Shown here: piece after piece, positions 1 through 64,000 of the stretch
Numbering within the stretch: the stretch's first letter is position 1
Layout of the letters: the number at the start of each line of letters is the position of its first letter
Source: a virus
Lineage: Duplodnaviria; Caudoviricetes
Direction: 5' to 3' (one strand)
Length of the DNA: 64,000 nt
Virus record (IMG/VR): IMGVR_UViG_3300021431_000075
Span: 576,001-640,000 of that record
Translations under genes and position numbers: made by a program
The notes under the pieces: generated by a model
What the model was told of the DNA's origin: nothing
Database searches by the model: none
The model's input: only the letters and a program-made list of their open reading frames with translations

Positions 1-1251
1 AACCATGAAATTGTAGAGATTGACAGTTATGTCATGCTCCTCGATCATGTCATCCTTGTTCAAGAAAGACATGACAGCGGGAACCTTGTAGTTCGGCGAC
101 GGAGCGATGAAGAAGCCGCGCGACTTGACATAGACGTTCTCCGGCTCCACAAGATGGGTTGACGGATCCGGAATGACAGATATTTCCGGCTGGCTCGTCA
201 CAGTCACAGTATCCGTGTTCGGAATGATGACATCTATGCGTCCGTTGTCTGTCAGGTCGTCCGGAATCCTCAGGTGGTACATGTGATGATTGTCAATCGA
301 GTCGAGAAGATATTCTGTGTCGTCGCCCTCGACCTGATAGCAAATATCGACAAACAGCAAGTCACGGTCCATGTATGTCTCGTACCACTCGATGAGAATG
401 TCCTGACCCGTCACGAGAACCATTCCGGCAAAGTCTGTTTTCCAGACAATCGGACCAGTCCTGTTCGGATGCACTTCCTCGTCCTTGTGGTTATTCACCC
501 AGATGTTCGCTCCGATGTTGTTGATAGAGCAGTCTGCCGGCGTTTCTGTATACGGATCGAAAACCGGCTGGTATGTCTCGCATTGTAGCGAAAGTGACAG
601 TTTTATCCAGAGTTCGCCCGGAGCCTGTCCTGTCACAAAAGAAGAACCTTGCGAGCTGAGCTGCGTTTCAGGGAAACCGACACGGCACGGGCATACAGTC
701 CCGCGGTAGTTGAAATGGAAAGTCTTGACCTTGTAGAAGTACTCCCTGATTGCCTGATCAATCTTGAAGGCAGTCAGCATCGTGTCGCATCTTATTTCAA
801 GGTTGAACTGGAACTGCAGAGGCATCGAGTATAGATAAGAGACGTATGTCTTGAGCTTTCCGTCCTCGAACTTCGTGAACCTTCCCATAGAAAACCTGTT
901 CGTTATGCTTCCGGAATCTATGCTGACAGATGCAAGCGAAAGCCTTCCCTGCGGATAGAAGTCGAAGTTTCCGTCAATCTTCTTGAGACCAATCGACGTG
1001 CATTCGTCTGACGTGAAGAACGTGTAGTTGTCCTGAATGAACCTCTCGGAGTTGATGTTGCTGCCGCCGAAGTCATAGAAGAAAGGGACAGTGACGTTCT
1101 GGATGCCGCCGTTCTCTTCCGACCATACCTGCTGATACACAAGCTTGCGGTTGAGGATGCGCAGGAGACCCATGATGACCTCTCTGTCAAACACGTCTGT
1201 TGTGTTCCTTCTCTCGAACAGCTGCTTTGGTGTTAAAACCGTCTTTGACAT
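1..1251 (-). CDS. T4 gp15-like tail sheath stabiliser/completion protein (runs off left edge; absent from ORF track)
   Basis: Manual translation from ATG 1251: MSKTVLTPKQLFERRNTTDVFDREVIMGLL...VTVPFFYD...YPQGRLSL...YSMPLQFQFNLEIRCDTMLTAFKIDQAIREYF, resembling the gp15 pattern; preceded by late-promoter-like 18-mer. Confidence 0.6.
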   Translation of the reverse strand, partial: MSKTVLTPKQLFERRNTTDVFDREVIMGLLRILNRKLVYQQVWSEENGGIQNVTVPFFYDFGGSNINSERFIQDNYTFFTSDECTSIGLKKIDGNFDFYPQGRLSLASVSIDSGSITNRFSMGRFTKFEDGKLKTYVSYLYSMPLQFQFNLEIRCDTMLTAFKIDQAIREYFYKVKTFHFNYRGTVCPCRVGFPETQLSSQGSSFVTGQAPGELWIKLSLSLQCETYQPVFDPYTETPADCSINNIGANIWVNNHKDEEVHPNRTGPIVWKTDFAGMVLVTGQDILIEWYETYMDRDLLFVDICYQVEGDDTEYLLDSIDNHHMYHLRIPDDLTDNGRIDVIIPNTDTVTVTSQPEISVIPDPSTHLVEPENVYVKSRGFFIAPSPNYKVPAVMSFLNKDDMIEEHDITVNLYNFMV

Positions 1252-1266
1252 ATAATGTACTATTGA

Positions 1267-1284
1267 TATTATAAGATATTTATT
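1267..1284 (-). promoter_or_regulatory. Putative late promoter, 18-mer AATAAATATCTTATAATA
   Basis: Exact 18-mer seen 4 times, always just upstream of and co-oriented with a gene; core ATAAATA resembles T4 late promoter TATAAATA. Confidence 0.65.
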
Positions 1285-1311
1285 AGAAATTTAGCCACAT
1301 AATGAAAACAA

Positions 1312-1329
1312 AATAAATATCTTATAATA
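1312..1329 (+). promoter_or_regulatory. Putative late promoter, 18-mer AATAAATATCTTATAATA
   Basis: Exact copy, 16 nt before ATG 1346. Confidence 0.65.
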
Positions 1330-1345
1330 AATTCCGTTTCCGAAA

Positions 1346-2815
1346 ATGAAGATAAATGAAAGTCTTTTCGACGAAGTGAATCCGGATGAAGTGAACGATA
1401 CCGAAGAAAACAAATTCGACACTTCAGGGATGCTGATGCTGAATATACACATGCTCAAGAGAAGCAAGAAAGAGGTTCCGCCCCGTGTTCTTCGCGGCTT
1501 TAATGAGGTGATGTACAACATTTCTATGCTGTTCTCGCTGGATGTGGACTTTGATAATATGAAACGCGCTCCGATAGAAATCTATTATAAGAACGGAGAT
1601 TCATTACACACCACAGACAGTTATGACAAGAGAGACTTTCCATATACAAGGGACAAGACAAAATGCCGTCTTGACAACTATTCTTTCTTCACAATCAGAT
1701 ATGACTACTTGAAGATAAATTTCAGCAATGTCGCCAGCATTTCAAAATTCCTGATAAAACTGTTCATCAGACTCCAGTGTGTGACGAACAACGTGTATGA
1801 CATAACGTTCAGAACATATGACAATAGGTTTGACAAGAAAGACATATTCCTGTTCACGCTGAATCCGATTGCGTTCTATCAGATTTCGTCAGACTATGAC
1901 TACTATAGAAGAACTATCTTTCCGAAATGTATGACAAGCCTATATAAGATGCTTCTCGGCTGGAGTGCAAGCAAGATTCCCGATGAAGATGCGAACGACC
2001 AAATTAACTATACGAATATCATCAACTATATGATTTCGTCAAACATTGCAAGCAATTTCGTTAGATTCAACTTGCTAAATACAGTTGATAAAAACAATAT
2101 CATCGAATGCAGATCCATGCAATTGCATAATCAATCACAAGGTGATTGTTTGGAGTTGGAAATTAAAGGCATCAATATCAAGAACATATTGAACAAGAAT
2201 GGAGATATATTTCCATTATGGTTCACGAATATTATGAAAATGTACAGATGTGAAGGATTTGTGAAAGTCGGCTTGCTATCGTTATCGTATGAAAAAGGCG
2301 ACATATTCGTGAATGGAGAGTTGAACCCGAGAATAAAAATATCATATGTAAACAGTCAAGATATCGGAAAGACATTCTTCTTTGAGACCGGAGACAACAA
2401 CACGGCATATAACATATTAAGATTAAGCGACTATACGCTGCTATCAAAGAAATGGTTCAATTCAGTGCGTTATTGCCAGAATTCCGGACTGTTCGTTATA
2501 AAATGCGGAACTGCACTTTCATATGCATATATGACCAAAGATGGAAAAATCGTTAATAACAAGTGGTTTAAAAACATAACAGATTTTAATCTTGCCGGCT
2601 ATGCTGTCGCGTCAATGTGTGAGAATGAATACTATATAATTGACAAGAATCTAAAAAGAATGAGCCAGAACTACTACTCGATTACAAACTTGGTTTCTTC
2701 TTATTCTTATGATAAAAATGCGAATGAAGCGATATTCAAAGTTGTAAGGGCATCTGATAAGAAAACGAACTTTTTGATGAATGACTTTAGTCTTAAGAAT
2801 GAAGAATGGATGTAA
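1346..2815 (+). CDS. Hypothetical protein with C-terminal WG/KWG-like repeats; possible head-packaged protein
   Basis: 489-aa ORF; repeats such as NILRLSDYTLLSKKWF, YMTKDGKIVNNKWF, NFLMNDFSLKNEEW; N-terminal INES motif. Confidence 0.5.
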   Translation: MKINESLFDEVNPDEVNDTEENKFDTSGMLMLNIHMLKRSKKEVPPRVLRGFNEVMYNISMLFSLDVDFDNMKRAPIEIYYKNGDSLHTTDSYDKRDFPYTRDKTKCRLDNYSFFTIRYDYLKINFSNVASISKFLIKLFIRLQCVTNNVYDITFRTYDNRFDKKDIFLFTLNPIAFYQISSDYDYYRRTIFPKCMTSLYKMLLGWSASKIPDEDANDQINYTNIINYMISSNIASNFVRFNLLNTVDKNNIIECRSMQLHNQSQGDCLELEIKGINIKNILNKNGDIFPLWFTNIMKMYRCEGFVKVGLLSLSYEKGDIFVNGELNPRIKISYVNSQDIGKTFFFETGDNNTAYNILRLSDYTLLSKKWFNSVRYCQNSGLFVIKCGTALSYAYMTKDGKIVNNKWFKNITDFNLAGYAVASMCENEYYIIDKNLKRMSQNYYSITNLVSSYSYDKNANEAIFKVVRASDKKTNFLMNDFSLKNEEWM

Positions 2816-2837
2816 TGTTTGATGTGACAAAATAAGA

Positions 2838-2869
2838 AAAACCCAGACTTCTTTGGAAGCCTGGGTTTT
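2838..2869. terminator. Bidirectional intrinsic terminator
   Basis: AAAACCCAG...CTGGGTTTT stem between convergent genes. Confidence 0.7.
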
Positions 2870-2889
2870 ATTTTTGTCGCTTTGATAAT

Positions 2890-5385
2890 TTATCTACAAG
2901 TTTTTATAAATTCTGAAATTATTCCAGCATATACTTTATTTGCATCTCCACTAATATCAATATGCGGATGAACGCCGTCTTGATTATAAAGTCTAAAAAC
3001 ATTACAACCTGTGTTATTGTCAATGCAGTCGTTTGCTACACTTGGTCTTCCTTGTGACGATGGATATAATTCAAGAAAGTATTCTTTTGCAGTAGGAATA
3101 ATATGATTGCTGAAACCTAAATACTTATATACTTCACATAGTGGGAAAGCCCAGCTTTTTGCTATTGATTCTTGCGCTGAAATTATTGAAGAATATGAAG
3201 GTCTATCCCCGTTTTCATATTCATAATTGCTAATAAAAACAATTCTTGCCTTTGGTTTCCAAGACAAAATAACAGTAACAATGAAATTGATAGAACCGAT
3301 GTAACAATTTCTGTTAAGACTTGCTGCAAATGATGCAATATTTGATTCGCCAACTCTTTGAATCAATTTCGCTCCGTCGCCAATCGTATTATTTAAATCA
3401 TTTCTAATATTCAAGAAATAAGCAAGTCTTTCATAGTTATTTGCAGTCATAAATGAATCTTCAGCTAAAATACTATTCGATATATTCTCAACAGTTGGCT
3501 CTAATATTATATCTGGTGTGTCGTCGGAAAGTTTATAATATGTTTTGAAATCATTATGACCGTGATCAATGACAAATAAATCTGGAATCAAACCATTTGG
3601 GTTCTTTGTTGTGACAGTTCCTTCTAAATACGGCATAAGTTTATCTTCAAAACTTGACACTCTTAGTCTTGCAATGTCATTATTATCCAACACAAAGCCG
3701 GTGTTATTGAAATTGGAATCCGTACCATTGATGATATTTTCTATTTCTTGTTTTGTCCTTGACAAACATGATGTACAGTTATCTTTATTGATACTAACAT
3801 AGTCACCAGTCCTTACGTTTGCTCTACACATAGAAGAACCGACAGATTCATTGAAAATAGTAGCATTTAAATTTATACCAACTTCTTTTGGGTAATTACC
3901 AGCGACAGTTTCTTCAGTTCCCAATGCTGAATCTTTTCCGGCAGGAATAGACGTACCACACCACCAAATCGACTTATTATTCCAGTAATTTGAATGTCCA
4001 ATATTTGATATGTTTTCTTGCAATTCTGCTATATTTTCTGTATTTGTGTCTATTAAGTCAAATTTGCTTATTTTTTGTACGAATACAATGCTTATAATTT
4101 TTACAGTACTTGCATATAGTTTGCAATCTGTATTTTGAGCAGCAAATGTATAAGTATCATTAGAACCAGAATTGCACCAATCTATGACAATGCCGGCATT
4201 TGTAGTCAATGCCATTCCATAAGAACCGGACTTAATTATGTTTAAAATGACTTTCGTGTTTGCAGGAACATCATAGATTCTATAACTCGATGATGTTAAT
4301 TCCTTTAGATTTACTTGCGAACCTTTTGTTTGAGTTCCGTAAACATAATAACCGCCAGTTTGCTGATATATATCTGTATTGTTTGTTACATCTTTTGTTA
4401 TTTCAGATGAAGCTGATTCCTTATCCAAATATTTAGCGTCACTTTCTGATTTGCTATAAAATTGTTTAGTTAACTTGATGATATTTCTACAAGAAGCACT
4501 TGTTGTTGAACCTTCAACATATATTTTAATTGTGTTTGATGGAATTTCAAATATAGTCGGTTCTTCATATGCAATTCCAAGTTCTCCAAATATAGCCGTA
4601 TCTTGATTGGATGAATCAAAACAAATCATAATAGGGCTATTGCTATTGTTAGGTTGTTTTCCTGTAATTGCAACTTTGGTAGTTCCTTGTTCTAATGCAT
4701 ATTCAAGAACAGTAAAATCTTGATTTGTGCTAATCTTGTTTGTTGTTGTTATATTCGTGCAATATTGTGGATATGATGTTGTTGGAGTTATTTCTGTTCC
4801 AATTTCTTCTTCACTTAAATCATCAATCAATGAAGTTATTTTTTCATTTACTGTAACATCAGCATCCATCAAAGTTTCAATTCTTTCTTTGATTGTCTCT
4901 GATGAATTTATTACTTCTATTTTTACTACTTTATTTAATAATGCATGTATATAACCTGTAGATGAAATTGGAGCAAATTCATGACTGCCGCCATCTGTTG
5001 AAGTTACAAATTCTTTTACAATATCAGAACTATCAGTTAATACGAATCCGTAATTGCCAGTAGTGAGATATTCCAGTTGAACTTTGCAATTTGCTGGTAT
5101 TTCATATCTCTTGACATTATATGTAGTACTTCCGGGTGGTACAATTGCGATTGTTTGACCGACTACTTGGGTTTTAGAAGGATAACCAGAATAACTTACA
5201 CTTTCAGCAAGCGGAATAGTTATATTGTCAAAATGCAACTGCTTATCAATTTCTTCAAATTCATTAGTCAATGCAGCCTGCGTAATGCCACCATCTGTAT
5301 TATTGCCAAGTTCATCATAAAGAGTTCCTTTTATCTTATATGGAATATCTTGAATGTTTATTGATGTTACGATTGGATCGCCCAT
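2890..5385 (-). CDS. Outer cassette A: fibre/spike-like protein with C-terminal SGNH-like domain
   Basis: N-terminus MGDPIVTSINIQDIPYKIKGTLYDELGNNTDGG shared with 5781 and 39404; SGNH-like blocks WCGTSI, DHGHND, DGVHP. Confidence 0.65.
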   Translation of the reverse strand: MGDPIVTSINIQDIPYKIKGTLYDELGNNTDGGITQAALTNEFEEIDKQLHFDNITIPLAESVSYSGYPSKTQVVGQTIAIVPPGSTTYNVKRYEIPANCKVQLEYLTTGNYGFVLTDSSDIVKEFVTSTDGGSHEFAPISSTGYIHALLNKVVKIEVINSSETIKERIETLMDADVTVNEKITSLIDDLSEEEIGTEITPTTSYPQYCTNITTTNKISTNQDFTVLEYALEQGTTKVAITGKQPNNSNSPIMICFDSSNQDTAIFGELGIAYEEPTIFEIPSNTIKIYVEGSTTSASCRNIIKLTKQFYSKSESDAKYLDKESASSEITKDVTNNTDIYQQTGGYYVYGTQTKGSQVNLKELTSSSYRIYDVPANTKVILNIIKSGSYGMALTTNAGIVIDWCNSGSNDTYTFAAQNTDCKLYASTVKIISIVFVQKISKFDLIDTNTENIAELQENISNIGHSNYWNNKSIWWCGTSIPAGKDSALGTEETVAGNYPKEVGINLNATIFNESVGSSMCRANVRTGDYVSINKDNCTSCLSRTKQEIENIINGTDSNFNNTGFVLDNNDIARLRVSSFEDKLMPYLEGTVTTKNPNGLIPDLFVIDHGHNDFKTYYKLSDDTPDIILEPTVENISNSILAEDSFMTANNYERLAYFLNIRNDLNNTIGDGAKLIQRVGESNIASFAASLNRNCYIGSINFIVTVILSWKPKARIVFISNYEYENGDRPSYSSIISAQESIAKSWAFPLCEVYKYLGFSNHIIPTAKEYFLELYPSSQGRPSVANDCIDNNTGCNVFRLYNQDGVHPHIDISGDANKVYAGIISEFIKTCR

Positions 5386-5405
5386 TTCTTAATACGGAAG
5401 TTATT

Positions 5406-5480
5406 TTATTGTTCAACCTGTGTTCTTTCAATAGAATTATCTTCAAAATCTGCATCCTTGATAATCAAAAGTTTTCCCAT
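5406..5480 (-). CDS. 24-aa leader micro-ORF MGKLLIIKDADFEDNSIERTQVEQ
   Basis: Manual translation; four paralogous micro-ORFs with synonymous differences, one per outer cassette. Confidence 0.7.
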   Translation of the reverse strand: MGKLLIIKDADFEDNSIERTQVEQ

Positions 5481-5504
5481 TGATTGCACTCTTATTTTTT
5501 AGAA

Positions 5505-5527
5505 ATTGTTTCTAAACAGGTAAGTTT
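5505..5527 (-). repeat. Outer-family putative recombination site L1
   Basis: Perfect 23-bp inverted repeat with 5595-5617; 22-bp core AAACTTACCTGTTTAGAAACAA also at 37478-37501 and 39221-39244. Confidence 0.8.
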
Positions 5528-5594
5528 GCATCTTGCTGGTTTTCAAAGACTTCAATTTGTTCACAATAGCATTATATGAAGTTGTAACTAACTG

Positions 5595-5617
5595 AAACTT
5601 ACCTGTTTAGAAACAAT
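5595..5617 (+). repeat. Outer-family putative recombination site R1
   Basis: AAACTTACCTGTTTAGAAACAAT; 67-bp spacer to L1 has no ATAAATA motif. Confidence 0.8.
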
Positions 5618-5679
5618 CGTTAAAAATACTAACACTTTTATTTTAATCATTTTAAAATAACATATGTAGCAAAGTTTTC

Positions 5680-5760
5680 ATGGGAAAGATTGTAATCATA
5701 AAGGATGCAGATTTTGAAGAAAATTCAATTGACATTCATCAAACATCATCAGAACAATAA
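5680..5760 (+). CDS. 26-aa leader micro-ORF MGKIVIIKDADFEENSIDIHQTSSEQ
   Basis: Manual translation; paralogue of 5406, 37375 and 39308 micro-ORFs. Confidence 0.7.
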   Translation: MGKIVIIKDADFEENSIDIHQTSSEQ

Positions 5761-5780
5761 AATAACTTCAACATCAAGAC

Positions 5781-8750
5781 ATGGGCGATCCAATTGTAAC
5801 GAAGATAAGCGTTCAAGACATTCAATATAAGATAAAAGGAACTCTTTATGACGAGCGTGGTTATAATACAGACGGTGGAATGACGCAATCTGCATTAAGC
5901 AGTTTGTTTGACAATATAGATCTTACATTGTCTGACATCAGAACAAAATCTGACGGTTTATCGCTCACATCAGAAGACGGTTTCTATATCATTGATGCAT
6001 CTGGAGACATAGCACTTAAAGTTGATAGCAATGGCGTGTTCGACGTATCTGCTATTGGAACGAATCTTCAAGAAATTATCGGAAACAAAGCGATACAAAC
6101 TGTTGATTCGTCGATTATAGAAATCAATAATACGATTGACAGTCTCGGAACAACTATTGATAATGTTGAAACAACTATTGATGATGTTGAAGGTGAAATA
6201 ACAGAATTGTCTAAAAATGCTCCACGTGTCGTAGATGATTACGGCGTCTATTTTACAGATGCTAACGGAAACATCATGTGGTTCATCAAGACATATAAAT
6301 GTTTAGAAGACGGTCTTTACTTCATAGATGAGCACGGCAATGTTGGTTTGCAATATGTAGATGGTGAATGGTCTTTTAGCAATCTAACAAATGTAGATGG
6401 AAGTGGTGGAGGAAGTTCTATTGATTCATCTACAATGGACCACTCATTGATAATGAGAGCAAATCGAGCAATAAAAGAACTCAATTCTGTCAAAAATCAA
6501 ATAGATCATTCTATACCATCATTATTAACACTTACTAATGGAGAAACACAATCAACATTCTCAACAACAGTTCAGAACACATCTGCTAAGGAAAAGGCAA
6601 TCGTTAGATTGAGATTGCACTATGGAAGTTCAAAGTACACTCCAGACAATAATGATATTTTCTTCAATGGAACTTGCAAAACGGATTTTAGCGACGTTAG
6701 GTTCTTTGACAGCAACGGAAACATGTTGAAAGCCGCATTCGGAGAACCGTTCCATCTTGGTGTGTATAGAGATACGAATCTGCATGGAACTGCACACGGA
6801 AGATACACAAAAATCACATCAAATGGTTATTTAATCAAACTTACCAACCAGGGAATTGTAATAACGAAGGATAATGGACAAACATGGACACCGATTGGTC
6901 CAAATGGTAGTGGTTATAAGAATTATTCCGAGTATCCGTCAGATGTGTATGGTTTTAGAGGTATGATTCCGGTTTTTGTTGATTCTAATAATAATTTATT
7001 TGGTTATTCAGGCGGAAAATTATATAAGATTGAACACGGAGCGAATTATGATTATGCAAATGAAGTAGAGGTCTGTGACTTTTCTTGGGTTTATACAGAT
7101 CCGTCAACAGGAGATACAAATACAGTATATCCGGAAATAACGCCGGCTGGAATGACTGAAGATATAAATGGCAATCTCTATTTCGGAACATATGCGGATA
7201 CAAAGTATTATCATGTAGACATATTTGTATCTACAAATCAAGGAAATTCCGGAACATGGGTTAAGAAATATCATAAAAGTGAAACAGACCTTGATGCTAC
7301 AGGGAATCGTCAAAAAGATTTTCAACATGTTCATCATGTCCATGCAGACAAATACTCTACCAAAGTATATGTCGGTATTGATGGCGGCTTTCCGGCACAA
7401 GGTCCAACACTCATATACACTGATGATGCCGGAGAAACATGGAATGATATCACAACAAGGTTAAAAGAGCATAGAGGTCATGACCAGTATCCTGCATATT
7501 TTGGACAAACATATAAGTTAGGTGGAGGTGAATCATATACTCTTGGTGGAAATTCAATCATCAGAGGAAATGCGGATGATACTGAATTTGAAGATGTTTG
7601 GAAAGGTTGGGGCGGAGTGCGTTTCATAAGCGACTTTGGCGATGATTCTCTGCTAATTGTCGGTATCCAAAGAAATTCTCATTTTGAAGAAAACCAGATA
7701 CTCTTATCATATGACCAGGGCAAGACTTGGAAAAACTTGATGCGCGTTGATACGCCCAAAAAGGTTACAAGTGGAGATGGATTCAGAAAAGCAATATATT
7801 GTGGAACTCTTGCTGGTGATACAGCACCTTGTGTTATTCTGAATCAGGGACATTTCACAGAAGCGTTTAGAGTATACAAAGAGACGAATGATTATTATAG
7901 AGAAGTTGAAGTAGAAGTTGATGACGTTCCATCTTCCGCTTCTGAAATAACAATCACTGCGAAAACAGGTTACGTAATGCCGTATCCATATACTACTGTT
8001 CGTGGTCTTGAAGTTGACGGGCTTGTATACGAGATTCCGTTCAATGAAGGTTGCGGAACAATGGTTCAAGATTCTCTTGGAAATATTGTTTCTATTGACG
8101 GAACAATTTCTTGGGAAACAAAAGAAGAACCAGTCAGATATGGAGAATATTCAAGCGAAGAAGATAAACCATTTGCATTCTCATCCGCAGCAAAAGTCAA
8201 TGGAATTCTTGACTTTGGAAAGATTGACGAATTGAATTTCTCAAATGGATATACGATAACTTTCTGGTGGAACGAGAAGAACCGTTTGTGTCATTATACG
8301 GAAGAAGAAAGATATGACCACGGTTATTTGACGAATCCTGTAATTTTGAGAATCCTGTCAGCCGGTAACTATGACTTGGTTAGAACAAGGGAAGCGATGT
8401 TCAGCATTATTCCAAGAGGCGCGACAACAAGAAACATTACCAATGGTCATTCAGCGGGAATGCAAGCGCTTCCTTGCAGTGATAATTATTGCTTTATCTG
8501 CATTGTTGTTAGCGACACAAGAATTTATCTTTATCTCAATGGCTCGTTATCAGGTGGCAACACTGTTGGTTCTTGGGTTGGTTTTAATGATATGAATCTT
8601 TCAGAGAACAACTTGGTCATAGGTAGTGCAGATACAGAGACGCCGGGTTATATTTCAGATTTCAAAATATACAACAGACAACTTTCAGATACTGAGATTA
8701 GAGACATTTACAAAGGCTTCAATTACGAGCCGCGACCAGAAAATCCTTAA
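5781..8750 (+). CDS. Outer cassette B: fibre/spike-like protein with DUF2341-like, BNR/Asp-box propeller (sialidase-like) and LamG/ConA-like domains
   Basis: Shared MGDPIVTKI N-terminus; CKTDFSDVRFFD; Asp-boxes TKDNGQTW, TDDAGETW, SYDQGKTW; C-terminal GYISDFKIYNRQLSDTEIRDIY. Confidence 0.7.
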   Translation: MGDPIVTKISVQDIQYKIKGTLYDERGYNTDGGMTQSALSSLFDNIDLTLSDIRTKSDGLSLTSEDGFYIIDASGDIALKVDSNGVFDVSAIGTNLQEIIGNKAIQTVDSSIIEINNTIDSLGTTIDNVETTIDDVEGEITELSKNAPRVVDDYGVYFTDANGNIMWFIKTYKCLEDGLYFIDEHGNVGLQYVDGEWSFSNLTNVDGSGGGSSIDSSTMDHSLIMRANRAIKELNSVKNQIDHSIPSLLTLTNGETQSTFSTTVQNTSAKEKAIVRLRLHYGSSKYTPDNNDIFFNGTCKTDFSDVRFFDSNGNMLKAAFGEPFHLGVYRDTNLHGTAHGRYTKITSNGYLIKLTNQGIVITKDNGQTWTPIGPNGSGYKNYSEYPSDVYGFRGMIPVFVDSNNNLFGYSGGKLYKIEHGANYDYANEVEVCDFSWVYTDPSTGDTNTVYPEITPAGMTEDINGNLYFGTYADTKYYHVDIFVSTNQGNSGTWVKKYHKSETDLDATGNRQKDFQHVHHVHADKYSTKVYVGIDGGFPAQGPTLIYTDDAGETWNDITTRLKEHRGHDQYPAYFGQTYKLGGGESYTLGGNSIIRGNADDTEFEDVWKGWGGVRFISDFGDDSLLIVGIQRNSHFEENQILLSYDQGKTWKNLMRVDTPKKVTSGDGFRKAIYCGTLAGDTAPCVILNQGHFTEAFRVYKETNDYYREVEVEVDDVPSSASEITITAKTGYVMPYPYTTVRGLEVDGLVYEIPFNEGCGTMVQDSLGNIVSIDGTISWETKEEPVRYGEYSSEEDKPFAFSSAAKVNGILDFGKIDELNFSNGYTITFWWNEKNRLCHYTEEERYDHGYLTNPVILRILSAGNYDLVRTREAMFSIIPRGATTRNITNGHSAGMQALPCSDNYCFICIVVSDTRIYLYLNGSLSGGNTVGSWVGFNDMNLSENNLVIGSADTETPGYISDFKIYNRQLSDTEIRDIYKGFNYEPRPENP

Positions 8751-8796
8751 TCCGGAATTTTTTAATTCTATTAAAATAATTTGATATAATAATTAT

Positions 8797-9666
8797 ATGA
8801 GCGGAATTGCATTTATAGTTCCAAACGCAGACTTTTCAGGCAGCGTTCTTGGACAAGTAACGATTCAGAAAACTGTTGAAGAAATGGCTTCAACGGTCGT
8901 AAAAGCATACACAGATAAGATTGGAAGCACTCAGTATTCTTCTCAACTGACGAATATGGTAATGTCTCTTATGAGAGAAGGAATATGGAACGGTATTGAC
9001 GTATATCCGATGCTCGGTTCCACTTTAAATCATATGGCTATCAATATAAATCCAAACAACGGATTCCAAGGCCTTGATTTGAAATTTGGCACTAATGCTT
9101 CATATGTTACAAATGGTGTTGAGTTTGCAGAAGGCGATGATTACGGAAGTACTATAACAGATGTGACATATAAGGCATATGACGGTACTGCTGCAGAAGT
9201 TACACAATCTCTAAATGGTTTCTACATATTATCTGATTTGAGAAGATATACTTTGAATGGAAGAATCAGAACTTTTTATACTACAAGAGGTAACCAGAAC
9301 ACTCCGGTCACAATAAAAATAGGTTCAACTGGTAAGGCTATTTGGGAAATTAGCAATACGAGTTTATCATCCACAACGTTAATCGGAACAAGTAGAAATA
9401 ATGTTTCATTTTCAATTAATAACGGAACAATGATAGAATATATTGATGGTGTTCAAGATGTATCGACAGCAGTTGGTTTTGCAAGCGACTCACCAAATGT
9501 CAGGATTGGCAATTTCTTGGGAGCATCGCCAGTTAATGATACTGCAGTAACCACATTTAACGGTTCTTGCTGGTTCTGGGCCATTGGCATAATAGATCCA
9601 TCAAAGCATGCGACAGCAAATACAATATTTAAGACATTCCTTGATGCAGTAAAACCGAACATTTAA
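8797..9666 (+). CDS. Cassette B partner protein (LamG-like beta-rich), paralogue of 41391..42371
   Basis: Shared MSGIAFI..N.DFS, IW.GID.YPM and IFKTFLD..KP motifs. Confidence 0.6.
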   Translation: MSGIAFIVPNADFSGSVLGQVTIQKTVEEMASTVVKAYTDKIGSTQYSSQLTNMVMSLMREGIWNGIDVYPMLGSTLNHMAININPNNGFQGLDLKFGTNASYVTNGVEFAEGDDYGSTITDVTYKAYDGTAAEVTQSLNGFYILSDLRRYTLNGRIRTFYTTRGNQNTPVTIKIGSTGKAIWEISNTSLSSTTLIGTSRNNVSFSINNGTMIEYIDGVQDVSTAVGFASDSPNVRIGNFLGASPVNDTAVTTFNGSCWFWAIGIIDPSKHATANTIFKTFLDAVKPNI

Positions 9667-9685
9667 CCAAAATACCATCAAATAC

Positions 9686-9725
9686 AAAAATGCCAAGACT
9701 TCTTAAAAATAGTCTTGGCATTTTT
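9686..9725. terminator. Intrinsic terminator
   Basis: AAAAATGCCAAGACT-loop-AGTCTTGGCATTTTT perfect 15-bp stem. Confidence 0.8.
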
Positions 9726-9760
9726 CATCATTTCAAGCATAAAATCAATCCTGATAGTTC

Positions 9761-9963
9761 TGTAGAACATAGAGATTCATAGAATCACATATGTTTACTT
9801 TCTTTTGACGATTCATCGGTGACTTGGTACTCACAAGACCATTCATTAAGAATGCGTTTTCCTATTGGTCATCTCCACGTCCCGTCTCCCCGAACTCAGG
9901 GGCAGCCCGGACTATCGGACTCCGGGAAATCCAGAGACAACTTAATGTCTCTATGAGTTTACA
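9761..9963 (-). mobile_element. ~200-bp non-coding element resembling an IS605/IS607 TnpB 3' end / omega-RNA-like miniature element
   Basis: GC-rich island; imperfect terminal inverted similarity (TGTAGAACATAGAGA / TCTCTATGAGTTTACA); minus strand GACG-TGGAGA...GATGAAT-CGTC; hairpin CCCGGA...TCCGGG. Confidence 0.35.
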
Positions 9964-10352
9964 AAGAACAATGATATTAAATCTACATAAGTATACTACA
10001 AGATGTCAAAATAGTTTAAAATAACTTCAATGTTTTTTTTGATAGCATATTAAATAGAATTAGTTAATGATTACAATACATTAAACATCAAACGTAAATC
10101 CATCAGGATTTCTAATTTCATACAGAATAACATTGAATACTATGAAGAAAATTGCGAGATAATGGCATATTGTGCTGGCAATTTTAACAGAATAAAGAAT
10201 GTTACAAGTTCTAACATATCTTCTGTCAATACATTAAGGGTATTTAGTAAAAACTATACATTTCACCGAATGAGTTAAACAAATGCATCAAGATAGTATG
10301 CGGAACTGCAATTAAGAAGGTTGCGCTTTCTATAAGTAGAAATAGTTATGGA

Positions 10353-10694
10353 ATGATAGCACTTGATGTTTATTCAGATAGACTTATTCCAGAAGGAAAA
10401 GAGCAGTTTTATCTTCCGGCGGTTCCAACTGATATGGGTAACATAAATGTTGGAGATAGTGTATTCGTAACATCTAATAACACAGTTGTTGTTTGGAATG
10501 GTTCGAAATGGGTTGAAAACGATAGTGCCGGAGCAAGTGTTGTCCGTAGCGGTGCAACAAGCGAGAGACCATCCGGAAGTTCAATTTATGTAGGATTCCA
10601 GTTCTTTGACACTACGCTTGGAAAACCTATATATGCTAATGCAATCAGCGGAAACACTGTAACATGGGTAGATGCAACAGGAGCAAATGTCTAA
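10353..10694 (+). pseudogene. Orphan C-terminal fibre module, probable remnant of a decayed cassette
   Basis: SGATSERP...GFQFFDTTLGKPIY...WVDATG resembles the C-terminus of 17104..20085 (KGTTVQR...GLRYYDTTLKKYVLWNGTQW); no conserved N-terminus or site upstream. Confidence 0.55.
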
Positions 10695-10705
10695 ATGATT
10701 TTTCA

Positions 10706-12457
10706 TTAAACTATTAATCTTTTCATTTCAGATAGATAAAACTTAAAAACTTTATCTTCTCCGGCTTGTGATTGGTGTTTGCCGTCATATGTATAAAGTC
10801 CATAACGTTTAGAATATCCATTATTCAACACTCCGTTATTGGTTGCTTCTTCATAAGTGCTTATCTGACCAGTCGAATCTTTAATAAAGTTGTATATCGG
10901 ATTTGTTCTTGACAAGTTAGTTCTGTCATTTGCAACACCCGGATTTCCATCATTGTAATATGGCTGGCATGGTTCAGTGAACGGAGAGAAACCACAATAA
11001 CGCTCTCCATCTATTATCTGAATGCACATGCGTTTGCATACATCTATTATAACATCATTCACTCGTTTAGCACTTTCACCATTCATATTACCCAATCTTT
11101 GAAATACAGTTCCGACAACAATATATGCAGTCGGATATTGTCTCTTGAGATATTCAAGATAGTATCTCATGCAAGCATATGTAGTCGTGGCGCTTTCAAG
11201 TTCTTTATAATTATATGTAGAGAATGCATCAGAAGCGGTTCCAATATCTTCTGTGTTACTAATGTCATTTCCACCAAGTTGAATGATAATTATATCAGGT
11301 TCTATATTTTCTGACTCAAAACTGTTTATCTGAGCGCCTAAACAATTTGTAAGTGTTTGGTCTTGATACTTATTTCTCCATGTAGCACCACCATTCGCAT
11401 AGTTTCTAAAAGTGTCTATTTCCAATTCTTCAGCAAGACGTTGTGCCCATTTGGTATTTCCGGTAGCGGTTGAAGAATCACCAAACACAATCATTGTTTT
11501 CCCTGATGTCGGCAAAGAATGTTTTAACGATTCGATTTTGTCATTCACTTCTGTGATTTTTGAATTAGTATATTCAATCGGATTCGATGTACGTTTCCAT
11601 AACGCTTTTGACAAAGATGTCCAAAGTGAGTTGAATATCAATGTGTCAAAAGAACCATCACATTCTATTGTTTCTGTTACAATTTCGGAACTTGTGCTTG
11701 AACCAATTTCTATAATTATATCATTCTTCACTTTTGCATATAGTTTTCCAGTTGAACCTCCTTGACCTGTTATTATGAACACATCTCCGATTGAAAAATC
11801 AGTTACTATTAAATATCTTCTTGTAGTTTTTGATGTATCAGGTGTAATTTCGGACAAACGATCACCGACATTTGTCTGAATCATTCCTACATTATTTGCA
11901 AAATCATCTTTGAAGTCAATGTCTATGTTTCCAGAAATGCTTGCTTTTATATTTTGCAATTCTTCTGTTATGATGTCTTTATATGGTCTGTAACTTTTAT
12001 GGATGATATTCAAATCTGCAGTTCTGCTGTTGAATATCAAAGTGTCAAATGTGCCATCGCAATAAACTTCAATCGTAGATAAAGAACTATTGCCTTCTGC
12101 ATATATGATAATGTCATCTTTTGCTTTCGCAACTAATTTTCCTGTTACACCTCCAGCACCTGTGATGATAAAAACATCTCCAGAAACAAAATCACTTGTT
12201 ATATAATAAGACCTGTTTGTTGATTCTTGGACAGTCTGCTCAGAAACTTTTCCATCAATTGGCGTTGGAAATATTCCATGTATGAATCTATTTTTAATAT
12301 CTTCATCATTTCTGTTCAGCAATAATGATTGTATAGTATTGGTTATAGTTGCTTGTGTTACGCTGCCGTCCGTGTTATAACCAAGTTCATTATATAAATT
12401 ATCCTTGATGTCATAAACAACACCTTTGACTCTTATTTTAGTTACATTATTACTCAT
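10706..12457 (-). CDS. Inner cassette 1: fibre-like protein with SGNH hydrolase domain
   Basis: Start reassigned to MSNNVTKIRVKG by paralogy; FGDSS, NGGA, QLGGND, DGKH blocks. Confidence 0.75.
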   Translation of the reverse strand: MSNNVTKIRVKGVVYDIKDNLYNELGYNTDGSVTQATITNTIQSLLLNRNDEDIKNRFIHGIFPTPIDGKVSEQTVQESTNRSYYITSDFVSGDVFIITGAGGVTGKLVAKAKDDIIIYAEGNSSLSTIEVYCDGTFDTLIFNSRTADLNIIHKSYRPYKDIITEELQNIKASISGNIDIDFKDDFANNVGMIQTNVGDRLSEITPDTSKTTRRYLIVTDFSIGDVFIITGQGGSTGKLYAKVKNDIIIEIGSSTSSEIVTETIECDGSFDTLIFNSLWTSLSKALWKRTSNPIEYTNSKITEVNDKIESLKHSLPTSGKTMIVFGDSSTATGNTKWAQRLAEELEIDTFRNYANGGATWRNKYQDQTLTNCLGAQINSFESENIEPDIIIIQLGGNDISNTEDIGTASDAFSTYNYKELESATTTYACMRYYLEYLKRQYPTAYIVVGTVFQRLGNMNGESAKRVNDVIIDVCKRMCIQIIDGERYCGFSPFTEPCQPYYNDGNPGVANDRTNLSRTNPIYNFIKDSTGQISTYEEATNNGVLNNGYSKRYGLYTYDGKHQSQAGEDKVFKFYLSEMKRLIV

Positions 12458-12504
12458 TGATTGCAAAATGATTACTTTTAGTATTAAAATTACAAAACTG
12501 CGAG

Positions 12505-12518
12505 GTTTCTTATTCAAG
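12505..12518 (-). repeat. Inner-family site S1 (one mismatch: CTTGAATAAGAAAC)
   Basis: 13/14 match to CCTGAATAAGAAAC; variant base at 12517. Confidence 0.7.
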
Positions 12519-12599
12519 CGAGTTTGCTACAGCATAGAACTACTTACAATTCTCTAATGCACAGAAACTTACACCAACTAATTGAAAGAGTAGAACTTA

Positions 12600-12613
12600 C
12601 CTGAATAAGAAAC
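12600..12613 (+). repeat. Inner-family site S2
   Basis: Exact CCTGAATAAGAAAC preceded by GAACTTA. Confidence 0.8.
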
Positions 12614-12660
12614 GTTGGAATTTTGATATTTTAATACTAAATGTAATCATTTTGCAATCA

Positions 12661-14700
12661 ATGAGTACGAATGTAACCAAGATGAGAGTCAAGGGTGTTG
12701 TGTACAATCTTAATAAATTATATGACACAACTGGTTCTAATACAGACGGAAGTGTAACACAATCATTTTTTACAAGAAAGTTATCAGGAAAGAAAATAAG
12801 CATACCAGATACTGCAGATAATAGGTATTTGGTATCATCGACTGCAAAGTGGACTAATTCAAACTATTCAATTCTAATAGATGTCGTTTCTTTTCGTGGA
12901 AATAAAATAATCATCAATAATGTAATCGTTACAGGAACGAAATATGCATTCTTGATTGATAGTGATGAAACTTCTGTCACTTTGTGTAATGGAACTTCTA
13001 TCTCTGATTATACAAATTTCACTGCATTGACGATTCCAAATGATGCTAACTACTTATATCTTTATCTTGGAAACAATGTTCCGACTTATATGCCTGCTGT
13101 GTTTGTATATGGCACTGAAGAAGGTATTGAATACAGATTGACAAAAATAGAAAATGATGTTTATCAAATATCTGGCGAGACAGCAGAAATCACCAACTAT
13201 ACAAACAAATATATTATGTTATCAAGAGGAAGTTGGTTAGATGCACCGAATGAAAACTCTCATTGTGTCATAGTTGATGTTTCGAAGCAACGTAGCAATA
13301 AGATTAAAACCAACATCGGCGTTCAGTATGCGTTTATATCTGTTGACAATGGACAAAAAGTTATATATTGCAAAGATGTCAACGACACTGACTTACAAGG
13401 TTCTATAACATTAAATTCATTTTATACTATTCCAGATGATGCTATAGAATTTTATGTGTTTTATACAGGAGACACGATTCCAACTTTTGAATTTGAAACG
13501 CCGATAAAAGAAGGCATCAATCAGAAAATTATTGGTATTGAATCTGAATTAACAACCATTCAGCAAAATATAAATTCAGTTAAAGATAAAGTCAACGGTC
13601 GCATTCTTGAAATTCCAAATGCCGCTGACAATATATATTGTGGTTTAACATCGGGCAAATGGATGAGTGGAAATTATTCAATATTGCTTGACGTTTCCAA
13701 GTTCAGAGGCGAACAGATAAAGGCATCACAAGGCAACCAATGGGCATTTATGTTATCAGACGGCGGTCATGCCGTTGGTGGTATATGTGTATTTTGTAAA
13801 AATTCTTCAAACGAAGACATAAAGGGAACATCATTCGATAAGAACACATGGTATGACATTCCGTTGGATGCAAATTACTTTTATTTATATTTAAGCAATA
13901 ATCCATCTACTGTTCCAACTATAGAAATCACAGGAGAAGTTTACGGATTAGACAATATCATAGAAAATATCGACGCGATTTCATCTTCAACTATTATAAC
14001 AAAAGGAAAGAAGATAGCTTGGTTTGGTGATAGCCTAAGTCAACTTATGGAATTGCCTCATCTTGTTGAAAAAAGAATAGGTCAGACTGTGTATGATTGT
14101 AGTTTTGCAGGAGCGCCAATATATGGTTCCGGTTCAAACACAGACAATTATTATGATACCGGTTTCTGTTCTCTTGTATCGCAAATTGTAGCAAATGATT
14201 TCACACCGTTGCAAACTGCTCTTGACAATCAATTAAGCCAGGGACAAATAACACAAGATAGTTATAACAAGAAAATGATAAACTACAACATCTTGTCAAA
14301 TATTGATTTTAGTGAAATAGATAAGATTGTTGTATTTGCAGGAACAAATGATAAAGTTTATTCAACATTAAACATAGAGCCGTTGAAAACAGGTTTGAGA
14401 AATGCATTGCAATCGCTTTTCACAAATAAACGCAACATTATTGTTTATGGAATATTGCCACCATATAGAACAGATTGGGATGAGACATCTAACGGAACAA
14501 AAAGAACATTGTTACAAATCAATAGTGCAATTGCAGAAGTGTATTCTGAATTCGGCATTCCGTATCTTGATTTCTTCCATGCATGCTGCACCAATCAATA
14601 TAACTATTTGCAATGGATGAACAATGACGGTTTGCATCAAAATGCTGCCGGAGACAAGATGTGGGCTGATAAGATAAGCGCGTGGTTGTTGAGTTGTTAA
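12661..14700 (+). CDS. Inner cassette 2: fibre-like protein with repeated beta modules and SGNH hydrolase
   Basis: MSTNVTKMRVKG start; FGDSL, FAGA, AGTND, DGLH blocks. Confidence 0.75.
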   Translation: MSTNVTKMRVKGVVYNLNKLYDTTGSNTDGSVTQSFFTRKLSGKKISIPDTADNRYLVSSTAKWTNSNYSILIDVVSFRGNKIIINNVIVTGTKYAFLIDSDETSVTLCNGTSISDYTNFTALTIPNDANYLYLYLGNNVPTYMPAVFVYGTEEGIEYRLTKIENDVYQISGETAEITNYTNKYIMLSRGSWLDAPNENSHCVIVDVSKQRSNKIKTNIGVQYAFISVDNGQKVIYCKDVNDTDLQGSITLNSFYTIPDDAIEFYVFYTGDTIPTFEFETPIKEGINQKIIGIESELTTIQQNINSVKDKVNGRILEIPNAADNIYCGLTSGKWMSGNYSILLDVSKFRGEQIKASQGNQWAFMLSDGGHAVGGICVFCKNSSNEDIKGTSFDKNTWYDIPLDANYFYLYLSNNPSTVPTIEITGEVYGLDNIIENIDAISSSTIITKGKKIAWFGDSLSQLMELPHLVEKRIGQTVYDCSFAGAPIYGSGSNTDNYYDTGFCSLVSQIVANDFTPLQTALDNQLSQGQITQDSYNKKMINYNILSNIDFSEIDKIVVFAGTNDKVYSTLNIEPLKTGLRNALQSLFTNKRNIIVYGILPPYRTDWDETSNGTKRTLLQINSAIAEVYSEFGIPYLDFFHACCTNQYNYLQWMNNDGLHQNAAGDKMWADKISAWLLSC

Positions 14701-14729
14701 AAACTAAATAAACTATTCAATAAAAAGAT

Positions 14730-14756
14730 AATGAGCAACTATTTTAGTTGCTCATT
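14730..14756. terminator. Bidirectional terminator
   Basis: AATGAGCAACTA-TTT-TAGTTGCTCATT between convergent cassettes. Confidence 0.75.
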
Positions 14757-14768
14757 TTATCTTCAATT

Positions 14769-15545
14769 TTAATTATGCTCTATATGGAAATAAGTGTCTA
14801 TGTTTGATTCATTCAAAACAAATGTTACATCAACTGTTTGCGCTGCACTTCCATAAGCAGCCATGTTCAAAGCGAAACCGCCGCCTGTTGATGGAAGATA
14901 ACTTGACAAGTCGATAACTGTTTCTACTGTTGCACTACCTTTCCATTGCGAATCTCTTGAAATTTCTGTCAAATCATTTCCGGTTGCATAACAAACTCTG
15001 ACTTTATATCCGGGCGCTACATAAATCGTATAGTTGTTATCACTAACTGCTGTCAAGCATTTGGTAGTAGTTCCTTCAACCGTATCATACCATCCATATA
15101 TCTTGTTGTAATAAGTATCTGTTGAAGTATAAACTTTGAATTTTTTATCCGTTCCCCAACTACCGGTTACTGAAACGATATTGTGTTCTTCATAGAATGA
15201 AACATGTTCTTCTACTGCAATTGTCTTAGTGGCAGAAATCAATGAATTATAAACAGACGTTGCACGGATAACAATACTTTGCGCACTTCTATTCATATCA
15301 ATCGTCAAAACGCCATAACTGTTGATAGACGCGATTTCGCTTCCTTCTACAATGCTCCATTCGACGTCGGTTTCTTCCGTGTTGGCAGGATTGTAAACTA
15401 TACTATATTCAACGCTTGTCGTGTTGCTTGATATAGTTGAAGGTCCATCAATGCTTATGCTTTCAACACGACCTGCCAAGAAAGTTACTTGTCCCAAGTT
15501 ATTATTTGAGAAATCCAAATCGGTCACTTTTATCGCGATACCCAT
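14769..15545 (-). CDS. Cassette 3 partner protein with Ig-like (Big_2-type) domain
   Basis: MGIAIKVTDLDFS N-terminus; YNPANTEETDVEWSIVEGSEIASINSYGVLT. Confidence 0.65.
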   Translation of the reverse strand: MGIAIKVTDLDFSNNNLGQVTFLAGRVESISIDGPSTISSNTTSVEYSIVYNPANTEETDVEWSIVEGSEIASINSYGVLTIDMNRSAQSIVIRATSVYNSLISATKTIAVEEHVSFYEEHNIVSVTGSWGTDKKFKVYTSTDTYYNKIYGWYDTVEGTTTKCLTAVSDNNYTIYVAPGYKVRVCYATGNDLTEISRDSQWKGSATVETVIDLSSYLPSTGGGFALNMAAYGSAAQTVDVTFVLNESNIDTYFHIEHN

Positions 15546-15564
15546 AATTGTTTCTTATTTTGAT

Positions 15565-16905
15565 TTATAAAATTGTTGTTTTGGTATAAGGAGTCTTGTA
15601 TGCATGCTCGGATGCACTCTTTGCAGAAGTTAATGCAGAAGAAGTGATTGTTCCGAATGATGATGTTTGTGGATATACATTCGGGTCTGTGTTTGAAGTT
15701 GACGAATCACTAAGAGCAAAAACGTTTGTTCCCCATATGGGTTTCCAATCTATTTCCGCAAGCGGTTTCATATCTCCGAATATTCTAAACAATGACAAAT
15801 AGAGAACATAAGAGCCGATTAATCTACCAATGCCGTCTTCCATATGTGCTCCGTCTGATGTAATATGACCAGCCGAACCATAAGCATCAAGTTCCTGATT
15901 CGTTCTTCCGTTTTGAATAGCGGTTCCGGAAGGAACTATGAAATCAACGATGCCGTTGGAAACCAGCGTTTGACAGATTGAACACATCGTCCCCCACATC
16001 GTATCGCCATATGTAATCTCTCCTTCTGTTGATTTTTTCGGATTCGTCAAAACATAGCCCCAAATTGGCTTATAACCGATATAACCATTAACAAGAGACG
16101 TTAATGTCTGCAGACCGGTTCCTTCATTGTTTATGATTGTGGTTTCACGGTCGCTCAGGTCTGATGCCTGATGCGTCATGATTATATTCCACTTATTGCC
16201 GTTGTCAAGAGCATTTTTAATCGTAGTGTTCGCGCTTCCGCTCGAAGTCCAATAGCCATTAGTGCTTTTGTATTCGAAATAATAATATGGCGTTTCATTA
16301 TTGAATCTGTTAATGTGTCCTTCAATATTCATCCCAGACAAATATAACACACCGATTATAAGAGTAATTCCGCTATTTGCTTCTATTAGACGTGGAAGAT
16401 ATACGCAGTTGTCGATGCTGAATGAATTACCGATGAAGAGAATCTTTATTTCCTTTGCTGAACTTCCGCTAATAATCGGAACATCATCAACCAGAGCACA
16501 AGACAAACCATCTTCGTCATACTTCATTCCGATGTTGCCATCTGCATCAACGACATAAAAACCATGTTCCATCACTTTCACACAATAAGGCATGGACATC
16601 TTGACGATGTCAAGCAGGGACGTTTTGAAATGAGTGCTCAACTTAGCAACATCGAATCCGTTCTCGTCATATTTCATGCCGACTTTTCCATTATTGTCTG
16701 TAACTGTGAAACCTTCTTCTTCTGTTATGCTTATTGATGAGAAACTGGATTCAACATCATTGACAAGATCGATAACATTGTCAAAACATTCAGTTATTGC
16801 AGACTGTGTCATTCCGCCATCTGTATTAGAACCGGTCGTGTCATATAACTTATTAAGGTCATAAACAACACCTTTGACTCTCACCTTGGTTACATTCGTA
16901 CCCAT
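15565..16905 (-). CDS. Inner cassette 3: fibre-like protein with SGNH-like (DUF4886-type) domain
   Basis: Start reassigned to MGTNVTKVRVKG; ILFIGNSFS, IVPSGTAIQN, DGAH. Confidence 0.7.
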   Translation of the reverse strand: MGTNVTKVRVKGVVYDLNKLYDTTGSNTDGGMTQSAITECFDNVIDLVNDVESSFSSISITEEEGFTVTDNNGKVGMKYDENGFDVAKLSTHFKTSLLDIVKMSMPYCVKVMEHGFYVVDADGNIGMKYDEDGLSCALVDDVPIISGSSAKEIKILFIGNSFSIDNCVYLPRLIEANSGITLIIGVLYLSGMNIEGHINRFNNETPYYYFEYKSTNGYWTSSGSANTTIKNALDNGNKWNIIMTHQASDLSDRETTIINNEGTGLQTLTSLVNGYIGYKPIWGYVLTNPKKSTEGEITYGDTMWGTMCSICQTLVSNGIVDFIVPSGTAIQNGRTNQELDAYGSAGHITSDGAHMEDGIGRLIGSYVLYLSLFRIFGDMKPLAEIDWKPIWGTNVFALSDSSTSNTDPNVYPQTSSFGTITSSALTSAKSASEHAYKTPYTKTTIL

Positions 16906-16952
16906 TGATTGTAAAATGCTTACTTTTAGTATTAAAATTACAAAACTGCGAG

Positions 16953-16966
16953 GTTTCTTATTCAGG
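16953..16966 (-). repeat. Inner-family site S3
   Basis: Exact reverse complement of CCTGAATAAGAAAC. Confidence 0.8.
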
Positions 16967-17047
16967 CGTGTTTGATGCGGCATATAACTACTTACAATTC
17001 TCTAATGCACAGAAACTTACACTAACTAAGGGAAAGAGTAGAACTTA
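16967..17047 (+). repeat. 81-bp spacer repeated between back-to-back sites
   Basis: Identical (reverse complement) to 32218-32298; about 8 mismatches to 12519-12599. Confidence 0.85.
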
Positions 17048-17061
17048 CCTGAATAAGAAAC
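17048..17061 (+). repeat. Inner-family site S4
   Basis: Exact CCTGAATAAGAAAC. Confidence 0.8.
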
Positions 17062-17103
17062 GATGTTTTTGAACACTTATATAGTAAAATTAGACATCAA
17101 CTA

Positions 17104-20085
17104 ATGAGCACTAACGTAACCAAGATGAGAGTTAAGGGAGTTGTTTATACTCTCAATGGAAAGTTATATAATTCTACCGGTTCGAACACAGACGGTAGCA
17201 TGACGCAAGCTGTTATTACATCTGAATTGACAGATGCTAAAGATATGGCAGAGTCTGCTCTCGCTATTGCTGAACAGGTTCGTGAAGAAGGAACGACAAC
17301 TATTGAAGGAAATGTGACGAACAACCCTGATGAAGAAGACTTGACCACTGTTATCAATGCACAGACGAATCTTGGTGAACTCAAACTCAAGAACAGAGCT
17401 TATGTTCCTGTTGAAAATTCAAAAGGCTATGTCATTCTCCGAAAGAATAATAATTTTTCATCTCAACTAACACAAACCAACACTGTTTATGAGATACGAT
17501 ATAATTTTGATTTGAATGGTGGAATAGTTGAAATTCCAGAAAACTGTACATTAAAATTTAATGGTGGTTCTATCTCCAATGGAACACTTGTTGGTTCTGA
17601 AACATATATTGATGCGATTGATGAAAATATTTTAATACAAATAACAATTGGTGGAACTTGGTCAAATGAGATAATAACAGACAAATGGTTTAATGATGCA
17701 AATATATTAAACATTAATGCTATTATGCGTGAAGATGTATATCAGCATATTTATATGACTAAAGATTATATTTGCAATGCACTTGAAAACACTGGTTATT
17801 TAATTCCATTAAGCAATACCTATATTCATTTAATCGGTTCAATTACAAGCAATCTAACAATTACAAATCATAGATTGATATTCATATATACAAATCCTAC
17901 ATTTGAAAGTTTAAAAAATATAACTATTGATGGCGAACGAGTTGGAAAAATAAACGGTAATCGAAGTCTTATTCCAATTAGTGAAGAAGGAGCTTTACAA
18001 TCAAATGGAAAATACAAACATACAGAAAACGGAATAGGTATCGCAATACGTGGAAATATAGATGGTGTTACAATTAAGAATCTTGAAATTTATGAATGTC
18101 ATTGTGATGGTATTTATGCAGCATCTGGAAAAAACATTATTATACAAGATTGTTATATTCATGGTTGTATCAGACAAGGAATCTCTATTTGTTCTGATGT
18201 GTCATCTGTTACAAATTCGGAAAATGTTTTGGTAAAAGATTGTCGAATAGAAAATATTGTAGATTATGAGAACAACGGTTACGTTATTGAATCCGGACCG
18301 GGTGCTGCTATTGATATAGAACCGAACAGAAATGGTGGTTTTTGTAAAAATATATCAATAGAAAATATTACATTAAACAACTGTGTAAAAGGTATTCAAT
18401 TGGATGCATCACGCTCTGTAGCAACTGGAGAAAGTTTTGTTAGCAATGTAAGAGTATGTAACATTAAAGCAAGCAATGTATCAAGTTATCTATTAAGTAC
18501 ATATTCTAAGGCGGAAAACATAACAATTGAGAATATTACAGTTGAACACGTGAAGTATGAAAAAGATGATAATGCTTCATCTGGTTTATTCTTTATGTGT
18601 ATGTATGCTAAAAATATATTGCTTAATGATGTTGATGCAGTTGGGATAGGTAACGGATGTGTAATAAACGGTTCAACAGATATCTTGATAACGAATAGTA
18701 CAATAAGTTGCATTCGATTATTCTTCAGTGATTCAACAGATAATGAAAATGTAGAATTCAAAAATTGTAGAATTGATGCAAATAATATCAGCAATTCTCA
18801 TCAAGCAATTAGCGGAATAAATTTCTCATTAAATTATTTTAATATAATTTCTACTGACGGCTTCAACACATGGTTGTCCAATACCATATTTAAAGATAAT
18901 TATATTACAGGTTCAAACATTAGATTCGGTGAAAGCAATACAAGTAATGTGTTGAAAAACATTATTTTTGAGAACAATGAATTCAATATTACAAGAAATG
19001 CCCAAATTATTGTTTCTGCTGCCGATGTTCTTTTTGCAAATAATACATTCTTTTGTAATAATAATGCAAATGTTAAAGTTATAGTTAGAGGAATTGTAAA
19101 TAATGCTAATATTCGATTCATAGATAATCAACTTATTGATTATGTAAATAATTATTCAGATTTGATATATGATGGAAATCTCGGTTCATTGTATATAATA
19201 ACTATTGATGGAAAAATATATGATAATGGTTCTTGGAATTATACAAACGGAGATGCCATTATGATAAAACGTGGGTTGCTTGAAAACATACCTGATATAG
19301 AATCAGGAAATGACGGTGTTTCATATTATGCTACCGATATTCAAAAGAATTGCTACATTCAACAAAGAAATGACAAATTCTTATGGGCAGATAGTGATGG
19401 TTATCCTGTGTTCATTTACAATTATGAAGGAAGTGCCAATGTATTACATATTATTGAAAAACAAGGTCCATTGTCAGACAAACCAATATGTGGAAAAGTA
19501 GGAATGCGGTATTTTGAAACTACAAATAACCAACCTATTTATATAAAGAGCGGTACAGTTCCTGCATATGACATCACATTATCATTTGTTGACAATCCAA
19601 CTTATACCGGTTCTATTAATGAAGGTTATAGTGGTGGAAATTTTGTATTTACGTTTGAGAATGTAAAAAAGAGAATTGCTTTTCAAAAAACAAATAATGT
19701 TGGAACTATATTAACAGAAATATTTAACGCATTAAATCCATATTTTAACATTACAGTAGATACAGAAAACAACAAATTTACAATAATTGGAAATTTTATA
19801 GGTTCACATGTTCCACAAATATCTGGAGTATATATATATTCTACATATCCATTAAAATTGAGTGCTTCAAGAAGTGCTATAACTCGTGGAAGTCTTATTT
19901 GGGTTGATGAAGAAGGAGTAGATGTAACGAACGTCTCTACTGTCAAGGGAACTACTGTTCAGAGAGAAGCATTGACTCTTGCCGCTACTAACGAAGGTCT
20001 GAGGTACTATGACACTACTCTTAAGAAGTACGTTCTCTGGAACGGAACACAATGGACAAATCTTGATGGAACAGCATTGTCTTAA
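17104..20085 (+). CDS. Inner cassette 4: tailspike-like right-handed beta-helix (pectin-lyase-like) protein
   Basis: MSTNVTKMRVKG start; Asn/Ile-rich beta-helix repeats (DGIYAASGKNIIIQDCYIHGCIRQGISI, AAIDIEPN). Confidence 0.7.
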   Translation: MSTNVTKMRVKGVVYTLNGKLYNSTGSNTDGSMTQAVITSELTDAKDMAESALAIAEQVREEGTTTIEGNVTNNPDEEDLTTVINAQTNLGELKLKNRAYVPVENSKGYVILRKNNNFSSQLTQTNTVYEIRYNFDLNGGIVEIPENCTLKFNGGSISNGTLVGSETYIDAIDENILIQITIGGTWSNEIITDKWFNDANILNINAIMREDVYQHIYMTKDYICNALENTGYLIPLSNTYIHLIGSITSNLTITNHRLIFIYTNPTFESLKNITIDGERVGKINGNRSLIPISEEGALQSNGKYKHTENGIGIAIRGNIDGVTIKNLEIYECHCDGIYAASGKNIIIQDCYIHGCIRQGISICSDVSSVTNSENVLVKDCRIENIVDYENNGYVIESGPGAAIDIEPNRNGGFCKNISIENITLNNCVKGIQLDASRSVATGESFVSNVRVCNIKASNVSSYLLSTYSKAENITIENITVEHVKYEKDDNASSGLFFMCMYAKNILLNDVDAVGIGNGCVINGSTDILITNSTISCIRLFFSDSTDNENVEFKNCRIDANNISNSHQAISGINFSLNYFNIISTDGFNTWLSNTIFKDNYITGSNIRFGESNTSNVLKNIIFENNEFNITRNAQIIVSAADVLFANNTFFCNNNANVKVIVRGIVNNANIRFIDNQLIDYVNNYSDLIYDGNLGSLYIITIDGKIYDNGSWNYTNGDAIMIKRGLLENIPDIESGNDGVSYYATDIQKNCYIQQRNDKFLWADSDGYPVFIYNYEGSANVLHIIEKQGPLSDKPICGKVGMRYFETTNNQPIYIKSGTVPAYDITLSFVDNPTYTGSINEGYSGGNFVFTFENVKKRIAFQKTNNVGTILTEIFNALNPYFNITVDTENNKFTIIGNFIGSHVPQISGVYIYSTYPLKLSASRSAITRGSLIWVDEEGVDVTNVSTVKGTTVQREALTLAATNEGLRYYDTTLKKYVLWNGTQWTNLDGTALS

Positions 20086-20140
20086 TCAATGTGATTTATT
20101 TTATAGTTTTTTGTGATCGCTTGATTCGAATCTTATAAAT

Positions 20141-20198
20141 AAAGAGAGCATTCAATGAAATCGTAACTACAAAGCAACATTTCTTGAATGTTCTCTTT
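20141..20198. terminator. Stem-loop after cassette 4
   Basis: AAAGAGAGCATTCAA...TTGAATGTTCTCTTT. Confidence 0.55.
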
Positions 20199-20216
20199 TC
20201 TTCTTGAAAGATGTTA

Positions 20217-20224
20217 GATAAATA
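20217..20224 (+). promoter_or_regulatory. Putative late promoter GATAAATA of tail tube gene
   Basis: Same octamer upstream of the prohead protease and in both switch segments. Confidence 0.55.
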
Positions 20225-20303
20225 ATAAAAGATGGTCGGGCTGTTCTTAATGTGACAGTTCCCGGATTAACCAAGTTGATAAAATACATTATTATATAAT
20301 AAT

Positions 20304-20915
20304 ATGCCAATAAGTACTCCTCAGATTACATCGCCGGGTCTTCTCGGTTTGAGTCATTTCAGGAACAGCCGTGTTTCAACGTCTCTTTGGGAACCTATAT
20401 ACCAGAACCTGTTTAGCGTGACGCTTGTTCCGCCAGAGCCACTTCAGGGCGACGACGAAAGAGTAAGAGTCATTCTTGAAGGCGTTCAGCAAGTCGGCAC
20501 AATACCTGCATCAAAGGCTTCGACCGCAGTTGAGCAGAAGTACAAGTTCGCTACCCGCTCGTTCTCTAACGCGACTCCTGAGAACACGACGATGGACTTG
20601 CAGATCAGCTTCGCTCTCAACCTCTCATATGACAACGAGACTCCGGAGAACTACACGTACAAGTTCCTTCGCCAGTGGGTTGACCTTGTGTATGATCCAT
20701 TGACTGGTCGTCAGGGACTTAAGAGGGACTATGTCGCTCCTTCCATGACAATCACGATGCACGACCGTGCAGGAAGTCCGTACTGGCAGTGGGTTATGTG
20801 GTACATATTCCCTACGACAGGTGCAGGCGGTCCGACACTCAACTACACAAGCGGCGACTTGATGTCAATCCAGATGACATTCAGATGCGACTGGTGGGAT
20901 GAGGTTTGCCTCTAA
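20304..20915 (+). CDS. Tail tube protein (T4 gp19-like)
   Basis: 203 aa; EPIYQNLFSV, FLRQWVDLVYDPLTGRQGLKRDY, IFPT, LNYTSGDLMSIQMTFRCDWW typical of the gp19 family; core-like codon usage. Confidence 0.8.
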   Translation: MPISTPQITSPGLLGLSHFRNSRVSTSLWEPIYQNLFSVTLVPPEPLQGDDERVRVILEGVQQVGTIPASKASTAVEQKYKFATRSFSNATPENTTMDLQISFALNLSYDNETPENYTYKFLRQWVDLVYDPLTGRQGLKRDYVAPSMTITMHDRAGSPYWQWVMWYIFPTTGAGGPTLNYTSGDLMSIQMTFRCDWWDEVCL

Positions 20916-20967
20916 TCCTTTGTTTGAAATCTGTCATAAACATAAATATTTTTTGTTAATAAAAAGA

Positions 20968-20996
20968 AAGATGCAGTCAGTTCATGGCTGCATCTT
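20968..20996 (+). terminator. Terminator of tail tube gene
   Basis: AAGATGCAGTC...GGCTGCATCTT followed by a T-rich tract. Confidence 0.65.
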
Positions 20997-21028
20997 CTAT
21001 TTTTGTTTTTATTCTCTAATGAATTATT

Positions 21029-21059
21029 AAAAAAAAGGACAGCCAAATATCGGCTGTCC
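21029..21059 (-). terminator. Terminator of cassette 5
   Basis: GGACAGCC-loop-GGCTGTCC with A8 on + (U-tract on -). Confidence 0.75.
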
Positions 21060-21092
21060 ATGAATTATGATAAGTATGTTAATTTATTATAT

Positions 21093-24000
21093 CTAACTAC
21101 TTTGTTCAGTTTGCATATAGACTTCTTTATATACACCAACTTGTGTAGAACTTCCAGCACTGATACATCTATAACCAACTTTTAATAAATTTGTCATTAG
21201 TACAGGATTTTCTATTTCTATAGTAATGTTTGTATTAGTTGTTTTTAGTATTTTCCATTCATTACTATTTTCATTCGAAGGATTTGTATCACCTTTTGCA
21301 TCAATGATTAATTTTCCATTTTTTAATTCATAACCATACATTACATTAGATGTAGGAGTAGTACATTTCACTCTTGTTGTTAAACAACTGTTAATGTTAT
21401 CATCAAATAACACAGCCTGTTCAGAATATAGTTCAAATACGCTGTTTATAAATTGGTTTGATTTACTCGCTCCAATAAGTATATCATTTACTGTACCTTT
21501 TATGTGACATTTTATGTAACTATTTATGAAGTTAAATGCACCGGCATATATAAGATGACTATTGTTTGATGAAGAAGTAAATTTACAATCTACTACTTGT
21601 AAATTATTTATGGTTGATTCATTATCATAACAACGGAAGATGTTGTTTACACCTGTAATATTACAATTGATTATCTGAACATCATCTGTTCCAAAACCAA
21701 ATGAGCAAAATGTTGAACTTCCATTATCTAATATATTTCCATTATATAGACGTACAGTATTATTGCTAATAATATTATTATTTCCATTCATATAGTACAA
21801 ACCTCTAAAAAAGTCAATTGAATTATCCGCAACATCAATATTAAATACATTGTTATTGCAAATAATATTATCAACTCGATAAACATCTGTATTTCCACCG
21901 GTTTGTCCGATAATTGTAATGAAATTTGTATATGTGTGTTTTATTGCTATTATATTATCTTCAAATCTTGTACCTGCAGAACGTATCTGAACTTTTCCTT
22001 CAATATAACAATTTTTGATTAAACAGTCTTTAAATGCTGTTTTGTTGTTTCCTTGCATAAAAATAGCATAAAATGTACTACCATTATTATATGTGTTTAT
22101 AAATTTACAATTAATGATATTAAGTTTCTTTACATTTGCCAAACTTACTACTGCAGTAATACAACCATTAGTTGTAGAACTGTTTATCTCACTAAAAGAA
22201 CAATTATTTATGGTAATTGCTTCATAAGAATGACCATATATTGCAAACTGAATAGAATTTGCACTATTTTCAACAGAATTTATATTTTTAAACTCACAAC
22301 TTTCAAAAATAACATTTGCATTGACATCTTGAATTTTTACCAGTGAACGTGCAACCCACTTTGAGTTTGTTTCATCATAATATTCCAATGCTAAACCATT
22401 TGCATCAAAAATAGTATTTTCAACTCTGAATGAACTTTTGAACGTAACTACTGTATTTTTATTCAAAACTTTTATAGTTCCGCCATATATATTAGATTTT
22501 GGTTCTATCTCACCAGATATTCCATAAGTATTTGTAAGATGTATTGTATTACTTATAAAATGAGCTTTGCTTAATGCAATTGTATCATCAGTAATACCAT
22601 CACCGGTAGCACCGAACCATTCAGGGTAAGCTTCTGCAATATTCCATGAACCATCAAAATTGATATTTTCACCAAATATTTGTTCTTTATCAGCAACAAT
22701 AGATGTATTGTTACCTGTTATTGTAATGATATTGTTTGAATCATTTATAAATTTACCACCTATGAAACGTAAAGTGATATTATTTGGTAATACAAGAGAA
22801 TCTGACAATATAACATCTTCTTTTATATCTATGAATTTTTCAACTTCTATGTCAGTCGTTGCTGTATAATCTATCGGATTTATTTCATAACAAGGAACGA
22901 GTGGATTTGAAGAGTTATTTCCATATCTATATTGACTACCAAGAATATCATGATTATAATTATTCTTAACGCAAATATATTTGTAGTTTTCAACTATGAT
23001 TTTGCGTGTATTTCTTGAAACTGACAAATAACTATTTGTAAGATTTAATCCACAATCAAATCCTTGCCATGAACCAATATAACCATAATTGAAATATCTG
23101 CGTTTTATGCAATTAATAGTAGCAGTTTCAATAGCTTCGAAATAACCTTTATCAAAAACAACATTTCCACTGATAGAGCATATTCCATAACCTTCAAGAT
23201 TTGGTGATGCATTTGCTACATAACCAATTCCTTCGATAACAGAATTTGTTAAAGATATTTCACGACTACAATTTATTATACCTTCTTGACATGCCTCAAT
23301 CACTATATTATCAAAAATAGCATTTGTTGTTTGTCTGGAACAAAATAATCCAATATAACAATATCTTATCAAGAAATCTCTTTTGTGAGTACACCATTCA
23401 AAATCATCTATTACTCCGATATTAAATCTTTCAACATATATGTTTTCAATACTTCCTCTAACGAATGTAGTAGTTTGTTCAACGTTATGTACACCAGTAT
23501 TGTCATGATAACGAATATAACTATAAGATTCACCCATTTGTATTCCTATTGTCATATATAAATAAGACCACATATATTGACAATATTCTTCAAGAGAACA
23601 AATCATAGGATATACATCATCATTATCAACATAAGTATGTGATGATAGATAAGGTATTCTATAATCTCCTATTCTTTTTCCAATAGAATAACAAATATAT
23701 CTATATAAAATATTAGTTCGTACATCATCTATTCCGTTTAATTTTCTGGCAACGTAATTTCGTACCCAAGCAAACATATTCTCACGAACTTCATCATCTT
23801 CTTCAGAAGTAAATGTCGGATTTGAATAATTCGTCTCATAATACTTAATAAATGATGTGATTAAATCTTCATTAACTCTTAAGTTTCTCCAATCTGAATA
23901 TAAGATTTTACACAATTGATTAAACGTAAGACTTTTACCAGAATATGTTTTCGGCAATTTTTCATATGAATTATCTCCAATATATCTTAATGTATAACAT

Positions 24001-25742
24001 CCTGTATTGATAAACGAACCTATTATGCTAATTCCGATTTTAGCAGTAGTTAAAATAAAAGTTTTTTCACGCCCACTTCCATTAAAATTTATAACGGTAC
24101 TTGTATTTAAACGTAATCTTTTTATTGTTGTTTGTATAGTTAATGATTCATCAAGATAACCGTTTATTATATTCTCTGTAAAATCAGAATGTAAATTTAT
24201 AGTTTCATTAACATAATAATATCTCGGCAACAGTAAAATATTAAGTCCGATTCTCTTGCTAATACTTATTACTTTATTTAGTATTGATGAACAATATTCA
24301 GGTTCTGAAACAATATTATTATAACTTATTGCTCCCCACCACTCTATAAATAAATTTTCTACATTCCAGTTTCCTTCTAATTCTATATTATCAAATATCT
24401 TTATCATATTTGCATCAATATTAGCATTATTTCCAACTATTATTCCATTAGTAATTGAACCTCCATTAAATTTCAAAACACATCCATAAGGAAGTATAAG
24501 TTTTTTTGAAATATTATATCTTCCTTCATATATAGAAGAATTTATGGCAATGCAAGGAGTATAAAGTAAAGCATGAGATGTATTGTTTGTCAATGTATAT
24601 TCATTTCCATTAACAACATCCGGTTCTTTTTTGGTTGTTCCAAGTTCATTAAGAACTGTACATTCTCCAAGAACTGTTAGAACTAATGATGGTGTTCCAA
24701 TATTACTGCTTTCAACTGGAAATAAAGCAATAATTCTATTAATAAGTGTTTCTAATGGTATAGCTTCACTTCTTTCATATCTATTACCATTTATATTAGA
24801 ATATGTATCTAATGATATATTACTTTCTATACTTCTACTGCACAATATTGATGTATGAATGTCTGTTCCCGGTGTTGAAGTTCCAATGTATATATTATCA
24901 TCCGATTGCATAATATATTCATTGTTAGAAGTAGTTAGTTGTTGTTTATTTTTATCATATAATAATTCACCTTGACCAAGAGTTATTACATCTCCTTTAT
25001 TCAAAGAGAGAACATTAGACAGATAATGCGAAATACCAGTTTCTAATTGACTTGAAGATTTCATCCCAGTTGTATTGCAAGTAGAAATTGCAGTCAATTT
25101 AAAAGGTTTTTGTTGTATTGGTGACTTTTTTGCTAAATAAACAATATTCGTTGAAGGTAGATTGATAATATCTCCAAATTCATTATTATTAGAATCTATA
25201 AAAATACACCCATCAAGTCCCATTATTATATTTCCTTCATCAAATTGACTTAAATCAATTTGTGAATCAGATATATTGTATTTGAACGAACCGGAAATGA
25301 TTTGATTGCTTAAACTTAATACTGGTTCGTCATCTGTAACTTTTAAATTAAAGTTATTTCTGATTTCAAATATCGTATTTGTCTTTCCGGCAATCTGTTC
25401 TTCAATCGGACTATCTGAACGAAGAATACAATATCCTTTTGTATTTTCGACTGGAACATATGCTCTGTCTTTGATTTTCAGAACACCAACACCTGTCTGT
25501 GAGTCTAAAACTGTCGTAATATCGTCTTCATCAGGATTGTTAATTACATTTCCTTCGATATTGAATCTTCCATCTTCTTGCAACTGGCTTATGTCATTGT
25601 AGATTTCATCAATTGCTTCTTGAATGTTTGTTGCTTCAGTATTGCTTACAGTCTTATCAAAAGAAACTTTGGATGCATCTTGGCTGATGTTGTAGTTTAC
25701 TCCTTTGACTCTTATTTTGTTTACAGTACTATTGATAGACAT
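21093..25742 (-). CDS. Inner cassette 5: 1549-aa tailspike-like protein with two beta-helix regions (predicted ON in this orientation)
   Basis: VNKIRVKGVNY N-terminus; IEWWGA and YPEWFGATGDGITDDTIAL pectate-lyase-3-type entry motifs; shares the NNPDE..RAYVPVEN module with 17104. Confidence 0.7.
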   Translation of the reverse strand: MSINSTVNKIRVKGVNYNISQDASKVSFDKTVSNTEATNIQEAIDEIYNDISQLQEDGRFNIEGNVINNPDEDDITTVLDSQTGVGVLKIKDRAYVPVENTKGYCILRSDSPIEEQIAGKTNTIFEIRNNFNLKVTDDEPVLSLSNQIISGSFKYNISDSQIDLSQFDEGNIIMGLDGCIFIDSNNNEFGDIINLPSTNIVYLAKKSPIQQKPFKLTAISTCNTTGMKSSSQLETGISHYLSNVLSLNKGDVITLGQGELLYDKNKQQLTTSNNEYIMQSDDNIYIGTSTPGTDIHTSILCSRSIESNISLDTYSNINGNRYERSEAIPLETLINRIIALFPVESSNIGTPSLVLTVLGECTVLNELGTTKKEPDVVNGNEYTLTNNTSHALLYTPCIAINSSIYEGRYNISKKLILPYGCVLKFNGGSITNGIIVGNNANIDANMIKIFDNIELEGNWNVENLFIEWWGAISYNNIVSEPEYCSSILNKVISISKRIGLNILLLPRYYYVNETINLHSDFTENIINGYLDESLTIQTTIKRLRLNTSTVINFNGSGREKTFILTTAKIGISIIGSFINTGCYTLRYIGDNSYEKLPKTYSGKSLTFNQLCKILYSDWRNLRVNEDLITSFIKYYETNYSNPTFTSEEDDEVRENMFAWVRNYVARKLNGIDDVRTNILYRYICYSIGKRIGDYRIPYLSSHTYVDNDDVYPMICSLEEYCQYMWSYLYMTIGIQMGESYSYIRYHDNTGVHNVEQTTTFVRGSIENIYVERFNIGVIDDFEWCTHKRDFLIRYCYIGLFCSRQTTNAIFDNIVIEACQEGIINCSREISLTNSVIEGIGYVANASPNLEGYGICSISGNVVFDKGYFEAIETATINCIKRRYFNYGYIGSWQGFDCGLNLTNSYLSVSRNTRKIIVENYKYICVKNNYNHDILGSQYRYGNNSSNPLVPCYEINPIDYTATTDIEVEKFIDIKEDVILSDSLVLPNNITLRFIGGKFINDSNNIITITGNNTSIVADKEQIFGENINFDGSWNIAEAYPEWFGATGDGITDDTIALSKAHFISNTIHLTNTYGISGEIEPKSNIYGGTIKVLNKNTVVTFKSSFRVENTIFDANGLALEYYDETNSKWVARSLVKIQDVNANVIFESCEFKNINSVENSANSIQFAIYGHSYEAITINNCSFSEINSSTTNGCITAVVSLANVKKLNIINCKFINTYNNGSTFYAIFMQGNNKTAFKDCLIKNCYIEGKVQIRSAGTRFEDNIIAIKHTYTNFITIIGQTGGNTDVYRVDNIICNNNVFNIDVADNSIDFFRGLYYMNGNNNIISNNTVRLYNGNILDNGSSTFCSFGFGTDDVQIINCNITGVNNIFRCYDNESTINNLQVVDCKFTSSSNNSHLIYAGAFNFINSYIKCHIKGTVNDILIGASKSNQFINSVFELYSEQAVLFDDNINSCLTTRVKCTTPTSNVMYGYELKNGKLIIDAKGDTNPSNENSNEWKILKTTNTNITIEIENPVLMTNLLKVGYRCISAGSSTQVGVYKEVYMQTEQSS

Positions 25743-25772
25743 TTTAGACTTATTAGAATTTTGGGTTAAATT

Positions 25773-25801
25773 CGTTTCTTATTCAGGTAAGTTTTGTTCT
25801 T
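25773..25801 (-). repeat. Inner-family site S5 (left arm of promoter switch)
   Basis: 29-bp inverted repeat with 26161-26189, 1 mismatch. Confidence 0.85.
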
Positions 25802-26160
25802 TCCTTTCCGTCTTTGAAAACTGCTCGTTCTTTCCTTAAAAATGTTTTTTTATTTTTCAAGTCAAGAACTTCATCGAAAACGATTTTACTATTTATCTTG
25901 ATTTGACGCTTTCTTGTTATTCTGTTTTTGCTAATCAGATAAAAAGAAACATCCATTTCGATTGAGAGTTCTCAAATGCTGACAGTCACTTGTCATGACT
26001 AATCAGCCAAAGAAACACTTTTATTTTCATTATTTATCTTTGCATTTTGCGAGACCATTCAAAACGCTTTTCAGGTTTATTAGCACAGAACAGCTGCTGG
26101 ACTGCGATTTCTTGAAGTTAAGAAATCTTAATAAAAACACGTAACGCATTATTAATATTG
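25802..26160 (-). promoter_or_regulatory. Putative invertible promoter segment of the inner array
   Basis: Non-coding; GATAAATA on minus strand at 25890-25897 and 26031-26038; 26013-26038 matches the protease promoter/leader 50341-50365 except for one inserted base. Confidence 0.7.
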
Positions 26161-26189
26161 AAGAACAAAACGTACCTGAATAAGAAACG
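26161..26189 (+). repeat. Inner-family site S6 (right arm of promoter switch)
   Basis: AAGAACAAAACGTACCTGAATAAGAAACG. Confidence 0.85.
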
Positions 26190-26229
26190 TTGGATTTTTG
26201 ATTTTAATACTAAAAGTAAGCATTAATCA

Positions 26230-27768
26230 ATGAGTATGGATATAGGCAAGATAAGAGTAAAGGGAATTGTTTATAATCTCAAAGATAATCTATATGACAC
26301 GCTTGGAGACCACACTGACGGAAGCATGACTCAGGCAGCAATAACCAGCAATTTTGATGAGATTACTTCTGGCATTGCATCAAAAGCTGATGTTCAGAAC
26401 GACATCAATGCCGATTTTGACATAGCTGATGATAATAACCACTCTATTGTACGTTTCACTGACGGACATATCCAGACGCAGAACTTTGATAGCCATGATG
26501 TAAACAAATTAAAACAGAACGTTGGCTTAACAAAATATCAAGAGTTTTCTGACGAGAGTGATTATTATGTCGGAAACATCGTTCTTCATGACGGCTTGCT
26601 TTATAAGTTCACATCAAACCATACAGCAGGCTCATGGGACTCATCAGAAGTTGAAGAAACTGACATTACTGACAACATAGAAAAATCTACTGATGTTATC
26701 AATTCTTCATATGATTTTGATATTGCTGATGAAAACGGTCTTTCTATTCTAAGAGTATCAAACGGATACTTGAAAACAAAGAATTTTGACAGCGAGAACA
26801 TCGACACAGAAGTATCTCAAAAGACCGATGAGTATCTCCAGTATCTTCGTGGAGGTTCCCCATCTACTATCATAACAGGAATTCCTTCCAATGCAGACAT
26901 AGCAATTAATGACACAATCAAACAAATTCTTGCCACGTGTCCATATGCCGATATCATCCTCATAGCAAATCCTTCAACCAGACGCAACAAACAGCGTTTC
27001 ATAAAGAGGCGTGCATATATCGAAGAACTGAAAGCATTTGCAGATTTCTATTCATTTGGTTTCATCAATTTAAGAGATGCTGGCATATCAAGACCGATGG
27101 TAACGGACACGTCTTATTATACAACTGACGGAACTCACACAAACGATTTGGGAAGCGAGAAACTATTCAATTACATATACGGATTTCTAACACAACGTTA
27201 TAACGGAGAAGAAAATATATCATCAAAGAAAATACTTGTGATGGGAGATTCTTCTTGCGCTCATCAGAATCCAAGTAGCTCCTCGCCGGACGGATTCTTC
27301 TCTTGGAGTACATTGTTGATGAAAAAGTCCAATAGAAGATATGAACTGTTTGATTCTTCAAAATCTTATAATATCGGCGATGTGGTTAGACGTGAAGTGG
27401 AATACACATTATCGAACAACAAAACGGTTTCCATTCCGTATCTATACGAGTTCGTTAACAATCACAGCGGTTCTTGGACTCAAAATGATGTCAAAGTCGT
27501 TAAGAAAGATGTGTATTTGGCAGCAGTCGGCGGTTCTGGATGGAGTGCTGTAGCAGAGACTGGATACACGTCTTCGGACAGAGCAGTTTCTGTCCAGTTC
27601 AATGACTGGAAAGCAACAAAGACATTAGACCCGGTTACGCAGCAAGTGAATCCGGAGGATATAGACATCATTATCATAGGAACTGGCGGAAACGAGTTGA
27701 ACAAATTCAAACTCGATTATTCATCAACAATGAAGTATTTGTGTAATGATGAAACTATTGTTTATTAA
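26230..27768 (+). CDS. Inner cassette 6: fibre-like protein with apparently circularly permuted SGNH domain and two small CBM-like modules
   Basis: IGKIRVKGIVYNL start; DGTH block precedes MGDSS, VGGSG and GTGGNE. Confidence 0.65.
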   Translation: MSMDIGKIRVKGIVYNLKDNLYDTLGDHTDGSMTQAAITSNFDEITSGIASKADVQNDINADFDIADDNNHSIVRFTDGHIQTQNFDSHDVNKLKQNVGLTKYQEFSDESDYYVGNIVLHDGLLYKFTSNHTAGSWDSSEVEETDITDNIEKSTDVINSSYDFDIADENGLSILRVSNGYLKTKNFDSENIDTEVSQKTDEYLQYLRGGSPSTIITGIPSNADIAINDTIKQILATCPYADIILIANPSTRRNKQRFIKRRAYIEELKAFADFYSFGFINLRDAGISRPMVTDTSYYTTDGTHTNDLGSEKLFNYIYGFLTQRYNGEENISSKKILVMGDSSCAHQNPSSSSPDGFFSWSTLLMKKSNRRYELFDSSKSYNIGDVVRREVEYTLSNNKTVSIPYLYEFVNNHSGSWTQNDVKVVKKDVYLAAVGGSGWSAVAETGYTSSDRAVSVQFNDWKATKTLDPVTQQVNPEDIDIIIIGTGGNELNKFKLDYSSTMKYLCNDETIVY

Positions 27769-27790
27769 ATCTTTATATTAAAACAATTAT

Positions 27791-28342
27791 ATGGGAAAAG
27801 CGTTAATTATCAAAGGTGCTGATTTTTCTGCACACTCAATAGGTCCAATTCAAAGAATCGTTCAAATGGAATTTGAGCAGTCAAACATTATGTACAGACA
27901 GAGTGACTGCGGTGTTTATCCAAAACCGTCTGCGCAAGACCAAGTAGTTCTTCCGAAACGATGCAGAACAACAAATGGTACATTGATAGAAGTTGCACCA
28001 AACCAGACCATCACCATCAGCGGTTTGAAAGATCTATTTTATCGAATATTCGAATATCAGGCTTATACAAATGGAGCCGATGAATACAAAACAAATTATG
28101 CATTCACTGGAATAAACTATGGAACTTGGACTGACAATGTTTCAAATTGCTTAACTCCATATGTTTCCAGTTCTACAGATTCGAATATTGCATCAGGCTC
28201 AAGCGTGAACACAATAACTTATACAAATACACATGAAATGACAGTATATATTGGAATGCGTGTTGGCTGGAATGTTGACAGCGGAAAGAACGACACTAAC
28301 ATCTTGCCTGAGGAAATATCAGTGTTCGTTGAATATGATTAA
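27791..28342 (+). CDS. Cassette 6 partner protein
   Basis: N-terminus MGKALIIKGADFSAHSI resembles the micro-ORFs. Confidence 0.6.
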   Translation: MGKALIIKGADFSAHSIGPIQRIVQMEFEQSNIMYRQSDCGVYPKPSAQDQVVLPKRCRTTNGTLIEVAPNQTITISGLKDLFYRIFEYQAYTNGADEYKTNYAFTGINYGTWTDNVSNCLTPYVSSSTDSNIASGSSVNTITYTNTHEMTVYIGMRVGWNVDSGKNDTNILPEEISVFVEYD

Positions 28343-28363
28343 ACAAATTTATTCAAACATAAA

Positions 28364-28395
28364 AAAGTTCGTCAAAATAATTCTTGACGAACTTT
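28364..28395. terminator. Bidirectional terminator
   Basis: AAAGTTCGTCAA...TTGACGAACTTT 12-bp stem. Confidence 0.75.
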
Positions 28396-28409
28396 GTGTT
28401 TTATATTGT

Positions 28410-29354
28410 TTATGTTTTGTGTCTATTGACATAATCTTCATCAAGCAACCAATCTGGAATTTCTTCTTTATGTGTGATTTCCTTTCCATCTGCGTCGTAT
28501 AGTTTAGAAAACATTGTTAATACTGATACTGAATTTGGCGTATAGAGATTTGATATAGCTTTGATTGTACTTTCTGCTGATAAACCATTTGTAATTGAAT
28601 CATCGACAATAAGGACGTTTGATGAATTGAGTTCGTCTGCATATATGTTTTTGAACTGCTCATCCAACTTGATAGTGTCAAGAACGGTCTTTCTGAGAAT
28701 CATATCTGTAATAAGATGATATTTAAATGTTCCGGCTCCGTTTGATTCGATATCCATATCATCTAAATATTCCATCAATTTATCATAAGCTATATCATAC
28801 TTACCTCGTTTTGTCCAGAACTTATAGAAGTATGACTCTTTGTCCAGAGCCATATTTTCAATTTCTGTTGTGTCCAGTTTAACAAGTCCGTTAGTGATGA
28901 ACGTCGATATTCCAACTTCATCTGAAAGATTTTGAATCATGCTCATAATCTTCTTGTTTATTTTACTGGATGTCGGAACCATAACGGCTGTATCGAATTC
29001 ATTCTTATGCTCGCGCAGCCATCGTCTTAGGATATGCTCAAACGTTCTCCAGAACTGTTTTTCAGAATCGACGTTTTCAAATTTCCAACCTCGTTCTCCT
29101 TTAAGAGAATATATGACAGGATTTGAATCTCCTGTTCTTTTTGCTTTTGGATTGTCCGGATTCTTAATTTGCATTCTCCTAAATATAGAATAAACATCGA
29201 TGTCTCTGTTCAAGACAACAGAATGAATGACAGACTTGGTTGGTTCGCCACTAAGGTCTGTGTTGAGAATGTTGTTGTGTCTTGGATTAAAACGCAACTT
29301 ACGTCCAGATAAGATGTCAAATCCTTCGTTTATATTATGTTCAATATAACTCAT
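28410..29354 (-). CDS. Phosphoribosyltransferase-fold protein
   Basis: PRPP-binding-like loop VLIVDDSITNGLS; VMVPTSS; upstream TACTTTTG box at 29383-29390. Confidence 0.65.
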   Translation of the reverse strand: MSYIEHNINEGFDILSGRKLRFNPRHNNILNTDLSGEPTKSVIHSVVLNRDIDVYSIFRRMQIKNPDNPKAKRTGDSNPVIYSLKGERGWKFENVDSEKQFWRTFEHILRRWLREHKNEFDTAVMVPTSSKINKKIMSMIQNLSDEVGISTFITNGLVKLDTTEIENMALDKESYFYKFWTKRGKYDIAYDKLMEYLDDMDIESNGAGTFKYHLITDMILRKTVLDTIKLDEQFKNIYADELNSSNVLIVDDSITNGLSAESTIKAISNLYTPNSVSVLTMFSKLYDADGKEITHKEEIPDWLLDEDYVNRHKT

Positions 29355-29540
29355 ATAATTTTACAATTTAATTTATTTTTTGCAAAAGTACGGCTTTTTT
29401 TTTAATTAGCCGTAGTTTTCACAAATAAAATTGCAAAATCACCCCAATTATATAATGATGTATAAAAACATAATCAAATTATGAAACTATCATCCAGTCT
29501 TGCAAGTGCTTTTAATAATTTGTTAATCTTTTCCATTGCG

Positions 29541-32156
29541 TTATGAATTTTTAAGTACATATTCACCGTATCTGTATAACTGTACTCTTAACGTATAATC
29601 ACCAATAGCAAAAACATCATCACCATAGTTTATCCTACTATGGTTTGATGTTATATGAGTGCCCGGTACTGCATTGTCACCTCCAAACATAATGGATGAA
29701 CATATTTCTATTGTGCATGCAAATACAGCACCTTGTTCATTGAAATATTTTGTTGTTGTTCCATTACCTGTTGTTGATGCCACTCTGTTTATAGCACCTT
29801 TATAATACTCGTCTGTTGTATCACCAAAATACTCCTCACCAAGTTCCTTCATAAATGTATATACACAATCACTACAAGCATTTCTTGTAAGAAGTATTTG
29901 ATCTGAATTACCAATATGAGTGTAAAAATGATATACTGTCCATAAATCCCAATCGTAATTATGATGATCTATGACAAAATCAGGATTTATTACTTCTTTC
30001 CATGCCATTATCATTTGTGTCTCTGCTTCACTCCCCGCATAAGGTCCTGTATTGTTACTACCTGCTGTTTCATCAGCTACCCATCCATTAAAAGGGAAAT
30101 TACGATTGATGTTAACACCATTTGCATTAACTCTCTGATTGTGATACTGACCATATCCATTAACACAAGGAATGAAATAAATATCAAACGCATTCAAGAA
30201 TTGTACTAAATTTGGCTCATTTGCATGACAAAGAGAATATGCCAATATGTATGTATTTACTGGACCCGCTTTTTCATTACCATGCAAGGCTGACACAATC
30301 AGCAATTTCTTTTTTGTAGTATCGTTTGGTTTTCTTATAAATTTGTATATATAAGTATTGTATGAAGGAGTTGCCAAATAATCACCTGATGCAACATTAT
30401 TAAGTTCGGCATAGGATGGATTTTGAAGATTGACAGCTGTATATGCGTTCTCTTTTGATACATAATCTGGAAATGCTGCGACTAAAGCATCAAATCCATT
30501 TTGCACCTTATCATGTATTGTATTATCATCGTCCAATCTTCTATTATTTGAGTTTTTCTGCCATATTGTTTCTACAATACTTGAAACATCGCGCAATTTA
30601 TGGTCAATTATAAATGTTGGGTAATCAGCTGATGTTATTTTTATATTTGCAATTCTATTCGATAGTTCTTCTAAAGCCAAGGAATTCTTTATCTCTTTTA
30701 ATTCTGCAACAGTTGCAGGGGTATCTTCTGTACCTTTTTGAACAGTAATCCTTACCGCATATTCACCACTACAAATATAATTTCTTGATTTTACTTGAGA
30801 ATAGTTAACAAAAGCAAGCGTTTCCTTGTTGTATAACAATGCCCATCTCACTCTATATCCAACAGGCATTGTTATTTTCTTTGAACCATAAATGAAATTA
30901 CTTCGCAAAAGATAATTACTATCAACATCTTTTCCTACTACATTAATACCACCTCTTTCAAATAATATCAAATTATTGTCAAATGGGGCATTAGTCACAT
31001 TCTCTGCATAGTCGGCTTCAAGTGAGTCTAATCTATCTGTGAAATCAAGAACACGTCTTTTTATTTCCTCTATCGAGGTTTCTATCTTATATGATTGATT
31101 CCTATATACATTAAAGATGACATAACCATCATCAGGGGCAATCAATTCAAGAAGAACGACTTCGAGATTTGCATTTGCATGGCTTACAATCTCATTATCA
31201 GTATCAACAAAGCACCACAATCTTGCGTTTGCACCTCCCTTTCCTGTTATACGAAATTTATCACCTTCTTTACATTCAAGAACAATATAATTAAGGCTTT
31301 GGCTTGTAGTCGGAGTGATAACTATCTCTGTGCCTATTTCTGATGATGTATTGACTTGCCCTGACTTTGCTTCATCTGATACATCAAAATACAATGAATC
31401 TTGCAAATCCTCCACATCATCATTCACTTTCTCCAATGAAAGATTTTGTTTCAAGTCATAAACTGTAATATCTGTGGCATCGTTGTCATTCTTCTTAATT
31501 ACAATTCTTGCAACCTTACCTGATATTTCAGTAATGATGAATGTATTGGAGTTTGATTTTGAACCATCATAACTTGAAAAAGAAAAATCATCTATATTGT
31601 AATATACAATATATTGACAAACAAACCCCGTAGGAAGTTTCAAGGTATAAGTGCCACTGATATAACTCTTTGATCTCAATCTTTTAGAATTCGTTGTTTC
31701 TTTACCTGAAACATCAATACCACCTTGCTCAAAGAGAATCGACTCACATTTTAATTTTGGAAGTTCATCATCTATATATTTCGTGTATGATATAAAAGAA
31801 TAATTTGTGTCATCATAATAATACTGCTTGTTCTCAAATACATAGTTGGCACCATCCTTGTAAGGCACTTCCATAAATGTGCTTGTACTCAAATCACCCG
31901 TGTAATCTGTGCATTTATATATCTTTCTTTGTGTTGTGTTGTAATAGTATTGCCCTACCGCCGTCACATTACTATAAATCTTACTACTTGCCGAGATAGA
32001 TTGCAATACTATTTGTTTTGAATCTAACTTGAAGATTTCTTCTGATGCTGCTTTCTGAGTTAAGCAGCCGTCTGTATTGTCACCAAGTTCATCATATAAC
32101 TTATTAAGATTGTACACAACACCCTTAACTCTCATCTTGGTTACATTCGTACTCAT
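29541..32156 (-). CDS. Inner cassette 7: fibre-like protein with M14 zinc carboxypeptidase domain
   Basis: Start reassigned to MSTNVTKMRVKG; LHGNE, RVNANGVNINRNF, SEAETQ, IDHH motifs. Confidence 0.75.
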   Translation of the reverse strand: MSTNVTKMRVKGVVYNLNKLYDELGDNTDGCLTQKAASEEIFKLDSKQIVLQSISASSKIYSNVTAVGQYYYNTTQRKIYKCTDYTGDLSTSTFMEVPYKDGANYVFENKQYYYDDTNYSFISYTKYIDDELPKLKCESILFEQGGIDVSGKETTNSKRLRSKSYISGTYTLKLPTGFVCQYIVYYNIDDFSFSSYDGSKSNSNTFIITEISGKVARIVIKKNDNDATDITVYDLKQNLSLEKVNDDVEDLQDSLYFDVSDEAKSGQVNTSSEIGTEIVITPTTSQSLNYIVLECKEGDKFRITGKGGANARLWCFVDTDNEIVSHANANLEVVLLELIAPDDGYVIFNVYRNQSYKIETSIEEIKRRVLDFTDRLDSLEADYAENVTNAPFDNNLILFERGGINVVGKDVDSNYLLRSNFIYGSKKITMPVGYRVRWALLYNKETLAFVNYSQVKSRNYICSGEYAVRITVQKGTEDTPATVAELKEIKNSLALEELSNRIANIKITSADYPTFIIDHKLRDVSSIVETIWQKNSNNRRLDDDNTIHDKVQNGFDALVAAFPDYVSKENAYTAVNLQNPSYAELNNVASGDYLATPSYNTYIYKFIRKPNDTTKKKLLIVSALHGNEKAGPVNTYILAYSLCHANEPNLVQFLNAFDIYFIPCVNGYGQYHNQRVNANGVNINRNFPFNGWVADETAGSNNTGPYAGSEAETQMIMAWKEVINPDFVIDHHNYDWDLWTVYHFYTHIGNSDQILLTRNACSDCVYTFMKELGEEYFGDTTDEYYKGAINRVASTTGNGTTTKYFNEQGAVFACTIEICSSIMFGGDNAVPGTHITSNHSRINYGDDVFAIGDYTLRVQLYRYGEYVLKNS

Positions 32157-32203
32157 CGATTGCAAAATGATTATATTTAGTATTAAAATATCAAAAATCC
32201 AAC

Positions 32204-32217
32204 GTTTCTTATTCAGG
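32204..32217 (-). repeat. Inner-family site S7
   Basis: Exact reverse complement of CCTGAATAAGAAAC. Confidence 0.8.
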
Positions 32218-32298
32218 TAAGTTCTACTCTTTCCCTTAGTTAGTGTAAGTTTCTGTGCATTAGAGAATTGTAAGTAGTTATATGCCGCATCAAACACG

Positions 32299-32312
32299 CC
32301 TGAATAAGAAAC
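32299..32312 (+). repeat. Inner-family site S8
   Basis: Exact CCTGAATAAGAAAC. Confidence 0.8.
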
Positions 32313-32355
32313 CTTGCAGTTTTGTAATTTTAATACTAAAAGTAAGCATTTGCAA

Positions 32356-34836
32356 ATGAGCACTAACATAACCAAGATGAGAGTTAAGGGAGTCATTTAC
32401 AACCTTAATGGAAAGTTATATGACACAACTGGTTCTAATACAGATGGTTCAATAACACAATCTGCATTAACTAACAAGTTCAATGCAATTGAAGAAGATA
32501 TTGATGGTGCTGGCGGATTTGTTGAACTTGATTATAGCATAGAACCTCTTTCATCTCAAACTCGCGTTGGATTCATAAACTCAAGCAATCAGTGGAAAAC
32601 TGGAACCGCATCTTCAAATAACTTCATCATCGTAGATATAAGAAACTACCGTGGCTGGAAACTCACTACTCTTCGTTCAGCAGATCAGTTCGCATGGTTG
32701 ACAAGAGACGACAATCCATTTACTGATGGAGCCACACCTGCGTTTGTTTCTGGAACCGGAAGATTCGGCACTGGTGAATTGACAGATGAAATTATACCGG
32801 ATGCAGCATCATATTTGTATGTTTATATAGCATCCGGTTCATCCAAACCAATGCTTACTTTTACAAAAGAACACATAAACGGAATAAAGGACAAGATAAG
32901 CATTCTTGAAGATTCTGCAATAACAAAAGACATATTGTTTGAAAAAGCAAAGGGAAAGAATCTCATTGATGAAAGTAATGTTATTTTTGATGCAAGACCT
33001 GGCGGCACAAATGGAAAAATACAGGCAGATTCAACTCTCAACATAGCAATGACGCAGCTTATAGAAGTTACTCCGGGTGTTACATATTCATTAAGCGGTC
33101 AGTTTTATGGAAATGGATACGGGGCATACTATGGTGAAAACGCTACAACAGAAATAGGTCAAACTGGCATTGAGATGATTTCAACAGTTCTTGCGCCTCT
33201 CGGCGATGGTCGCGTATTTACTGTTCCGAATAACAATAACATAAAGTATGTCATTATAGTTCTAAAAGCGCAAAATCATAATCAGCTTTTGGGTTCATGT
33301 CAGCTTGAACGCGGCGAAGTTCCAACTGCATATGAACCTTATACTGAAAACGACAAGATTAAAGAGGAATTTCTTCCTGAATATAGTAGTTACGAAACAA
33401 GCGATACCATGCTTGATTATTATACAGACATAACCACATTGACATATCCGAATATTAGCGACAAGTTTCCTAATTTCAGAGAACATTGGATTCTGAAAGA
33501 CAAGGACTTGGTTGTTGTTAATACAGGAACTTCATTAACTGCAAGAACAATCGAGCATTGTACAGAAAGAGAAGATGCTGCATATAGACCGCCATTGCTT
33601 CATAGCAATAACATCGCCAGTATGATTTGGGATAAGATAAAATGGGAAGGTCAAGAATACAGAAGATATGATTCGAAGACAGAACATGATGGTTCAACGA
33701 ATATGTTTACGGAAACCGGAACATTCGCAACATCATTCAACTTATCAGAATGGGATGATGGCGGTTTCAGAAACGGTTTGACAAGATATGCAAGTGGTAG
33801 TTGTTCTGTTCAATTTACAATACCCGCTGATGCTCATCAGTTTAATTTCATTTATAGAACTGATTCTGTAGGCAGCACGGCATGTACGGTTAGTGTGACA
33901 AGCGGAACGGTTCAAATATATAACGGAAGCGGATGGATTGAAGCAAACGGTTTTAGTTTCAGTATGCGAGAAAGCGCAGTAACTACATTGCCGAGCGTAA
34001 CATACAAGAATCCATACACCGGTTCTAATGAAACAATAGAAAATGTTCAAGTAAAGGGAAATACCACGTATCAGAAGAGGCTTAAGTTTAGAGCGGTTAG
34101 CAATTCTGCAGCAAAGACTATAACAATAAGTAGTTCTTCTGGAAGATTTATGTACTGGGGAGTTGAATATTCTCCGAGAGATTATATGATTACTTATATA
34201 AATGCTGCACGTGGAGAGCATTCTTCAAGACTTGACAACCCGGATGGGACATTGAAACTTCTAATAAATTATCAAGATAATGAAATATGGGATTTCAATC
34301 CAGATTTAATATGCGCGGAAGATCCTATTCATAATTACGGCGGAGCAAAACTCGGTGAATATCATACAAAAACATTCTTTGCACAAGCAAGCGAAAACTT
34401 TTTCTTTGCAGATAATGGAATAAGCATGCTCTCAAGATTAAACACTCTTGGGAAGAATGTCCCTGAATTTATCATTCATAACTCATCTGTATGTAGGAAT
34501 TTTTTGACAGAAAACAATGTTTCACTTCTGGTTAATGGAGACTTGCCGGTAGTTCACATAAAAGATGGTTCAACTAATAAGATTGGATGGACCGCGCTTG
34601 ATGCACAAAGTAGCATTTATCTTTATATGCTTGAAAATCATTCAAACATCATCTATATAAACGCGTTTAGAAACTGGATTGAAGCGTGCAACAAATGCTA
34701 TGGAAATCTTGAGAATGCTACAACAGGAACCGGAAAGAACGGAAACACTTTCTCTGATGAAGGCTCTCATTATAATGATACTGGATGCAAAGTTATGGCA
34801 AGAGTGATATTGCCGGTTTTTGATTTTATCGTTTAG
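32356..34836 (+). CDS. Inner cassette 8: fibre-like protein with divergent SGNH-like domain
   Basis: Start reassigned to MSTNITKMRVKG; TGTSLT, INAARG, EGSHYNDTG blocks. Confidence 0.65.
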   Translation: MSTNITKMRVKGVIYNLNGKLYDTTGSNTDGSITQSALTNKFNAIEEDIDGAGGFVELDYSIEPLSSQTRVGFINSSNQWKTGTASSNNFIIVDIRNYRGWKLTTLRSADQFAWLTRDDNPFTDGATPAFVSGTGRFGTGELTDEIIPDAASYLYVYIASGSSKPMLTFTKEHINGIKDKISILEDSAITKDILFEKAKGKNLIDESNVIFDARPGGTNGKIQADSTLNIAMTQLIEVTPGVTYSLSGQFYGNGYGAYYGENATTEIGQTGIEMISTVLAPLGDGRVFTVPNNNNIKYVIIVLKAQNHNQLLGSCQLERGEVPTAYEPYTENDKIKEEFLPEYSSYETSDTMLDYYTDITTLTYPNISDKFPNFREHWILKDKDLVVVNTGTSLTARTIEHCTEREDAAYRPPLLHSNNIASMIWDKIKWEGQEYRRYDSKTEHDGSTNMFTETGTFATSFNLSEWDDGGFRNGLTRYASGSCSVQFTIPADAHQFNFIYRTDSVGSTACTVSVTSGTVQIYNGSGWIEANGFSFSMRESAVTTLPSVTYKNPYTGSNETIENVQVKGNTTYQKRLKFRAVSNSAAKTITISSSSGRFMYWGVEYSPRDYMITYINAARGEHSSRLDNPDGTLKLLINYQDNEIWDFNPDLICAEDPIHNYGGAKLGEYHTKTFFAQASENFFFADNGISMLSRLNTLGKNVPEFIIHNSSVCRNFLTENNVSLLVNGDLPVVHIKDGSTNKIGWTALDAQSSIYLYMLENHSNIIYINAFRNWIEACNKCYGNLENATTGTGKNGNTFSDEGSHYNDTGCKVMARVILPVFDFIV

Positions 34837-34857
34837 TTTTATTAAATACAAAAAATG

Positions 34858-34895
34858 AAGGATTCTTAAAGTTTTGTTTCAAGAATCCTTTTTTT
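34858..34895. terminator. Bidirectional terminator
   Basis: AAGGATTCTT...AAGAATCCTT plus T-tract between convergent cassettes. Confidence 0.7.
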
Positions 34896-34914
34896 GATTA
34901 TAAATTTAATCAAT

Positions 34915-36021
34915 TTAATTATCAATATAAATCTCTGCAGAAGGGAAATTAGCGAATGGGATTTCTACAATATAGGAATTGTTACCTAATGATATGAGAT
35001 TCCTATTGCTTGTGATAGATTTTCCTTGCAACGGTGTTCCCGATGTAGAAAATTTCACACTAATTGGAACTTGCAAGAGTTCTGTATTTACATTCAATGT
35101 ATTTTGTGTTTCAAGACGAATTGATAATCTGTTTGTCGAGTCGTACTTTGGTGAATACATCACAGCTTTTGTTATAATACTACGATATACGAAATAAGCA
35201 AGTGCTTCACCATATCCAGCAAAATATATTTCATTGTTTGTATTCTTATTTGCAAGCATTTGAAAATACTGACGATAAATAGAGCCTTCTGCATCTATCG
35301 TGGTTACTGTTTCTCCACATGCTTGTTCATTTGCTAAGATTGTGTGCCAATGAGTGAAATTATTTAACCAACCGCCATTAAGAAGTGTTTCATCTATCTT
35401 TGCAGCAACAGTGTTAAGATATGAAATACCTATCGGATTGTCACCATTTGATGGGAATGCAGTATCATGCCATCTAAATGTACTTTCTTTGCTAATAAAT
35501 CGTGCTATTGAATAAGGCATATTATTCGGTGTTCCATAACCGACACCATAATCAGTTTCACCGCTTATTCCTGAATTCCTTCCACCAAGCCAATATCCAT
35601 CACTTTCTGCATAAGATTTGAAAGTCTGATTACCATAAGAGTAAGAAAACGCATTAGGCACTCTACCATACTGTTCAACAAACCTTGGTATATGATAATC
35701 ATCTCTATATTCATTATACATATCTTCTGATATGATACCACTGGTTGTACTTGGGTTTGCATTTGGGGTCCAGAAATAAACATCTGGCCAAAATAAGTTA
35801 TTATCTATTAGTTCATGTATTTTTTCAGTTGCTTCGTTTCCATAATTAGTATAATACATAAACGCGCCAACTTTAATGCCAAAATCTTCTGCAAGGTTCA
35901 AGACGCCAATAGAACCATTTTGAACTTGGTCGCTTTGTTCTGTATATGTCATCTTTTTGCCTAATCTATGAGCACATATTTCTACATCATAGTCTTTTCG
36001 TGGGAAAAATATTACATTCAT
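34915..36021 (-). CDS. Cassette C second gene: polysaccharide-deacetylase-like protein
   Basis: PNAFSYSYG and GGWLNNFTHWH resemble NodB-fold motifs; divergent. Confidence 0.45.
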   Translation of the reverse strand: MNVIFFPRKDYDVEICAHRLGKKMTYTEQSDQVQNGSIGVLNLAEDFGIKVGAFMYYTNYGNEATEKIHELIDNNLFWPDVYFWTPNANPSTTSGIISEDMYNEYRDDYHIPRFVEQYGRVPNAFSYSYGNQTFKSYAESDGYWLGGRNSGISGETDYGVGYGTPNNMPYSIARFISKESTFRWHDTAFPSNGDNPIGISYLNTVAAKIDETLLNGGWLNNFTHWHTILANEQACGETVTTIDAEGSIYRQYFQMLANKNTNNEIYFAGYGEALAYFVYRSIITKAVMYSPKYDSTNRLSIRLETQNTLNVNTELLQVPISVKFSTSGTPLQGKSITSNRNLISLGNNSYIVEIPFANFPSAEIYIDN

Positions 36022-36028
36022 AATAACA

Positions 36029-37354
36029 TTAAATCTTTACCTTAATTGTGTAGTTTGTGCTATCAATGTAAGCATATCCAGTTTCAATATTTGTGCCGTC
36101 GCTTACTGGTAAGTCAGCAAGTAAATTCTCGATTGTTGGCGTTTCGGATTCGCCTCCATCTTCACTACTTCCACCACTGTTGTTGGAACCTTTAATCGCA
36201 TAACCCTTTATTTTTGATATTTCTTGCATAAACGGTTCAAATGATGGTAAAGTATTACCTTCACAAATCATCAATTCATCATAAGGTGTTTCCCAATCTT
36301 GAGGAATTGTACTACTATTTGACTTTATATTAAAAAGAAGATATGCAGCATTATTCGGAGATGTGAGTGTTTTTGGAGATAAAAAACCTTTTGGATCTGA
36401 AAAAATATATGGAGAAGTGCCGCTTAATTCAATTTTTGCATCATTTGAATCACGGAAAACAAAATAACCAGCACGTCCGAGATAAAAACCACCGAATGTA
36501 TAATCTGTATTTGGTTTAATTGCAATCCTAATATAACTCCAATCAGAACCGTTTGTAATATTACCAGTATTTGAAATGTATTTTCCTTCAACAATATTAT
36601 TTGTCTTGTCTGCAAGATTCTTTCCGCTCGGTTCCAGAGTTAAATCATTATTATCTATATATTCTGTTAAATCAGAATGTTGTACATATTGCTGTAATGA
36701 TGTAGATAATAAAGGATTAACTATATCTTCAATTTGTGAATTTGGAACTTTCAGTTCATATCCTTTTATTTTATTGACATAACTATAATAAGGTTTAAAA
36801 GAAGGTAAAGTATTACCTTCACAAAGCATCAATTCATCATAAGGCGTTTGCCAATCTTGAGGAATTGTGCTACTGTCTGATTTTATATCAAAAAGAAGGT
36901 ATGCGGCATTACTTGGAGTTGTGATTGTTTTGGGAGACAAAAAACCGTTTGGGTCTTTAAAGGCATATTGAGATGTTCCGCTTAATTCAATTTTTGCATC
37001 ATTCGTGTCATGAAAAACAAAATAGCCTGTCCGTCCGAGATAAAAACCACCGAATGTATAATTTGTGTTTGGCTTGATTACAATCCTAATATAACTCCAA
37101 TCAGAACCGTTTGCAATATTACCAGTATTTGTAATGTATTTTCCTTCAATAATATTTGTCTTGTTTGCAAGATTGTCACTTGCAACGATTGACAAATCAT
37201 CATTACTTATAAACTTCTCATTTACTTCATCAATAACATCTTGAATATTGTCAGCATCTAAACCACTTGTAGATGAATCATAAGATACTAAAGAAGCAAC
37301 TGTGCTTATAGTATAATCACGTTCTTCAACATTTATCTTCGTTACATTAGCCAT
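36029..37354 (-). CDS. Outer cassette C: fibre-like protein with a tandemly duplicated ~140-aa domain
   Basis: MANVTKINVEERDYTI N-terminus; near-identical repeats at ~36749-37174 and ~36191-36619. Confidence 0.65.
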   Translation of the reverse strand: MANVTKINVEERDYTISTVASLVSYDSSTSGLDADNIQDVIDEVNEKFISNDDLSIVASDNLANKTNIIEGKYITNTGNIANGSDWSYIRIVIKPNTNYTFGGFYLGRTGYFVFHDTNDAKIELSGTSQYAFKDPNGFLSPKTITTPSNAAYLLFDIKSDSSTIPQDWQTPYDELMLCEGNTLPSFKPYYSYVNKIKGYELKVPNSQIEDIVNPLLSTSLQQYVQHSDLTEYIDNNDLTLEPSGKNLADKTNNIVEGKYISNTGNITNGSDWSYIRIAIKPNTDYTFGGFYLGRAGYFVFRDSNDAKIELSGTSPYIFSDPKGFLSPKTLTSPNNAAYLLFNIKSNSSTIPQDWETPYDELMICEGNTLPSFEPFMQEISKIKGYAIKGSNNSGGSSEDGGESETPTIENLLADLPVSDGTNIETGYAYIDSTNYTIKVKI

Positions 37355-37374
37355 TTTCTGATGATGAAGTCATT

Positions 37375-37452
37375 TTATTGTTCTTCTATTGATACTGTTT
37401 CAACTGAGTTTTCTTCAAAATCAGCATCCTTGATGATTAAAAGTTTTCCCAT
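37375..37452 (-). CDS. 25-aa leader micro-ORF MGKLLIIKDADFEENSVETVSIEEQ
   Basis: Manual translation; paralogue of the other three. Confidence 0.7.
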   Translation of the reverse strand: MGKLLIIKDADFEENSVETVSIEEQ

Positions 37453-37477
37453 TGATTGCACTCTTATTTTTAGAAGT

Positions 37478-37501
37478 TTGTTTCTAAACAGGTAAGTTTC
37501 G
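37478..37501 (-). repeat. Outer-family site L2
   Basis: Perfect 24-bp inverted repeat with 39221-39244 flanking the recombinase gene. Confidence 0.85.
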
Positions 37502-37534
37502 CTTTTTTATGATTGTAAAATTTACAGTCATAAC

Positions 37535-37568
37535 AAAAGAGAGAGCGAACATCAATCCGCTCTCTCTT
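37535..37568 (-). terminator. Recombinase terminator insulating cassette C
   Basis: AAGAGAGAGCG...CGCTCTCTCTT stem between recombinase stop and L2. Confidence 0.7.
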
Positions 37569-37594
37569 GTATACATTAAAAATAAAATAATCAA

Positions 37595-38587
37595 TCAATC
37601 ATTCCAGCATACGTACTTTCCAAACGCGCTTTCCGATTTATGTCCAGATGCGCGTCTCACTTCTTCGTTGTGCAACCCACGTTTGATTGCATTTGTAATC
37701 ATCGTTCTTCTTGCCGTATGTGAACTGATAAGCTCATAGAACTTGTATGTCACTTTCTTCAGTTCCCCGTTCTGCTTATACTCGTATACGATCTCATCAT
37801 CAAAACCGGCAAGTTTGAACAGTAAGTGAAGATACTTGTTATAGTTCTCTGTGCCTCCCTTGTATGGATTCGTATAGTTATACTTCATAAGAAGTCCCTC
37901 TATTATTTTTGGATATGGAGCTATCCTTTTCAAATCTATGACTGCTTTGTTTCCTGTTTTCTTCTGAATAATCGTAAGAACGTTGTTATTGAACATCGTC
38001 TTGTCGATTCTTTCGATGTCAGATATTCTCTGTCCAAGCGCGCATGAAATGACAAACTGGTCCCTGACTTTCGTAAGAGTCTGCTTGAGCTGTGGTCTCA
38101 CGTCAAGAGTGCTTATGTCAAAATATGTTATTCTGGATACTTCATCTTGCGTCAAAGCAATCTTTGGTCTCTTGTCGCTACCCGGCATGTAACAGTCTTC
38201 CAGTGTTGGAGACACTTTCGCCCCGTACTTGGCAGACCATTTCAGAACTGCCGAAATCTTGCAGCAGATGTTGTTGATTGTGCTTGTTGCAAGGTTCTTC
38301 TGAAGAAGGTAAGTATGAAATTGCTGCCAGAACACATCTCCGATTACAATCGGGTAAAGAACGATTTCATTCTCGTTCTGGATATTCATCAAGTGCATCT
38401 TCACTTGAGAGTATCTCCGTTCAGCTGCTTTCGTTGATGCTTTTGAGCGAATCTTCACATACTGGTCAATACATTCAAGAACCGTTGCATTCTTGAGATT
38501 GATAAAATGGTTAAATTTGTCCGTGTCTGCAAAGATTTTAAAATTTGGACACTTCTTTTCCGGTTCTTCCGATTTTATATCTGCCAT
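37595..38587 (-). CDS. Tyrosine recombinase (Bacteroidota-type integrase family), putative invertase
   Basis: Catalytic signature GQRISD (R), QKKTG (K), SHTARR (HxxR), SGH, and Y in FGKYV. Confidence 0.92.
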   Translation of the reverse strand: MADIKSEEPEKKCPNFKIFADTDKFNHFINLKNATVLECIDQYVKIRSKASTKAAERRYSQVKMHLMNIQNENEIVLYPIVIGDVFWQQFHTYLLQKNLATSTINNICCKISAVLKWSAKYGAKVSPTLEDCYMPGSDKRPKIALTQDEVSRITYFDISTLDVRPQLKQTLTKVRDQFVISCALGQRISDIERIDKTMFNNNVLTIIQKKTGNKAVIDLKRIAPYPKIIEGLLMKYNYTNPYKGGTENYNKYLHLLFKLAGFDDEIVYEYKQNGELKKVTYKFYELISSHTARRTMITNAIKRGLHNEEVRRASGHKSESAFGKYVCWND

Positions 38588-38627
38588 GACGACTTTATTT
38601 AATTGTAATTATTGTTGTTTGTGTCTG

Positions 38628-38635
38628 CAAAATTA
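38628..38635 (-). promoter_or_regulatory. Bacteroidota-type -7 box TAATTTTG upstream of recombinase
   Basis: Matches TAnnTTTG followed by CA, as at 29383 and 58221. Confidence 0.55.
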
Positions 38636-38768
38636 TAATTTTAATCTCAAAGAAGAAATTATACGGAACATATTTGAGAAAAATTTAACTTTAATTAAGC
38701 CAATTTGTAGTTTTGTCTATTCAAAATGAAGAAATCTCTCATTTTTAAGCGTTCAAAATAAAAGCAAA

Positions 38769-38776
38769 GATAAATA
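38769..38776 (+). promoter_or_regulatory. Distal late-promoter-like GATAAATA in the outer switch
   Basis: Context GCAAAGATAAATA identical to 26031-26043 (minus strand). Confidence 0.5.
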
Positions 38777-39132
38777 AAATCAGAAGGATTGATACTATCG
38801 AGCATGATGCGAGTGGCTTTGTAAAATGCATTAGATTGCAGACGCAAGGTTTCATTCTAACGAGTTTGAAAAGACATTCCGTCAAGAAACCTCCGGTTTT
38901 TCTATTAGGCTGGAAAGTTTCGCCGGGAATCATCACCGGACTTTACAGAGGATTTTCCGCACATCGCATATGTCTGTAGATAATGTACGTGCTAATATCT
39001 ATAATAGATTTGTTTTTGATGAGACTCTTCGCAAGTCTGCATGAAATGACAATTTTCTCATAAAACGACAATGGTTCTATTTAGTGTTTCTTCACGACAG
39101 TCAGCAAATAAAAACAATGCTAAAAACGTTAA

Positions 39133-39140
39133 GATAAATA
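39133..39140 (+). promoter_or_regulatory. Proximal late-promoter-like GATAAATA in the outer switch
   Basis: Context AAGATAAATAnTAAAAT shared with the 25890 motif; ~80 nt from site R2. Confidence 0.6.
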
Positions 39141-39220
39141 CTAAAATAATGATTATTCGAACTGATGCTGTGATGAACATTTCAGAGAAGAATATCCGTT
39201 TCGATAACAAGTTTGAAAAA

Positions 39221-39244
39221 CGAAACTTACCTGTTTAGAAACAA
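39221..39244 (+). repeat. Outer-family site R2
   Basis: CGAAACTTACCTGTTTAGAAACAA. Confidence 0.85.
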
Positions 39245-39307
39245 TCGTTAAAAATACTAACACTCTTGTTTTAATCATTTTAAAATAACATTTGTAGAAA
39301 AGTTTTC

Positions 39308-39382
39308 ATGGGAAAGATTGTTATTATCAAGGATGCAGATTTTGAAGAAAATTCAATAGAAAGAACATCATCAAATCAATAA
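39308..39382 (+). CDS. 24-aa leader micro-ORF MGKIVIIKDADFEENSIERTSSNQ
   Basis: Manual translation; paralogue of the other three. Confidence 0.7.
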   Translation: MGKIVIIKDADFEENSIERTSSNQ

Positions 39383-39403
39383 AAATGTTTCTATTAACAA
39401 AAG

Positions 39404-41362
39404 ATGGGTAATCCAATTGTAACGAAGATAACTGTTGAAGATATTCCATATAAAATAAAAGGAACTTTATATGACGAACTTGGCAACAATACTGATGGTG
39501 GTGTAACACAAGCAGCATTGACAGGCTTGTTCAATAATGTTGATTTGTCACTGTTCGATTTTAACAACAAAACAGAGAACTTCAAACTCACATCGACTGA
39601 TGGTTTCTACATCATTGATTCAACAGGAAACATTTGTTTAACAGTAAACGGAAATGGCGTTTTTGATGTATTAGACATCGGAGTGAACATCAGAAGCAAA
39701 ATCGGTTCAATTACTTCTGAAAGTATCAATACTGCAATCACAACAGTCAACGAAGCAATAGACAGCATTGATAATGACGTAAGCAAAGTAAATAGCAAGT
39801 TATCAAACTATGAGATTACAAGCGAAGATGGCTTCAGAATAGTCGACCCTGACGGAAACATATGTTTCATTGTAAGCAGAAACGGAATGCTGGATGCTCT
39901 TGGTTTGGGAAACAACTTGACAGAAATCATCAATAATATAATTTCATCTGGTTCTTTGTCTGTAACTACTCATGAAATTCCGCTTGATATTGAATATGGT
40001 GGCTTGACATTTGACGGTTCTATGACAGGTTCTGATGCAAGAACTGCATTCTTCAACTTAAAGAGAACAAAGAACTTCATCAAGAGAAATACATTTGAAC
40101 TCACATTGACGAATTGTACTGCTCAAGTCTATATGTATGATAGCAGTTTTAATTTTATAAGAATCGTTGATTATGCAACATATATAGAGAATCCGAGCAA
40201 CTATTCATTCTATGCATACAAACTTTTGTTCACGATTACAGATACGACAAATGAAATGAATGTCGTATATGAAGCGAATGATTGCCAGTATATCAAGAAC
40301 AAATATACATCATTAACGGAAATTTCTTTCGTTTATGAAGTTCAAATAAACATTGGCAAAGATGTTCTCGATGATGACCCGACAATCGAAAGAATAATTG
40401 AGGATAAGTATTACAATACAGGTTTTATAAAACTGCCACCAAACTATTCACAGACTGGAAGTCCAACACCTTTGATTCTTTTTGCTCATGGTAGTGGTGA
40501 TTATGGAAGTATAGGTGCAAGTGTAATGACTACGAACTATGCTGCATATTATGAATATCTTCAAAAAGAAGGTTATGCTATATTTGACTGTTATGGTTCA
40601 TCGAATTATTATGCATCAAAATACAACCTTGCATATTCTGTATCTCTCGGAACACCAACAAATATGAGTTGTATCAATGCTGCATACAAATGGGTATGTG
40701 AACATTATAATGTTGATACATCAGGAATATATGTAACTGGAAAATCATTAGGCGGCATTATTTGCTTTGCTATGTTATATCAAAATTCTATTCCGGTCAG
40801 ATGTGTCGGTGCTCTTGCGCCATCTATAGATGCACGTTTTCTTTCTGAATATGTTTTTGGTTATAATGATAAAACGCAGAATTTCTGTTTTGAAGATTTG
40901 GGATTTGATGTGAATGACGGAGACACGAATGAAACGATTTTGCTGAATAATGTTGACAAGTGTGCTAATTTTATTAACTCATTGAGAAATATAACTTACG
41001 CAGAAATCGATAATACTCAAATAACATCTCAAAAGGAAATAGTAAGACAACTTATAAACGTTTCGCCCGGAAATGCAAAATACTCAAAACTGGAAAGAAT
41101 TTGCAATGTTCCTATTAAGATATTCATCGCAAATGATGACAAGATAGTAAGTCTTACTGGCTGCAAATATTTCATCAATTCTATCAAAGCAACAGGCGGT
41201 GATGCAGAAATACGCTTATTTCCTTCAAATACTGGAGGGCATCATGCGGTAGATACTGACACAAACGCGTTAAAAGTCAATGTTACTACAAAACTCGGCT
41301 ATGATTGTTCAGACGTGCCATTGGCATACGCAGAACTCGTGCAGTATTTTAGAAAATATTGA
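39404..41362 (+). CDS. Outer cassette D: fibre-like protein with alpha/beta hydrolase (esterase-like) domain (predicted ON)
   Basis: MGNPIVTKI N-terminus; LILFAHGSG, nucleophile elbow GKSLGG, ANDDKIV, GGHH. Confidence 0.75.
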   Translation: MGNPIVTKITVEDIPYKIKGTLYDELGNNTDGGVTQAALTGLFNNVDLSLFDFNNKTENFKLTSTDGFYIIDSTGNICLTVNGNGVFDVLDIGVNIRSKIGSITSESINTAITTVNEAIDSIDNDVSKVNSKLSNYEITSEDGFRIVDPDGNICFIVSRNGMLDALGLGNNLTEIINNIISSGSLSVTTHEIPLDIEYGGLTFDGSMTGSDARTAFFNLKRTKNFIKRNTFELTLTNCTAQVYMYDSSFNFIRIVDYATYIENPSNYSFYAYKLLFTITDTTNEMNVVYEANDCQYIKNKYTSLTEISFVYEVQINIGKDVLDDDPTIERIIEDKYYNTGFIKLPPNYSQTGSPTPLILFAHGSGDYGSIGASVMTTNYAAYYEYLQKEGYAIFDCYGSSNYYASKYNLAYSVSLGTPTNMSCINAAYKWVCEHYNVDTSGIYVTGKSLGGIICFAMLYQNSIPVRCVGALAPSIDARFLSEYVFGYNDKTQNFCFEDLGFDVNDGDTNETILLNNVDKCANFINSLRNITYAEIDNTQITSQKEIVRQLINVSPGNAKYSKLERICNVPIKIFIANDDKIVSLTGCKYFINSIKATGGDAEIRLFPSNTGGHHAVDTDTNALKVNVTTKLGYDCSDVPLAYAELVQYFRKY

Positions 41363-41390
41363 TTTCAATTATTAAAACAAAACAAAGATT

Positions 41391-42371
41391 ATGAGCGGCA
41401 TAGCATTTATATTGGAAAACTCGGATTTTTCAAGCGAAAATATCGGCACAATAGAACTCGGTTCAGCGATTGAAAACATCGTTGATAGATACATATCATC
41501 TGCCGGAGGCAGTGCTTCAACATACAGGGCTGCTTTATTAAGGATGGTAACATCTCTAAAGCAAGAAAATATCTGGGATGGAATCGACATTTATCCTATG
41601 GTCGGCAACAATTTGACAATAAATCTCAATCCAACAGATGGTAAAGTAAAGGCAAATCTTGTTTATGATACAGACCATGCTACGATGGGAAACAATATGT
41701 TTACATTTGACGGTAACGGTCCGGGTGCAAGTTCAAACATAACTAACATGTCTGGCGAATATATAATATTGCCAACTGATTCAACAAGAGCAAATTTATA
41801 TGTCTGTGCTGATGTTGAACTTAACGAAAATGCACAAACTCCCGGAATACCAAAGAATAGTAGATTCATTTATGGTCAACGTAATACAGGCAATATTAAA
41901 TTTTTCACAGCAAGTTGCTCAACATGGGGTGATGGTTCATCGTCTCCTATAGTATTATTGTTGGATGCTTCTGGCGGAACTGGAAAAAATAGAGCAGCAT
42001 ATGACCCATCACAAGACAGATTAGTAAGAAGATTATACAGTTTCTCTATAATTGATATTGATGAAACGATTGACGAAACGAATTATACATCTGAAACTAT
42101 TCTTCGTGTTAATGGAGCTAAGGTAACACCAGACAATTCACTTGGTGGATTTAAGACTACAGCCAAAAACGGAAGTTATAAGCTAAGTCAAAATAATGGA
42201 ATTGGATTTATGGAGTCACAGGCAGGTGCAACTGGAATAGATGGATATTATACATTGGACGGAAACGTCCGATTCTTTGCCAGAGGTATCTTAAGTCAAG
42301 AAAATGCTCTTAAAGCAGACAATATCTTCAAGACATTCCTTGATAGCACAAAGCCATATACAAATTCATAA
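41391..42371 (+). CDS. Cassette D partner protein, paralogue of 8797..9666
   Basis: Shared N- and C-terminal motifs with a divergent middle. Confidence 0.6.
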   Translation: MSGIAFILENSDFSSENIGTIELGSAIENIVDRYISSAGGSASTYRAALLRMVTSLKQENIWDGIDIYPMVGNNLTINLNPTDGKVKANLVYDTDHATMGNNMFTFDGNGPGASSNITNMSGEYIILPTDSTRANLYVCADVELNENAQTPGIPKNSRFIYGQRNTGNIKFFTASCSTWGDGSSSPIVLLLDASGGTGKNRAAYDPSQDRLVRRLYSFSIIDIDETIDETNYTSETILRVNGAKVTPDNSLGGFKTTAKNGSYKLSQNNGIGFMESQAGATGIDGYYTLDGNVRFFARGILSQENALKADNIFKTFLDSTKPYTNS

Positions 42372-42387
42372 CTATCAACCATATATC

Positions 42388-42430
42388 AAAAAAGCAGATG
42401 AGCATCAAAAACTCATCTGCTTTTCTTTTT
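42388..42430. terminator. Bidirectional terminator; right boundary of the cassette locus
   Basis: AAAAGCAGATGAG...CTCATCTGCTTTT. Confidence 0.75.
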
Positions 42431-45400
42431 ATCCGTTATTGCTTCCGCCGTTGTTCATGCTTCTCAACCTGTCCTTGAATATCGCGCTCCTGTTCAACGC
42501 GAAGTCAACATCAGCCTGCTCGACCTTCTTTATCTTTCCCTTGAACAGAGGACTTCTCTCCGGCTGCTCTATCCTCTCCATCTGCATCTCTGTTCCGGTC
42601 TTTTCATTCTTGACTTCGACAAGGTTCTGCATCTTCATGTCATGTCTGACCTCGTTGACGGTCTTTTCCATCATCTTCATCAACTCGAACAGCTGCTCTA
42701 TGTTCGCATTCCTGACACTGTCGATGTCAAGGTTCGAGAACAGCTCTATCTTGTCAAGAATCTTCCGCTTCGCGTCATTGTCTATCAACCTCTGCATGTT
42801 CATGTCCGGAACATCTCCGTTGTCCTGAAGAACATACTCTCCGATTTTCATATCGTCTTTCGCGCTTCCGCCTTCAACATCTATCTCATCCATCTTCATG
42901 TCTGGCAACTTCATATTCTGCTTATCAAGTTCTTGCATCGCCTGTCCTTCCGGCTTCTCGCTCTTGAAAAGTCTATCCATCTCCATATCATCAAGCTTTC
43001 CATGCTCGACAAGTCTCTCGTCCTTCAACTTATGCACAAGCGGCTTGTCAATCAGTTCCGGCATCTCCATTGCTGAACTTGAATCATTCACAACCATCTC
43101 CTGCATCTTCATCTTCGGAACATCCATTTCCGATTCATCAAGTTCCTGCATCGTCTGACCTATACTAATGTCATTCTCGACAAGTCTCTCCATCTCCATA
43201 ACTTCCGGCTTCCCGCGCTCGACAAGCCTTTCATCTCTCATCTTGTGCTCAATCGGTCTCTCGACAAGTTCCTGCATCTTCATCACGATGCTCGCGTCGC
43301 TCATCACCATCTCCTGCATCTTCATCTCCGGCAACTTCATTGCATCAACCATCTGAACATCCTTCATCTCAATGTCCGGATTCTCTCCGACCAGCGAGAA
43401 CTCGATGTCTCTTTCCGGCTTCTGCAAGTCCATCTCGATTCTGTCAAGTTCCTGTGTCTCGTTTTTGTACTCGCGGTTCTCAAGCTCGACATAGTTCATA
43501 TCTGGTTTCAGACTGCTGTCAAGAAGTCCGACCATCGATGCATCATGCTGAATCGCGCTATCGAAAACTGGATGCATCATGTCCATGCCCGGTTTCTCAA
43601 GGTTCATTTCCATACCAGCCATCGTCGTATGTTCGACGCCTATGTCAACAAGCGATATGTCCTTGATTTTCCCGTCTATCTTTCCGGTCATCTCTATGCC
43701 AACCATAGAAGCGTTGTGCTGCACCTCTGAAACAAACTCCGGTGCCACTATATCCGTGTGACCGATAGACAAGTCCATTTCCATGCCGACCAGAGACGCG
43801 TTGTGCTGGACTGTATCTACAAAATCAACCGGAGTCAAGTCAAGATGCTTCACGTCCTCGTTCATTTCCATCTCCGGCATGTTCATTCTCGGCTTTCCAA
43901 GATTCATCTCCATTCCGACCATTGACGCGTTATGCTGAATCTCCGAAATAAACTCCGGTGCCACTATATCTGTGTGACCGACGGACAAGTCCATTTCCAT
44001 TCCGACCATTGACGCGTTCTGCATTCCCTGCTTGCCGTCAATGAACTCGGCAGGAACCATGTCAAGATGCTTCACATCCTCGTTCATCTCCATTCTCGGC
44101 ATCTCCATCTTAGGCAAGTCAAGATTCATCTCAAGACCGACCATTGACGCGTCATGCTGAATCGTATCAATAAACTCGACATGCTGCAAATCAAGATGCT
44201 TCACATCCTCATTAAAATCAATAGGAATCAAAGATGCATTGTGCTGAACATTCTCGACGAACTCAGGCGGAACTAAGTCAAGATGTTTCACATCTTCATT
44301 AAATTCAATCGGAACCATAGACGCATCATGCTGAATCGTATCAACAAACTCGACAGGTTGCAAGTCTAAATGTTTCACGTCCTCATTGAACTCTATCGGA
44401 ATCAACGACGCGTCATGCTGGACATTCTCAACGAACTTAGGCGGAATCAAATCCAGATGCTTGACATCCTCATTGAACTCGATTTGAACCATAGACGCAT
44501 CATGCTGAATCGTATCAACAAACTCGACAGGCTGCAAGTCAAGATGCTTGACATCCTCGTTCATAATCAACGACGGCATGTCCATCAAGCCCTTTTCAAG
44601 ATTCATGATGACTTCCTGAAGATTCGAATGCGGAACATCCAAGTTCATTTCAAGTCCAATCAGGTCTTGCGTATATCTTTCAAGATTCATAATGACCTGC
44701 TGCAAATCCTCATGCGGAATGTCAAGATTAAACTGCATCTCCTGCAAGTCTTGAGTGAACTTTTCGTAGTTCATAATCATCTCCGCAAGTTCCTGTTCCG
44801 GTCTCGTCAAGTTGAACTCCATCTTCTGCAAGTCCATATGCGGCTTTGCAAGATTCATGAACATCCTTGCCAAGTCCTGCGTGAACCGTTCAAGATTCAT
44901 GATGACCTGCTGCAAGTCGCCATGTGGCTTATCGAGGTTCATCTCCATTTCCGCAAGTTCCTGTTCCGGCTTCTCCAAATTCATTTCAATCTTGTCCATC
45001 TCCTGTTCCGGTTTCGACAAGTTCATATCAAGCTCGTTCAACTCTTGCGAAGGCTTCTCAACATTCATCTGAAGTTCAGGGTCCACCAAGACATTGTCAG
45101 GATACTTTCCAATCTGGATAGCCCAGTCATTCAAATGGTATGTCATGTTCATGATTCTGTCGATGAAATCACGCCTCATTCCTTCCGTATCAAGCGTAAC
45201 CATCTGATAGTCAAGATATACCATGAAAGTTTCCAAATCAACCCTATTCAAGTCATTCGTGAAGTAATACCTGTCAGACTGTCTGGAGTCTCTAATCAGC
45301 CTTGAGTTCGAAGTCACAATAGACTTCACTGCATTCCACAAGTCCTTGATGTTATGGATGACATAAGCGGAATCAGAAACTGTCGCATAGTGCCATGTGT

Positions 45401-46769
45401 CTTCCGGCTGCGCTATTCCCGCATATCTCGTGTTGATTCTCAAGAAATCGTTATAGTCTCCGAACAAGTGAGTCCTTGCAGCAACATTGCTTGCGTTGAG
45501 ACCGCTGTGATCAGAGAACGCGTTGTACTCATCCGGCATCATGAACATCCTCTGCATCCAGACAAAACGCCAGTCAACATTCCGTCCGTGCTGGAAAGTC
45601 TCCTCCGCGTCATCAACAAAGTCATGGTCCTTCTTCGTAATGATGTCCTTGATGAATATGCATCTTCGGAACAACTGGTTCGACATATATGTCTTGACAT
45701 TGCTGACCTTGACCTCGATGACAGGGTCCGAAGTCTTGACAGACGTGTAATCAGCAGTGTATTCGCTCTCTCCATACGGCTTCATCACAAACTCGCAAGG
45801 AGAACACTCGAAAGCGCAAACCGGGAAATAGTCCTGATCCGGATTGAACATTCCGTATCCCATCGAAACACTCCTGTCATCAAATACATAGATGATCATT
45901 CTGAAGAACCTGTATATGTCAGGAAGAACCCATCTCTGATACACCTCGTCCCATGCCGCCTTTCTGTACAGCTCAAGCAATGTCCTGATTTTCTGGTCTA
46001 TTCCGTCCGAAATGCAAGTCAATGTCAAAGTGCAGTCCTTCAGCCTCTGACCTCGCGCAGTGTCAACCTCTCCGAGTTTCTGGATTCCACCAATCTTCTG
46101 GAACATATACGGAAAATCCCTCTGAATCGTATACAATCCCTCGATAAAATCCTTAAGATACTGCGCACGCCTGTCCTCGTTCCTGTTATAGAGCCAGTTC
46201 ACGGCATTATATACAATCGTGTTGTTGAACGTGGTTGTCGTTCTTGTCGAAGTTATGTTGCCGCGAGTCGAAGTCACAATGGAGTCGAAATTCAGGTCCA
46301 GCAAGCCCATAGGGAAGTCATCATAGTCCTGATAGTATATGTTATCAGACAATGAATTGCGCTGCGTTGACGCAATCGTATTGTCATCAAGAATGCTTGC
46401 ACCCCACATGCCGAACTCGACCTTGAACGTCAGTCTTGTAGGGTCCTCGAAGCCGTCATAGAAAACATCATTGTTCGACTGCGAGCCGTACTCGTTTCCG
46501 AGATGAAACCTCTTGACATGCTCCATCAGACCGACAAACGGTCCAGTGTCAAGAATCTTCGTGGCTGGGTTGTAAACATCTTCAACCGTATAATACCTGT
46601 CGTTTCCTGTCACATACTCACTATAGTTCGCGTTGCTCTTTCCGGTTATCGTCTGCCAAGCCTTCGAGAAGAATGACTGCTTCTTCTCTCCTGAACCGTT
46701 GTTCTGACTCCCGAACGAATTGCCGGAGCCGACAATCTTGTTACTATCTATGCTTTCCTTAATATTCAT
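42429..46769 (-). CDS. Large putative structural protein with long Met/Glu-rich repeat C-terminus
   Basis: Likely start MNIKES; follows neck gene; N-terminal part loosely tube/baseplate-like; 12 x 14-aa and 5 x 29-aa repeats. Confidence 0.55.
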   Translation of the reverse strand: MNIKESIDSNKIVGSGNSFGSQNNGSGEKKQSFFSKAWQTITGKSNANYSEYVTGNDRYYTVEDVYNPATKILDTGPFVGLMEHVKRFHLGNEYGSQSNNDVFYDGFEDPTRLTFKVEFGMWGASILDDNTIASTQRNSLSDNIYYQDYDDFPMGLLDLNFDSIVTSTRGNITSTRTTTTFNNTIVYNAVNWLYNRNEDRRAQYLKDFIEGLYTIQRDFPYMFQKIGGIQKLGEVDTARGQRLKDCTLTLTCISDGIDQKIRTLLELYRKAAWDEVYQRWVLPDIYRFFRMIIYVFDDRSVSMGYGMFNPDQDYFPVCAFECSPCEFVMKPYGESEYTADYTSVKTSDPVIEVKVSNVKTYMSNQLFRRCIFIKDIITKKDHDFVDDAEETFQHGRNVDWRFVWMQRMFMMPDEYNAFSDHSGLNASNVAARTHLFGDYNDFLRINTRYAGIAQPEDTWHYATVSDSAYVIHNIKDLWNAVKSIVTSNSRLIRDSRQSDRYYFTNDLNRVDLETFMVYLDYQMVTLDTEGMRRDFIDRIMNMTYHLNDWAIQIGKYPDNVLVDPELQMNVEKPSQELNELDMNLSKPEQEMDKIEMNLEKPEQELAEMEMNLDKPHGDLQQVIMNLERFTQDLARMFMNLAKPHMDLQKMEFNLTRPEQELAEMIMNYEKFTQDLQEMQFNLDIPHEDLQQVIMNLERYTQDLIGLEMNLDVPHSNLQEVIMNLEKGLMDMPSLIMNEDVKHLDLQPVEFVDTIQHDASMVQIEFNEDVKHLDLIPPKFVENVQHDASLIPIEFNEDVKHLDLQPVEFVDTIQHDASMVPIEFNEDVKHLDLVPPEFVENVQHNASLIPIDFNEDVKHLDLQHVEFIDTIQHDASMVGLEMNLDLPKMEMPRMEMNEDVKHLDMVPAEFIDGKQGMQNASMVGMEMDLSVGHTDIVAPEFISEIQHNASMVGMEMNLGKPRMNMPEMEMNEDVKHLDLTPVDFVDTVQHNASLVGMEMDLSIGHTDIVAPEFVSEVQHNASMVGIEMTGKIDGKIKDISLVDIGVEHTTMAGMEMNLEKPGMDMMHPVFDSAIQHDASMVGLLDSSLKPDMNYVELENREYKNETQELDRIEMDLQKPERDIEFSLVGENPDIEMKDVQMVDAMKLPEMKMQEMVMSDASIVMKMQELVERPIEHKMRDERLVERGKPEVMEMERLVENDISIGQTMQELDESEMDVPKMKMQEMVVNDSSSAMEMPELIDKPLVHKLKDERLVEHGKLDDMEMDRLFKSEKPEGQAMQELDKQNMKLPDMKMDEIDVEGGSAKDDMKIGEYVLQDNGDVPDMNMQRLIDNDAKRKILDKIELFSNLDIDSVRNANIEQLFELMKMMEKTVNEVRHDMKMQNLVEVKNEKTGTEMQMERIEQPERSPLFKGKIKKVEQADVDFALNRSAIFKDRLRSMNNGGSNNG
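44130..45068 (-). repeat. In-frame coding tandem repeats (42-nt x12, then 87-nt x5)
   Basis: MNLEKPEQELAEME-type and FNEDVKHLDLQPVEFVDTIQHDASMVPIE-type units counted in the translation. Confidence 0.8.
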
Positions 46770-46791
46770 TAGAATCAAAAACTCTTGTTTA

Positions 46792-48339
46792 TTATCGAAC
46801 CGGAGAATAGAACATTCCCTCAACCGGCGGAACCGGACCGTCAACAACAATCAGCTTAGACGCGTTCCTTGTCACCTCGCTGTACATGTCAAGCTTGTAT
46901 GTATCTTCCATCGGATACTCGTTCTCGTAGAGACGGATATTCCTGATGTTCAATCCGGAATCAACAGCATCAATCTCAAGACTCTCGAACTCAAAGTCCG
47001 GAACCGTGCTGACAGTCTTCAACTTGCTATCAACCCGGTCGTGCAGGATAATCGTGTCATTCGCATCCCTGTCAAGCTGACAGAGAACGAGCCTGATTTC
47101 ACTCATCGACATATCAACCGCAATATAGCACCACTTCATCAAGTCCGTCTTTCCTGTATCGAACTTCCTTGTCTGACCACCGAAATTGACACTGACAGTC
47201 TTGAGCGTACAGTTCACATCAATACTGAAACTACCATTGTCGCTCTTGATGAGATTGAACCTGCTTGCTTTCGTCAATTTGAAATTTCCTTTCTCGTACC
47301 AACCAGTGAGTTTCCGGTTAAGTCTCTGGACATCAGCATTCTTGAACTTTATACCAAGCGTCATCTCGCAATGCAAATCTACAATCTCACCCTCGATGCT
47401 AACAAGAGAACCCCTGCTTAACGTAACATGGTCGCCAACATTCAAATCACAAGTCGCAGTTATCTTGAAGTACCAGTCCTTCTTGTCTTTTGTATAGAAT
47501 GAAAGAGAACGAACCGCATATTCAGAAGAAGATGCAAGTCCGGGATTGTTCCTGAACCAAGAAGTGAAAATCCAGTGATTGCGATCATACTCGGCAGAAT
47601 ATGATGCCCTGACATGGTAGAGAACCTTTTTAGACGCAAGATTCAAGTCATAATAAGCAGAAGATATTCGATTTCCGTCCGTGCCAATCAAGTCCTCGAT
47701 AACAACACTGTCCATATCGTAATCCTTCAGCGGATCCACCATCGTAGTATTGTTGTACGAAGTCTCGACCTCGACAACAGCATCTGCGACTTCCTGGGAT
47801 ATTGCATCTCCGAACAAGTCTTCCTGTGTGACTGTAAGTTCCTCGATGGAAGAACGGAACTCTTCTGTTTCCTTTCTGGATGCAACCGGATTGTACTTGA
47901 CAAGCTGGCACTTGTAGTACTGCGGCATCGAAGCGACGCCGTACATGACCTGCGAAGTCTTGACCTCGAACAGCTTGTGAAGAATCTTGATATAGAGAAC
48001 ATCTCCGGCTTGAGGCATGCAAGTCTCACCGAAAATCGCATTCCAGTCACTAATGGTTATGTTGATTTCAAGCGGCGCGTCATAGTTGATGCCAAACAGG
48101 TCTATCGTGAAGTTTCCGGCATTGTAGTCGCTGTTCGCAGTCAGAACCTTCAACGGCTGCGGACATTCAAGCCCTATGTTCGTCAACGTGTACTCCTGCA
48201 GAATGACGTCTTCCGAGTTAATTTCCGGAGTAGCCCTGCAGTACAGAACATCAAGACCGACCGTGTTCATAGCCTGCTGCTGCAGATTCATGATAATCGA
48301 ATACGCAGAAGCAGCCATTTCCTGAAGATTCAGTGCCAT
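46792..48339 (-). CDS. T4 gp14-like neck/head completion protein with C-terminal extension
   Basis: GLDVLY...EDVILQEY...FGI...PQAGDVLYIKILHKLFEV pattern. Confidence 0.65.
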   Translation of the reverse strand: MALNLQEMAASAYSIIMNLQQQAMNTVGLDVLYCRATPEINSEDVILQEYTLTNIGLECPQPLKVLTANSDYNAGNFTIDLFGINYDAPLEINITISDWNAIFGETCMPQAGDVLYIKILHKLFEVKTSQVMYGVASMPQYYKCQLVKYNPVASRKETEEFRSSIEELTVTQEDLFGDAISQEVADAVVEVETSYNNTTMVDPLKDYDMDSVVIEDLIGTDGNRISSAYYDLNLASKKVLYHVRASYSAEYDRNHWIFTSWFRNNPGLASSSEYAVRSLSFYTKDKKDWYFKITATCDLNVGDHVTLSRGSLVSIEGEIVDLHCEMTLGIKFKNADVQRLNRKLTGWYEKGNFKLTKASRFNLIKSDNGSFSIDVNCTLKTVSVNFGGQTRKFDTGKTDLMKWCYIAVDMSMSEIRLVLCQLDRDANDTIILHDRVDSKLKTVSTVPDFEFESLEIDAVDSGLNIRNIRLYENEYPMEDTYKLDMYSEVTRNASKLIVVDGPVPPVEGMFYSPVR

Positions 48340-48364
48340 TGAAACTATAAGTTCTCTTTTAATC

Positions 48365-48382
48365 TATTATAAGATATTTATT
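48365..48382 (-). promoter_or_regulatory. Putative late promoter 18-mer
   Basis: Exact AATAAATATCTTATAATA 25 nt upstream of the neck gene. Confidence 0.65.
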
Positions 48383-48490
48383 TGCCGATTAGACATTTGC
48401 CGCTCTTCTAAAAAGAAAAAAGAGCAGATTCGAAAAACAGTCGAACCCGCTCCTTGGAAATATATGTAGTTAATTATGGAACCGCTATGA

Positions 48491-50329
48491 TTATGAGAAC
48501 ATATCTTCAAGCATCTTGAAGTAGTCCATGTTATAGCCAAGCATCCTTGCAGCATCAGAAGATGCATTCTCCGCGCTCTCGTTAACCGCATATCTCTGAA
48601 CAACATTCTCGTTCATGAGGCTTGCAGCCTTTCTCTGACGGAGACCGGTCTTTGCCCAGAAATCCTCACAGTCTTCCTTCGTCTTGATCATGACATACTT
48701 GGCAGACTCCTCGATTGCATCTTGCACATCCAGCGGAGCCTCAGCGAACAGTCTCTTGTCCTCGTCGCTTGCAAGACGAATCCAGTTCTTAAGTTCTCTC
48801 TGCTCCTTGATGAGCGGAGTCTTCCAGAGCTCGTTGATTGTCTGAACATCCATGATGTTGTGCTCGACGATAAACTTCTGGACCTTGTTCTTCTGTGCAG
48901 GCTGCAATGCGGCAAACTGCGCGAAGTTATCATCAGACAGCAAGATAGAGAACGGATAGTTATTAACGATAGACTCCTTGACATCAGAAACCTTCTTTGC
49001 CTTGTTGATGAGGTCCTTCACCTTCTGCATGTCGCTCTTTGTCTGCTTCTTGATGGTCTCGACGCTTGCACGGTCGTTAAGACTCTTTTTCTCGACTTCC
49101 TTAGCAAGCTTCTTCTGCTCCTTTGTCTTGATTTCATTCGGAGCCTTCACGTCATCCTCAGAAGAAACGCCGCCGCACTCGTCAGTGGTCTCCTTCTCGT
49201 CATCTTCCTTATCTTCCTTATCTTCCTTATTCTTGTCGTTGTCTTCCTTGTCCTCACTCTTCTCGTCATCTTCTTCATCATCAACCGCGATAGACTCGAT
49301 TCCGAGAATCTTGGAACGCTTCTCATCCTTCTCTTCCTGAGTCATCGTCTCGCCATCAGCAGAGATTGCTTCCATACCAAGAATCTTGGAACGCTTTGCA
49401 TCCTTCTCTTCCTGAGTCATCTCTTTTTCAGATGAAGATGTATCTTCTTTCTTGTCATCATTCTTCTTGTCATCCTTGCTGTCGTCAGAATCCTTCTTGT
49501 CATCCTTCTTCTTATCATCATCCTGATCAGCGGTCAATGGATTGATGTCCGCTTCCGGCAAAGAGAAAGTCTCTTCATCTGACTCGTTAACTGGTCTGCA
49601 AAGTTCTCTCATATTGATTGGCATTTTCTTCATTCTTTCTATTTCTTCTGAATATGGAACCGGCTGGCTTGCCTCGCATACAGTGACGCCCTCGCAAAGA
49701 ATGCCGTACTTCTCCTTCGTGTTCTTGACTTCTTTCTGCTGAGACGCATAAGACTCGTTGAGATAATTGACAGCATTCTTACTCAGCTTGCCATTGTAAG
49801 ACTCGTTAACCCTTTCAAGCTTCGCTTCCTCGAAACCGGGTTCTGCAACCAAGTCATAAGTTATAATCTGCTGGATATCAACTGTCTTATCCGGTCTCAC
49901 TGTTCCGCAAGCACGAGATGAAACATAGCACGGATAACCTGCATCAAAAAGTTCCTTTGCTGTGTTTCCTGCCTGCGTATCAAGCAAACGGATAGTTCCC
50001 ACAACACAGCATGTTTTCGGGTCGAACATGATGTTCTCGATAATATGGCTTGCACACTTGAGCTGCGTGTCGAACCTGTCAATCGGATGGTCAAGCTCGC
50101 CGAGCAACGAGTTTTCTGCACACTTCTTTCTCAAGTAAACAAGATGGCGAAGCATCTCACTTGCTTCGTATATGCGTCCGTTCCTATTGACAATTTTATG
50201 GTTTTCATCGCTACAAGCCGTGAACACGCCGCTGAAACGATATGAGCGATTGTCCTTGGCACCGCTCACCGCCTCAAGCAACAACGGCTGTGACGATTTG
50301 CTTTTAATAATCAAGTTTTTATTAGTCAT
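48491..50329 (-). CDS. Prohead maturation protease (T4 gp21-like) fused to acidic scaffold-like region
   Basis: NRNGRIY, LLGELDHP, VSSRACG, TYDLVAEPGF; D/E/K-rich middle. Confidence 0.85.
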   Translation of the reverse strand: MTNKNLIIKSKSSQPLLLEAVSGAKDNRSYRFSGVFTACSDENHKIVNRNGRIYEASEMLRHLVYLRKKCAENSLLGELDHPIDRFDTQLKCASHIIENIMFDPKTCCVVGTIRLLDTQAGNTAKELFDAGYPCYVSSRACGTVRPDKTVDIQQIITYDLVAEPGFEEAKLERVNESYNGKLSKNAVNYLNESYASQQKEVKNTKEKYGILCEGVTVCEASQPVPYSEEIERMKKMPINMRELCRPVNESDEETFSLPEADINPLTADQDDDKKKDDKKDSDDSKDDKKNDDKKEDTSSSEKEMTQEEKDAKRSKILGMEAISADGETMTQEEKDEKRSKILGIESIAVDDEEDDEKSEDKEDNDKNKEDKEDKEDDEKETTDECGGVSSEDDVKAPNEIKTKEQKKLAKEVEKKSLNDRASVETIKKQTKSDMQKVKDLINKAKKVSDVKESIVNNYPFSILLSDDNFAQFAALQPAQKNKVQKFIVEHNIMDVQTINELWKTPLIKEQRELKNWIRLASDEDKRLFAEAPLDVQDAIEESAKYVMIKTKEDCEDFWAKTGLRQRKAASLMNENVVQRYAVNESAENASSDAARMLGYNMDYFKMLEDMFS

Positions 50330-50357
50330 GACTTTTAATAAAACACTTTTATTTTAT

Positions 50358-50365
50358 TATTTATC
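50358..50365 (-). promoter_or_regulatory. Putative late promoter GATAAATA
   Basis: 28 nt upstream of the protease ATG. Confidence 0.6.
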
Positions 50366-50489
50366 AATTCCAAAAACAAATAGATTATTGATTAGAAAAG
50401 AAGAAACTGCAACTATCTGCTATGTATAACAGACGATTGCAGTTTCAGAGAATTACAAGATATTCGGCTCGTGCGCCTTTAAATCCGAA

Positions 50490-50999
50490 TCAGTCTTTTT
50501 TCTTCTTAAAGTTCTTGTTGAAGTTACGCGAGTTTCTTCTGTATGACGGCAGAACAAAATCCGTAACTTTCGAGTACTTGTCCTCGTTCTGCTCGAACCA
50601 TGCATCAAGCTTGTTAAGAATATATGTGCGGTCGTTCCTAACAACATAGTCAAGAATGCTCACGTTCACAAGAGCATCTCGCAGCAACTTGTATGTATCA
50701 TATGTTGACTGAATCTGAATGTTCCTGTCATTGTCAATCCAGACAAAATACAAGTTACGCTCGCCTCCGATTTCTCGCACGCCACCTACCAGCATACCGT
50801 ACTGGTCTGCATTGAACTTGATATATTTTCCGCCGTCTCTCTCGACTGCCTTGATAAGCGATTCTAACATCTTCCTGTCAAGTTCTTCTTTTGACAACTT
50901 TGGCTTTCTGAAAGAATTAGAACGGTTGTTTCCGTTTCGTTTCTTCCTTTCTGAACTGAAGTCTATTGCAACAGCCGATTTCTTGATAATCTCGCTCAT
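50490..50999 (-). CDS. Hypothetical basic protein
   Basis: 169-aa ORF with core-like codon usage. Confidence 0.6.
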   Translation of the reverse strand: MSEIIKKSAVAIDFSSERKKRNGNNRSNSFRKPKLSKEELDRKMLESLIKAVERDGGKYIKFNADQYGMLVGGVREIGGERNLYFVWIDNDRNIQIQSTYDTYKLLRDALVNVSILDYVVRNDRTYILNKLDAWFEQNEDKYSKVTDFVLPSYRRNSRNFNKNFKKKKD

Positions 51000-51038
51000 T
51001 TCTCTAAAATGTTTTTAATTAAAATTGTTTCTTTTGGA

Positions 51039-51065
51039 GTATACAATGAAAAATGATTTTAGTTT
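51039..51065 (-). promoter_or_regulatory. Bipartite motif AAACTA-N13-TTGTATAC (putative phage-sigma promoter)
   Basis: Exact motif and spacing at three intergenic sites. Confidence 0.65.
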
Positions 51066-51085
51066 AAATATTTTGAAAAAAATAA

Positions 51086-52090
51086 TTATAAGAAAATCCC
51101 ATGCTTATCAAGAGCGACTCTTATGCTCATGGCAACATGATATGCAAGATTAACCGGAACCGCATTTCCGACCATCTTGTAGCCCATATTCACATCTTTG
51201 TAATAGAATATGAAATCATCCGGGAATGTCTGAATTCTTGCAACCTCGCGAACAGTCATCCTTCTGTACAAATGCTCATATCCCGGAGCAAATATCTGGC
51301 TGTTCGGACCAGTCTTGACCATTTTCGGAGCCTGCGGATGCAACTGGCACTGACGGCCGCTTGCCTGAACAGTGAATGCAGGTTCATCCCATGAACGAAC
51401 CCTGTTTCTTGACATGAATATCGGAGAATATGAACCTGTAAAGTACTCATGGTTCGGAACTGCGCATGCATCACCGTTCGTCTTGTTCTTCTCAAGAGCC
51501 GGAATCGCGTTGTCCTTTAAGTCCAATATACACTCGCGCAATGTCGGCTTATGATCACATGGTCTCGGATACTCAAAGTCATGGATTTCCAAGTCCTTTC
51601 TGAAACCTATATAGAATACCCGAAGCCTGTCTTCCGGACATTCAAAGTCATTCGCGTTCAGCATCTTAAGGTTGACATTATAGCCAGCATCATCAAAAAG
51701 ACGCATAAATCCATCAACTGCCGCAGAATGTCGCTTTGCCAGCATTCCAGAAACATTCTCAGCAACAAAGAAAAGTGGCTGCACTGCCTTCAATATTCTA
51801 ATATACTCATAGAAAAGTTGACCGCGCGCATCATCTATTCCTCTCAATGTTCCGCCCTCGCTCCAAGACTGGCATGGTGGACCGCCGATAATTCCTGCTA
51901 TCTGTTCTGGAAATACGTTTTCTTTCAAATCTCGTATGTCTCCTTCAATCAATTGCGTGTCAGGGAAATTAGCTTTGAATGTCGGACATATCTTGGAATC
52001 AAATTCATTTGCTATAATGGTCTGGAATCCAGCATTATGAAAACCTTTGTCAAGACCACCAGCACCTGAAAATAAACTGATTAAATTCAT
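51086..52090 (-). CDS. Orphan DNA (cytosine-5) methyltransferase, M.HaeIII-like
   Basis: [36 protein letters not shown]; closely resembles M.HaeIII as recalled. Confidence 0.9.
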
Positions 52091-52127
52091 TGAAAGAAAA
52101 TAAATATTTAAATTACAACACAACCTG

Positions 52128-52586
52128 ATGAGAAACGACTACAAACAAGACTTTCTTGACGAATTCAAGAGACTAACACACATCGACGATTTGACAATGC
52201 AAGATGTCATCGGCGCGATGTACATCATGTTCAAGAACTGCCAGCTCAGGAAAGCGTCAAGCGGTCCCATCTACTCAAAGAAGCAGCTCACGTATCTTCA
52301 TCAAGAACTTCTCAACGGAGACGACTTCTACTCATCAGGTTTATCAAACTTCAAGGACGCTGTCCGCCAGACAAGACATGACCGCAAAGCAAGAGTCTCA
52401 AAAGAAGAACTTGCAAGACGACAAGAGCAAGAAAGAATCCATTACTATGACGACTGCAAATTAAGGAGTCCGGAAGAAGACATGTCTTTTGTTTCAAACG
52501 AACTTCTAAACAACGACGACATCTTCTATGAGTCTGTTCTGTTCAGCAAGTTCAAGAAAAACAACAGAGACCTATTTCTCTTTTGA
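52128..52586 (+). CDS. Hypothetical protein
   Basis: 152-aa ORF divergent from the methyltransferase. Confidence 0.55.
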
Positions 52587-53048
52587 GTCGTTCTTGTCTT
52601 TCTTTGGCTTGCTCGTCTCTCCAAGCCATCCGCTTATGTTCTGATATATCATATTGCACTTATGGATTCTATGTTCCTCATCACCATCCATGTCATCAAT
52701 ATGCATCAGAATGAACCGCTTTCTGTCCATCTCCCTGACTTTCTGAGTCAAACCGTAGTTTGCACGAACAAAACTGGTTGTTCTTCCATATTCTCTATCT
52801 GAATATATGTTATGCTCGTGCGGAAAGTCAGAGTACTCTCTATTGATAGACACAATAAGTTCATCAAGCCATCTCCAGCATTCAACCGGCGCAGGCTCGA
52901 TTCCCTGATACTTGCAGCAAATGTCCCTAATCTGCTGGATATTCTCGTTGATATGCTTATAAATGACAACTTTTATGAAGTCGCAATAGTCAACAGACTT
53001 CTTCGGCTTCCGATTTGACTTTTTCGGTTCAACATTCTTTTTTGCCAT
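52572..53048 (-). CDS. Hypothetical protein
   Basis: 158-aa ORF in operon-like run. Confidence 0.6.
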   Translation of the reverse strand: MAKKNVEPKKSNRKPKKSVDYCDFIKVVIYKHINENIQQIRDICCKYQGIEPAPVECWRWLDELIVSINREYSDFPHEHNIYSDREYGRTTSFVRANYGLTQKVREMDRKRFILMHIDDMDGDEEHRIHKCNMIYQNISGWLGETSKPKKDKNDSKEK

Positions 53049-53406
53049 CTACATTACATTTAATTTGTCTCATAACTCCAATAGTTCTTTCCACTACTTC
53101 TTTCAAAGGCATCACATCGATCACTAACGTTTTGTGGTTCAATGCCAATGAAAACATCACGTCATCCGTCAGTTCTCCAACATTTGATGCAACCGAGAGA
53201 AACAATCCGTTTTCCAGATTCAAATTAAAATCTATCAAGTTCTTCTTTCTGCTCACATCAACGAATGCGCTGCATATGTTCAAGCATTTTAGTTCATTGG
53301 CAATCTTCATAAACAAAGGTTCAAAATGCTCAATATCATCTTGAGAATCGTTGAAGTTCTCTGAAAATGACTTATATAATTTATCGAAACATTTTTCTTC
53401 CATCAT
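53029..53406 (-). CDS. Hypothetical protein
   Basis: 125-aa ORF immediately after the helicase. Confidence 0.55.
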   Translation of the reverse strand: MMEEKCFDKLYKSFSENFNDSQDDIEHFEPLFMKIANELKCLNICSAFVDVSRKKNLIDFNLNLENGLFLSVASNVGELTDDVMFSLALNHKTLVIDVMPLKEVVERTIGVMRQIKCNVDGKKEC

Positions 53407-53411
53407 TTTTG

Positions 53412-55364
53412 CTATGAATTGATAACTTTAATCCTGTTCCGAATGTCCGGAGAGTACTGCCCGGAAGTCTCCTCGTACAACTTACCAAAACATCCGTCCA
53501 GAATGAACGTCGTGCAATAGTCGCTCTCGTTCCTGACACCGCGACCGATGTTCTGGATAATCGTGTTCGATGTCGTTGATGTGTACCACAGGGGAAATAT
53601 GTTCATCTTCGCCTTGACCGTCTTTGAAGATATGTTCGGGTACGGAACCTTCGCTATGATAATGAACCTGCACAAGTCCCCCGGCAAGTCAACACCCTCG
53701 ACAAGAGTCGGTCCGATGATGACATTGTTCCTTGAGTTTATATATTTCTTGATTTGCTCGTTCTTGTCTTTTGATGTTATGTACATGCACAGTCGCTTCT
53801 TGATTTCAGGCGGCGCGTCATCATAGATGGACTTCGCATTGTCATATGAACCGGTGTTAATCATCCCGTGCTGTTCAGAGAACTGCGGAGATGCAAGAAT
53901 CCTGTAAATGATTTTCTTGATTTCCGGAAAATCAACACTCTTTCTGTTATATGACATCTTGTATGTCGGAATGTAGTATATCGGAGACTTCGTGAAGTCG
54001 AATATGTTCGGAATGTCAAGATAGCGAGCCTGCTTGCTATCTGTGTATTGAACACCGATGCTTTCAGAAAAGAAATCCTTGTTTCCGACAGTCGCAGATG
54101 TACAGACCTTGAACTTCGCGTTCTTCATCAGGAACCTGTAACACAGATAGTCATCCTTGACGCAGTTCAACTCGTATGAAACTGCCTGCGTCATCCTATC
54201 AACAATCTTCTCGACCACGACAAACTCATCGCCGGCATCATCAATGCAGTTCACGAACTCGCAAACCATCGACGCGTAGTTGTGAACCCATGACAGAATC
54301 TTGAATGAAGTCATCAAGTCCTTGTCTTCCTTCGTCTGCCGGTAAGACGGCTTTGTCGAAAAATCAGAACCGTGATTGTTCTTGATAAATTCAAGGCACT
54401 TATCAGCGACTCCGTTCACGAAAGCCATCAGACTTCCAAACTCCCTGATAAACGAAGCCTTCATCATCATAAGATTGTCTTGCTTGGACGATATGGAAAA
54501 GCAGTGCATGAAATAGTCATACTTGTCAAGAATATCATTGACACTTGCGACTTTCGACATCGGCATTCCGGCTATGCTAAACTGTTCAGACCCAGCAAGT
54601 TCCCTTGCAATGTCGTCACGAAGAAACTCAACACAAGCCGGAGCCTCGACACCGTTCAACATGGCATAGTTCAATACTATCTCTATCTTTGCACGGTCCG
54701 CTTCAACATTAATGACAGGCTTTGAAAAATTCTCAACAATAGTCGGAATATTATGGCACTCGTCGCAGAATATCACATCCCGCGGAAAGAAACCGGCAGC
54801 ATCATCGCTACTACGTTCAACAAGATTCATCTGGTATAACCACAACTGATATGTCAACAAAGTCACATCTGTCTTTTCAGCACGAAAACGATGCATCATG
54901 TACTGACACGTGTCAACACAGTTGAAACCCATACGCTCTCTTGATTCCTTATTCCTGAGGATTTTCAATCCGACCTTCTGAATCTTGCACATGCCGAGAT
55001 TGTAGTCCATGTGGTTCTTGAAACAAGTGTAGTTACCAATAGAACCTTTCAAATAACCGAAACGCTTCAGCTTGAACTTGTTAATCGCGTCCATATACTG
55101 AGACCACAAGTACAAATCAGATGCAAGTATATAAGACTTCTTTCCGTAGTATGTAGCAAGAACACCGGCAGATATAATACATATCAGGCTCTTGCCTGAA
55201 CCGGTCGGAGCCTGAATAACAGTCGTCTCATGCGACTTGTTGATAATGTTGTCTATTATGTACACTATAGACTCAAGCTGATTCTTTCTGAACGAAAACC
55301 TGTCTCCAAGATTCTCGCCAGCCCACTTGACAACATTGTCTCTTATTTCGATTAGTTCTGCCAT
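53412..55364 (-). CDS. DinG/XPD-family SF2 helicase
   Basis: Q-motif FRKNQ, Walker A APTGSGKS, four Cys (Fe-S-like), DECH, EGVDLPGD, QNIGRGVR. Confidence 0.9.
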   Translation of the reverse strand: MAELIEIRDNVVKWAGENLGDRFSFRKNQLESIVYIIDNIINKSHETTVIQAPTGSGKSLICIISAGVLATYYGKKSYILASDLYLWSQYMDAINKFKLKRFGYLKGSIGNYTCFKNHMDYNLGMCKIQKVGLKILRNKESRERMGFNCVDTCQYMMHRFRAEKTDVTLLTYQLWLYQMNLVERSSDDAAGFFPRDVIFCDECHNIPTIVENFSKPVINVEADRAKIEIVLNYAMLNGVEAPACVEFLRDDIARELAGSEQFSIAGMPMSKVASVNDILDKYDYFMHCFSISSKQDNLMMMKASFIREFGSLMAFVNGVADKCLEFIKNNHGSDFSTKPSYRQTKEDKDLMTSFKILSWVHNYASMVCEFVNCIDDAGDEFVVVEKIVDRMTQAVSYELNCVKDDYLCYRFLMKNAKFKVCTSATVGNKDFFSESIGVQYTDSKQARYLDIPNIFDFTKSPIYYIPTYKMSYNRKSVDFPEIKKIIYRILASPQFSEQHGMINTGSYDNAKSIYDDAPPEIKKRLCMYITSKDKNEQIKKYINSRNNVIIGPTLVEGVDLPGDLCRFIIIAKVPYPNISSKTVKAKMNIFPLWYTSTTSNTIIQNIGRGVRNESDYCTTFILDGCFGKLYEETSGQYSPDIRNRIKVINS

Positions 55365-55477
55365 TTCTTTAAACAAAAAGGCAGAAAGTTCATCATGCAA
55401 AAAAATTATTAAAAAAACAATCAGAACTTCTGCCTCAACAAAAAACTACAATGAAAATGAACTATTAACTATTAAAA

Positions 55478-56338
55478 TTACTTTTTCTGTTCCTCGTTCG
55501 CGACATCAGTTGCAGCTTCACGAACAACTTCCTTCAACTTCTCGTCATCTTCCGGAAGATTGCTTGCAGTGATTGCATTGCTGAATTCAATGAACTCTTC
55601 AAGAGCGGAAATCTTAAGATTCATCTTCAACCCGGCATATGCCAAGTCAACTCTCTGCTTCAAGATGTTGAGTTTCTTGTCGATTCCGGCAAGCGTATCA
55701 ACATACATCTTCACTTTCTCAAGAATGCCGCTGTATGTTACAGGAGCATCTTCCTCTGACAAGGTATCCTTCTCGATATCATAATTCTCATATTTTGCGA
55801 TGAGAAGCGCGGATTCAAGACCTGTTCCGCTTGGATTCATCATTGAATTGTACAAGAATATGAGAGTCTGATAGTCGATTGCAAAGTCCTTCTCCGGGTC
55901 ATTCTCAAGTTCGGCAATATGCTTATCAACCACTCTGTCAAACATGATGACACCGCGCCATCCGGCTTTTTCCCAATGATTGAAATGAGCATTCCATTCT
56001 TTCAGGAACTTTGCAGACTTAAGGGCGAGTCCGTCCTCATGGACAGCAATGATGTAATTGCGGTTCTTTGTCTTCTCTATTTCATCCTCGAATGTTTTCT
56101 TTGCTTCCGCAATATCATCATCAGTCGCATCTTCCGGATCGATTTCAGCCCACTTTGAGAACTTGCTATTGAACTCCTTGCGTGTCGTGATTCGCATATA
56201 CTGAATCTGCTCGTCTGTGAACTCGCCAACCTCAGTAGGGATCACTTCTTCCTGCTTTTCAGTACCAACATCTACCGGCTTTTCTTCTTGCGCCTTTGTC
56301 TCAACAGTTTCAATTTTCTTCTGGTCTTTTTTAGACAT
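55478..56338 (-). CDS. Hypothetical acidic protein
   Basis: 286-aa ORF. Confidence 0.65.
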   Translation of the reverse strand: MSKKDQKKIETVETKAQEEKPVDVGTEKQEEVIPTEVGEFTDEQIQYMRITTRKEFNSKFSKWAEIDPEDATDDDIAEAKKTFEDEIEKTKNRNYIIAVHEDGLALKSAKFLKEWNAHFNHWEKAGWRGVIMFDRVVDKHIAELENDPEKDFAIDYQTLIFLYNSMMNPSGTGLESALLIAKYENYDIEKDTLSEEDAPVTYSGILEKVKMYVDTLAGIDKKLNILKQRVDLAYAGLKMNLKISALEEFIEFSNAITASNLPEDDEKLKEVVREAATDVANEEQKK

Positions 56339-56373
56339 ATAAATTATATTGATTTTTCTTTTTAGTCTTTACA

Positions 56374-56400
56374 GTATACAACAAAAGTCCGATTTAGTTT
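56374..56400 (-). promoter_or_regulatory. AAACTA-N13-TTGTATAC motif
   Basis: Second exact copy, upstream of 56338. Confidence 0.65.
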
Positions 56401-56617
56401 AAAATTTCGAGACTTTTATGAATCTTCTATACTTTTTCAACGCGCATATCGAACACGGAACAATCAGGTCAACACTCTTGTCATACATCTTCCGGAAGTT
56501 CTTAATCGAGTCCGAATTTGCATACAGTTGCCCGTAATACAGTACATCAACAGTCCCTCGACCGTTCTGTATGATGTTCTTCTTAAAGAATACGTTCCTG
56601 TATTTCTTTCCGTCCAT
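56399..56617 (-). CDS. Hypothetical small protein
   Basis: 72-aa ORF filling the gap in a co-oriented run. Confidence 0.5.
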   Translation of the reverse strand: MDGKKYRNVFFKKNIIQNGRGTVDVLYYGQLYANSDSIKNFRKMYDKSVDLIVPCSICALKKYRRFIKVSKF

Positions 56618-56629
56618 ATCTTTCTTAAA

Positions 56630-57139
56630 TTAAAGAACGAATGCAAATACTGTTCCTGCGACTGCAGCAACAACAGCAAGCGGAATGCCAAACACTTTCA
56701 TATATATCTTCGGCTTCATCTTGTCATCAACCATAGGGTTGAATCTCCACACAGCCAGATACGTGAGGCTGATTTCTTCAGATGACGGGTCCTCCACATG
56801 GTAGAACTCCGGTATCGTTATGTACTCTCCGCCGCCCATCTCCCTCTTAAGAAACTGCGTAGCAAAATACGTGTTCTCGTTCAGTTTGTCCTGTATCAAG
56901 TAGTCCTGCCCGCTTGTCTGGAACTCAACCGGGACAGAAGTAACCAGAAACACGCTCTCGCCGTCATCGCCAATCTTAAAATTCTGCTTCACGAACGGGC
57001 TTTCTGCATCAGCAGAAGCCTCGTGTATAACACGGACAAACTCCTTCTTGTATTTCTTATCGAGACCAATCTGTCGGTAAGCATTGACAGTCTCGTAGTA
57101 AAATTCCTTTAAATTCTCTAACCACTTCATTTTAGTCAA
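56630..57139 (-). CDS. Hypothetical protein with C-terminal transmembrane helix
   Basis: VFGIPLAVVAAVAGTVFAFVL tail. Confidence 0.65.
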   Translation of the reverse strand: MTKMKWLENLKEFYYETVNAYRQIGLDKKYKKEFVRVIHEASADAESPFVKQNFKIGDDGESVFLVTSVPVEFQTSGQDYLIQDKLNENTYFATQFLKREMGGGEYITIPEFYHVEDPSSEEISLTYLAVWRFNPMVDDKMKPKIYMKVFGIPLAVVAAVAGTVFAFVL

Positions 57140-58052
57140 AAATATAAATTAGGTCATTCTCATCATTGATCGAATCTACATATGAATTGTACTCAAGCTC
57201 ATTCAGGTCTTTCTCCTGATTGACATCAAGATACATTCTGTACAGATTCGAATGCTTGTCCATCATGATTTCAGAAAGAAGCCTCTTGTTCTGATAGTAT
57301 ATGTTCTTCGCGTCATGCTCCTTTATGTTGAGAGTCTGTCCGATTTGCTTGAACGTCATTCCCTGATTGATTTTCATATCAACAATCTTCCGGAACATCG
57401 GACTCATCGTGCTTATCTCTGCCAGGGAAGCGTCATATATGCGCTTCGTGACAACCTCATACGAGTTCGTCAGTATGTTCCCGTCATCATCGACCGTATA
57501 ATAGTTGTCAGGAGTGCTGTTCTTCTCATCGTGAGGATTGTCTCCGCGATATATGCTATCGACAATATCATTCAAGTCGATGTCCAGACAATAGTTGCGG
57601 TCTGTCTTGACAGCGGTCATGCAAAGATTCCTGCAAATCGTATAAAGCCATGTGCTATAAGTCTTTGCACGGTCAAACATGTCTCTGTAGTTCCATGCGC
57701 GCATGAATGTCTCTGAAACTATATCGTCAGACTTCTCCCAGTCTCCTATGATGCGTGCAGCATAGCTGTGAACACCATAGTAAAATCTCTTCCATATATT
57801 GGAAAAGTTAGAAGATGTTGGCTTGTTATAGAATTCCTCGACGATGTCTCTGTCTATCTCGGCTTGCGTTTTCGCTTTTCTTCCGGTTGATTTCTTCGAA
57901 TCGTTCTTCCGTGTCTTTGAATCTTCAACATAGTCACTTTCATATTCTTCGATGCTATCTAACCTATCATTGAAATTGTCGTCCGCATCTTCTGCCAGAC
58001 GACCTAATCCATCTGAAGCATAGTCATCATTAGTTCCAATTTCCTTAGTCAT
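57132..58052 (-). CDS. ECF-like RNA polymerase sigma factor
   Basis: Region 2 DDIVSETFMRAW...YSTWLYTICRN; region 4 HTH GMTFKQIGQTLNI; upstream host-type TATCTTTG box at 58221-58228. Confidence 0.85.
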   Translation of the reverse strand: MTKEIGTNDDYASDGLGRLAEDADDNFNDRLDSIEEYESDYVEDSKTRKNDSKKSTGRKAKTQAEIDRDIVEEFYNKPTSSNFSNIWKRFYYGVHSYAARIIGDWEKSDDIVSETFMRAWNYRDMFDRAKTYSTWLYTICRNLCMTAVKTDRNYCLDIDLNDIVDSIYRGDNPHDEKNSTPDNYYTVDDDGNILTNSYEVVTKRIYDASLAEISTMSPMFRKIVDMKINQGMTFKQIGQTLNIKEHDAKNIYYQNKRLLSEIMMDKHSNLYRMYLDVNQEKDLNELEYNSYVDSINDENDLIYIFD

Positions 58053-58405
58053 TGCAGTTAATTAATATTATCCTGATGAACAAAAAACATCTATTGTACT
58101 ATTTATAAATGTTTTTATTTGAATTAGAAATATGCATCTAAAAAATATTTAAAATTTCCTAAAATGCATAATTTTCAAGAAATTCATCAATCAAACATTT
58201 GTCGTGTCGATTTTATAGTGCAAAGATAAAAAACTTTTTTCAAAACAAAAAAATTTTTCAAGACTTCTTTAAAGTTTTTTAACCTAAAGTAGAAAAAGGC
58301 TTGAAAATAAAATTCAAGCCTTTGACTTTTTGTTAGTTTAACATACTGATTTTTAGCACAAAAGATATTTTTATGTCAAATTGCCAGCAAAATGAAAAGA
58401 AAATG

Positions 58406-60343
58406 CTATTTTATAATTATCGAGCATGGACCCGAGTAATTATCGTTATGCATCTTCAATGCAAATGCAAGAGCTTCTTCCCTCGGCATGTTATTCTGAT
58501 TCTCTGTTCTCAATGCTTCTCTTTGCGTTTCCAACAACTCGAAATGCTCTTTCTTATTATGAGGAAACACGACAATCTTCTTGTCATAGACATTCTCCAG
58601 CATCTTCTGCCTCAGCACTTCAATATCTTCATCATTGCTTCTCCACAAAGCATCCACCTTGCGCATCTTCTCGGAATCATACTTCACTCTCTCTTCATTG
58701 CTGACATAGCCGGTCTTGACCTGATACATAGCATGCGTGAAGTCAATATCATCAACATTGACATCCTTGTCGATAAACAAGATTCCGCCAATCGAATGAT
58801 AATACTTCTGCGCAGGGATAGCCAACTTGATAAACCTGTCATTTATAAGACCGCAAATCATATTGTCATCATGCGAGATGATTCTTTCTTCCGCACCCAG
58901 CGCATCCTTGACAGAACCAAACAACGGCATAAGAACATCAATGTTCCGCCTTGAAAAAATCATCAACTGACCGCCCATATATATGTTGAAAGCAGACCAG
59001 AATGCTGAATACAAGATTCCCGTGAAATATTTCGAGTCGTCATCAACTCCGGCAAGGAACTCGTTGATGAGAGGGATATTCAGCCAAGTAGAATTGTTCG
59101 TGCGAATCAAGTAGTCAAACTTAAGTCTCAACTGGTCAACAACGATATGCAAAGCCTCTACCGTCTTTGAATACGTTCTCAATATATTCTCGTTGATTCC
59201 GGGCTTGACACTCGGTTGCCTCTTTATATATATAATGTGTCTCTTCTCGTCCACATGTGAAATCTCTCCGGGCTTCGCATCCGTATATGTCCAGAAATCG
59301 ACATCGACATTCGGATACTTCTTATGGTCGATATTTCTCCAAGTCTCGTTTGAAACTGTCTCAAGCGTATTGAACGGTTCCATATCCGCGCTCATGGACA
59401 ACACGAGCAACTTCTTGTAGTCCTTTGCCGGTCTCAATCTGGTCTTGTAGTCACAAACCGGATGAATGAACTGCTTAGGCAACTTGACGACATCGACCGT
59501 GTTTCCCGGAGTGTTGAACAGCATCTTCATCTTTCCAGTATCCTTCGTTATGTCGAAATTGTCATAAGACTCGACCGCCTGATCTATCAGGTTCTCATAA
59601 TTCTCGAACACCTTCTTGCTGGACCAGTTCTCCAGTTTCTTGCGGATATTGGCACGGAGCCATGACAAATGGTGCATCTTGACTTCCTTCCACTCGAACA
59701 CATGGTTCTCCACTGTATAATGAGGAACGTCAACTATCTTCCCGTCCTTTGTCCTTGCCTTCTCTATACGGTCATATGGTCTCGAAAGAACTCTTGTCGG
59801 ATCTCTCGGAAGGTTGAACGACTTGCCGTCATAGTCGCATCTGTACTTCACCTTGGACACGAACGGAACATACATTCCCTGCGAAAATGGATACACAAGC
59901 AGATGCTCGTAGTCGATTGCATAGTTACAGTACTGGCAATATGTGATTTCATAGTCATGCTTGTCAATCTCGCCCAGTGCATAGTCAAACGACTTCTTCG
60001 TATAATATTCATCGGAGTCGATTACTATGCAATGAGAACAACCGTGATCTTCCGCATCCTGTATAAGAATATTTCGCTTCTTCGTCTCCTGCTTTCTTGC
60101 TTCCTCGCTCGTGTCAAGCTCAATCTCGACAATGTTATCTACAAGATGGTCCTCGTCACGCAACCTGAAAATCTCATTCAAATCAACATTTGAAATCTTG
60201 TCTCCGTGATAACTCACACGCTGCAAACCGATAGAAACATAATCAACAGACTCTCTGATTGCCGAGATTATGTTATAAAGATGCTCGGTTCCTTCGAACG
60301 CTATGATAGCAAGTCCGACTTTCTTGATATTCTTATACTTCAT
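58406..60343 (-). CDS. Two-domain putative glycosyltransferase
   Basis: N-terminal GT-A-like VIDSDEYY and HHLSW; C-terminal galactosyltransferase-like YSKT, FDYLIRTN, DDNMI. Confidence 0.6.
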   Translation of the reverse strand: MKYKNIKKVGLAIIAFEGTEHLYNIISAIRESVDYVSIGLQRVSYHGDKISNVDLNEIFRLRDEDHLVDNIVEIELDTSEEARKQETKKRNILIQDAEDHGCSHCIVIDSDEYYTKKSFDYALGEIDKHDYEITYCQYCNYAIDYEHLLVYPFSQGMYVPFVSKVKYRCDYDGKSFNLPRDPTRVLSRPYDRIEKARTKDGKIVDVPHYTVENHVFEWKEVKMHHLSWLRANIRKKLENWSSKKVFENYENLIDQAVESYDNFDITKDTGKMKMLFNTPGNTVDVVKLPKQFIHPVCDYKTRLRPAKDYKKLLVLSMSADMEPFNTLETVSNETWRNIDHKKYPNVDVDFWTYTDAKPGEISHVDEKRHIIYIKRQPSVKPGINENILRTYSKTVEALHIVVDQLRLKFDYLIRTNNSTWLNIPLINEFLAGVDDDSKYFTGILYSAFWSAFNIYMGGQLMIFSRRNIDVLMPLFGSVKDALGAEERIISHDDNMICGLINDRFIKLAIPAQKYYHSIGGILFIDKDVNVDDIDFTHAMYQVKTGYVSNEERVKYDSEKMRKVDALWRSNDEDIEVLRQKMLENVYDKKIVVFPHNKKEHFELLETQREALRTENQNNMPREEALAFALKMHNDNYSGPCSIIIK

Positions 60344-60403
60344 TTAACCCATAAAGATACATTTTATAAATTAAGATTTTCCAAAATAGAAATCTTTATG
60401 AAA

Positions 60404-60430
60404 GTATACAAGAAAAGCGGATAATAGTTT
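60404..60430 (-). promoter_or_regulatory. AAACTA-N13-TTGTATAC motif
   Basis: Third exact copy, upstream of 60343. Confidence 0.65.
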
Positions 60431-60586
60431 AAAAATCATTAATTATTAAGCAAAAATGCAGATTTTGATTGTTTTCTATGTTTTCATGGCATAACTTAAA
60501 AATACATATATTTGCAGAAATGATTTTATATATGTAAGAAACAAAAACTGTTTCCCATTCAAAAATCACATTTTCATCATTTTCAA

Positions 60587-60604
60587 AATAAATATCTTAT
60601 AATA
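60587..60604 (+). promoter_or_regulatory. Putative late promoter 18-mer
   Basis: Exact AATAAATATCTTATAATA upstream of 60627. Confidence 0.65.
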
Positions 60605-60626
60605 AAGAAATTCATTTTCAGATGAC

Positions 60627-61190
60627 ATGGACAATGCTCTAATAGATGTTTCCATACGCACGATGGTCGGAAACCTGCCCGGCATCATCAACGAGAACAA
60701 CAAGTACATAACAGAAGAATTTGACAAGATTGTAAACAACAACAAGTATGTCCTTGATGTCAGTTCAAACAACGTAGCCGGCAAGAACGGCGTATTCACG
60801 AACCTGACAGTGGACGGAATCGCCATCAACTCGCTGTCAATCAAGAACCAGACACAGTTCGACAACAAAATCAAAGATGTGAGAGACGGCATTGACATCA
60901 CCGGTTTAATGGACGGCACTGTCAGCGAGAAAGAACTTGTTGACAATAACGGCAACCTTCTTACAATCAATGACTTGTATAAGTTGAAACTATATGTAAG
61001 AAAGGGTTCCGTGACTGTTCCTGTGCAAGTCGGCTTCAAATGTTCGAACAATGCATATTCATACATGCTATACTACGATGTTCTTGATGTCACGAACGAC
61101 ACAAAGATTGTCAAGAGAAAGTACGTGTTCGTTGACTTCAACAACAGCAACAAGCTTGTGAACACATCATCCGGCGAGATAACCCTGTAA
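60627..61190 (+). CDS. Hypothetical (probably virion) protein
   Basis: 187-aa ORF behind late-type motif. Confidence 0.55.
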   Translation: MDNALIDVSIRTMVGNLPGIINENNKYITEEFDKIVNNNKYVLDVSSNNVAGKNGVFTNLTVDGIAINSLSIKNQTQFDNKIKDVRDGIDITGLMDGTVSEKELVDNNGNLLTINDLYKLKLYVRKGSVTVPVQVGFKCSNNAYSYMLYYDVLDVTNDTKIVKRKYVFVDFNNSNKLVNTSSGEITL

Positions 61191-61230
61191 CACAAACACC
61201 CACAAATCCAAATCATAGTGAACTTTTTAA

Positions 61231-63324
61231 ATGGCTAAGAACAAGACTCCATTGCTGCGTCCATTAAGAGAACAAGGCGCGACGCTATATGTTTTTCCAT
61301 CCGCAACAGAAGACATCGGTCTCAACATAAACAACGGAACAACCGGCGTTGCTCTGTCGCACTATGCGCTGATGAACTTCAACAGCAACAACACGAAGTT
61401 CGACTTCAGCACGTCACAAAGCCTGCTTGATCTTGCAAAGAGTCTGCAGAACTACGCGATGAACTTCGAGACAGCAGTGCTGAACCAGCCGAACTATAAC
61501 TTCCAAGAGCCGTACACCGTATCGGAGCATGTTTTCTGGCGATGGGTTGAGCATATACAGAAAACCGATTCAAAGGTTTTCAACGAAACGGAAATCGGAA
61601 CGACCGGCTTGTATAGGGAAGTGAACTACAAGTCGTCAGACACGAACAGGCTTGTCCAGTGCTTCGGTTCCATCGACGCGGGAAACTCGCTTTCAACCGA
61701 CTTCGGAATGTTCAACGAGACATATGTGAACATCCCGACAAGCTACGGCAACGGTCCTGTATTCTTTAGAAAAGTAACGAACAATCCGAACTTTGTGGCA
61801 GGTTCGTTCGTGGCGGCAAGTTCTAAAATTGAAGGAAGAAATGATGATGTCGGATATCTCGGTTCGATAAATTCAGAGTTTGATTCAAACGAAACGAACA
61901 ATTACAGCATAAAAACACCTTATGAAATCGTCAAGGACGTTCAGTCCATTCAGGCGGCTCTCCGCACACTATCCGGAGACAGCACTCTTTCCATATCTTC
62001 ATATGACGATGTCAATATCGACGCAGACGGAATCCTGAAAACAATCACAGAATCGAACGGTTCCGTATTTCCTTATGACATGTCAGAGAAGTGCGAGTTC
62101 AAGTTCAACGCGATTCTCCTGTACTACTCGATTTATGACCTGAATGATGTTTACAAGCAGGCTATCGCCACGAACCTGTTCGGAATCGTTTTCCTGAACA
62201 ACACGTCATCCGCTCCGTTCCTGACTCCGATGACAAAGAAGAAGTCGTACAACGGAAAGAGCAATGACAATGCGTATTTCGGAAACAGCTACTCGTTCAG
62301 AATCAATATCAAGACGCTTTCCGTATATGACAACACGGATGCGAAGATTGATGACAATACGACCACGACATCTGCATACTCTGTCGATTTCAACGATGTC
62401 ATATCGAACCTGAACCGCGCAATCGACTCGATGAACACGAATGTCCAGACAACCCGTGCCATCCAAGACAACTACATGAGGATTCTCACGTACTACAACG
62501 AGGCAAAGGAGAAGATTGAGTCTATCGAAGTCAAACTAAACAACAAGTTGTCAGATGGAATCTCTGATGCAATCGTCCAGATAAGCTCGGATATCGACGA
62601 CCAGATAACAGCAAGACTTGTCGAACTCGGTCTCATCGACACAAGCAATCTGTCTTCTGACATGACAGAGACCATCAACGAGGGAAGCAGCCGGGGAGTA
62701 CAGACTTATGGAACGGCTCCGACATCTTATGCAGCGCCGAAGTCACTGAATATGCAAGGCAATTCCCTTGAAGGAGAACTCACCGGTTCCAGAGTCAATA
62801 TCATATCCGCATCCGACACGAATGTCAAGGCTAACAACACTGTCAACATAACGGGAAAGAACATCGTTTTCAACGTCCAGTTGTCAAATGGAGAGTATGT
62901 AAGCATTCCGCTTGTCAATATTCTTGAAAAACTCAATATGCTAAAGAACTCCATCGATGACTTTGCAGAAAACATAGAGTTTGTCGATGATGACACTATA
63001 ACATATGAGTCTGCAGCAAACATCGTGGATGATATGCAGGAAGCGCAGGAAAATCCGAAAACAGAAGAAAGAACAGCGGCAATCAAGTCTCTGTTCGACA
63101 CGGTTGCAGTTCCGATTGCCGGATTGCTTGTTCCATATGCAAAGAAGCCGACAGAAGCCGGCTTATATCTCAAGAAGAACACTGCCGGCAACATAGCGAA
63201 CATCACACACTTCGACGGAAACGACTATACACTGACAGACAAGTGCATCAGCGGAAAGATGTACATCATGGACGGTCTTGTCTATGTGTTCAACGGCGAA
63301 ACTTGCAAGCCGCTTGGTGAATAA
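61231..63324 (+). CDS. Putative virion structural protein with coiled-coil segment
   Basis: 697-aa N/S/T-rich ORF in late-type operon. Confidence 0.55.
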   Translation: MAKNKTPLLRPLREQGATLYVFPSATEDIGLNINNGTTGVALSHYALMNFNSNNTKFDFSTSQSLLDLAKSLQNYAMNFETAVLNQPNYNFQEPYTVSEHVFWRWVEHIQKTDSKVFNETEIGTTGLYREVNYKSSDTNRLVQCFGSIDAGNSLSTDFGMFNETYVNIPTSYGNGPVFFRKVTNNPNFVAGSFVAASSKIEGRNDDVGYLGSINSEFDSNETNNYSIKTPYEIVKDVQSIQAALRTLSGDSTLSISSYDDVNIDADGILKTITESNGSVFPYDMSEKCEFKFNAILLYYSIYDLNDVYKQAIATNLFGIVFLNNTSSAPFLTPMTKKKSYNGKSNDNAYFGNSYSFRINIKTLSVYDNTDAKIDDNTTTTSAYSVDFNDVISNLNRAIDSMNTNVQTTRAIQDNYMRILTYYNEAKEKIESIEVKLNNKLSDGISDAIVQISSDIDDQITARLVELGLIDTSNLSSDMTETINEGSSRGVQTYGTAPTSYAAPKSLNMQGNSLEGELTGSRVNIISASDTNVKANNTVNITGKNIVFNVQLSNGEYVSIPLVNILEKLNMLKNSIDDFAENIEFVDDDTITYESAANIVDDMQEAQENPKTEERTAAIKSLFDTVAVPIAGLLVPYAKKPTEAGLYLKKNTAGNIANITHFDGNDYTLTDKCISGKMYIMDGLVYVFNGETCKPLGE

Positions 63325-63367
63325 CCGTCTCATAATCAATAAATACAAAAAATTATTCGATCGAATA

Positions 63368-64000
63368 ATGTCCAATATCAACAGTTTTTCCCAAAACATA
63401 TCACAGACAGTTACGAACAGCGCGAACACGCTGTCAATGCTCACCGCTATCCAGAAAAGCCTGAGCACGAACGACACCGTAACGACCTTCGACTATGATG
63501 ACGGAAAAGGAAATACTATCCAGTACCAGTTGCCGAGCTACGACGCGGTCGTGAACAGGCTCAAGGCTGTCGAGGAGTCTCTCAACAACCTTGTTGCCGG
63601 AAAGGGGACAGTGAACCTGAACGACGGTTCCAGACGCTCGATTACGCTTTCTACTATTCCGACAACTCCAGCACAGATAACAGGACTTGCAGATCCTTCG
63701 ACATTCACGATAGACAGCAACTGGTTCTTTGAAGAACTGATGTTTCCGGGAGCGCAGGTCGAGATTGACCTGACCGGACAGATAGATGACACTTCTGACA
63801 GAGTCAAGGTCGTGAGAGTCATTCTCAACGCGCAGGATGACGATGCCACGACTTTCTGGAACACGACTCTTGCAAGCAACAGCTATTCATATCCTGACTT
63901 AAGACAAGAACTCACGAACAACGGAATCGCTTATTCGATTGACGAAGAGGTCGTTCAGATGCCGCTTGTCAGCAACCAAGTGAACGGAACGTTCCAGATT
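63368..64000 (+). CDS. Putative structural protein (runs off right edge; absent from ORF track)
   Basis: Manual translation MSNINSFSQNISQTVTNSANTLSMLTAIQKSL...LPSYDAVVNRLKAVEESL; appears open to the window end. Confidence 0.55.
   Translation, partial: MSNINSFSQNISQTVTNSANTLSMLTAIQKSLSTNDTVTTFDYDDGKGNTIQYQLPSYDAVVNRLKAVEESLNNLVAGKGTVNLNDGSRRSITLSTIPTTPAQITGLADPSTFTIDSNWFFEELMFPGAQVEIDLTGQIDDTSDRVKVVRVILNAQDDDATTFWNTTLASNSYSYPDLRQELTNNGIAYSIDEEVVQMPLVSNQVNGTFQI

Follow-up and report, generated by a model that had tools for sequence, protein, structure and literature searches.

Site-bounded modules that change place among tail-fibre genes of a huge phage: a probable promoter cassette and its candidate recombinase

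The locus described here lies in a window of 64,000 nt, to whose positions all coordinates refer, within a phage genome of 673 kb (673,114 bp) with direct terminal repeats. At its core is an array of eight fibre paralogues with a common 40-aa N-terminal anchor, the proteins beginning M-S-x-N-V-T-K-x-R-V-K-G (Table 1). Their assignment as fibre proteins follows from matches of genes E (E=6e-10) and G (E=2e-10) to PDB 7qoj_J, a chain named tail fiber protein gp22, from the phrog_5240 match of gene B, and from SGNH, beta-helix, M14 and CBM domains. Genome-wide there are exactly 14 genes with such an anchor and exactly 14 of the recombination sites considered below, one per gene.

The inner sites are copies of the word CCTGAATAAGAAAC, which occurs eight times in the window at two or fewer mismatches, as against 0.65 times by chance (0 of 100 shuffles gave eight). 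Seven copies are exact and one has a single mismatch; in the 673,114-bp genome the exact word is confined to the positions of the inner array. The preliminary description had placed eight alternating sites here, close upstream of KxRVKG-type ATGs and outside coding sequence, with terminators parting the convergent gene pairs and with whole genes rather than C-termini as the unit of choice. A word search bore out the sites, the third plus-strand one being at 26175 and not 26176, and terminator-like hairpins are present at three convergence points (14730-14756, 20968-20996/21037-21059 and 28364-28395). All eight sites are non-coding, each preceding an ATG by 31-47 nt, and do not sit inside fibre coding sequences as in the C-terminal swaps of a serine invertase, which supports the choice of complete genes. 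The sites bracket four short modules, each between a divergent pair of paralogous tail-fibre/depolymerase genes, and in the window these four docks contain three 81-nt fillers (a, b and b) and the larger module P.

Table 1. Features of the inner array and of the outer loci, by position in the window
Feature	Position	Strand	Remarks
Outer locus O1	5508-5614		two CCTGTTTAGAAAC sites enclosing 81-nt filler
Gene A	10706-12457	-	fibre paralogue, SGNH/GDSL esterase domain
Inner site 1L	12505-12518	-	one mismatch (CTTG...); variant base moves together with module a
Module a	12519-12599		81-nt filler, no promoter box; at locus 3 in L098
Inner site 1R	12600-12613	+	CCTGAATAAGAAAC match
Gene B	12661-14700	+	fibre paralogue, SGNH/GDSL domain; phrog_5240 tail fiber match
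Gene C	14769-15545	-	accessory gene downstream of D; shared N-terminus MGIAI..DFS
Gene D	15565-16905	-	fibre paralogue, DUF4886
Inner site 2L	16953-16966	-	CCTGAATAAGAAAC match
Module b	16967-17047		81-nt filler
Inner site 2R	17048-17061	+	CCTGAATAAGAAAC match
Gene E	17104-20085	+	beta-helix fibre; PDB 7qoj_J match
Tail-tube-like gene	20304-20915	+	own GATAAATA box at 20217
Gene G	21093-25742	-	1549-aa fibre; downstream of the boxes of P in this genome
Inner site 3L	25774-25787	-	CCTGAATAAGAAAC match
Module P	25788-26174	-	387 nt, occurs once in genome
Inner site 3R	26175-26188	+	CCTGAATAAGAAAC match
Gene H	26230-27768	+	fibre paralogue, CBM5/12, weak SGNH
Gene I	27791-28342	+	accessory gene downstream of H
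Gene K	29541-32156	-	fibre paralogue, M14 carboxypeptidase domain
Inner site 4L	32204-32217	-	CCTGAATAAGAAAC match
Module b, second copy	32218-32298		exact reverse complement of 16967-17047
Inner site 4R	32299-32312	+	CCTGAATAAGAAAC match
Gene L	32356-34836	+	fibre paralogue
Outer large module REC	37480-39242	-	two CCTGTTTAGAAAC sites, recombinase gene, two promoter boxes
Tyrosine recombinase gene	37595-38587	-	inside REC; the only one in the genome

A second, outer set of six sites, CCTGTTTAGAAAC, is associated with six further fibre paralogues and behaves like the inner set; its centre (CCTG-TTTA-GAAAC) differs from the inner one, and orientation alternates strictly in both sets (eight inner and six outer sites). 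The recombinase of 330 aa encoded within REC matches phrog_1 integrase (E=5e-15) and, above the cut-off, PF13102; against PF00589 it scores 24.6 bits, below the cut-off of 27.1, and inspection by eye identified the motifs R, HxxR and Y. In other phages, homologues of 84% and 57% identity are flanked by inverted CCTG(T/A)TTAGAAAC sites and lie between divergent paralogues, so that the gene is flanked by the same site type in three phages. At the level of sequence, these comparisons show the recombinase family and the site type to be conserved together. A distant homologue (P0033, 41% identity) was set aside because its context is unrelated. The second, heterospecific site set, the unique module with promoter boxes and the carriage of a recombinase on a mobile module were all absent from the preliminary description.

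Independent assemblies of the same phage hold their modules at differing loci, with the junctions exactly in the sites for the inner and outer sets alike. Module P, next to gene G in the window, neighbours gene A at locus 1 in three other assemblies (ERZ12302814, L090; S006 scaffold_1616, L113; JGI 3300002641, L102), where it is 387/387 identical and exactly bounded by sites. When P is at locus 1, its place at locus 3 is taken by reversed b (L096, L097) or by a (L098), and module a reaches that locus carrying its own variant site base; JGI 3300002641 contains both arrangements, G-P-H (L115) and G-a-H (L098). P was thereby seen at two of the four docks in a single orientation, and 81-nt modules were seen at locus 3 in both orientations, but as different modules, a forward and b reversed. 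Each of the six novel inner junctions is located within the 14-nt word, directly beyond which the sequence is specific to the locus; no more than 14-20 nt are shared at the junctions, and these are found again, identical, in three assemblies built by different pipelines (ENA, MGnify-type and JGI). The flanking genes, about 33 kb (~4706-37354), show zero substitutions between assemblies, and the modules therefore move faster than point mutations accumulate. Taken as contigs, the assemblies show that the inner words are functional recombination sites and that modules are exchanged with exact junctions in natural populations. The earlier expectation of switching at these sites thus stands as regards recombination, but the moving parts are the 81- and 387-nt segments between (-,+) pairs and not genes. 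Nor does each plus/minus pair bound a self-contained invertible gene unit, as had been proposed: block order and orientation are the same in every assembly recovered, and an inverted gene block was found in no contig from the four assemblies, a comparison at contig level that rare variants could escape.

REC was likewise found at a different dock, and flipped, in L157, L158 and L159, the last of which covers both junctions. Because inner moves preserve orientation and the outer move flips it, the two are not accounted for by any one simple mechanism. Module a is missing from the S006 and ERZ12302814 states, where b is present three times; this counts against the exchange scheme proposed below because conservative recombination within one genome cannot yield that composition. 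Short conversion-like patches were also noticed in outer leaders, at 5637/5640 in L101 and as a mosaic leader in L104. Contig ends at sites (L160, L161) were rejected as a sign of heterogeneity, since they are accounted for by repeats exceeding the k-mer length. The array had no megablast match in the phage collection, and neither a 35-mer taken from the 81-nt module nor the paired-site pattern had an exact match in viral or metagenome contigs, where near-identical records are apparently masked; a 17-mer scan gave 28 single matches, judged to be chance. Three relatives (L009, L010 and L012) have the tube gene alone in common with the locus.

The word GATAAATA has 90 copies genome-wide, 76 of them within the 14% of the DNA that is non-coding. 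Of the 90, 49 precede an ATG by 26-87 nt in the sense direction (mode 35), compared with eight in antisense, and this bias of position and strand suggests that the word is the phage's own promoter box. Both large modules hold paired outward-facing boxes: those of P (25890-25897 and 26031-26038, - strand) point leftward into gene G, and those of REC are on the + strand at 38769 and 39133. No box was found in the fixed leader of any of the eight inner fibre genes. Even for the relaxed word ATAAATA, intergenic copies between 2 and 42 kb of the window are limited to two upstream of the tube gene and one shortly after it, two in P and two in the recombinase module, with no fixed promoter box for the fibre genes outside the modules. 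This distribution is in line with one unique promoter that would serve otherwise silent genes. Counting against a promoter-cassette reading, the leader predicted from the boxes of P is 155 or 296 nt vs the usual ~35 nt. P could be bidirectional, because its opposite strand carries a host-type box, TATCTTTGCA. Scanning for sigma-70 promoters told little in DNA so rich in AT (126 matches vs 109 expected), and the full Bacteroidota pattern, TTTG-N17-23-TAnnTTTG, had no match in any module. Folded as RNA, P gave a modest z-score of -2.7 and no clear structure, and the small modules gave only a trivial stem from the inverted sites. P also contains a 57-aa ORF. Sites and module length (81 nt) are preserved in diverged strains (L092) and in both site sets.

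We hypothesize, with reasonable though far from complete confidence, that P is a promoter cassette which moves between four docks and so chooses among eight fibre genes, the recombinase residing on an outer module. Each dock would be an inverted site pair between two divergent, promoterless fibre/depolymerase genes, holding one small module. Paired crossovers at both flanking sites would swap modules among docks and leave gene order untouched, probably also flipping modules during the exchange, and breakpoints would be expected within the 12 nt TGAATAAGAAAC. Which one of the eight genes is transcribed would depend on where P lies and which way it points, G being predicted in this genome and A in the three other assemblies, and movement of the cassette would probably alter the host-recognition protein made by the virus; the second site set would govern its six paralogues likewise. 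We infer the promoter activity, the expression of one gene at a time, the acting enzyme and the order of strand exchanges in this scheme. The single tyrosine recombinase is most likely the catalyst at both site sets, which may be orthogonal, judging solely by the absence of mixed junctions. Alternatively, the acting enzyme could be one of six serine recombinases that the genome encodes outside the arrays, the nearest of which lies ~15 kb past the end of the window and the others >250 kb off.

The rearrangements could also be read as those of a classical shufflon, in which gene-bearing blocks invert between neighbouring sites towards a fixed expression point and the module differences are by-products of nested inversions. 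The locus has multiple short sites in both orientations, a tyrosine recombinase and junctions in the sites, as in shufflon- and vpma-type systems; alternation lets any (-,+) or (+,-) pair invert, the outer swap and flip is equivalent to two nested inversions, and identical b copies are present in both orientations. We nevertheless consider this unlikely, given that inversion of gene-bearing segments was seen in none of the contigs, that the orientation-keeping inner moves would require four inversions, and that a fixed promoter box outside the modules is absent. It is distinctly improbable, in our view, that the sites recombine but the modules are non-regulatory, P being a passenger and all fibres being transcribed from unrecognised leader promoters, with many fibres per virion. 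The fixed leaders are conserved and could hold an undetected promoter class, and several fibre types are possible in large phages, but this reading has to contend with paired outward boxes in both large modules and none in the leaders, and with the retention of sites and module length across diverged strains and both site sets.

Were the 14-mer instead a conserved regulatory element, for example an operator, and the module differences the product of homologous recombination or gene conversion between paralogous 5' regions, the observed likeness of the flanks (75-90% over 100-300 nt) and the patches in L101 and L104 would fit; the confinement of all six novel inner junctions to the word, with locus-specific sequence adjoining, and the same site type around the recombinase gene in three phages make this very doubtful. 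Assemblers misled by repeats would account for the contigs that frequently end near sites (L091-L093, L160, L161), such ends being explained by repeats longer than the k-mer, but hardly for novel joins with so little sequence in common that recur identically across the three kinds of assembly in contigs of consistent coverage (26-33x), and we give an artefact almost no credence.

The closest known system to the proposed cassette exchange is that of the Mycoplasma agalactiae vpma and M. bovis vsp genes (Xer1/Mbr; PMC2268961), which likewise has alternative surface-protein genes with a site in each 5' leader, a unique promoter (a role that is inferred here), a tyrosine recombinase at the locus and whole-gene switching. 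In vpma/vsp, however, genes invert around a fixed promoter, whereas in the phage the genes are fixed and a small promoter cassette would change dock; the phage system is, moreover, viral, with two heterospecific site sets and a recombinase on a mobile cassette. The R64/IncI shufflon (Rci, sfx) and the Rin shufflon of a Bifidobacterium prophage (PMC6109161) resemble it in their multiple short, asymmetric, alternating sites, their tyrosine recombinase and their diversification of adhesins or receptor-binding proteins, but exchange C-terminal coding segments on a constant N-terminus, whereas the phage sites are non-coding and complete genes would be chosen. Invertible promoters (E. coli fimS, Bacteroides capsule, M. 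penetrans mpl) also consist of a short promoter segment flanked by inverted repeats and a site-specific recombinase, yet flip in place as an ON/OFF switch of one operon; the putative promoter segment of the phage lies between two divergent genes and relocates among docks, with promoterless fillers in the empty ones. Mu Gin, P1 Cin and Salmonella Hin provide a precedent for phage host-range switching by site-specific recombination and, in hin, for a recombinase gene within a mobile promoter-bearing segment, as in REC. These are serine invertases acting on one segment with two states, Gin and Cin swapping fibre C-termini, as opposed to a likely tyrosine recombinase, 14 sites and whole genes in the phage. 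In recombinase-mediated cassette exchange with heterospecific lox or FRT sites, a two-site cassette is swapped by paired crossovers, and sites with different centres do not cross-react. That is a man-made laboratory technique, of which the phage array would be a natural counterpart.

It is tempting to see in the locus two orthogonal natural cassette-exchange channels, in which one recombinase, borne on a mobile promoter cassette, shifts one promoter among eight fibre genes and another among six, with up to 48 host-recognition states at fixed gene order, a counter to the phase-variable capsules of Bacteroidota; we put forward this wider reading tentatively, at somewhat below an even chance. From the side of the virus, it would mirror the way in which Bacteroidota of the gut and rumen switch capsules by promoter inversion. 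The recombinase is compact and, together with two sets of 13-14-nt sites that apparently do not cross-react, is also a possible genetic tool. Differences between samples in the assemblies of such phages lie only at the modules, which is relevant to strain tracking and to the reading of host range from sequence. Host range is the central unknown of uncultured huge phages, and the locus offers a concrete mechanism by which one genome may address many host surfaces.

The window has eight copies of the inner site, CCTGAATAAGAAAC, of which seven are exact and the one at 12505 has a single mismatch, against 0.65 expected by chance; a count of eight was not attained in any of 100 shuffles. In the 673,114-bp virus record, which has direct terminal repeats and of which the window forms bases 576001-640000, exact copies are confined to those of the window. 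The sites make up four pairs, or docks (loci 1-4), each flanked by divergently transcribed genes, one per side, with 31-47 nt between site and ATG, and terminator-like hairpins are present at all three convergence points of the array. The preliminary description, which had placed the sites just upstream of ATGs and terminators between convergent pairs, is borne out in these respects, and a word search of the window reproduced its site coordinates to within one base.

The eight inner genes (A, B, D, E, G, H, K and L) have in common an N-terminal anchor of ~40 aa (M-S-x-N-V-T-K-x-R-V-K-G...N-T-D-G-x-x-T-Q) and are wholly divergent beyond it, with SGNH/GDSL esterase domains in A, B and H, CBM5/12 in H, DUF4886 in D, a right-handed beta-helix in E and an M14 carboxypeptidase domain in K. 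Gene B matches a tail-fiber PHROG, a tail-tube-like gene lies within the array, and E (E=6e-10) and G (E=2e-10) match PDB chain 7qoj_J, named tail fiber protein gp22, from what we take to be the crAss-like phage crAss001. Downstream of K lies a gene for a 314-aa protein in which a phosphoribosyltransferase-like motif is weakly recognizable. A tblastn search of the whole genome with the anchor found exactly 14 carriers, namely the eight inner genes and six that adjoin a second, related site, CCTGTTTAGAAAC; sites also number 14, and each anchor gene has one next to it.

Coordinates of sites, modules and associated features (window positions unless marked genome)
Feature	Position	Orientation	Content or remark
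Inner site pair, locus 1	12505/12600	(-,+)	module a, 81 nt (12519-12599)
Inner site pair, locus 2	16953/17048	(-,+)	module b, 81 nt (16967-17047)
Inner site pair, locus 3	25774/26175	(-,+)	module P, 387 nt, single copy in genome
Inner site pair, locus 4	32204/32299	(-,+)	module b, exact reverse-complement copy, 81 nt (32218-32298)
Outer site pair	5508/5602 (dock 5508-5614)		filler 5521-5601
Outer site pair	37480/39230 (dock 37480-39242)		1.7-kb module
Outer site pair	genome 566144/566238 (dock 566144-566250)		filler genome 566157-566237; ~9.8 kb before window start
ATAAATA, tube gene			two upstream, one just downstream
ATAAATA, module P	25897, 26038	-	
ATAAATA, 1.7-kb outer module	38769, 39133	+	
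57-aa basic ORF in P	25783-25956	-	stop TGA falls within recombination site
314-aa gene	28410-29354	-	
Short ORFs (24-26 aa), outer-gene leaders	5680-5760	+	
	~37372-37450	-	
	39308-39382	+	
Accessory genes	8797, 14769-15545, 27791		
Six serine recombinase genes (~200 aa)	genome 76640, 86043, 119357, 198780, 308136, 655541		outside window

Contigs of the same phage were recovered from other assemblies by exact-protein look-ups; the sample labels (SHIW14, SRR8735xx) are suggestive of a sheep-rumen dataset. In ERZ12302814, P is at locus 1 (L090/L101; 387/387 identical), joined to the locus-1 flanks exactly at the sites, and b is found reversed at loci 3 (L097) and 4 (L104). In S006 scaffold_1616, locus 1 holds P and locus 3 reversed b (L113, L096). 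Contigs of JGI 3300002641 have P at locus 1 (L102), a at locus 3 (L098) and, as in the window, P between G and H (L115). The left site of a in L098 still has its variant base (GTTTCTTATTCAAG) and the sequence turns locus-specific directly after GAAAC, so the crossover must have fallen within the 12 nt TGAATAAGAAAC. Misassembly is an unlikely source of the new joins, since these share just 14-20 nt of sequence and recur in assemblies made by different pipelines, and contig coverages agree (26-33x). No substitutions separate the assemblies over ~33 kb outside modules and leaders, and essentially only the module positions differ, a pattern that favours frequent and recent switching. Gene blocks, by contrast with the invertible gene units pictured earlier, have the same order and orientation in all recovered contigs, so that picture does not match. 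In a diverged strain (L092; Logan SRR14586331) the tube gene is shared (94% DNA identity) and is surrounded by other fibre genes; the inner site is preserved exactly there, and the adjoining E-like gene is only 79% identical.

Two upstream motifs are used genome-wide, the Bacteroidota-type TAnnTTTGCA, found in sense upstream of 41 genes versus 8 antisense, and GATAAATA (extended consensus WW-GATAAATA-N4-A). Of 90 genome copies of the latter, 76 are within the non-coding 14%, and 49 lie in sense 26-87 nt before a long-ORF ATG (mode 35 nt) versus 8 antisense. GATAAATA thus behaves as a putative phage promoter box, and TAnnTTTGCA suggests a second promoter class and a Bacteroidota host. In intergenic DNA of window 2-42 kb the relaxed form ATAAATA occurs at seven places only, and is absent from the fibre genes' fixed leaders and from modules a and b. 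On these motif statistics P, which has boxes, looks like the inner array's sole promoter cassette. Its output would run leftward into G in the window and, at locus 1 with orientation unchanged, into A; TATCTTTGCA on the opposite strand of P makes bidirectional output possible. The 57-aa ORF of P is predicted by gene callers in several assemblies.

The six sites of the outer set form three docks with six further anchor-bearing genes, of which this set, heterospecific to the inner one, is the putative control. Outer and inner sites agree in one arm, AACTTACCTG, and in their GAAAC end but have different centres (TTTA versus AATAA). Fillers of 81 nt occupy two of the three docks, and the 1.7-kb module in the third carries the genome's only tyrosine recombinase gene. 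In S006, ERZ12302814 and JGI 3300002641 this module is found flipped at the out-of-window dock, with both junctions on one contig (L159), and the filler of that dock is then beside the 441-aa gene. The fillers of both sets are all exactly 81 nt, which suggests a spacing constraint, and inner and outer fillers look distantly related. Short ORFs in the outer-gene leaders (MGK[IL][VL]IIKDADFEENS...) resemble the N-termini of accessory genes.

The tyrosine recombinase has at least 159 homologues, two of which were examined for context. One (L144; 84% identical) is flanked by inverted sites of the same type between divergent fibre genes; the other, in a different phage (L164; 57% identical), lies between divergent paralogues and is flanked by an inverted repeat of 22 nt in which CCTG(T/A)TTAGAAAC is present. 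Given this co-conservation of enzyme and site type, the tyrosine recombinase is the likely catalyst at the sites. It is possible that one of the six small serine recombinases encoded elsewhere in the genome acts instead; these may drive other inversion systems. Within the L144 recombinase module a TnpB (IS605 OrfB) gene is inserted (L144:8693-9946). The layout is repeated in a related phage (L011:6846-7140), whose tube protein is 76% identical, but there a different inverted repeat of 13 nt, TTCATTCGGCCAT, encloses a 79-nt module; the right-hand paralogue of that phage has an in-frame TAG within the conserved N-terminus, which could reflect TAG recoding or a pseudogene.

The outer move, a module swap with both modules flipped, is equivalent to two nested inversions or to a double crossover in antiparallel alignment. 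In the inner moves, P and a kept their orientation; to achieve this would take four inversions, a series of three swaps, or crossovers paired between sites of like orientation, the last plausibly between genome copies during replication. The state in S006 and ERZ12302814 (P, b, b, b), in which a is lost and one b gained, requires exchange between genome copies. Conversion-like patches in outer leaders, namely bases 5637 and 5640 in L101, which agree with those of the paralogous leader near 39.2 kb, and the leader of the ERZ12302814 441-aa gene, a mosaic resembling that of the 690-aa gene (L104:60-215), show that some homologous exchange runs alongside.

No account of a phage system of this kind turned up in a full-text literature search. 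In its logic the system is closest to Mycoplasma vpma/vsp, where one promoter is unique, the 5' leaders contain the sites and the locus itself encodes a tyrosine recombinase (PMC2268961). Invertible promoters and shufflons, one of them known from a prophage (PMC6109161), are further relatives. The present system differs in that it is viral, its putative promoter cassette changes dock while gene order stays fixed, empty docks are filled by promoterless 81-nt fillers, there are two heterospecific site sets, and the recombinase itself rides on a cassette.

Follow-up and report, generated by a model that had tools for sequence, protein, structure and literature searches.

We found that a 359-bp non-coding segment in the genome of a 673-kb Bacteroidota-type megaphage is probably the promoter cartridge of a site-specific inversion system, which would select the receptor-binding gene that is expressed. 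The inverted repeat that bounds the segment, the directional motifs inside it, a mosaic of gene leaders around a common core site and a nearby recombinase gene all lend support to the invertible expression switch with tandem late-type promoters that the initial annotation of this DNA had proposed. As in invertons, short inverted repeats enclose a non-coding segment, motifs aimed outward lie within it, and a gene for a recombinase is found close by.

The record comprises 673,114 bp with direct terminal repeats and the standard code; among its genes are those for a T4-like prohead protease, a tail sheath, and a large terminase. A crude whole-genome map gave 604 genes at 89.5% coding (10.5% intergenic), with the intergenic DNA enriched for the Bacteroidota-type box TAnnTTTG. 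The window, i.e., the whole stretch of 64,000 nucleotides that was analysed, covers bases 576001-640000 of the record. Across ~2.9-41.4 kb of the window, G+C falls to 28-37% and 12 large genes are arranged as divergent pairs. All 12 of these cassette genes start with a common N-terminal anchor of ~45 residues (M..NVTK.RVKG..Y.....LYD..G.NTDG..TQ), all have long and intact open reading frames (ORFs), and their C-terminal domains differ (SGNH/GDSL esterases, beta-helix, laminin-G/BNR, DUF4886, peptidase M14, alpha/beta hydrolase, CBM5/12). The 12 cassettes are thus predicted to be alternative receptor-binding or depolymerase proteins that share one anchor. Five of them are of particular concern here:

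12661-14700: gene B, SGNH esterase, adjoining the type-1 core site at 12594
17104-20085: gene D, beta-helix, adjoining the type-1 core site at 17042
21093-25742, minus strand: gene E, a tail-fibre/spike protein of 1549 aa with the shared N-terminal anchor
26230-27768, plus strand: gene F, 512 aa, with a CBM5/12 and a GDSL-like part and the shared N-terminal anchor
29541-32150: gene G, with a peptidase M14 domain, adjoining the type-1 core site at 32204

Residues 376-530 of the gene E product match the crAss001 tail fibre gp22 (7qoj; E 1.7e-10). Between cassettes D and E, inside a potentially invertible segment, we additionally noted a tail-tube-like gene (203 aa, 20304-20915; PHROG 45 and 32623), which carries its own GATAAATAATAAAAG promoter (motif at 20217).

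The cartridge is placed between the start codons of the divergent genes E (25742, minus strand) and F (26230, plus strand). Its parts are given below, with identities to L003, a related metagenome contig:

25773-25801, plus strand: left repeat arm, containing the core site GTTTCTTATTCAGGTAAGTT at 25774-25793 with its gene side toward E; 100% identical in L003
25794-25860, minus strand: leader block of 67 nt, from the proximal promoter to the left site, with two GTTCTTTCC repeats; 94% identical in L003
25802-26160, minus strand: cartridge interior, 359 bp non-coding, with two tandem candidate promoters toward the minus strand
25881-25899, core 25890-25897, minus strand: candidate proximal phage promoter AAGATAAATAGTAAAAT of subtype GATAAATAnTAAAA, 155 nt before the ATG of E; 90% in L003
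25962-25975, no strand: perfect palindrome TTGAGAGTTCTCAA between both promoters, unique in the 673-kb genome; identical in L003
26013-26043, core 26031-26038, minus strand: candidate distal phage promoter GCAAAGATAAATAATGAAAATAAAAGTG, 296 nt before the ATG of E; 89% in L003
26161-26189, minus strand: right repeat arm, with its core at 26169-26188 (one mismatch, TACGTT) and its gene side toward F; 95% in L003

The repeat described earlier as matching at 28 of 29 positions around 359 non-coding bp was recovered as such (29 nt, 97% complementary, 25773-25801 and 26161-26189). It had also been called longer than that of any other inner pair, which is true for a near-perfect repeat reaching into the segment and false for length as such, as other pairs are longer but less perfect: their repeats count the leaders and N-terminal codons (e.g., 12414-12524 and 12594-12704, with 111 nt at 85%). 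As the repeat in L003 spans only ~20-22 nt, the extra 9 nt are not conserved, and the length of 29 nt appears inessential. The longest ORF of the interior, with 57 aa, was rejected as a gene, since indels break it in L003.

Two further elements within the cartridge may have a function. The GTTCTTTCC repeats of the leader block at 25794-25860 lie 31 nt apart, and the block as a whole is better conserved in L003 than the promoters are; recombinase arm sites and an RNA element are both possibilities. The palindrome TTGAGAGTTCTCAA may be bound by a protein, either a regulator or an accessory factor. We found neither a structured leader nor a terminator in the cartridge: the proximal leader folds no better than its shuffles (z -1.67) and terminator-like sites are absent. 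Folding of the whole cartridge gave a z of -3.7, with two sequences only for comparison.

The motifs inside the segment belong to what appears to be the main promoter class of this genome. Genome-wide, AATAAATA and GATAAATA were the most enriched upstream 8-mers, and their common form [AG]ATAAATA occurs in 192 copies on both strands across the whole genome, 157 of them intergenic. A start codon lies at most 250 nt ahead of 135 copies, at a modal distance of 30-39 nt; a conserved A follows 5 nt after the motif, and no -35 element is visible. Between co-directional genes we counted 93 copies in sense against 4 in antisense orientation, and between convergent genes only 3 copies. This intergenic enrichment, the spacing, and the 93:4 bias indicate a strongly directional promoter-like element. 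It differs at the first base only from the T4 late promoter consensus, TATAAATA, and both stand alone without a visible -35 element. A difference is that the broad motif also precedes some non-structural genes.

Within the cartridge, the two minus-strand GATAAATA motifs that the initial annotation had listed are present at 25890-25897 and 26031-26038. Its claim that 26013-26038 is nearly identical to the promoter region of the prohead protease (50341-50365) also held, with 25 of 26 positions matching and one inserted base, as did the parallel with the outer switch, as each cartridge has a distal GCAAAGATAAATAA and a proximal AAGATAAATAnTAAAAT in colinear arrangement (89 nt from the end of the proximal motif to the site in the inner and 76 nt in the outer cartridge). 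The designation as late-type promoters was borne out in part. The proximal subtype GATAAATAnTAAAA, of which there are just 8 copies in 673 kb, precedes the tail sheath, the prohead protease, the tail-tube-like gene, and three other genes, and constitutes the proximal promoter in both cartridges, while the broad motif is also found before an exonuclease and an ATPase. One of the three other genes is an IS607 transposase, with the motif 210 nt upstream. From the genes that share this subtype, it is reasonable to assign the cartridge promoters, as predicted elements, to a structural and putatively late type.

The distribution of the motif across the cassette array is sparse. The intergenic copies within 2.9-41.4 kb of the window are, as a complete list, those at 20217, 25897, 26038, 38769, and 39133, and fibre cassettes away from the cartridges thus lack such a promoter; gene F and the inner cassettes A, B, C, D, G, and H all have no [AG]ATAAATA promoter. 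As assembled, both directional motifs of the cartridge are aimed through the left site into gene E and none at F, in agreement with the earlier proposal that the 1549-aa spike is ON. By predicted promoter orientation, gene E would currently be ON and gene F, at the back end of the cartridge, OFF. The distances of 155 and 296 nt between the cartridge promoters and the ATG are far greater than the genome norm of 30-40 nt, which we counted against the switch reading.

Two other sequence classes emerged from the genome-wide comparison. The conserved cassette leader motif TTTTAATACTAAA was considered as a third promoter type and rejected: it is confined to six cassette leaders genome-wide and, being absent elsewhere in the genome, is not a general promoter. 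A second promoter-like class of very rigid form, [AG]ATAAATATCTTATAATA, is represented genome-wide by 26 copies, all of them 27-110 nt from the start codon that follows (examples in the window are at 1284, 1312, 48382, and 60587). Taken together, the genome-wide analysis yielded a usable promoter grammar for this megaphage, composed of the [AG]ATAAATA classes and the host-type TAnnTTTG.

A candidate enzyme for the inversion is encoded in the sister (outer) cartridge, a segment of 1.7 kb (37.5-39.2 kb) that contains the recombinase gene and carries the motifs 38769 and 39133 on the plus strand. In this outer system, a 652-aa gene at 39404 is the cassette at which the promoters are aimed as assembled. 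The recombinase and its predicted promoter are:

37595-38587, minus strand: predicted tyrosine recombinase, 330 aa, inside the outer cartridge and 11.4 kb from the inner cartridge
38628-38635, minus strand: host-type promoter box TAATTTTG(CA), 48 nt before the recombinase ATG, flank score +13.1

This is the sole PF00589-type gene of the genome. Its PF00589 match is full-length but weak (24.6 bits, below the cut-off of 27.1), the SAM-like N-terminal domain PF13102 scores above its cut-off (27.7 bits), and PHROG 1 (integrase) was matched at E 5e-15. Candidate catalytic residues R, H-x-x-R, H, and Y could be located by eye in the translation (QRISD, HTARR, GH, and GKY), and the relatives of the protein are integrases of Porphyromonas and Cellulophaga (Bacteroidota) phages at 26-32% identity. 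Given its well-scoring host-type promoter (TAATTTTGCA), host RNA polymerase in its unmodified form may transcribe the recombinase gene, possibly at an early stage of infection. That this enzyme acts on the inner core sites is our inference.

A serine invertase beside the segment is absent, and the genome's only resolvase-domain protein is an IS607-family transposase ~515 kb away. The latter (NF033518, 180 bits; genome 86025-86630, minus strand), which has a GATAAATAATAAAAG motif 210 nt upstream, is unlikely to serve as the invertase because of its transposase family and its distance. The arrangement also differs from that of Gin/Cin/Hin-type systems, as the sites lie beside whole genes, each with its own start codon, and not beside exchangeable coding 3' ends.

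At up to 2 mismatches, the 20-bp core GTTTCTTATTCAGGTAAGTT has 6 matches in the window against 0.06 expected. At the five core loci the sequence is 100% identical at four and has one mismatch at the fifth (26169), with diverged flanks. Core sites are found in the 5' leaders of B, D, E, F, and G, whereas within the inner system promoters occur only in the cartridge. The sites are:

12594-12613, minus strand: core site, gene B
17042-17061, minus strand: core site, gene D
25774-25793, plus strand: core site, gene E
26169-26188, minus strand: core site with one mismatch, gene F
32204-32223, plus strand: core site, gene G
12505-12524, plus strand: variant (type-2) site, gene A, which shares GTTTCTTATTCA(G/A)G with the core and then diverges
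16953-16972: variant (type-2) site of the same kind, gene C
32293-32312: variant (type-2) site of the same kind, gene H

Each variant site is paired with a core site across a promoter-less spacer of 69-81 nt. Upon aligning all sites, oriented from the gene side to the inner side, we observed a mosaic. Homology among the leaders of B, G, and F extends as far as the core, beyond which the DNA is unrelated: B and G run into a spacer, F into the cartridge; conversely, D and G have identical inner sides and unrelated leaders. Homology breakpoints on both sides thus coincide with the 20-bp core, which is the footprint expected from reciprocal site-specific exchange. At the variant sites no mosaic was seen, with the same leader type joined to the same inner side in 4 of 4 cases. 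As the variant sites are never mosaic, it is not evident how the intact fibre genes A, C, and H would come under a promoter, and their expression is unexplained by the model unless variant sites recombine within the shared 14 bases.

The outer site family, GTTTCTAAACAGGTAAGTTT, has six perfect copies that form three inverted pairs. Outer and inner sites have the same ends, while the outer centre is one base shorter, with AAA instead of TATT. Tiny ORFs starting with MGKIVIIKDADFEENSIE separate each outer site from its fibre gene and are kept as inverted copies:

5410-5480 and 5680-5750: tiny MGKIVIIKDADFEENSIE ORFs
37400-37452: tiny MGKIVIIKDADFEENSIE ORF
39309-39383: tiny MGKIVIIKDADFEENSIE ORF

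We suggest that the inner system would work as follows. A single tyrosine recombinase, made from its own host-type promoter in the sister cartridge, would recombine inverted core sites, each of which joins a gene end to an inner end. There would be five gene ends (B, D, E, F, and G) and five inner ends (the ON end of the cartridge, its back end, and three spacer ends). Exchange between 25774 and 26169 would flip the cartridge, so that F is turned on and E off, and we infer that such flipping takes place. If a cartridge site recombined with a remote one (12594, 17042, or 32204), 6-13 kb would be inverted and B, D, or G brought to a cartridge end. Through such exchanges one of five genes would be transcribed at a time. 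The asymmetric site centre would permit only inversions between inverted sites, and, because the outer family has a different centre (AAA vs TATT), the two cartridges should not interfere with each other, which would allow 5 x 6 combinations. A likely purpose would be bet-hedging over hosts with phase-variable capsules and surface structures. For the genome as a whole, we lean toward a combinatorial phase variation in which one recombinase of a virulent megaphage shifts a pair of orthogonal promoter cartridges within a set of 14 tail-fibre/depolymerase cassettes that are otherwise silent, with 5 to 8 choices for the inner cartridge and 6 for the outer one. If this holds, each burst would contain genomes programmed for different host surfaces, a viral mirror of the capsule phase variation of Bacteroidota.

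We compared the cartridge and its sites with other assemblies. A scan of metagenome contigs with the core returned two relatives, L003 and L004, and three chance matches. In L003 (6.2 kb, rumen-type), two core sites enclose a cartridge that is 80% identical to the present one and is oriented to an E-like leader as it is here. Its flanking fibre genes have no orthologue in this genome, and L003 consequently provides no test of rearrangement. Its identity to the present cartridge varies by block:

core sites: 100% and 95%
leader at 25794-25860: 94%
promoter blocks: ~90%
middle block with the palindrome TTGAGAGTTCTCAA: 88%
region behind the distal promoter: 54%
leader of the back-end gene: 37%

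This polarity of conservation fits a putative element functioning from the distal promoter toward one end. L004 carries a silent spacer module with junctions as at the 16.9-17.1 kb locus. Core and cartridge scans gave nothing relevant in viral contigs, chance matches in unrelated MAGs (genome contigs), and none in GenBank phages; among all the assemblies scanned (viral, genome, and metagenome contigs, and GenBank phages), none had the opposite orientation or a cartridge joined to B, D, or G. Protein searches with the recombinase and with the alignment of the N-terminal anchor returned no relatives among viral contigs.

The lack of any variant arrangement in these collections, together with the same orientation of the L003 cartridge, would also be expected from a fossil switch, in which past exchanges are recorded, useful flipping no longer occurs, E is constitutive, and the other cassettes are spare or decaying. 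The degenerate look of the variant sites at A, C, and H points the same way. We consider such a fossil rather unlikely, however, as the cassette ORFs are all intact and long, the recombinase gene is intact with a good predicted promoter, and the core sites have remained at 100% at four loci, with one mismatch at the fifth, despite their diverged flanks. Similarly, core sites are conserved at 95-100% in L003, whose cartridge is only 80% identical overall.

A different question is whether the distal motif is read in the opposite direction. On the plus strand it reads as TATCTTTGCA (26035-26044), a Bacteroidota host-type -7 box, and the initial annotation had added this as a caveat. Gene F would then be ON instead of E, or transcription from the cartridge would run both ways, driven by host RNA polymerase toward F and by phage-type promoters toward E; we regard this joint reading as distinctly improbable. 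In its favour, TATCTTTG followed by CA agrees with the -7 consensus observed in the genome, host-type boxes are enriched in intergenic DNA (185 of 579 copies), and the composite GCAAAGATAAATA is also present in the outer cartridge, facing the recombinase gene. The caveat is nonetheless weakened by the flanks. Scored with a matrix built from 63 well-placed host-type boxes, those of the 26035 box reach -9.4, at background level: the 47th percentile of chance matches in coding DNA and the 10th of likely true sites. Moreover, no TTTG is found near -24 to -21. The twin box in the outer cartridge scores -6.6, and the recombinase gene is preceded by a separate host-type box at 38635 that scores well (+13.1). 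Three further CAAAGATAAATA copies lie between co-directional genes, where there is nothing to drive in reverse, and TAnnTTTG alone is weakly directional (86 sense vs 46 antisense). The second motif at 25890-25897 has no host-type reading. A host-type reading of the distal motif is hence unlikely on sequence grounds.

It is very improbable that no recombination element exists and that the repeat is a shared operator or leader element of divergently duplicated fibre genes around an ordinary intergenic region of 359 bp: divergent paralogues with conserved leaders do automatically yield inverted repeats, but E and F have unrelated leaders, the repeat is limited to the core and extends inwards and not outwards, the homology breakpoints match the core on both sides, the promoters are aimed at E only and not at F, and a paralogous site family bounds the segment that encodes a predicted tyrosine recombinase.

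The proposed promoter cartridge can be set against known inversion systems. Phages are known to vary their host range by inversion of fibre 3' ends (Mu and P1), by diversity-generating retroelements, or by carrying several fibres at once. In the G segment of phage Mu (Gin) and the C segment of P1 (Cin), site-specific inversion alternates the tail-fibre specificity and thereby the host range: serine invertases, together with an enhancer and Fis, swap variable 3' parts between two states, with the promoter and the constant 5' part fixed outside. Here, by contrast, it is the promoter that would move and whole genes that would be selected, by a predicted tyrosine recombinase and with many possible states. 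Outward promoters on short invertible segments are known from bacteria, in E. coli fimS (314 bp with 9-bp repeats, inverted by the tyrosine recombinases FimB and FimE) and in the Salmonella H segment, where the serine enzyme Hin is encoded inside the segment. Unlike the system proposed here, these are single-gene ON/OFF or two-state switches; the in-segment enzyme of Hin resembles the layout of the outer cartridge and not that of the inner one.

The closest analogues in logic are the unique-promoter vpma/vsp systems of mycoplasmas and the invertible promoters and shufflons of Bacteroides. The vpma locus of Mycoplasma agalactiae and the vsp locus of M. bovis comprise a multigene family of surface proteins with one unique promoter and the tyrosine recombinases Xer1 and Mbr, respectively; every gene carries a recombination site in its 5' untranslated region, a silent gene is brought under the promoter by site-specific inversion, and the locus itself encodes the recombinase (PMC2268961). 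In our array, paralogous genes likewise have a site in the 5' leader (B, D, E, F, and G), with promoters only in the cartridge. The differences are that the genes are virion receptor-binding genes of a virus, that the promoter is carried by a separate cartridge flanked by sites on either side, and that there are two orthogonal cartridges with phage-type promoters; there is no sequence relationship. HvsR of M. pulmonis acts on two distinct site families (PMC2268961), which parallels one enzyme serving both inner and outer sites here.

In Bacteroides (S-layer loci of B. thetaiotaomicron, BT1033-52; B. fragilis), invertible promoters are found on segments of ~300 bp with inverted repeats of 17-18 nt and are flipped by tyrosine recombinases encoded nearby, and PUL/SusC-D shufflons shuffle multiple operons (bioRxiv 10.1101/521070). 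Bacteroides belongs to the probable host phylum, and the present recombinase has the SAM-like N-terminal domain common in integrases of Bacteroidota. The Bacteroides loci are cellular, control capsule, S-layer, or nutrient receptors, and are mostly ON/OFF switches of one operon, whereas the phage cartridge would serve divergent genes on both sides as well as remote cassettes. Our literature search found no report of a phage selecting among complete promoter-less receptor-binding genes by moving a promoter, and 'viral invertons' were only tentatively suggested in 2026. If active, the switch would help to explain the persistence of very large phages on capsule-switching hosts, would turn host range in an uncultivated megaphage into a trait that is switchable and can be tested, and would offer a compact recombinase with two apparently orthogonal families of 20-bp sites.

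Outside the cassette array, two further features of the window were observed. A minus-strand gene of 1473 aa (42429-46850) contains degenerate tandem-repeat arrays with units of 87 nt and ~220 nt (window 43500-45000), and a C-5 cytosine DNA methylase (PF00145, E 4e-91) is encoded on the minus strand at 51086-52123 among the head genes.

Follow-up and report, generated by a model that had tools for sequence, protein, structure and literature searches.

Phages such as Mu, P1 and p15B are the textbook examples of programmed inversion in tail-fibre genes, and the known phage cases swap 3′ coding pieces beside a fixed recombinase. In phages Mu (Gin and the G segment) and P1 (Cin and the C segment), inversion alternates tail-fibre specificity, a serine invertase encoded beside the segment acting on two sites to swap a coding segment. 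The Salmonella Hin system (the H segment with its hix sites and the fljBA promoter) carries the recombinase gene inside the invertible segment, is bounded by short inverted sites and has a promoter directed outward, from which transcription crosses one site to enter a surface-protein gene; its enzyme is a serine recombinase, and its two sites give two states. In the shufflons of R64 (Rci acting on sfx sites) and p15B (Min), as in Rin and the BV01-like systems, one recombinase, of the tyrosine type in Rci and Rin, serves many inverted sites, and segments invert singly or grouped and so vary an adhesin or receptor-binding protein, with C-terminal coding segments swapped behind a constant 5′ gene part and the recombinase encoded beside the array. 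In the vsa locus of Mycoplasma pulmonis, site-specific inversion (HvsR acting on vrs sites) connects the only expression site to one of several genes that are otherwise silent; the 5′ coding end is part of that expression site, HvsR is encoded outside it and the system is cellular. A few shufflons with a tyrosine invertase have been reported in prophages, namely Rin, which is encoded by Bifidobacterium prophages (PMC6109161), and the BV01-like systems (PMC13596623). In Bacteroides fragilis, Tsr0667 performs shufflon-type inversions of SusC/SusD genes, and Tsr19 (BF2766) inverts local and distant promoters (PMC4747536).

The locus described here, in a 673-kb phage genome, shares features with each of these systems and coincides with none. 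Its likeness to Hin is one of layout only, as its enzyme is a tyrosine recombinase, it has six sites instead of two, and its module abuts genes at both ends and moves from one locus to another. With the R64 shufflon it has in common more than two inverted sites, exchange between non-adjacent sites and one tyrosine recombinase gene, whose role as catalyst in the phage we infer. Variable 3′ segments on one constant 5′ gene part were not found; instead, it is complete genes, each with its own start, that change place relative to a mobile predicted promoter, and the recombinase gene travels inside the moving DNA, in contrast to R64, Min, Rin and the BV01-like systems. Like the Tsr enzymes of B. 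fragilis, it pairs one tyrosine recombinase with local and distant sites, promoter inversion that would select among surface-protein genes and TAnnTTTG-type promoters, but the Tsr systems are chromosomal and their enzymes are encoded outside the invertible DNA. The M. pulmonis expression site differs from the phage module in its 5′ coding end, its external recombinase and its cellular setting. In this phage, a self-contained module of promoter-like elements plus recombinase is moved among complete receptor-binding-type genes over 49 kb, with both states in one metagenome. We consider the segment likely to be the mobile expression module of an inversion system based on a phage-encoded tyrosine recombinase, here called a ‘promoter shufflon’.

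Layout of the segment, its sites and its recombinase

The recombinase-bearing segment spans 1,767 bp (~1.8 kb), positions 37478–39244 of the 64,000-nucleotide stretch of DNA that was analysed (the window), and is bounded by two identical inverted sites of a family termed A. Site L2 (37478–37501, plus strand), composed of the 22-bp core TTGTTTCTAAACAGGTAAGTTT and 2 further bp, forms the left edge, where recombinant junctions are found; site R2 (39221–39244, minus strand) forms the right edge and is a perfect inverted repeat with L2. Shuffles of the window gave 0.00 expected matches for this 24-bp repeat. The core is present in six copies in the 673-kb genome, arranged as three head-to-head pairs of alternating orientation (at −9858/−9769, 5506/5595 and 37478/39223 in window coordinates) that are spread, with other genes included, across 49 kb. 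All six copies of the 22-bp core are perfect (chance expectation 0), and the leaders beyond it have diverged. The two pairs outside the recombinase segment enclose 67-bp ‘empty’ spacers; sites L1 (5506–5529, plus strand) and R1 (5593–5616, minus strand) are separated by 63 bp, or by 67 bp if counted between the 22-bp cores.

Each family-A site sits 124–165 nt upstream of a complete gene with its own ATG. These six paralogous fibre- or spike-like genes (cassettes 0L, 0R, A, B, C and D) have a common N-terminal module and differing enzymatic or binding C-termini, with domains that include a tail-fibre repeat, GDSL/SGNH, a beta-helix, BNR plus LamG and an alpha/beta-hydrolase. Cassette A (831 aa; 2890–5385, minus strand) lies behind L1, and cassette B (989 aa, BNR plus laminin-G; 5781–8750, plus strand) behind R1. 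The segment itself is flanked by cassette C (441 aa, with a fibre-like N-terminus beginning VTKINVEE; 36029–37354, minus strand) and cassette D (652 aa, with the shared N-terminal module and weak alpha/beta-hydrolase matches; 39404–41362, plus strand). A leader micro-ORF is kept in all six family-A leaders. That of C is L-type and encodes 25 aa (37375–37452, minus strand; seen in the sequence), and that of D is R-type and encodes 24 aa (39308–39382, plus strand; seen in the sequence and by alignment).

The gene between L2 and R2 (37595–38587, minus strand) encodes a 330-aa tyrosine recombinase, identified by Pfam, PHROG, catalytic residues and fold. The protein scores 27.7 bits against PF13102 (cut-off 22.3) and 24.6 bits against PF00589, slightly under the cut-off of 27.1, and matches a PHROG integrase family at 5e-15. 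Residues R187, K210, H290, R293, H316 and Y325, invariant in an alignment of 21 homologues, make up an intact catalytic R-K-H-x-x-R-H/W-Y set. The AlphaFold model (pLDDT 88.7) has the two-domain fold expected of the family, a SAM-like core-binding domain followed by a catalytic domain, and matches lambda Int residues 75–356 (core plus catalytic), XerA, Tn1549 Int and Cre with a Foldseek probability of 1.00. This fold search settled the identity of the protein, and single-sequence PDB matches to response regulators were dismissed as spurious; a PDB profile search returned no match, and an NCBIfam search gave no Tsr-family match at E<0.01, only a weak one to XerA. The serine recombinase domain PF00239 did not match the protein. 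None of the genome's genes with that domain falls within the cassette region (−12,900 to 42,400); closest to it are a fragment below threshold, near 44,040, and a weak match near 79,500.

‘Integrase’ is the Pfam and PHROG family name of the enzyme, and its distant homologues occur in other contexts, as would suit a lysogeny integrase acting at an unrelated att site with the inverted repeats incidental. Such a role is extremely improbable. Lambda-type heterobivalent integrases have an N-terminal arm-binding domain and recognize arm sites in attP, whereas here only ~30 residues precede the core-binding domain, the structural matches begin at lambda Int residue 75, the fold consists of core and catalytic domains only, with no arm-binding domain, and each of the six sites is a short core preceding a gene. 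Both ends of the 673-kb genome carry direct terminal repeats, and in close relatives the repeated site always brackets the enzyme, at the place where the recombinants fall.

Promoter-like motifs, terminator and non-coding element

The recombinase gene appears to have its own host-type promoter and terminator. The Bacteroidota-type −7 box TAATTTTG(CA) is found 41 nt upstream of its ATG (38628–38635, minus strand), and an intrinsic-terminator-like hairpin with a 14-pair stem and a following T-run (37537–37568, minus strand; 36 nt inside L2) would close its transcript. The terminator region folds at −29.9 kcal/mol with a z-score of −5.1; the best Rfam match on the segment, to L20_leader over this terminator, reached 23.5 bits where the gathering score is 58.7 and is not credible. 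In the whole genome, TAnnTTTGC is enriched upstream of genes, with 89 of 187 copies intergenic and 62 within 150 nt of a co-oriented start.

On the other strand, two promoter-like GATAAATA motifs face R2, recognized by their sequence and by genome-wide motif statistics. Motif 1 is located at 38769–38776 and motif 2 at 39133–39140 (both plus strand), the latter 80 nt inside R2, 168 nt from the D micro-ORF and 264 nt from the D ATG, with no terminator-like site between it and D. A 55-aa ORF called by some pipelines (39071–39238) is probably spurious, because it holds motif 2 and ends within R2. Motif 1 opens a conserved non-coding element of ~240 nt (38768–39008, plus strand) that has two paralogues in the genome, at 442701–442950 and 74829–74961 (73–77% identity by blastn); in the consensus fold from their alignment, 7 of 71 predicted pairs are compensated, and no Rfam family corresponds to the element.

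Genome-wide, 76 of the 90 copies of GATAAATA fall in the ~10% of DNA that is intergenic, 59 of these 76 have a co-oriented start no more than 150 nt downstream (both counts resting on a crude ORF-based gene set), and the motif ranks top among 168 letter permutations. By these statistics GATAAATA is a real phage promoter-like motif and not a chance AT-rich word. It precedes the terminase and prohead-protease-like genes by 26–29 nt and a gp23-like capsid gene by 293 nt, and support for ‘late’ timing is limited to these genes. TnpB, epimerase and WG-repeat genes also follow it, so it is not strictly a structural-gene signal, and late timing is plausible, given structural genes but also TnpB and epimerase behind the motif. 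Ten random genes behind GATAAATA and ten behind TAnnTTTGC showed no clear early/late split by Pfam, and no sheath gene was found in the genome with PF04984.

The initial annotation had read this locus as a Hin-like segment with a tyrosine enzyme, in which perfect 24-bp inverted repeats enclose the recombinase gene, its host-type box, a terminator just before L2 and two plus-strand motifs facing R2, with the promoter end towards D and the terminator end towards C. Every one of these parts was recovered, at the positions given above, and the layout of recombinase gene and outward promoter-like element within an inverted-repeat-bounded segment is kept in relatives. In the L016 contig, whose recombinase is 84% identical, the segment lies between copies of the same site and carries two outward GATAAATA motifs; in L024 (57% identical), the bounding site is a related one, and the segment has four outward GATAAATA motifs as well as a TAnnTTTG box preceding the recombinase. 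The order of terminator, recombinase, host-type box and outward GATAAATA between sites thus recurs at both levels of identity, with the outward motifs at the same segment end, and in one relative the module also contains TnpB. Homologues at 41–44% identity occur in unrelated contexts (beside methylase and RtcB genes, or lysis genes) and have no flanking inverted repeats, so the architecture belongs to the closer subfamily and not to every homologue. A search for close relatives in the phage collection and IMG/VR, from which records close to this genome may be missing, gave no near DNA match, none by peptide patterns and no exact match to the site.

Natural recombinants at family-A sites

Recombination at family-A sites occurs in nature. 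The phage is present in sheep-rumen sequencing runs, namely SRR873597, SRR873598 and those behind ERZ28612959, ERZ28612978, ERZ12302814 and JGI 3300002641. Two arrangements of the segment were found in assemblies, all of them from short reads. In arrangement I, present in the window and in contigs L033 and L080, cassette C adjoins the terminator end and cassette D the promoter end. In arrangement II (L035, L034, L082, L039 and L078, from ERZ28612978, ERZ12302814 and JGI 3300002641), the segment lies between the gene pair ~47 kb away, with its promoter end at 0L and its terminator end at 0R, and the 67-bp spacer of that pair, X0, occupies the segment's former place between C and D; a contig of GCA_001684375.1 matches arrangement II by gene order only. 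The assemblies of L035, L034 and L082 represent the same phage, with flanks 100% identical, and each flank of the recombinant junctions is identical at 40 of 40 positions up to the core. Cassette C is joined to X0 in L039 and L078, and D is preceded by X0 in L039 (ERZ28612978). The metagenome JGI 3300002641 holds both arrangements, I in L080 and II in L035, each at 100% identity. Contigs from several assemblies (L036, L037 and L040–L043) stop exactly at site R2. Megaphage gene order and apparent ‘strain’ differences between assemblies can therefore be programmed and not evolutionary.

These contigs also bear on the part of the initial annotation that did not hold, the picture of a segment that only inverts itself to toggle between C and D. 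A simple two-state switch of this kind, with the other four site copies as silent relics, would accord with the perfect inverted-repeat pair, the internal recombinase gene, the promoter end towards D and the terminator end towards C, and an in-place inversion is the geometrically simplest event. The flipped state, in which the promoter end would be joined to C, was found in no contig, however, and exchange with sites 32–49 kb away was found instead; L034, L035, L039, L078 and L082, in which the segment is at the other locus and C and D are separated by the distant 67-bp spacer, contradict the two-state reading, against which the perfection of all six cores also counts. We regard it as very unlikely.

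Similarly small is the probability that the rearrangements are assembly chimeras or arose by homologous recombination of the leader and N-terminal regions, which are duplicated in inverted orientation. In the population of 100% identity, exchanges are like-with-like only (R-type with R-type and L-type with L-type leaders), and the identical run at its two family-A events is 46 and about 70 bp long, so these two events alone are compatible with homologous recombination; the contigs, moreover, are from short reads throughout. The L015 contig, from a 95% relative, points the other way. Here the R1 site links the terminator end to cassette B with its leader, and the R- and L-type leaders differ immediately outside the 22–24-bp core, to which the crossover is confined. 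Crossovers in a second site family, B, are limited to 14–20 bp, identical junctions are found in three to four independent assemblies for which different assemblers were used, and the cores are perfectly conserved despite drifting flanks. A repeat of 22–24 bp is also shorter than usual final k-mer sizes, which counts against chimeras.

The site exchange is probably catalysed by the segment's own recombinase, which is the sole member of its family and the sole PF00589 match in the 673-kb genome; a host recombinase is a possible alternative.

Proposed read-out of cassettes and the second site family

In the proposed promoter shufflon, the module would have two parts: the recombinase gene with its own host-type box and terminator and, on the other strand, phage-type GATAAATA promoters reading outward across one site. 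Exchange between any two inverted sites would swap their enclosed contents, so that one or two nested inversions (1.7 to 49 kb) could bring any of the six genes behind the promoter end and another behind the terminator end. In other metagenome assemblies the sites connect the segment to different tail-fibre-like genes up to 47 kb away, so the segment most likely determines which of the host-recognition proteins is made. GATAAATA would fire, probably late, and presumably only the cassette behind it would be made. Early host-driven expression of the recombinase may shuffle replicating genomes before late read-out.

It is also conceivable, if unlikely, that recombination is real and does not gate expression: every cassette would then have its own promoter, virions would carry several spikes as in phages with many depolymerases, and the inversions would only rearrange the genome or spread a selfish recombinase module. 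The promoter function of GATAAATA is predicted, at one end of the short spacers the junction with the site creates a TAAGTTTGCA word resembling a −7 box, unrecognized types of promoter could serve the cassettes, and TnpB in a relative's module indicates that the region tolerates mobile DNA. Against this, neither an exact GATAAATA upstream nor TAnnTTTG was found in the leaders of any of the six cassettes, outward promoter-like motifs are kept at the same module end in the 84% and 57% relatives, and the strict head-to-head pairing of genes and sites fits control of read-out. Each site family also has exactly one promoter-bearing module, and intergenic GATAAATA between −12000 and 44000 is confined to position 20217, the family-B module and the recombinase segment.

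If the read-out model is true, it explains how an uncultured megaphage carries 14 paralogous spike genes and makes a chosen few, and the system is a viral mirror of the invertible-promoter surface variation of Bacteroidota hosts. A compact recombinase with a 22-bp site pair and a second, orthogonal-looking site family would also offer a tool for multi-state DNA switches.

The second family, B, comprises eight sites, and the two families share GTTTCT...CAGGTAAGTT. Its counterpart promoter module is a pair of sites (GTTTCTTATTCAGGTAAGTT) around a gap of ~375 bp (25776–26186), with two GATAAATA motifs facing a 1549-aa gene. Searches of the 673-kb genome with PF00589 and the family profile returned no second tyrosine recombinase that might serve family B. 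One recombinase, carried in one of its own cassettes, may serve both non-cross-reacting families (six A sites and eight B sites, with one promoter module each), and one of six plus one of eight spikes or fibres would be displayed, giving 48 combinations by way of nested inversions, as long as 49 kb, in which core genes are flipped too; we put this forward tentatively, at somewhat less than even odds. If true, it would be a combinatorial whole-gene host-range switch without a described viral counterpart. Family B is itself reshuffled: the ~375-bp gap is replaced by short spacers in L048 and L050, and three different spacers are found between the same two genes, with the crossover confined to 14–20 bp, too short for homologous recombination.

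The recombinase segment and its promoter-like motif

The window covers bases 576,001–640,000 of a virus record of 673,114 bp that has direct repeats at its termini and carries a gp23-like capsid gene of the T4 type as well as a prohead-protease-like gene. TAnnTTTG boxes of the Bacteroidota type are enriched upstream of the phage's genes, which suggests a Bacteroidota host, and contigs of the same phage were found in assemblies labelled sheep-rumen.

All five features listed in the initial annotation for the segment at 37478–39244 (X2) were recovered in place. The ends of the segment, L2 and R2, form a perfect 24-bp inverted repeat (37478–37501 and 39221–39244), for which shuffled sequence yields no such matches. 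Enclosed by the repeat is a 330-residue ORF (37595–38587, minus strand) that matches the SAM-like core-binding and catalytic domains of tyrosine recombinases and a PHROG integrase family; an alignment with 20 homologues, the most divergent at 34% identity, shows no variation at residues R187, K210, H290, R293, H316 and Y325. Its AlphaFold model (pLDDT 88.7) matches lambda Int 75–356, XerA, Tn1549 Int and Cre, and its core domain has no arm-binding domain ahead of it. Searches with PF00589 and with the family profile each show it to be the only tyrosine recombinase in the genome. A host-type box, TAATTTTG(CA), lies 41 nt upstream of its ATG, a terminator-like element (a 14-pair hairpin with a T-run; 37537–37568, minus strand) follows its stop codon at the L2 side, and two plus-strand GATAAATA motifs (38769 and 39133) are directed towards the right arm, defining the promoter end of the segment.

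On a crude whole-genome ORF map, 76 of the 90 copies of GATAAATA are intergenic, in a genome of which intergenic DNA makes up 10%, and this intergenic count tops those of all 168 permutations of the word. Most of these copies (59 of 76) lie 150 nt or less, typically 19–50 nt, upstream of a co-oriented start. Genes preceded by the motif include the terminase (at 26 nt), the prohead-protease-like gene (29 nt) and the gp23-like capsid gene (293 nt), as well as TnpB genes, an epimerase and others. On these grounds GATAAATA probably behaves as a phage promoter. It resembles the T4 late promoter TATAAATA, and a role as late promoter is plausible.

The first motif of the segment also opens a conserved non-coding element of about 240 nt, which ends with a ATATCTTATAATA-like word and is present in three copies (window 38768–39008; genome 442701–442950 and 74829–74961). 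Its consensus fold contains some compensatory pairs, a search of Rfam gave no match, and the element may act as a structured leader or as a small RNA. One copy adjoins one of five or six small (about 200-aa) serine recombinase genes, which are scattered through the genome (76640, 86043, 119357, 198780, 308136 and 655541), all outside the cassette region; several of these have GATAAATA nearby. The motif also lies just upstream of at least two TnpB (OrfB) genes in this genome; such IS605-type genes are located at genome 173895–175148 and 308602–309855, and at 8693–9946 of L016, a contig from a different phage.

Two families of paired sites in front of spike-like genes

The 22-bp core TTGTTTCTAAACAGGTAAGTTT (family A) is present in six copies, s1 to s6, and nowhere else in the genome. 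The copies form head-to-head pairs at three loci: locus 0, outside the window (−9858/−9769), and locus 1 (5506/5595) enclose the 67-bp spacers X0 and X1, respectively, and locus 2 (37478/39223) encloses X2. Outward of each site lie an L- or R-type leader, a micro-ORF of 24–26 residues (MGK[IL].IIKDADFEEN...) and a large gene, the six being cassettes 0L, 0R, A, B, C and D. The micro-ORF, which sits between site and gene in every case (for example 37375–37452 and 5408–5482, minus strand; 39308–39382 and about 5681–5761, plus strand), is about 25 nt away in the L-type leader and about 63 nt away in the R-type leader. The six proteins have in common an N-terminal module of two kinds (VTKI..V.D..YKIKG.LYD..G.NTDG..TQ and VTKINVEE.DY) and differ in their C-terminal parts, which include a phage-fibre repeat, BNR with laminin-G, and weak alpha/beta-hydrolase matches. 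The micro-ORFs resemble the N termini of 'companion' genes that follow some cassettes (8797–9666, 41391–42371 and 14769–15545). At loci 0 and 1, the core and the GCATC end of the spacer create TAAGTTTGCA, a TAnnTTTG-type −7 box (about −9770 and 5521–5530) reading across the spacer towards the R-type leader, with a TTTG-N12 spacing equal to that of the recombinase promoter; the box may have arisen by chance, the two loci being duplicates of each other.

The DNA between loci 1 and 2 contains a second site family, GTTTCTTATTCAGGTAAGTT (family B), whose eight copies are arranged head to head as four pairs (12507–12611, 16955–17059, 25776–26186 and 32206–32310). They precede eight further spike-like paralogues, in which GDSL/SGNH, DUF4886, beta-helix and CBM domains occur. 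In each short pair, one site has a degenerate TAAG part. Only the pair at 25776–26186 has a long inter-site segment, which contains two GATAAATA motifs; the other three contain none. Between −12000 and 44000, intergenic GATAAATA is found only at 20217, in this segment and in X2.

Natural recombinants at both families

Exact-protein look-up in public assemblies retrieved contigs with flanks 100% identical to the window and different junctions; in the tabulated family-A junctions, both flanks match 40/40 as far as the core. Arrangement I, in the order C, terminator end, promoter end, D, is that of the window, of a 673,736-bp scaffold (L033/L038) and of L080. In arrangement II the whole segment sits in locus 0. 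Contig L035 runs from the 5′ end of 0L through a site, the promoter end, the recombinase, the terminator end and a site to 0R; L034 covers the terminator end through 0R (9.9 kb at 100%), and in L082 the final 32 nt of the promoter end run into the 0L leader and gene. In reciprocal fashion, X0 separates the leader of C from D in L039 and L078. Arrangement II results from two nested inversions, s1 × s6 and s2 × s5, by which X2 and X0 trade places and the intervening DNA regains its order. It occurs in three independent assemblies (ERZ28612978, ERZ12302814 and JGI 3300002641), and a contig of GCA_001684375.1 agrees with it at the level of gene order. Both arrangements are present in JGI 3300002641 (L080 and L035), and assemblies S005 (arrangement I) and S006 (arrangement II) bear the same BioSample label in their record names. 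Several contigs also end exactly at the outer site edges, with L036 and L037 consisting of the segment alone and L040–L043 starting at 39242–39293, a pattern that alternative joins usually leave in assemblies.

In a relative with 95% DNA identity (L015), a 32-kb s4 × s5 inversion has connected the terminator end with the R-type leader of cassette B; the L- and R-type leaders diverge directly outside the core, which places the crossover inside it. Family B is reshuffled as well. The 1549-aa and 512-aa genes are separated by the long, promoter-bearing spacer in the window and two other assemblies, by a short spacer of the 16955/32206 type in ERZ28612978 (L048) and by one of the 12507 type in a JGI contig (L050), with flanks 98–100% identical and crossovers within 14–20 bp. 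Homologous exchange could by itself account for the two family-A events at 100% identity, where core and leader form identical runs of 46 and about 70 bp, but the L015 junction, the family-B junctions (14–24 bp) and the perfect conservation of cores while flanks drift favour site-specific recombination.

A further difference between ERZ28612978 (L039) and the window, of about 100 nt, falls within the internal tandem repeats (43688–44606) of the minus-strand ORF 42429–46769; here the assembly has split gene calls (554 aa and others, versus 1446 aa).

A proposed switch, and its layout in relatives

In the proposed mechanism, the recombinase would be expressed from its own promoter, carried along with the gene, so that enzyme supply would be independent of position. 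It would synapse two inverted cores and exchange DNA inside them and, because the core divides the leader (outside) from the segment end (inside), each event would re-pair leaders with segment ends. Transcription from the promoter end would cross the site into the micro-ORF and gene, and no terminator-like site was found between them in the window; the leader at the terminator end and the four facing 67-bp spacers would receive none. The 'on' cassette would be D in the window and 0L in arrangement II. Transcription itself, the timing and the switching frequency during infection are inferred.

The Hin-like layout with a tyrosine enzyme proposed in the initial annotation holds for both layout and enzyme type, but its reading of the segment's role was too narrow. 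Hin is alike in layout and unlike in enzyme class and number of sites. The single 'expression site' of Mycoplasma vsa is similar in concept. Shufflons (Rci, phage Min, Rin (PMC6109161) and BV01-like (PMC13596623)) follow the same multi-site logic; what they swap is 3′ coding segments, and their recombinase stays outside. In B. fragilis, Tsr19 and Tsr0667 (PMC4747536) likewise use one tyrosine enzyme for local and distant promoter sites; no family-level match of the recombinase to them was found. The literature searched, whose coverage was incomplete, contained no account of a phage promoter shufflon or of the present system in megaphages, which falls short of proving absence.

In L016, which has a terminase nearby and a recombinase 84% identical, the same site forms an inverted pair (8264–8290/11131–11157) enclosing the recombinase, a TnpB insertion and two GATAAATA motifs that face outward, and the module is flanked by divergent genes with 5′ ends homologous over 141 nt. 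L024 (57% identical recombinase) has an inverted pair of TGTTTCTAATCAGGTAAATAAC around the recombinase, with four outward GATAAATA motifs on the 5′ side of the gene, which is preceded by a TAnnTTTG box; the divergent genes on either side again have homologous starts. Homologues of 41–44% identity have differing contexts and no flanking inverted repeats. In L023 (55% identical recombinase), the core at the contig start (1–24) is accompanied by outward GATAAATA, and a second, different 20-nt inverted repeat directly surrounds the recombinase gene (142–161/1337–1356), a layout that may represent a nested design.
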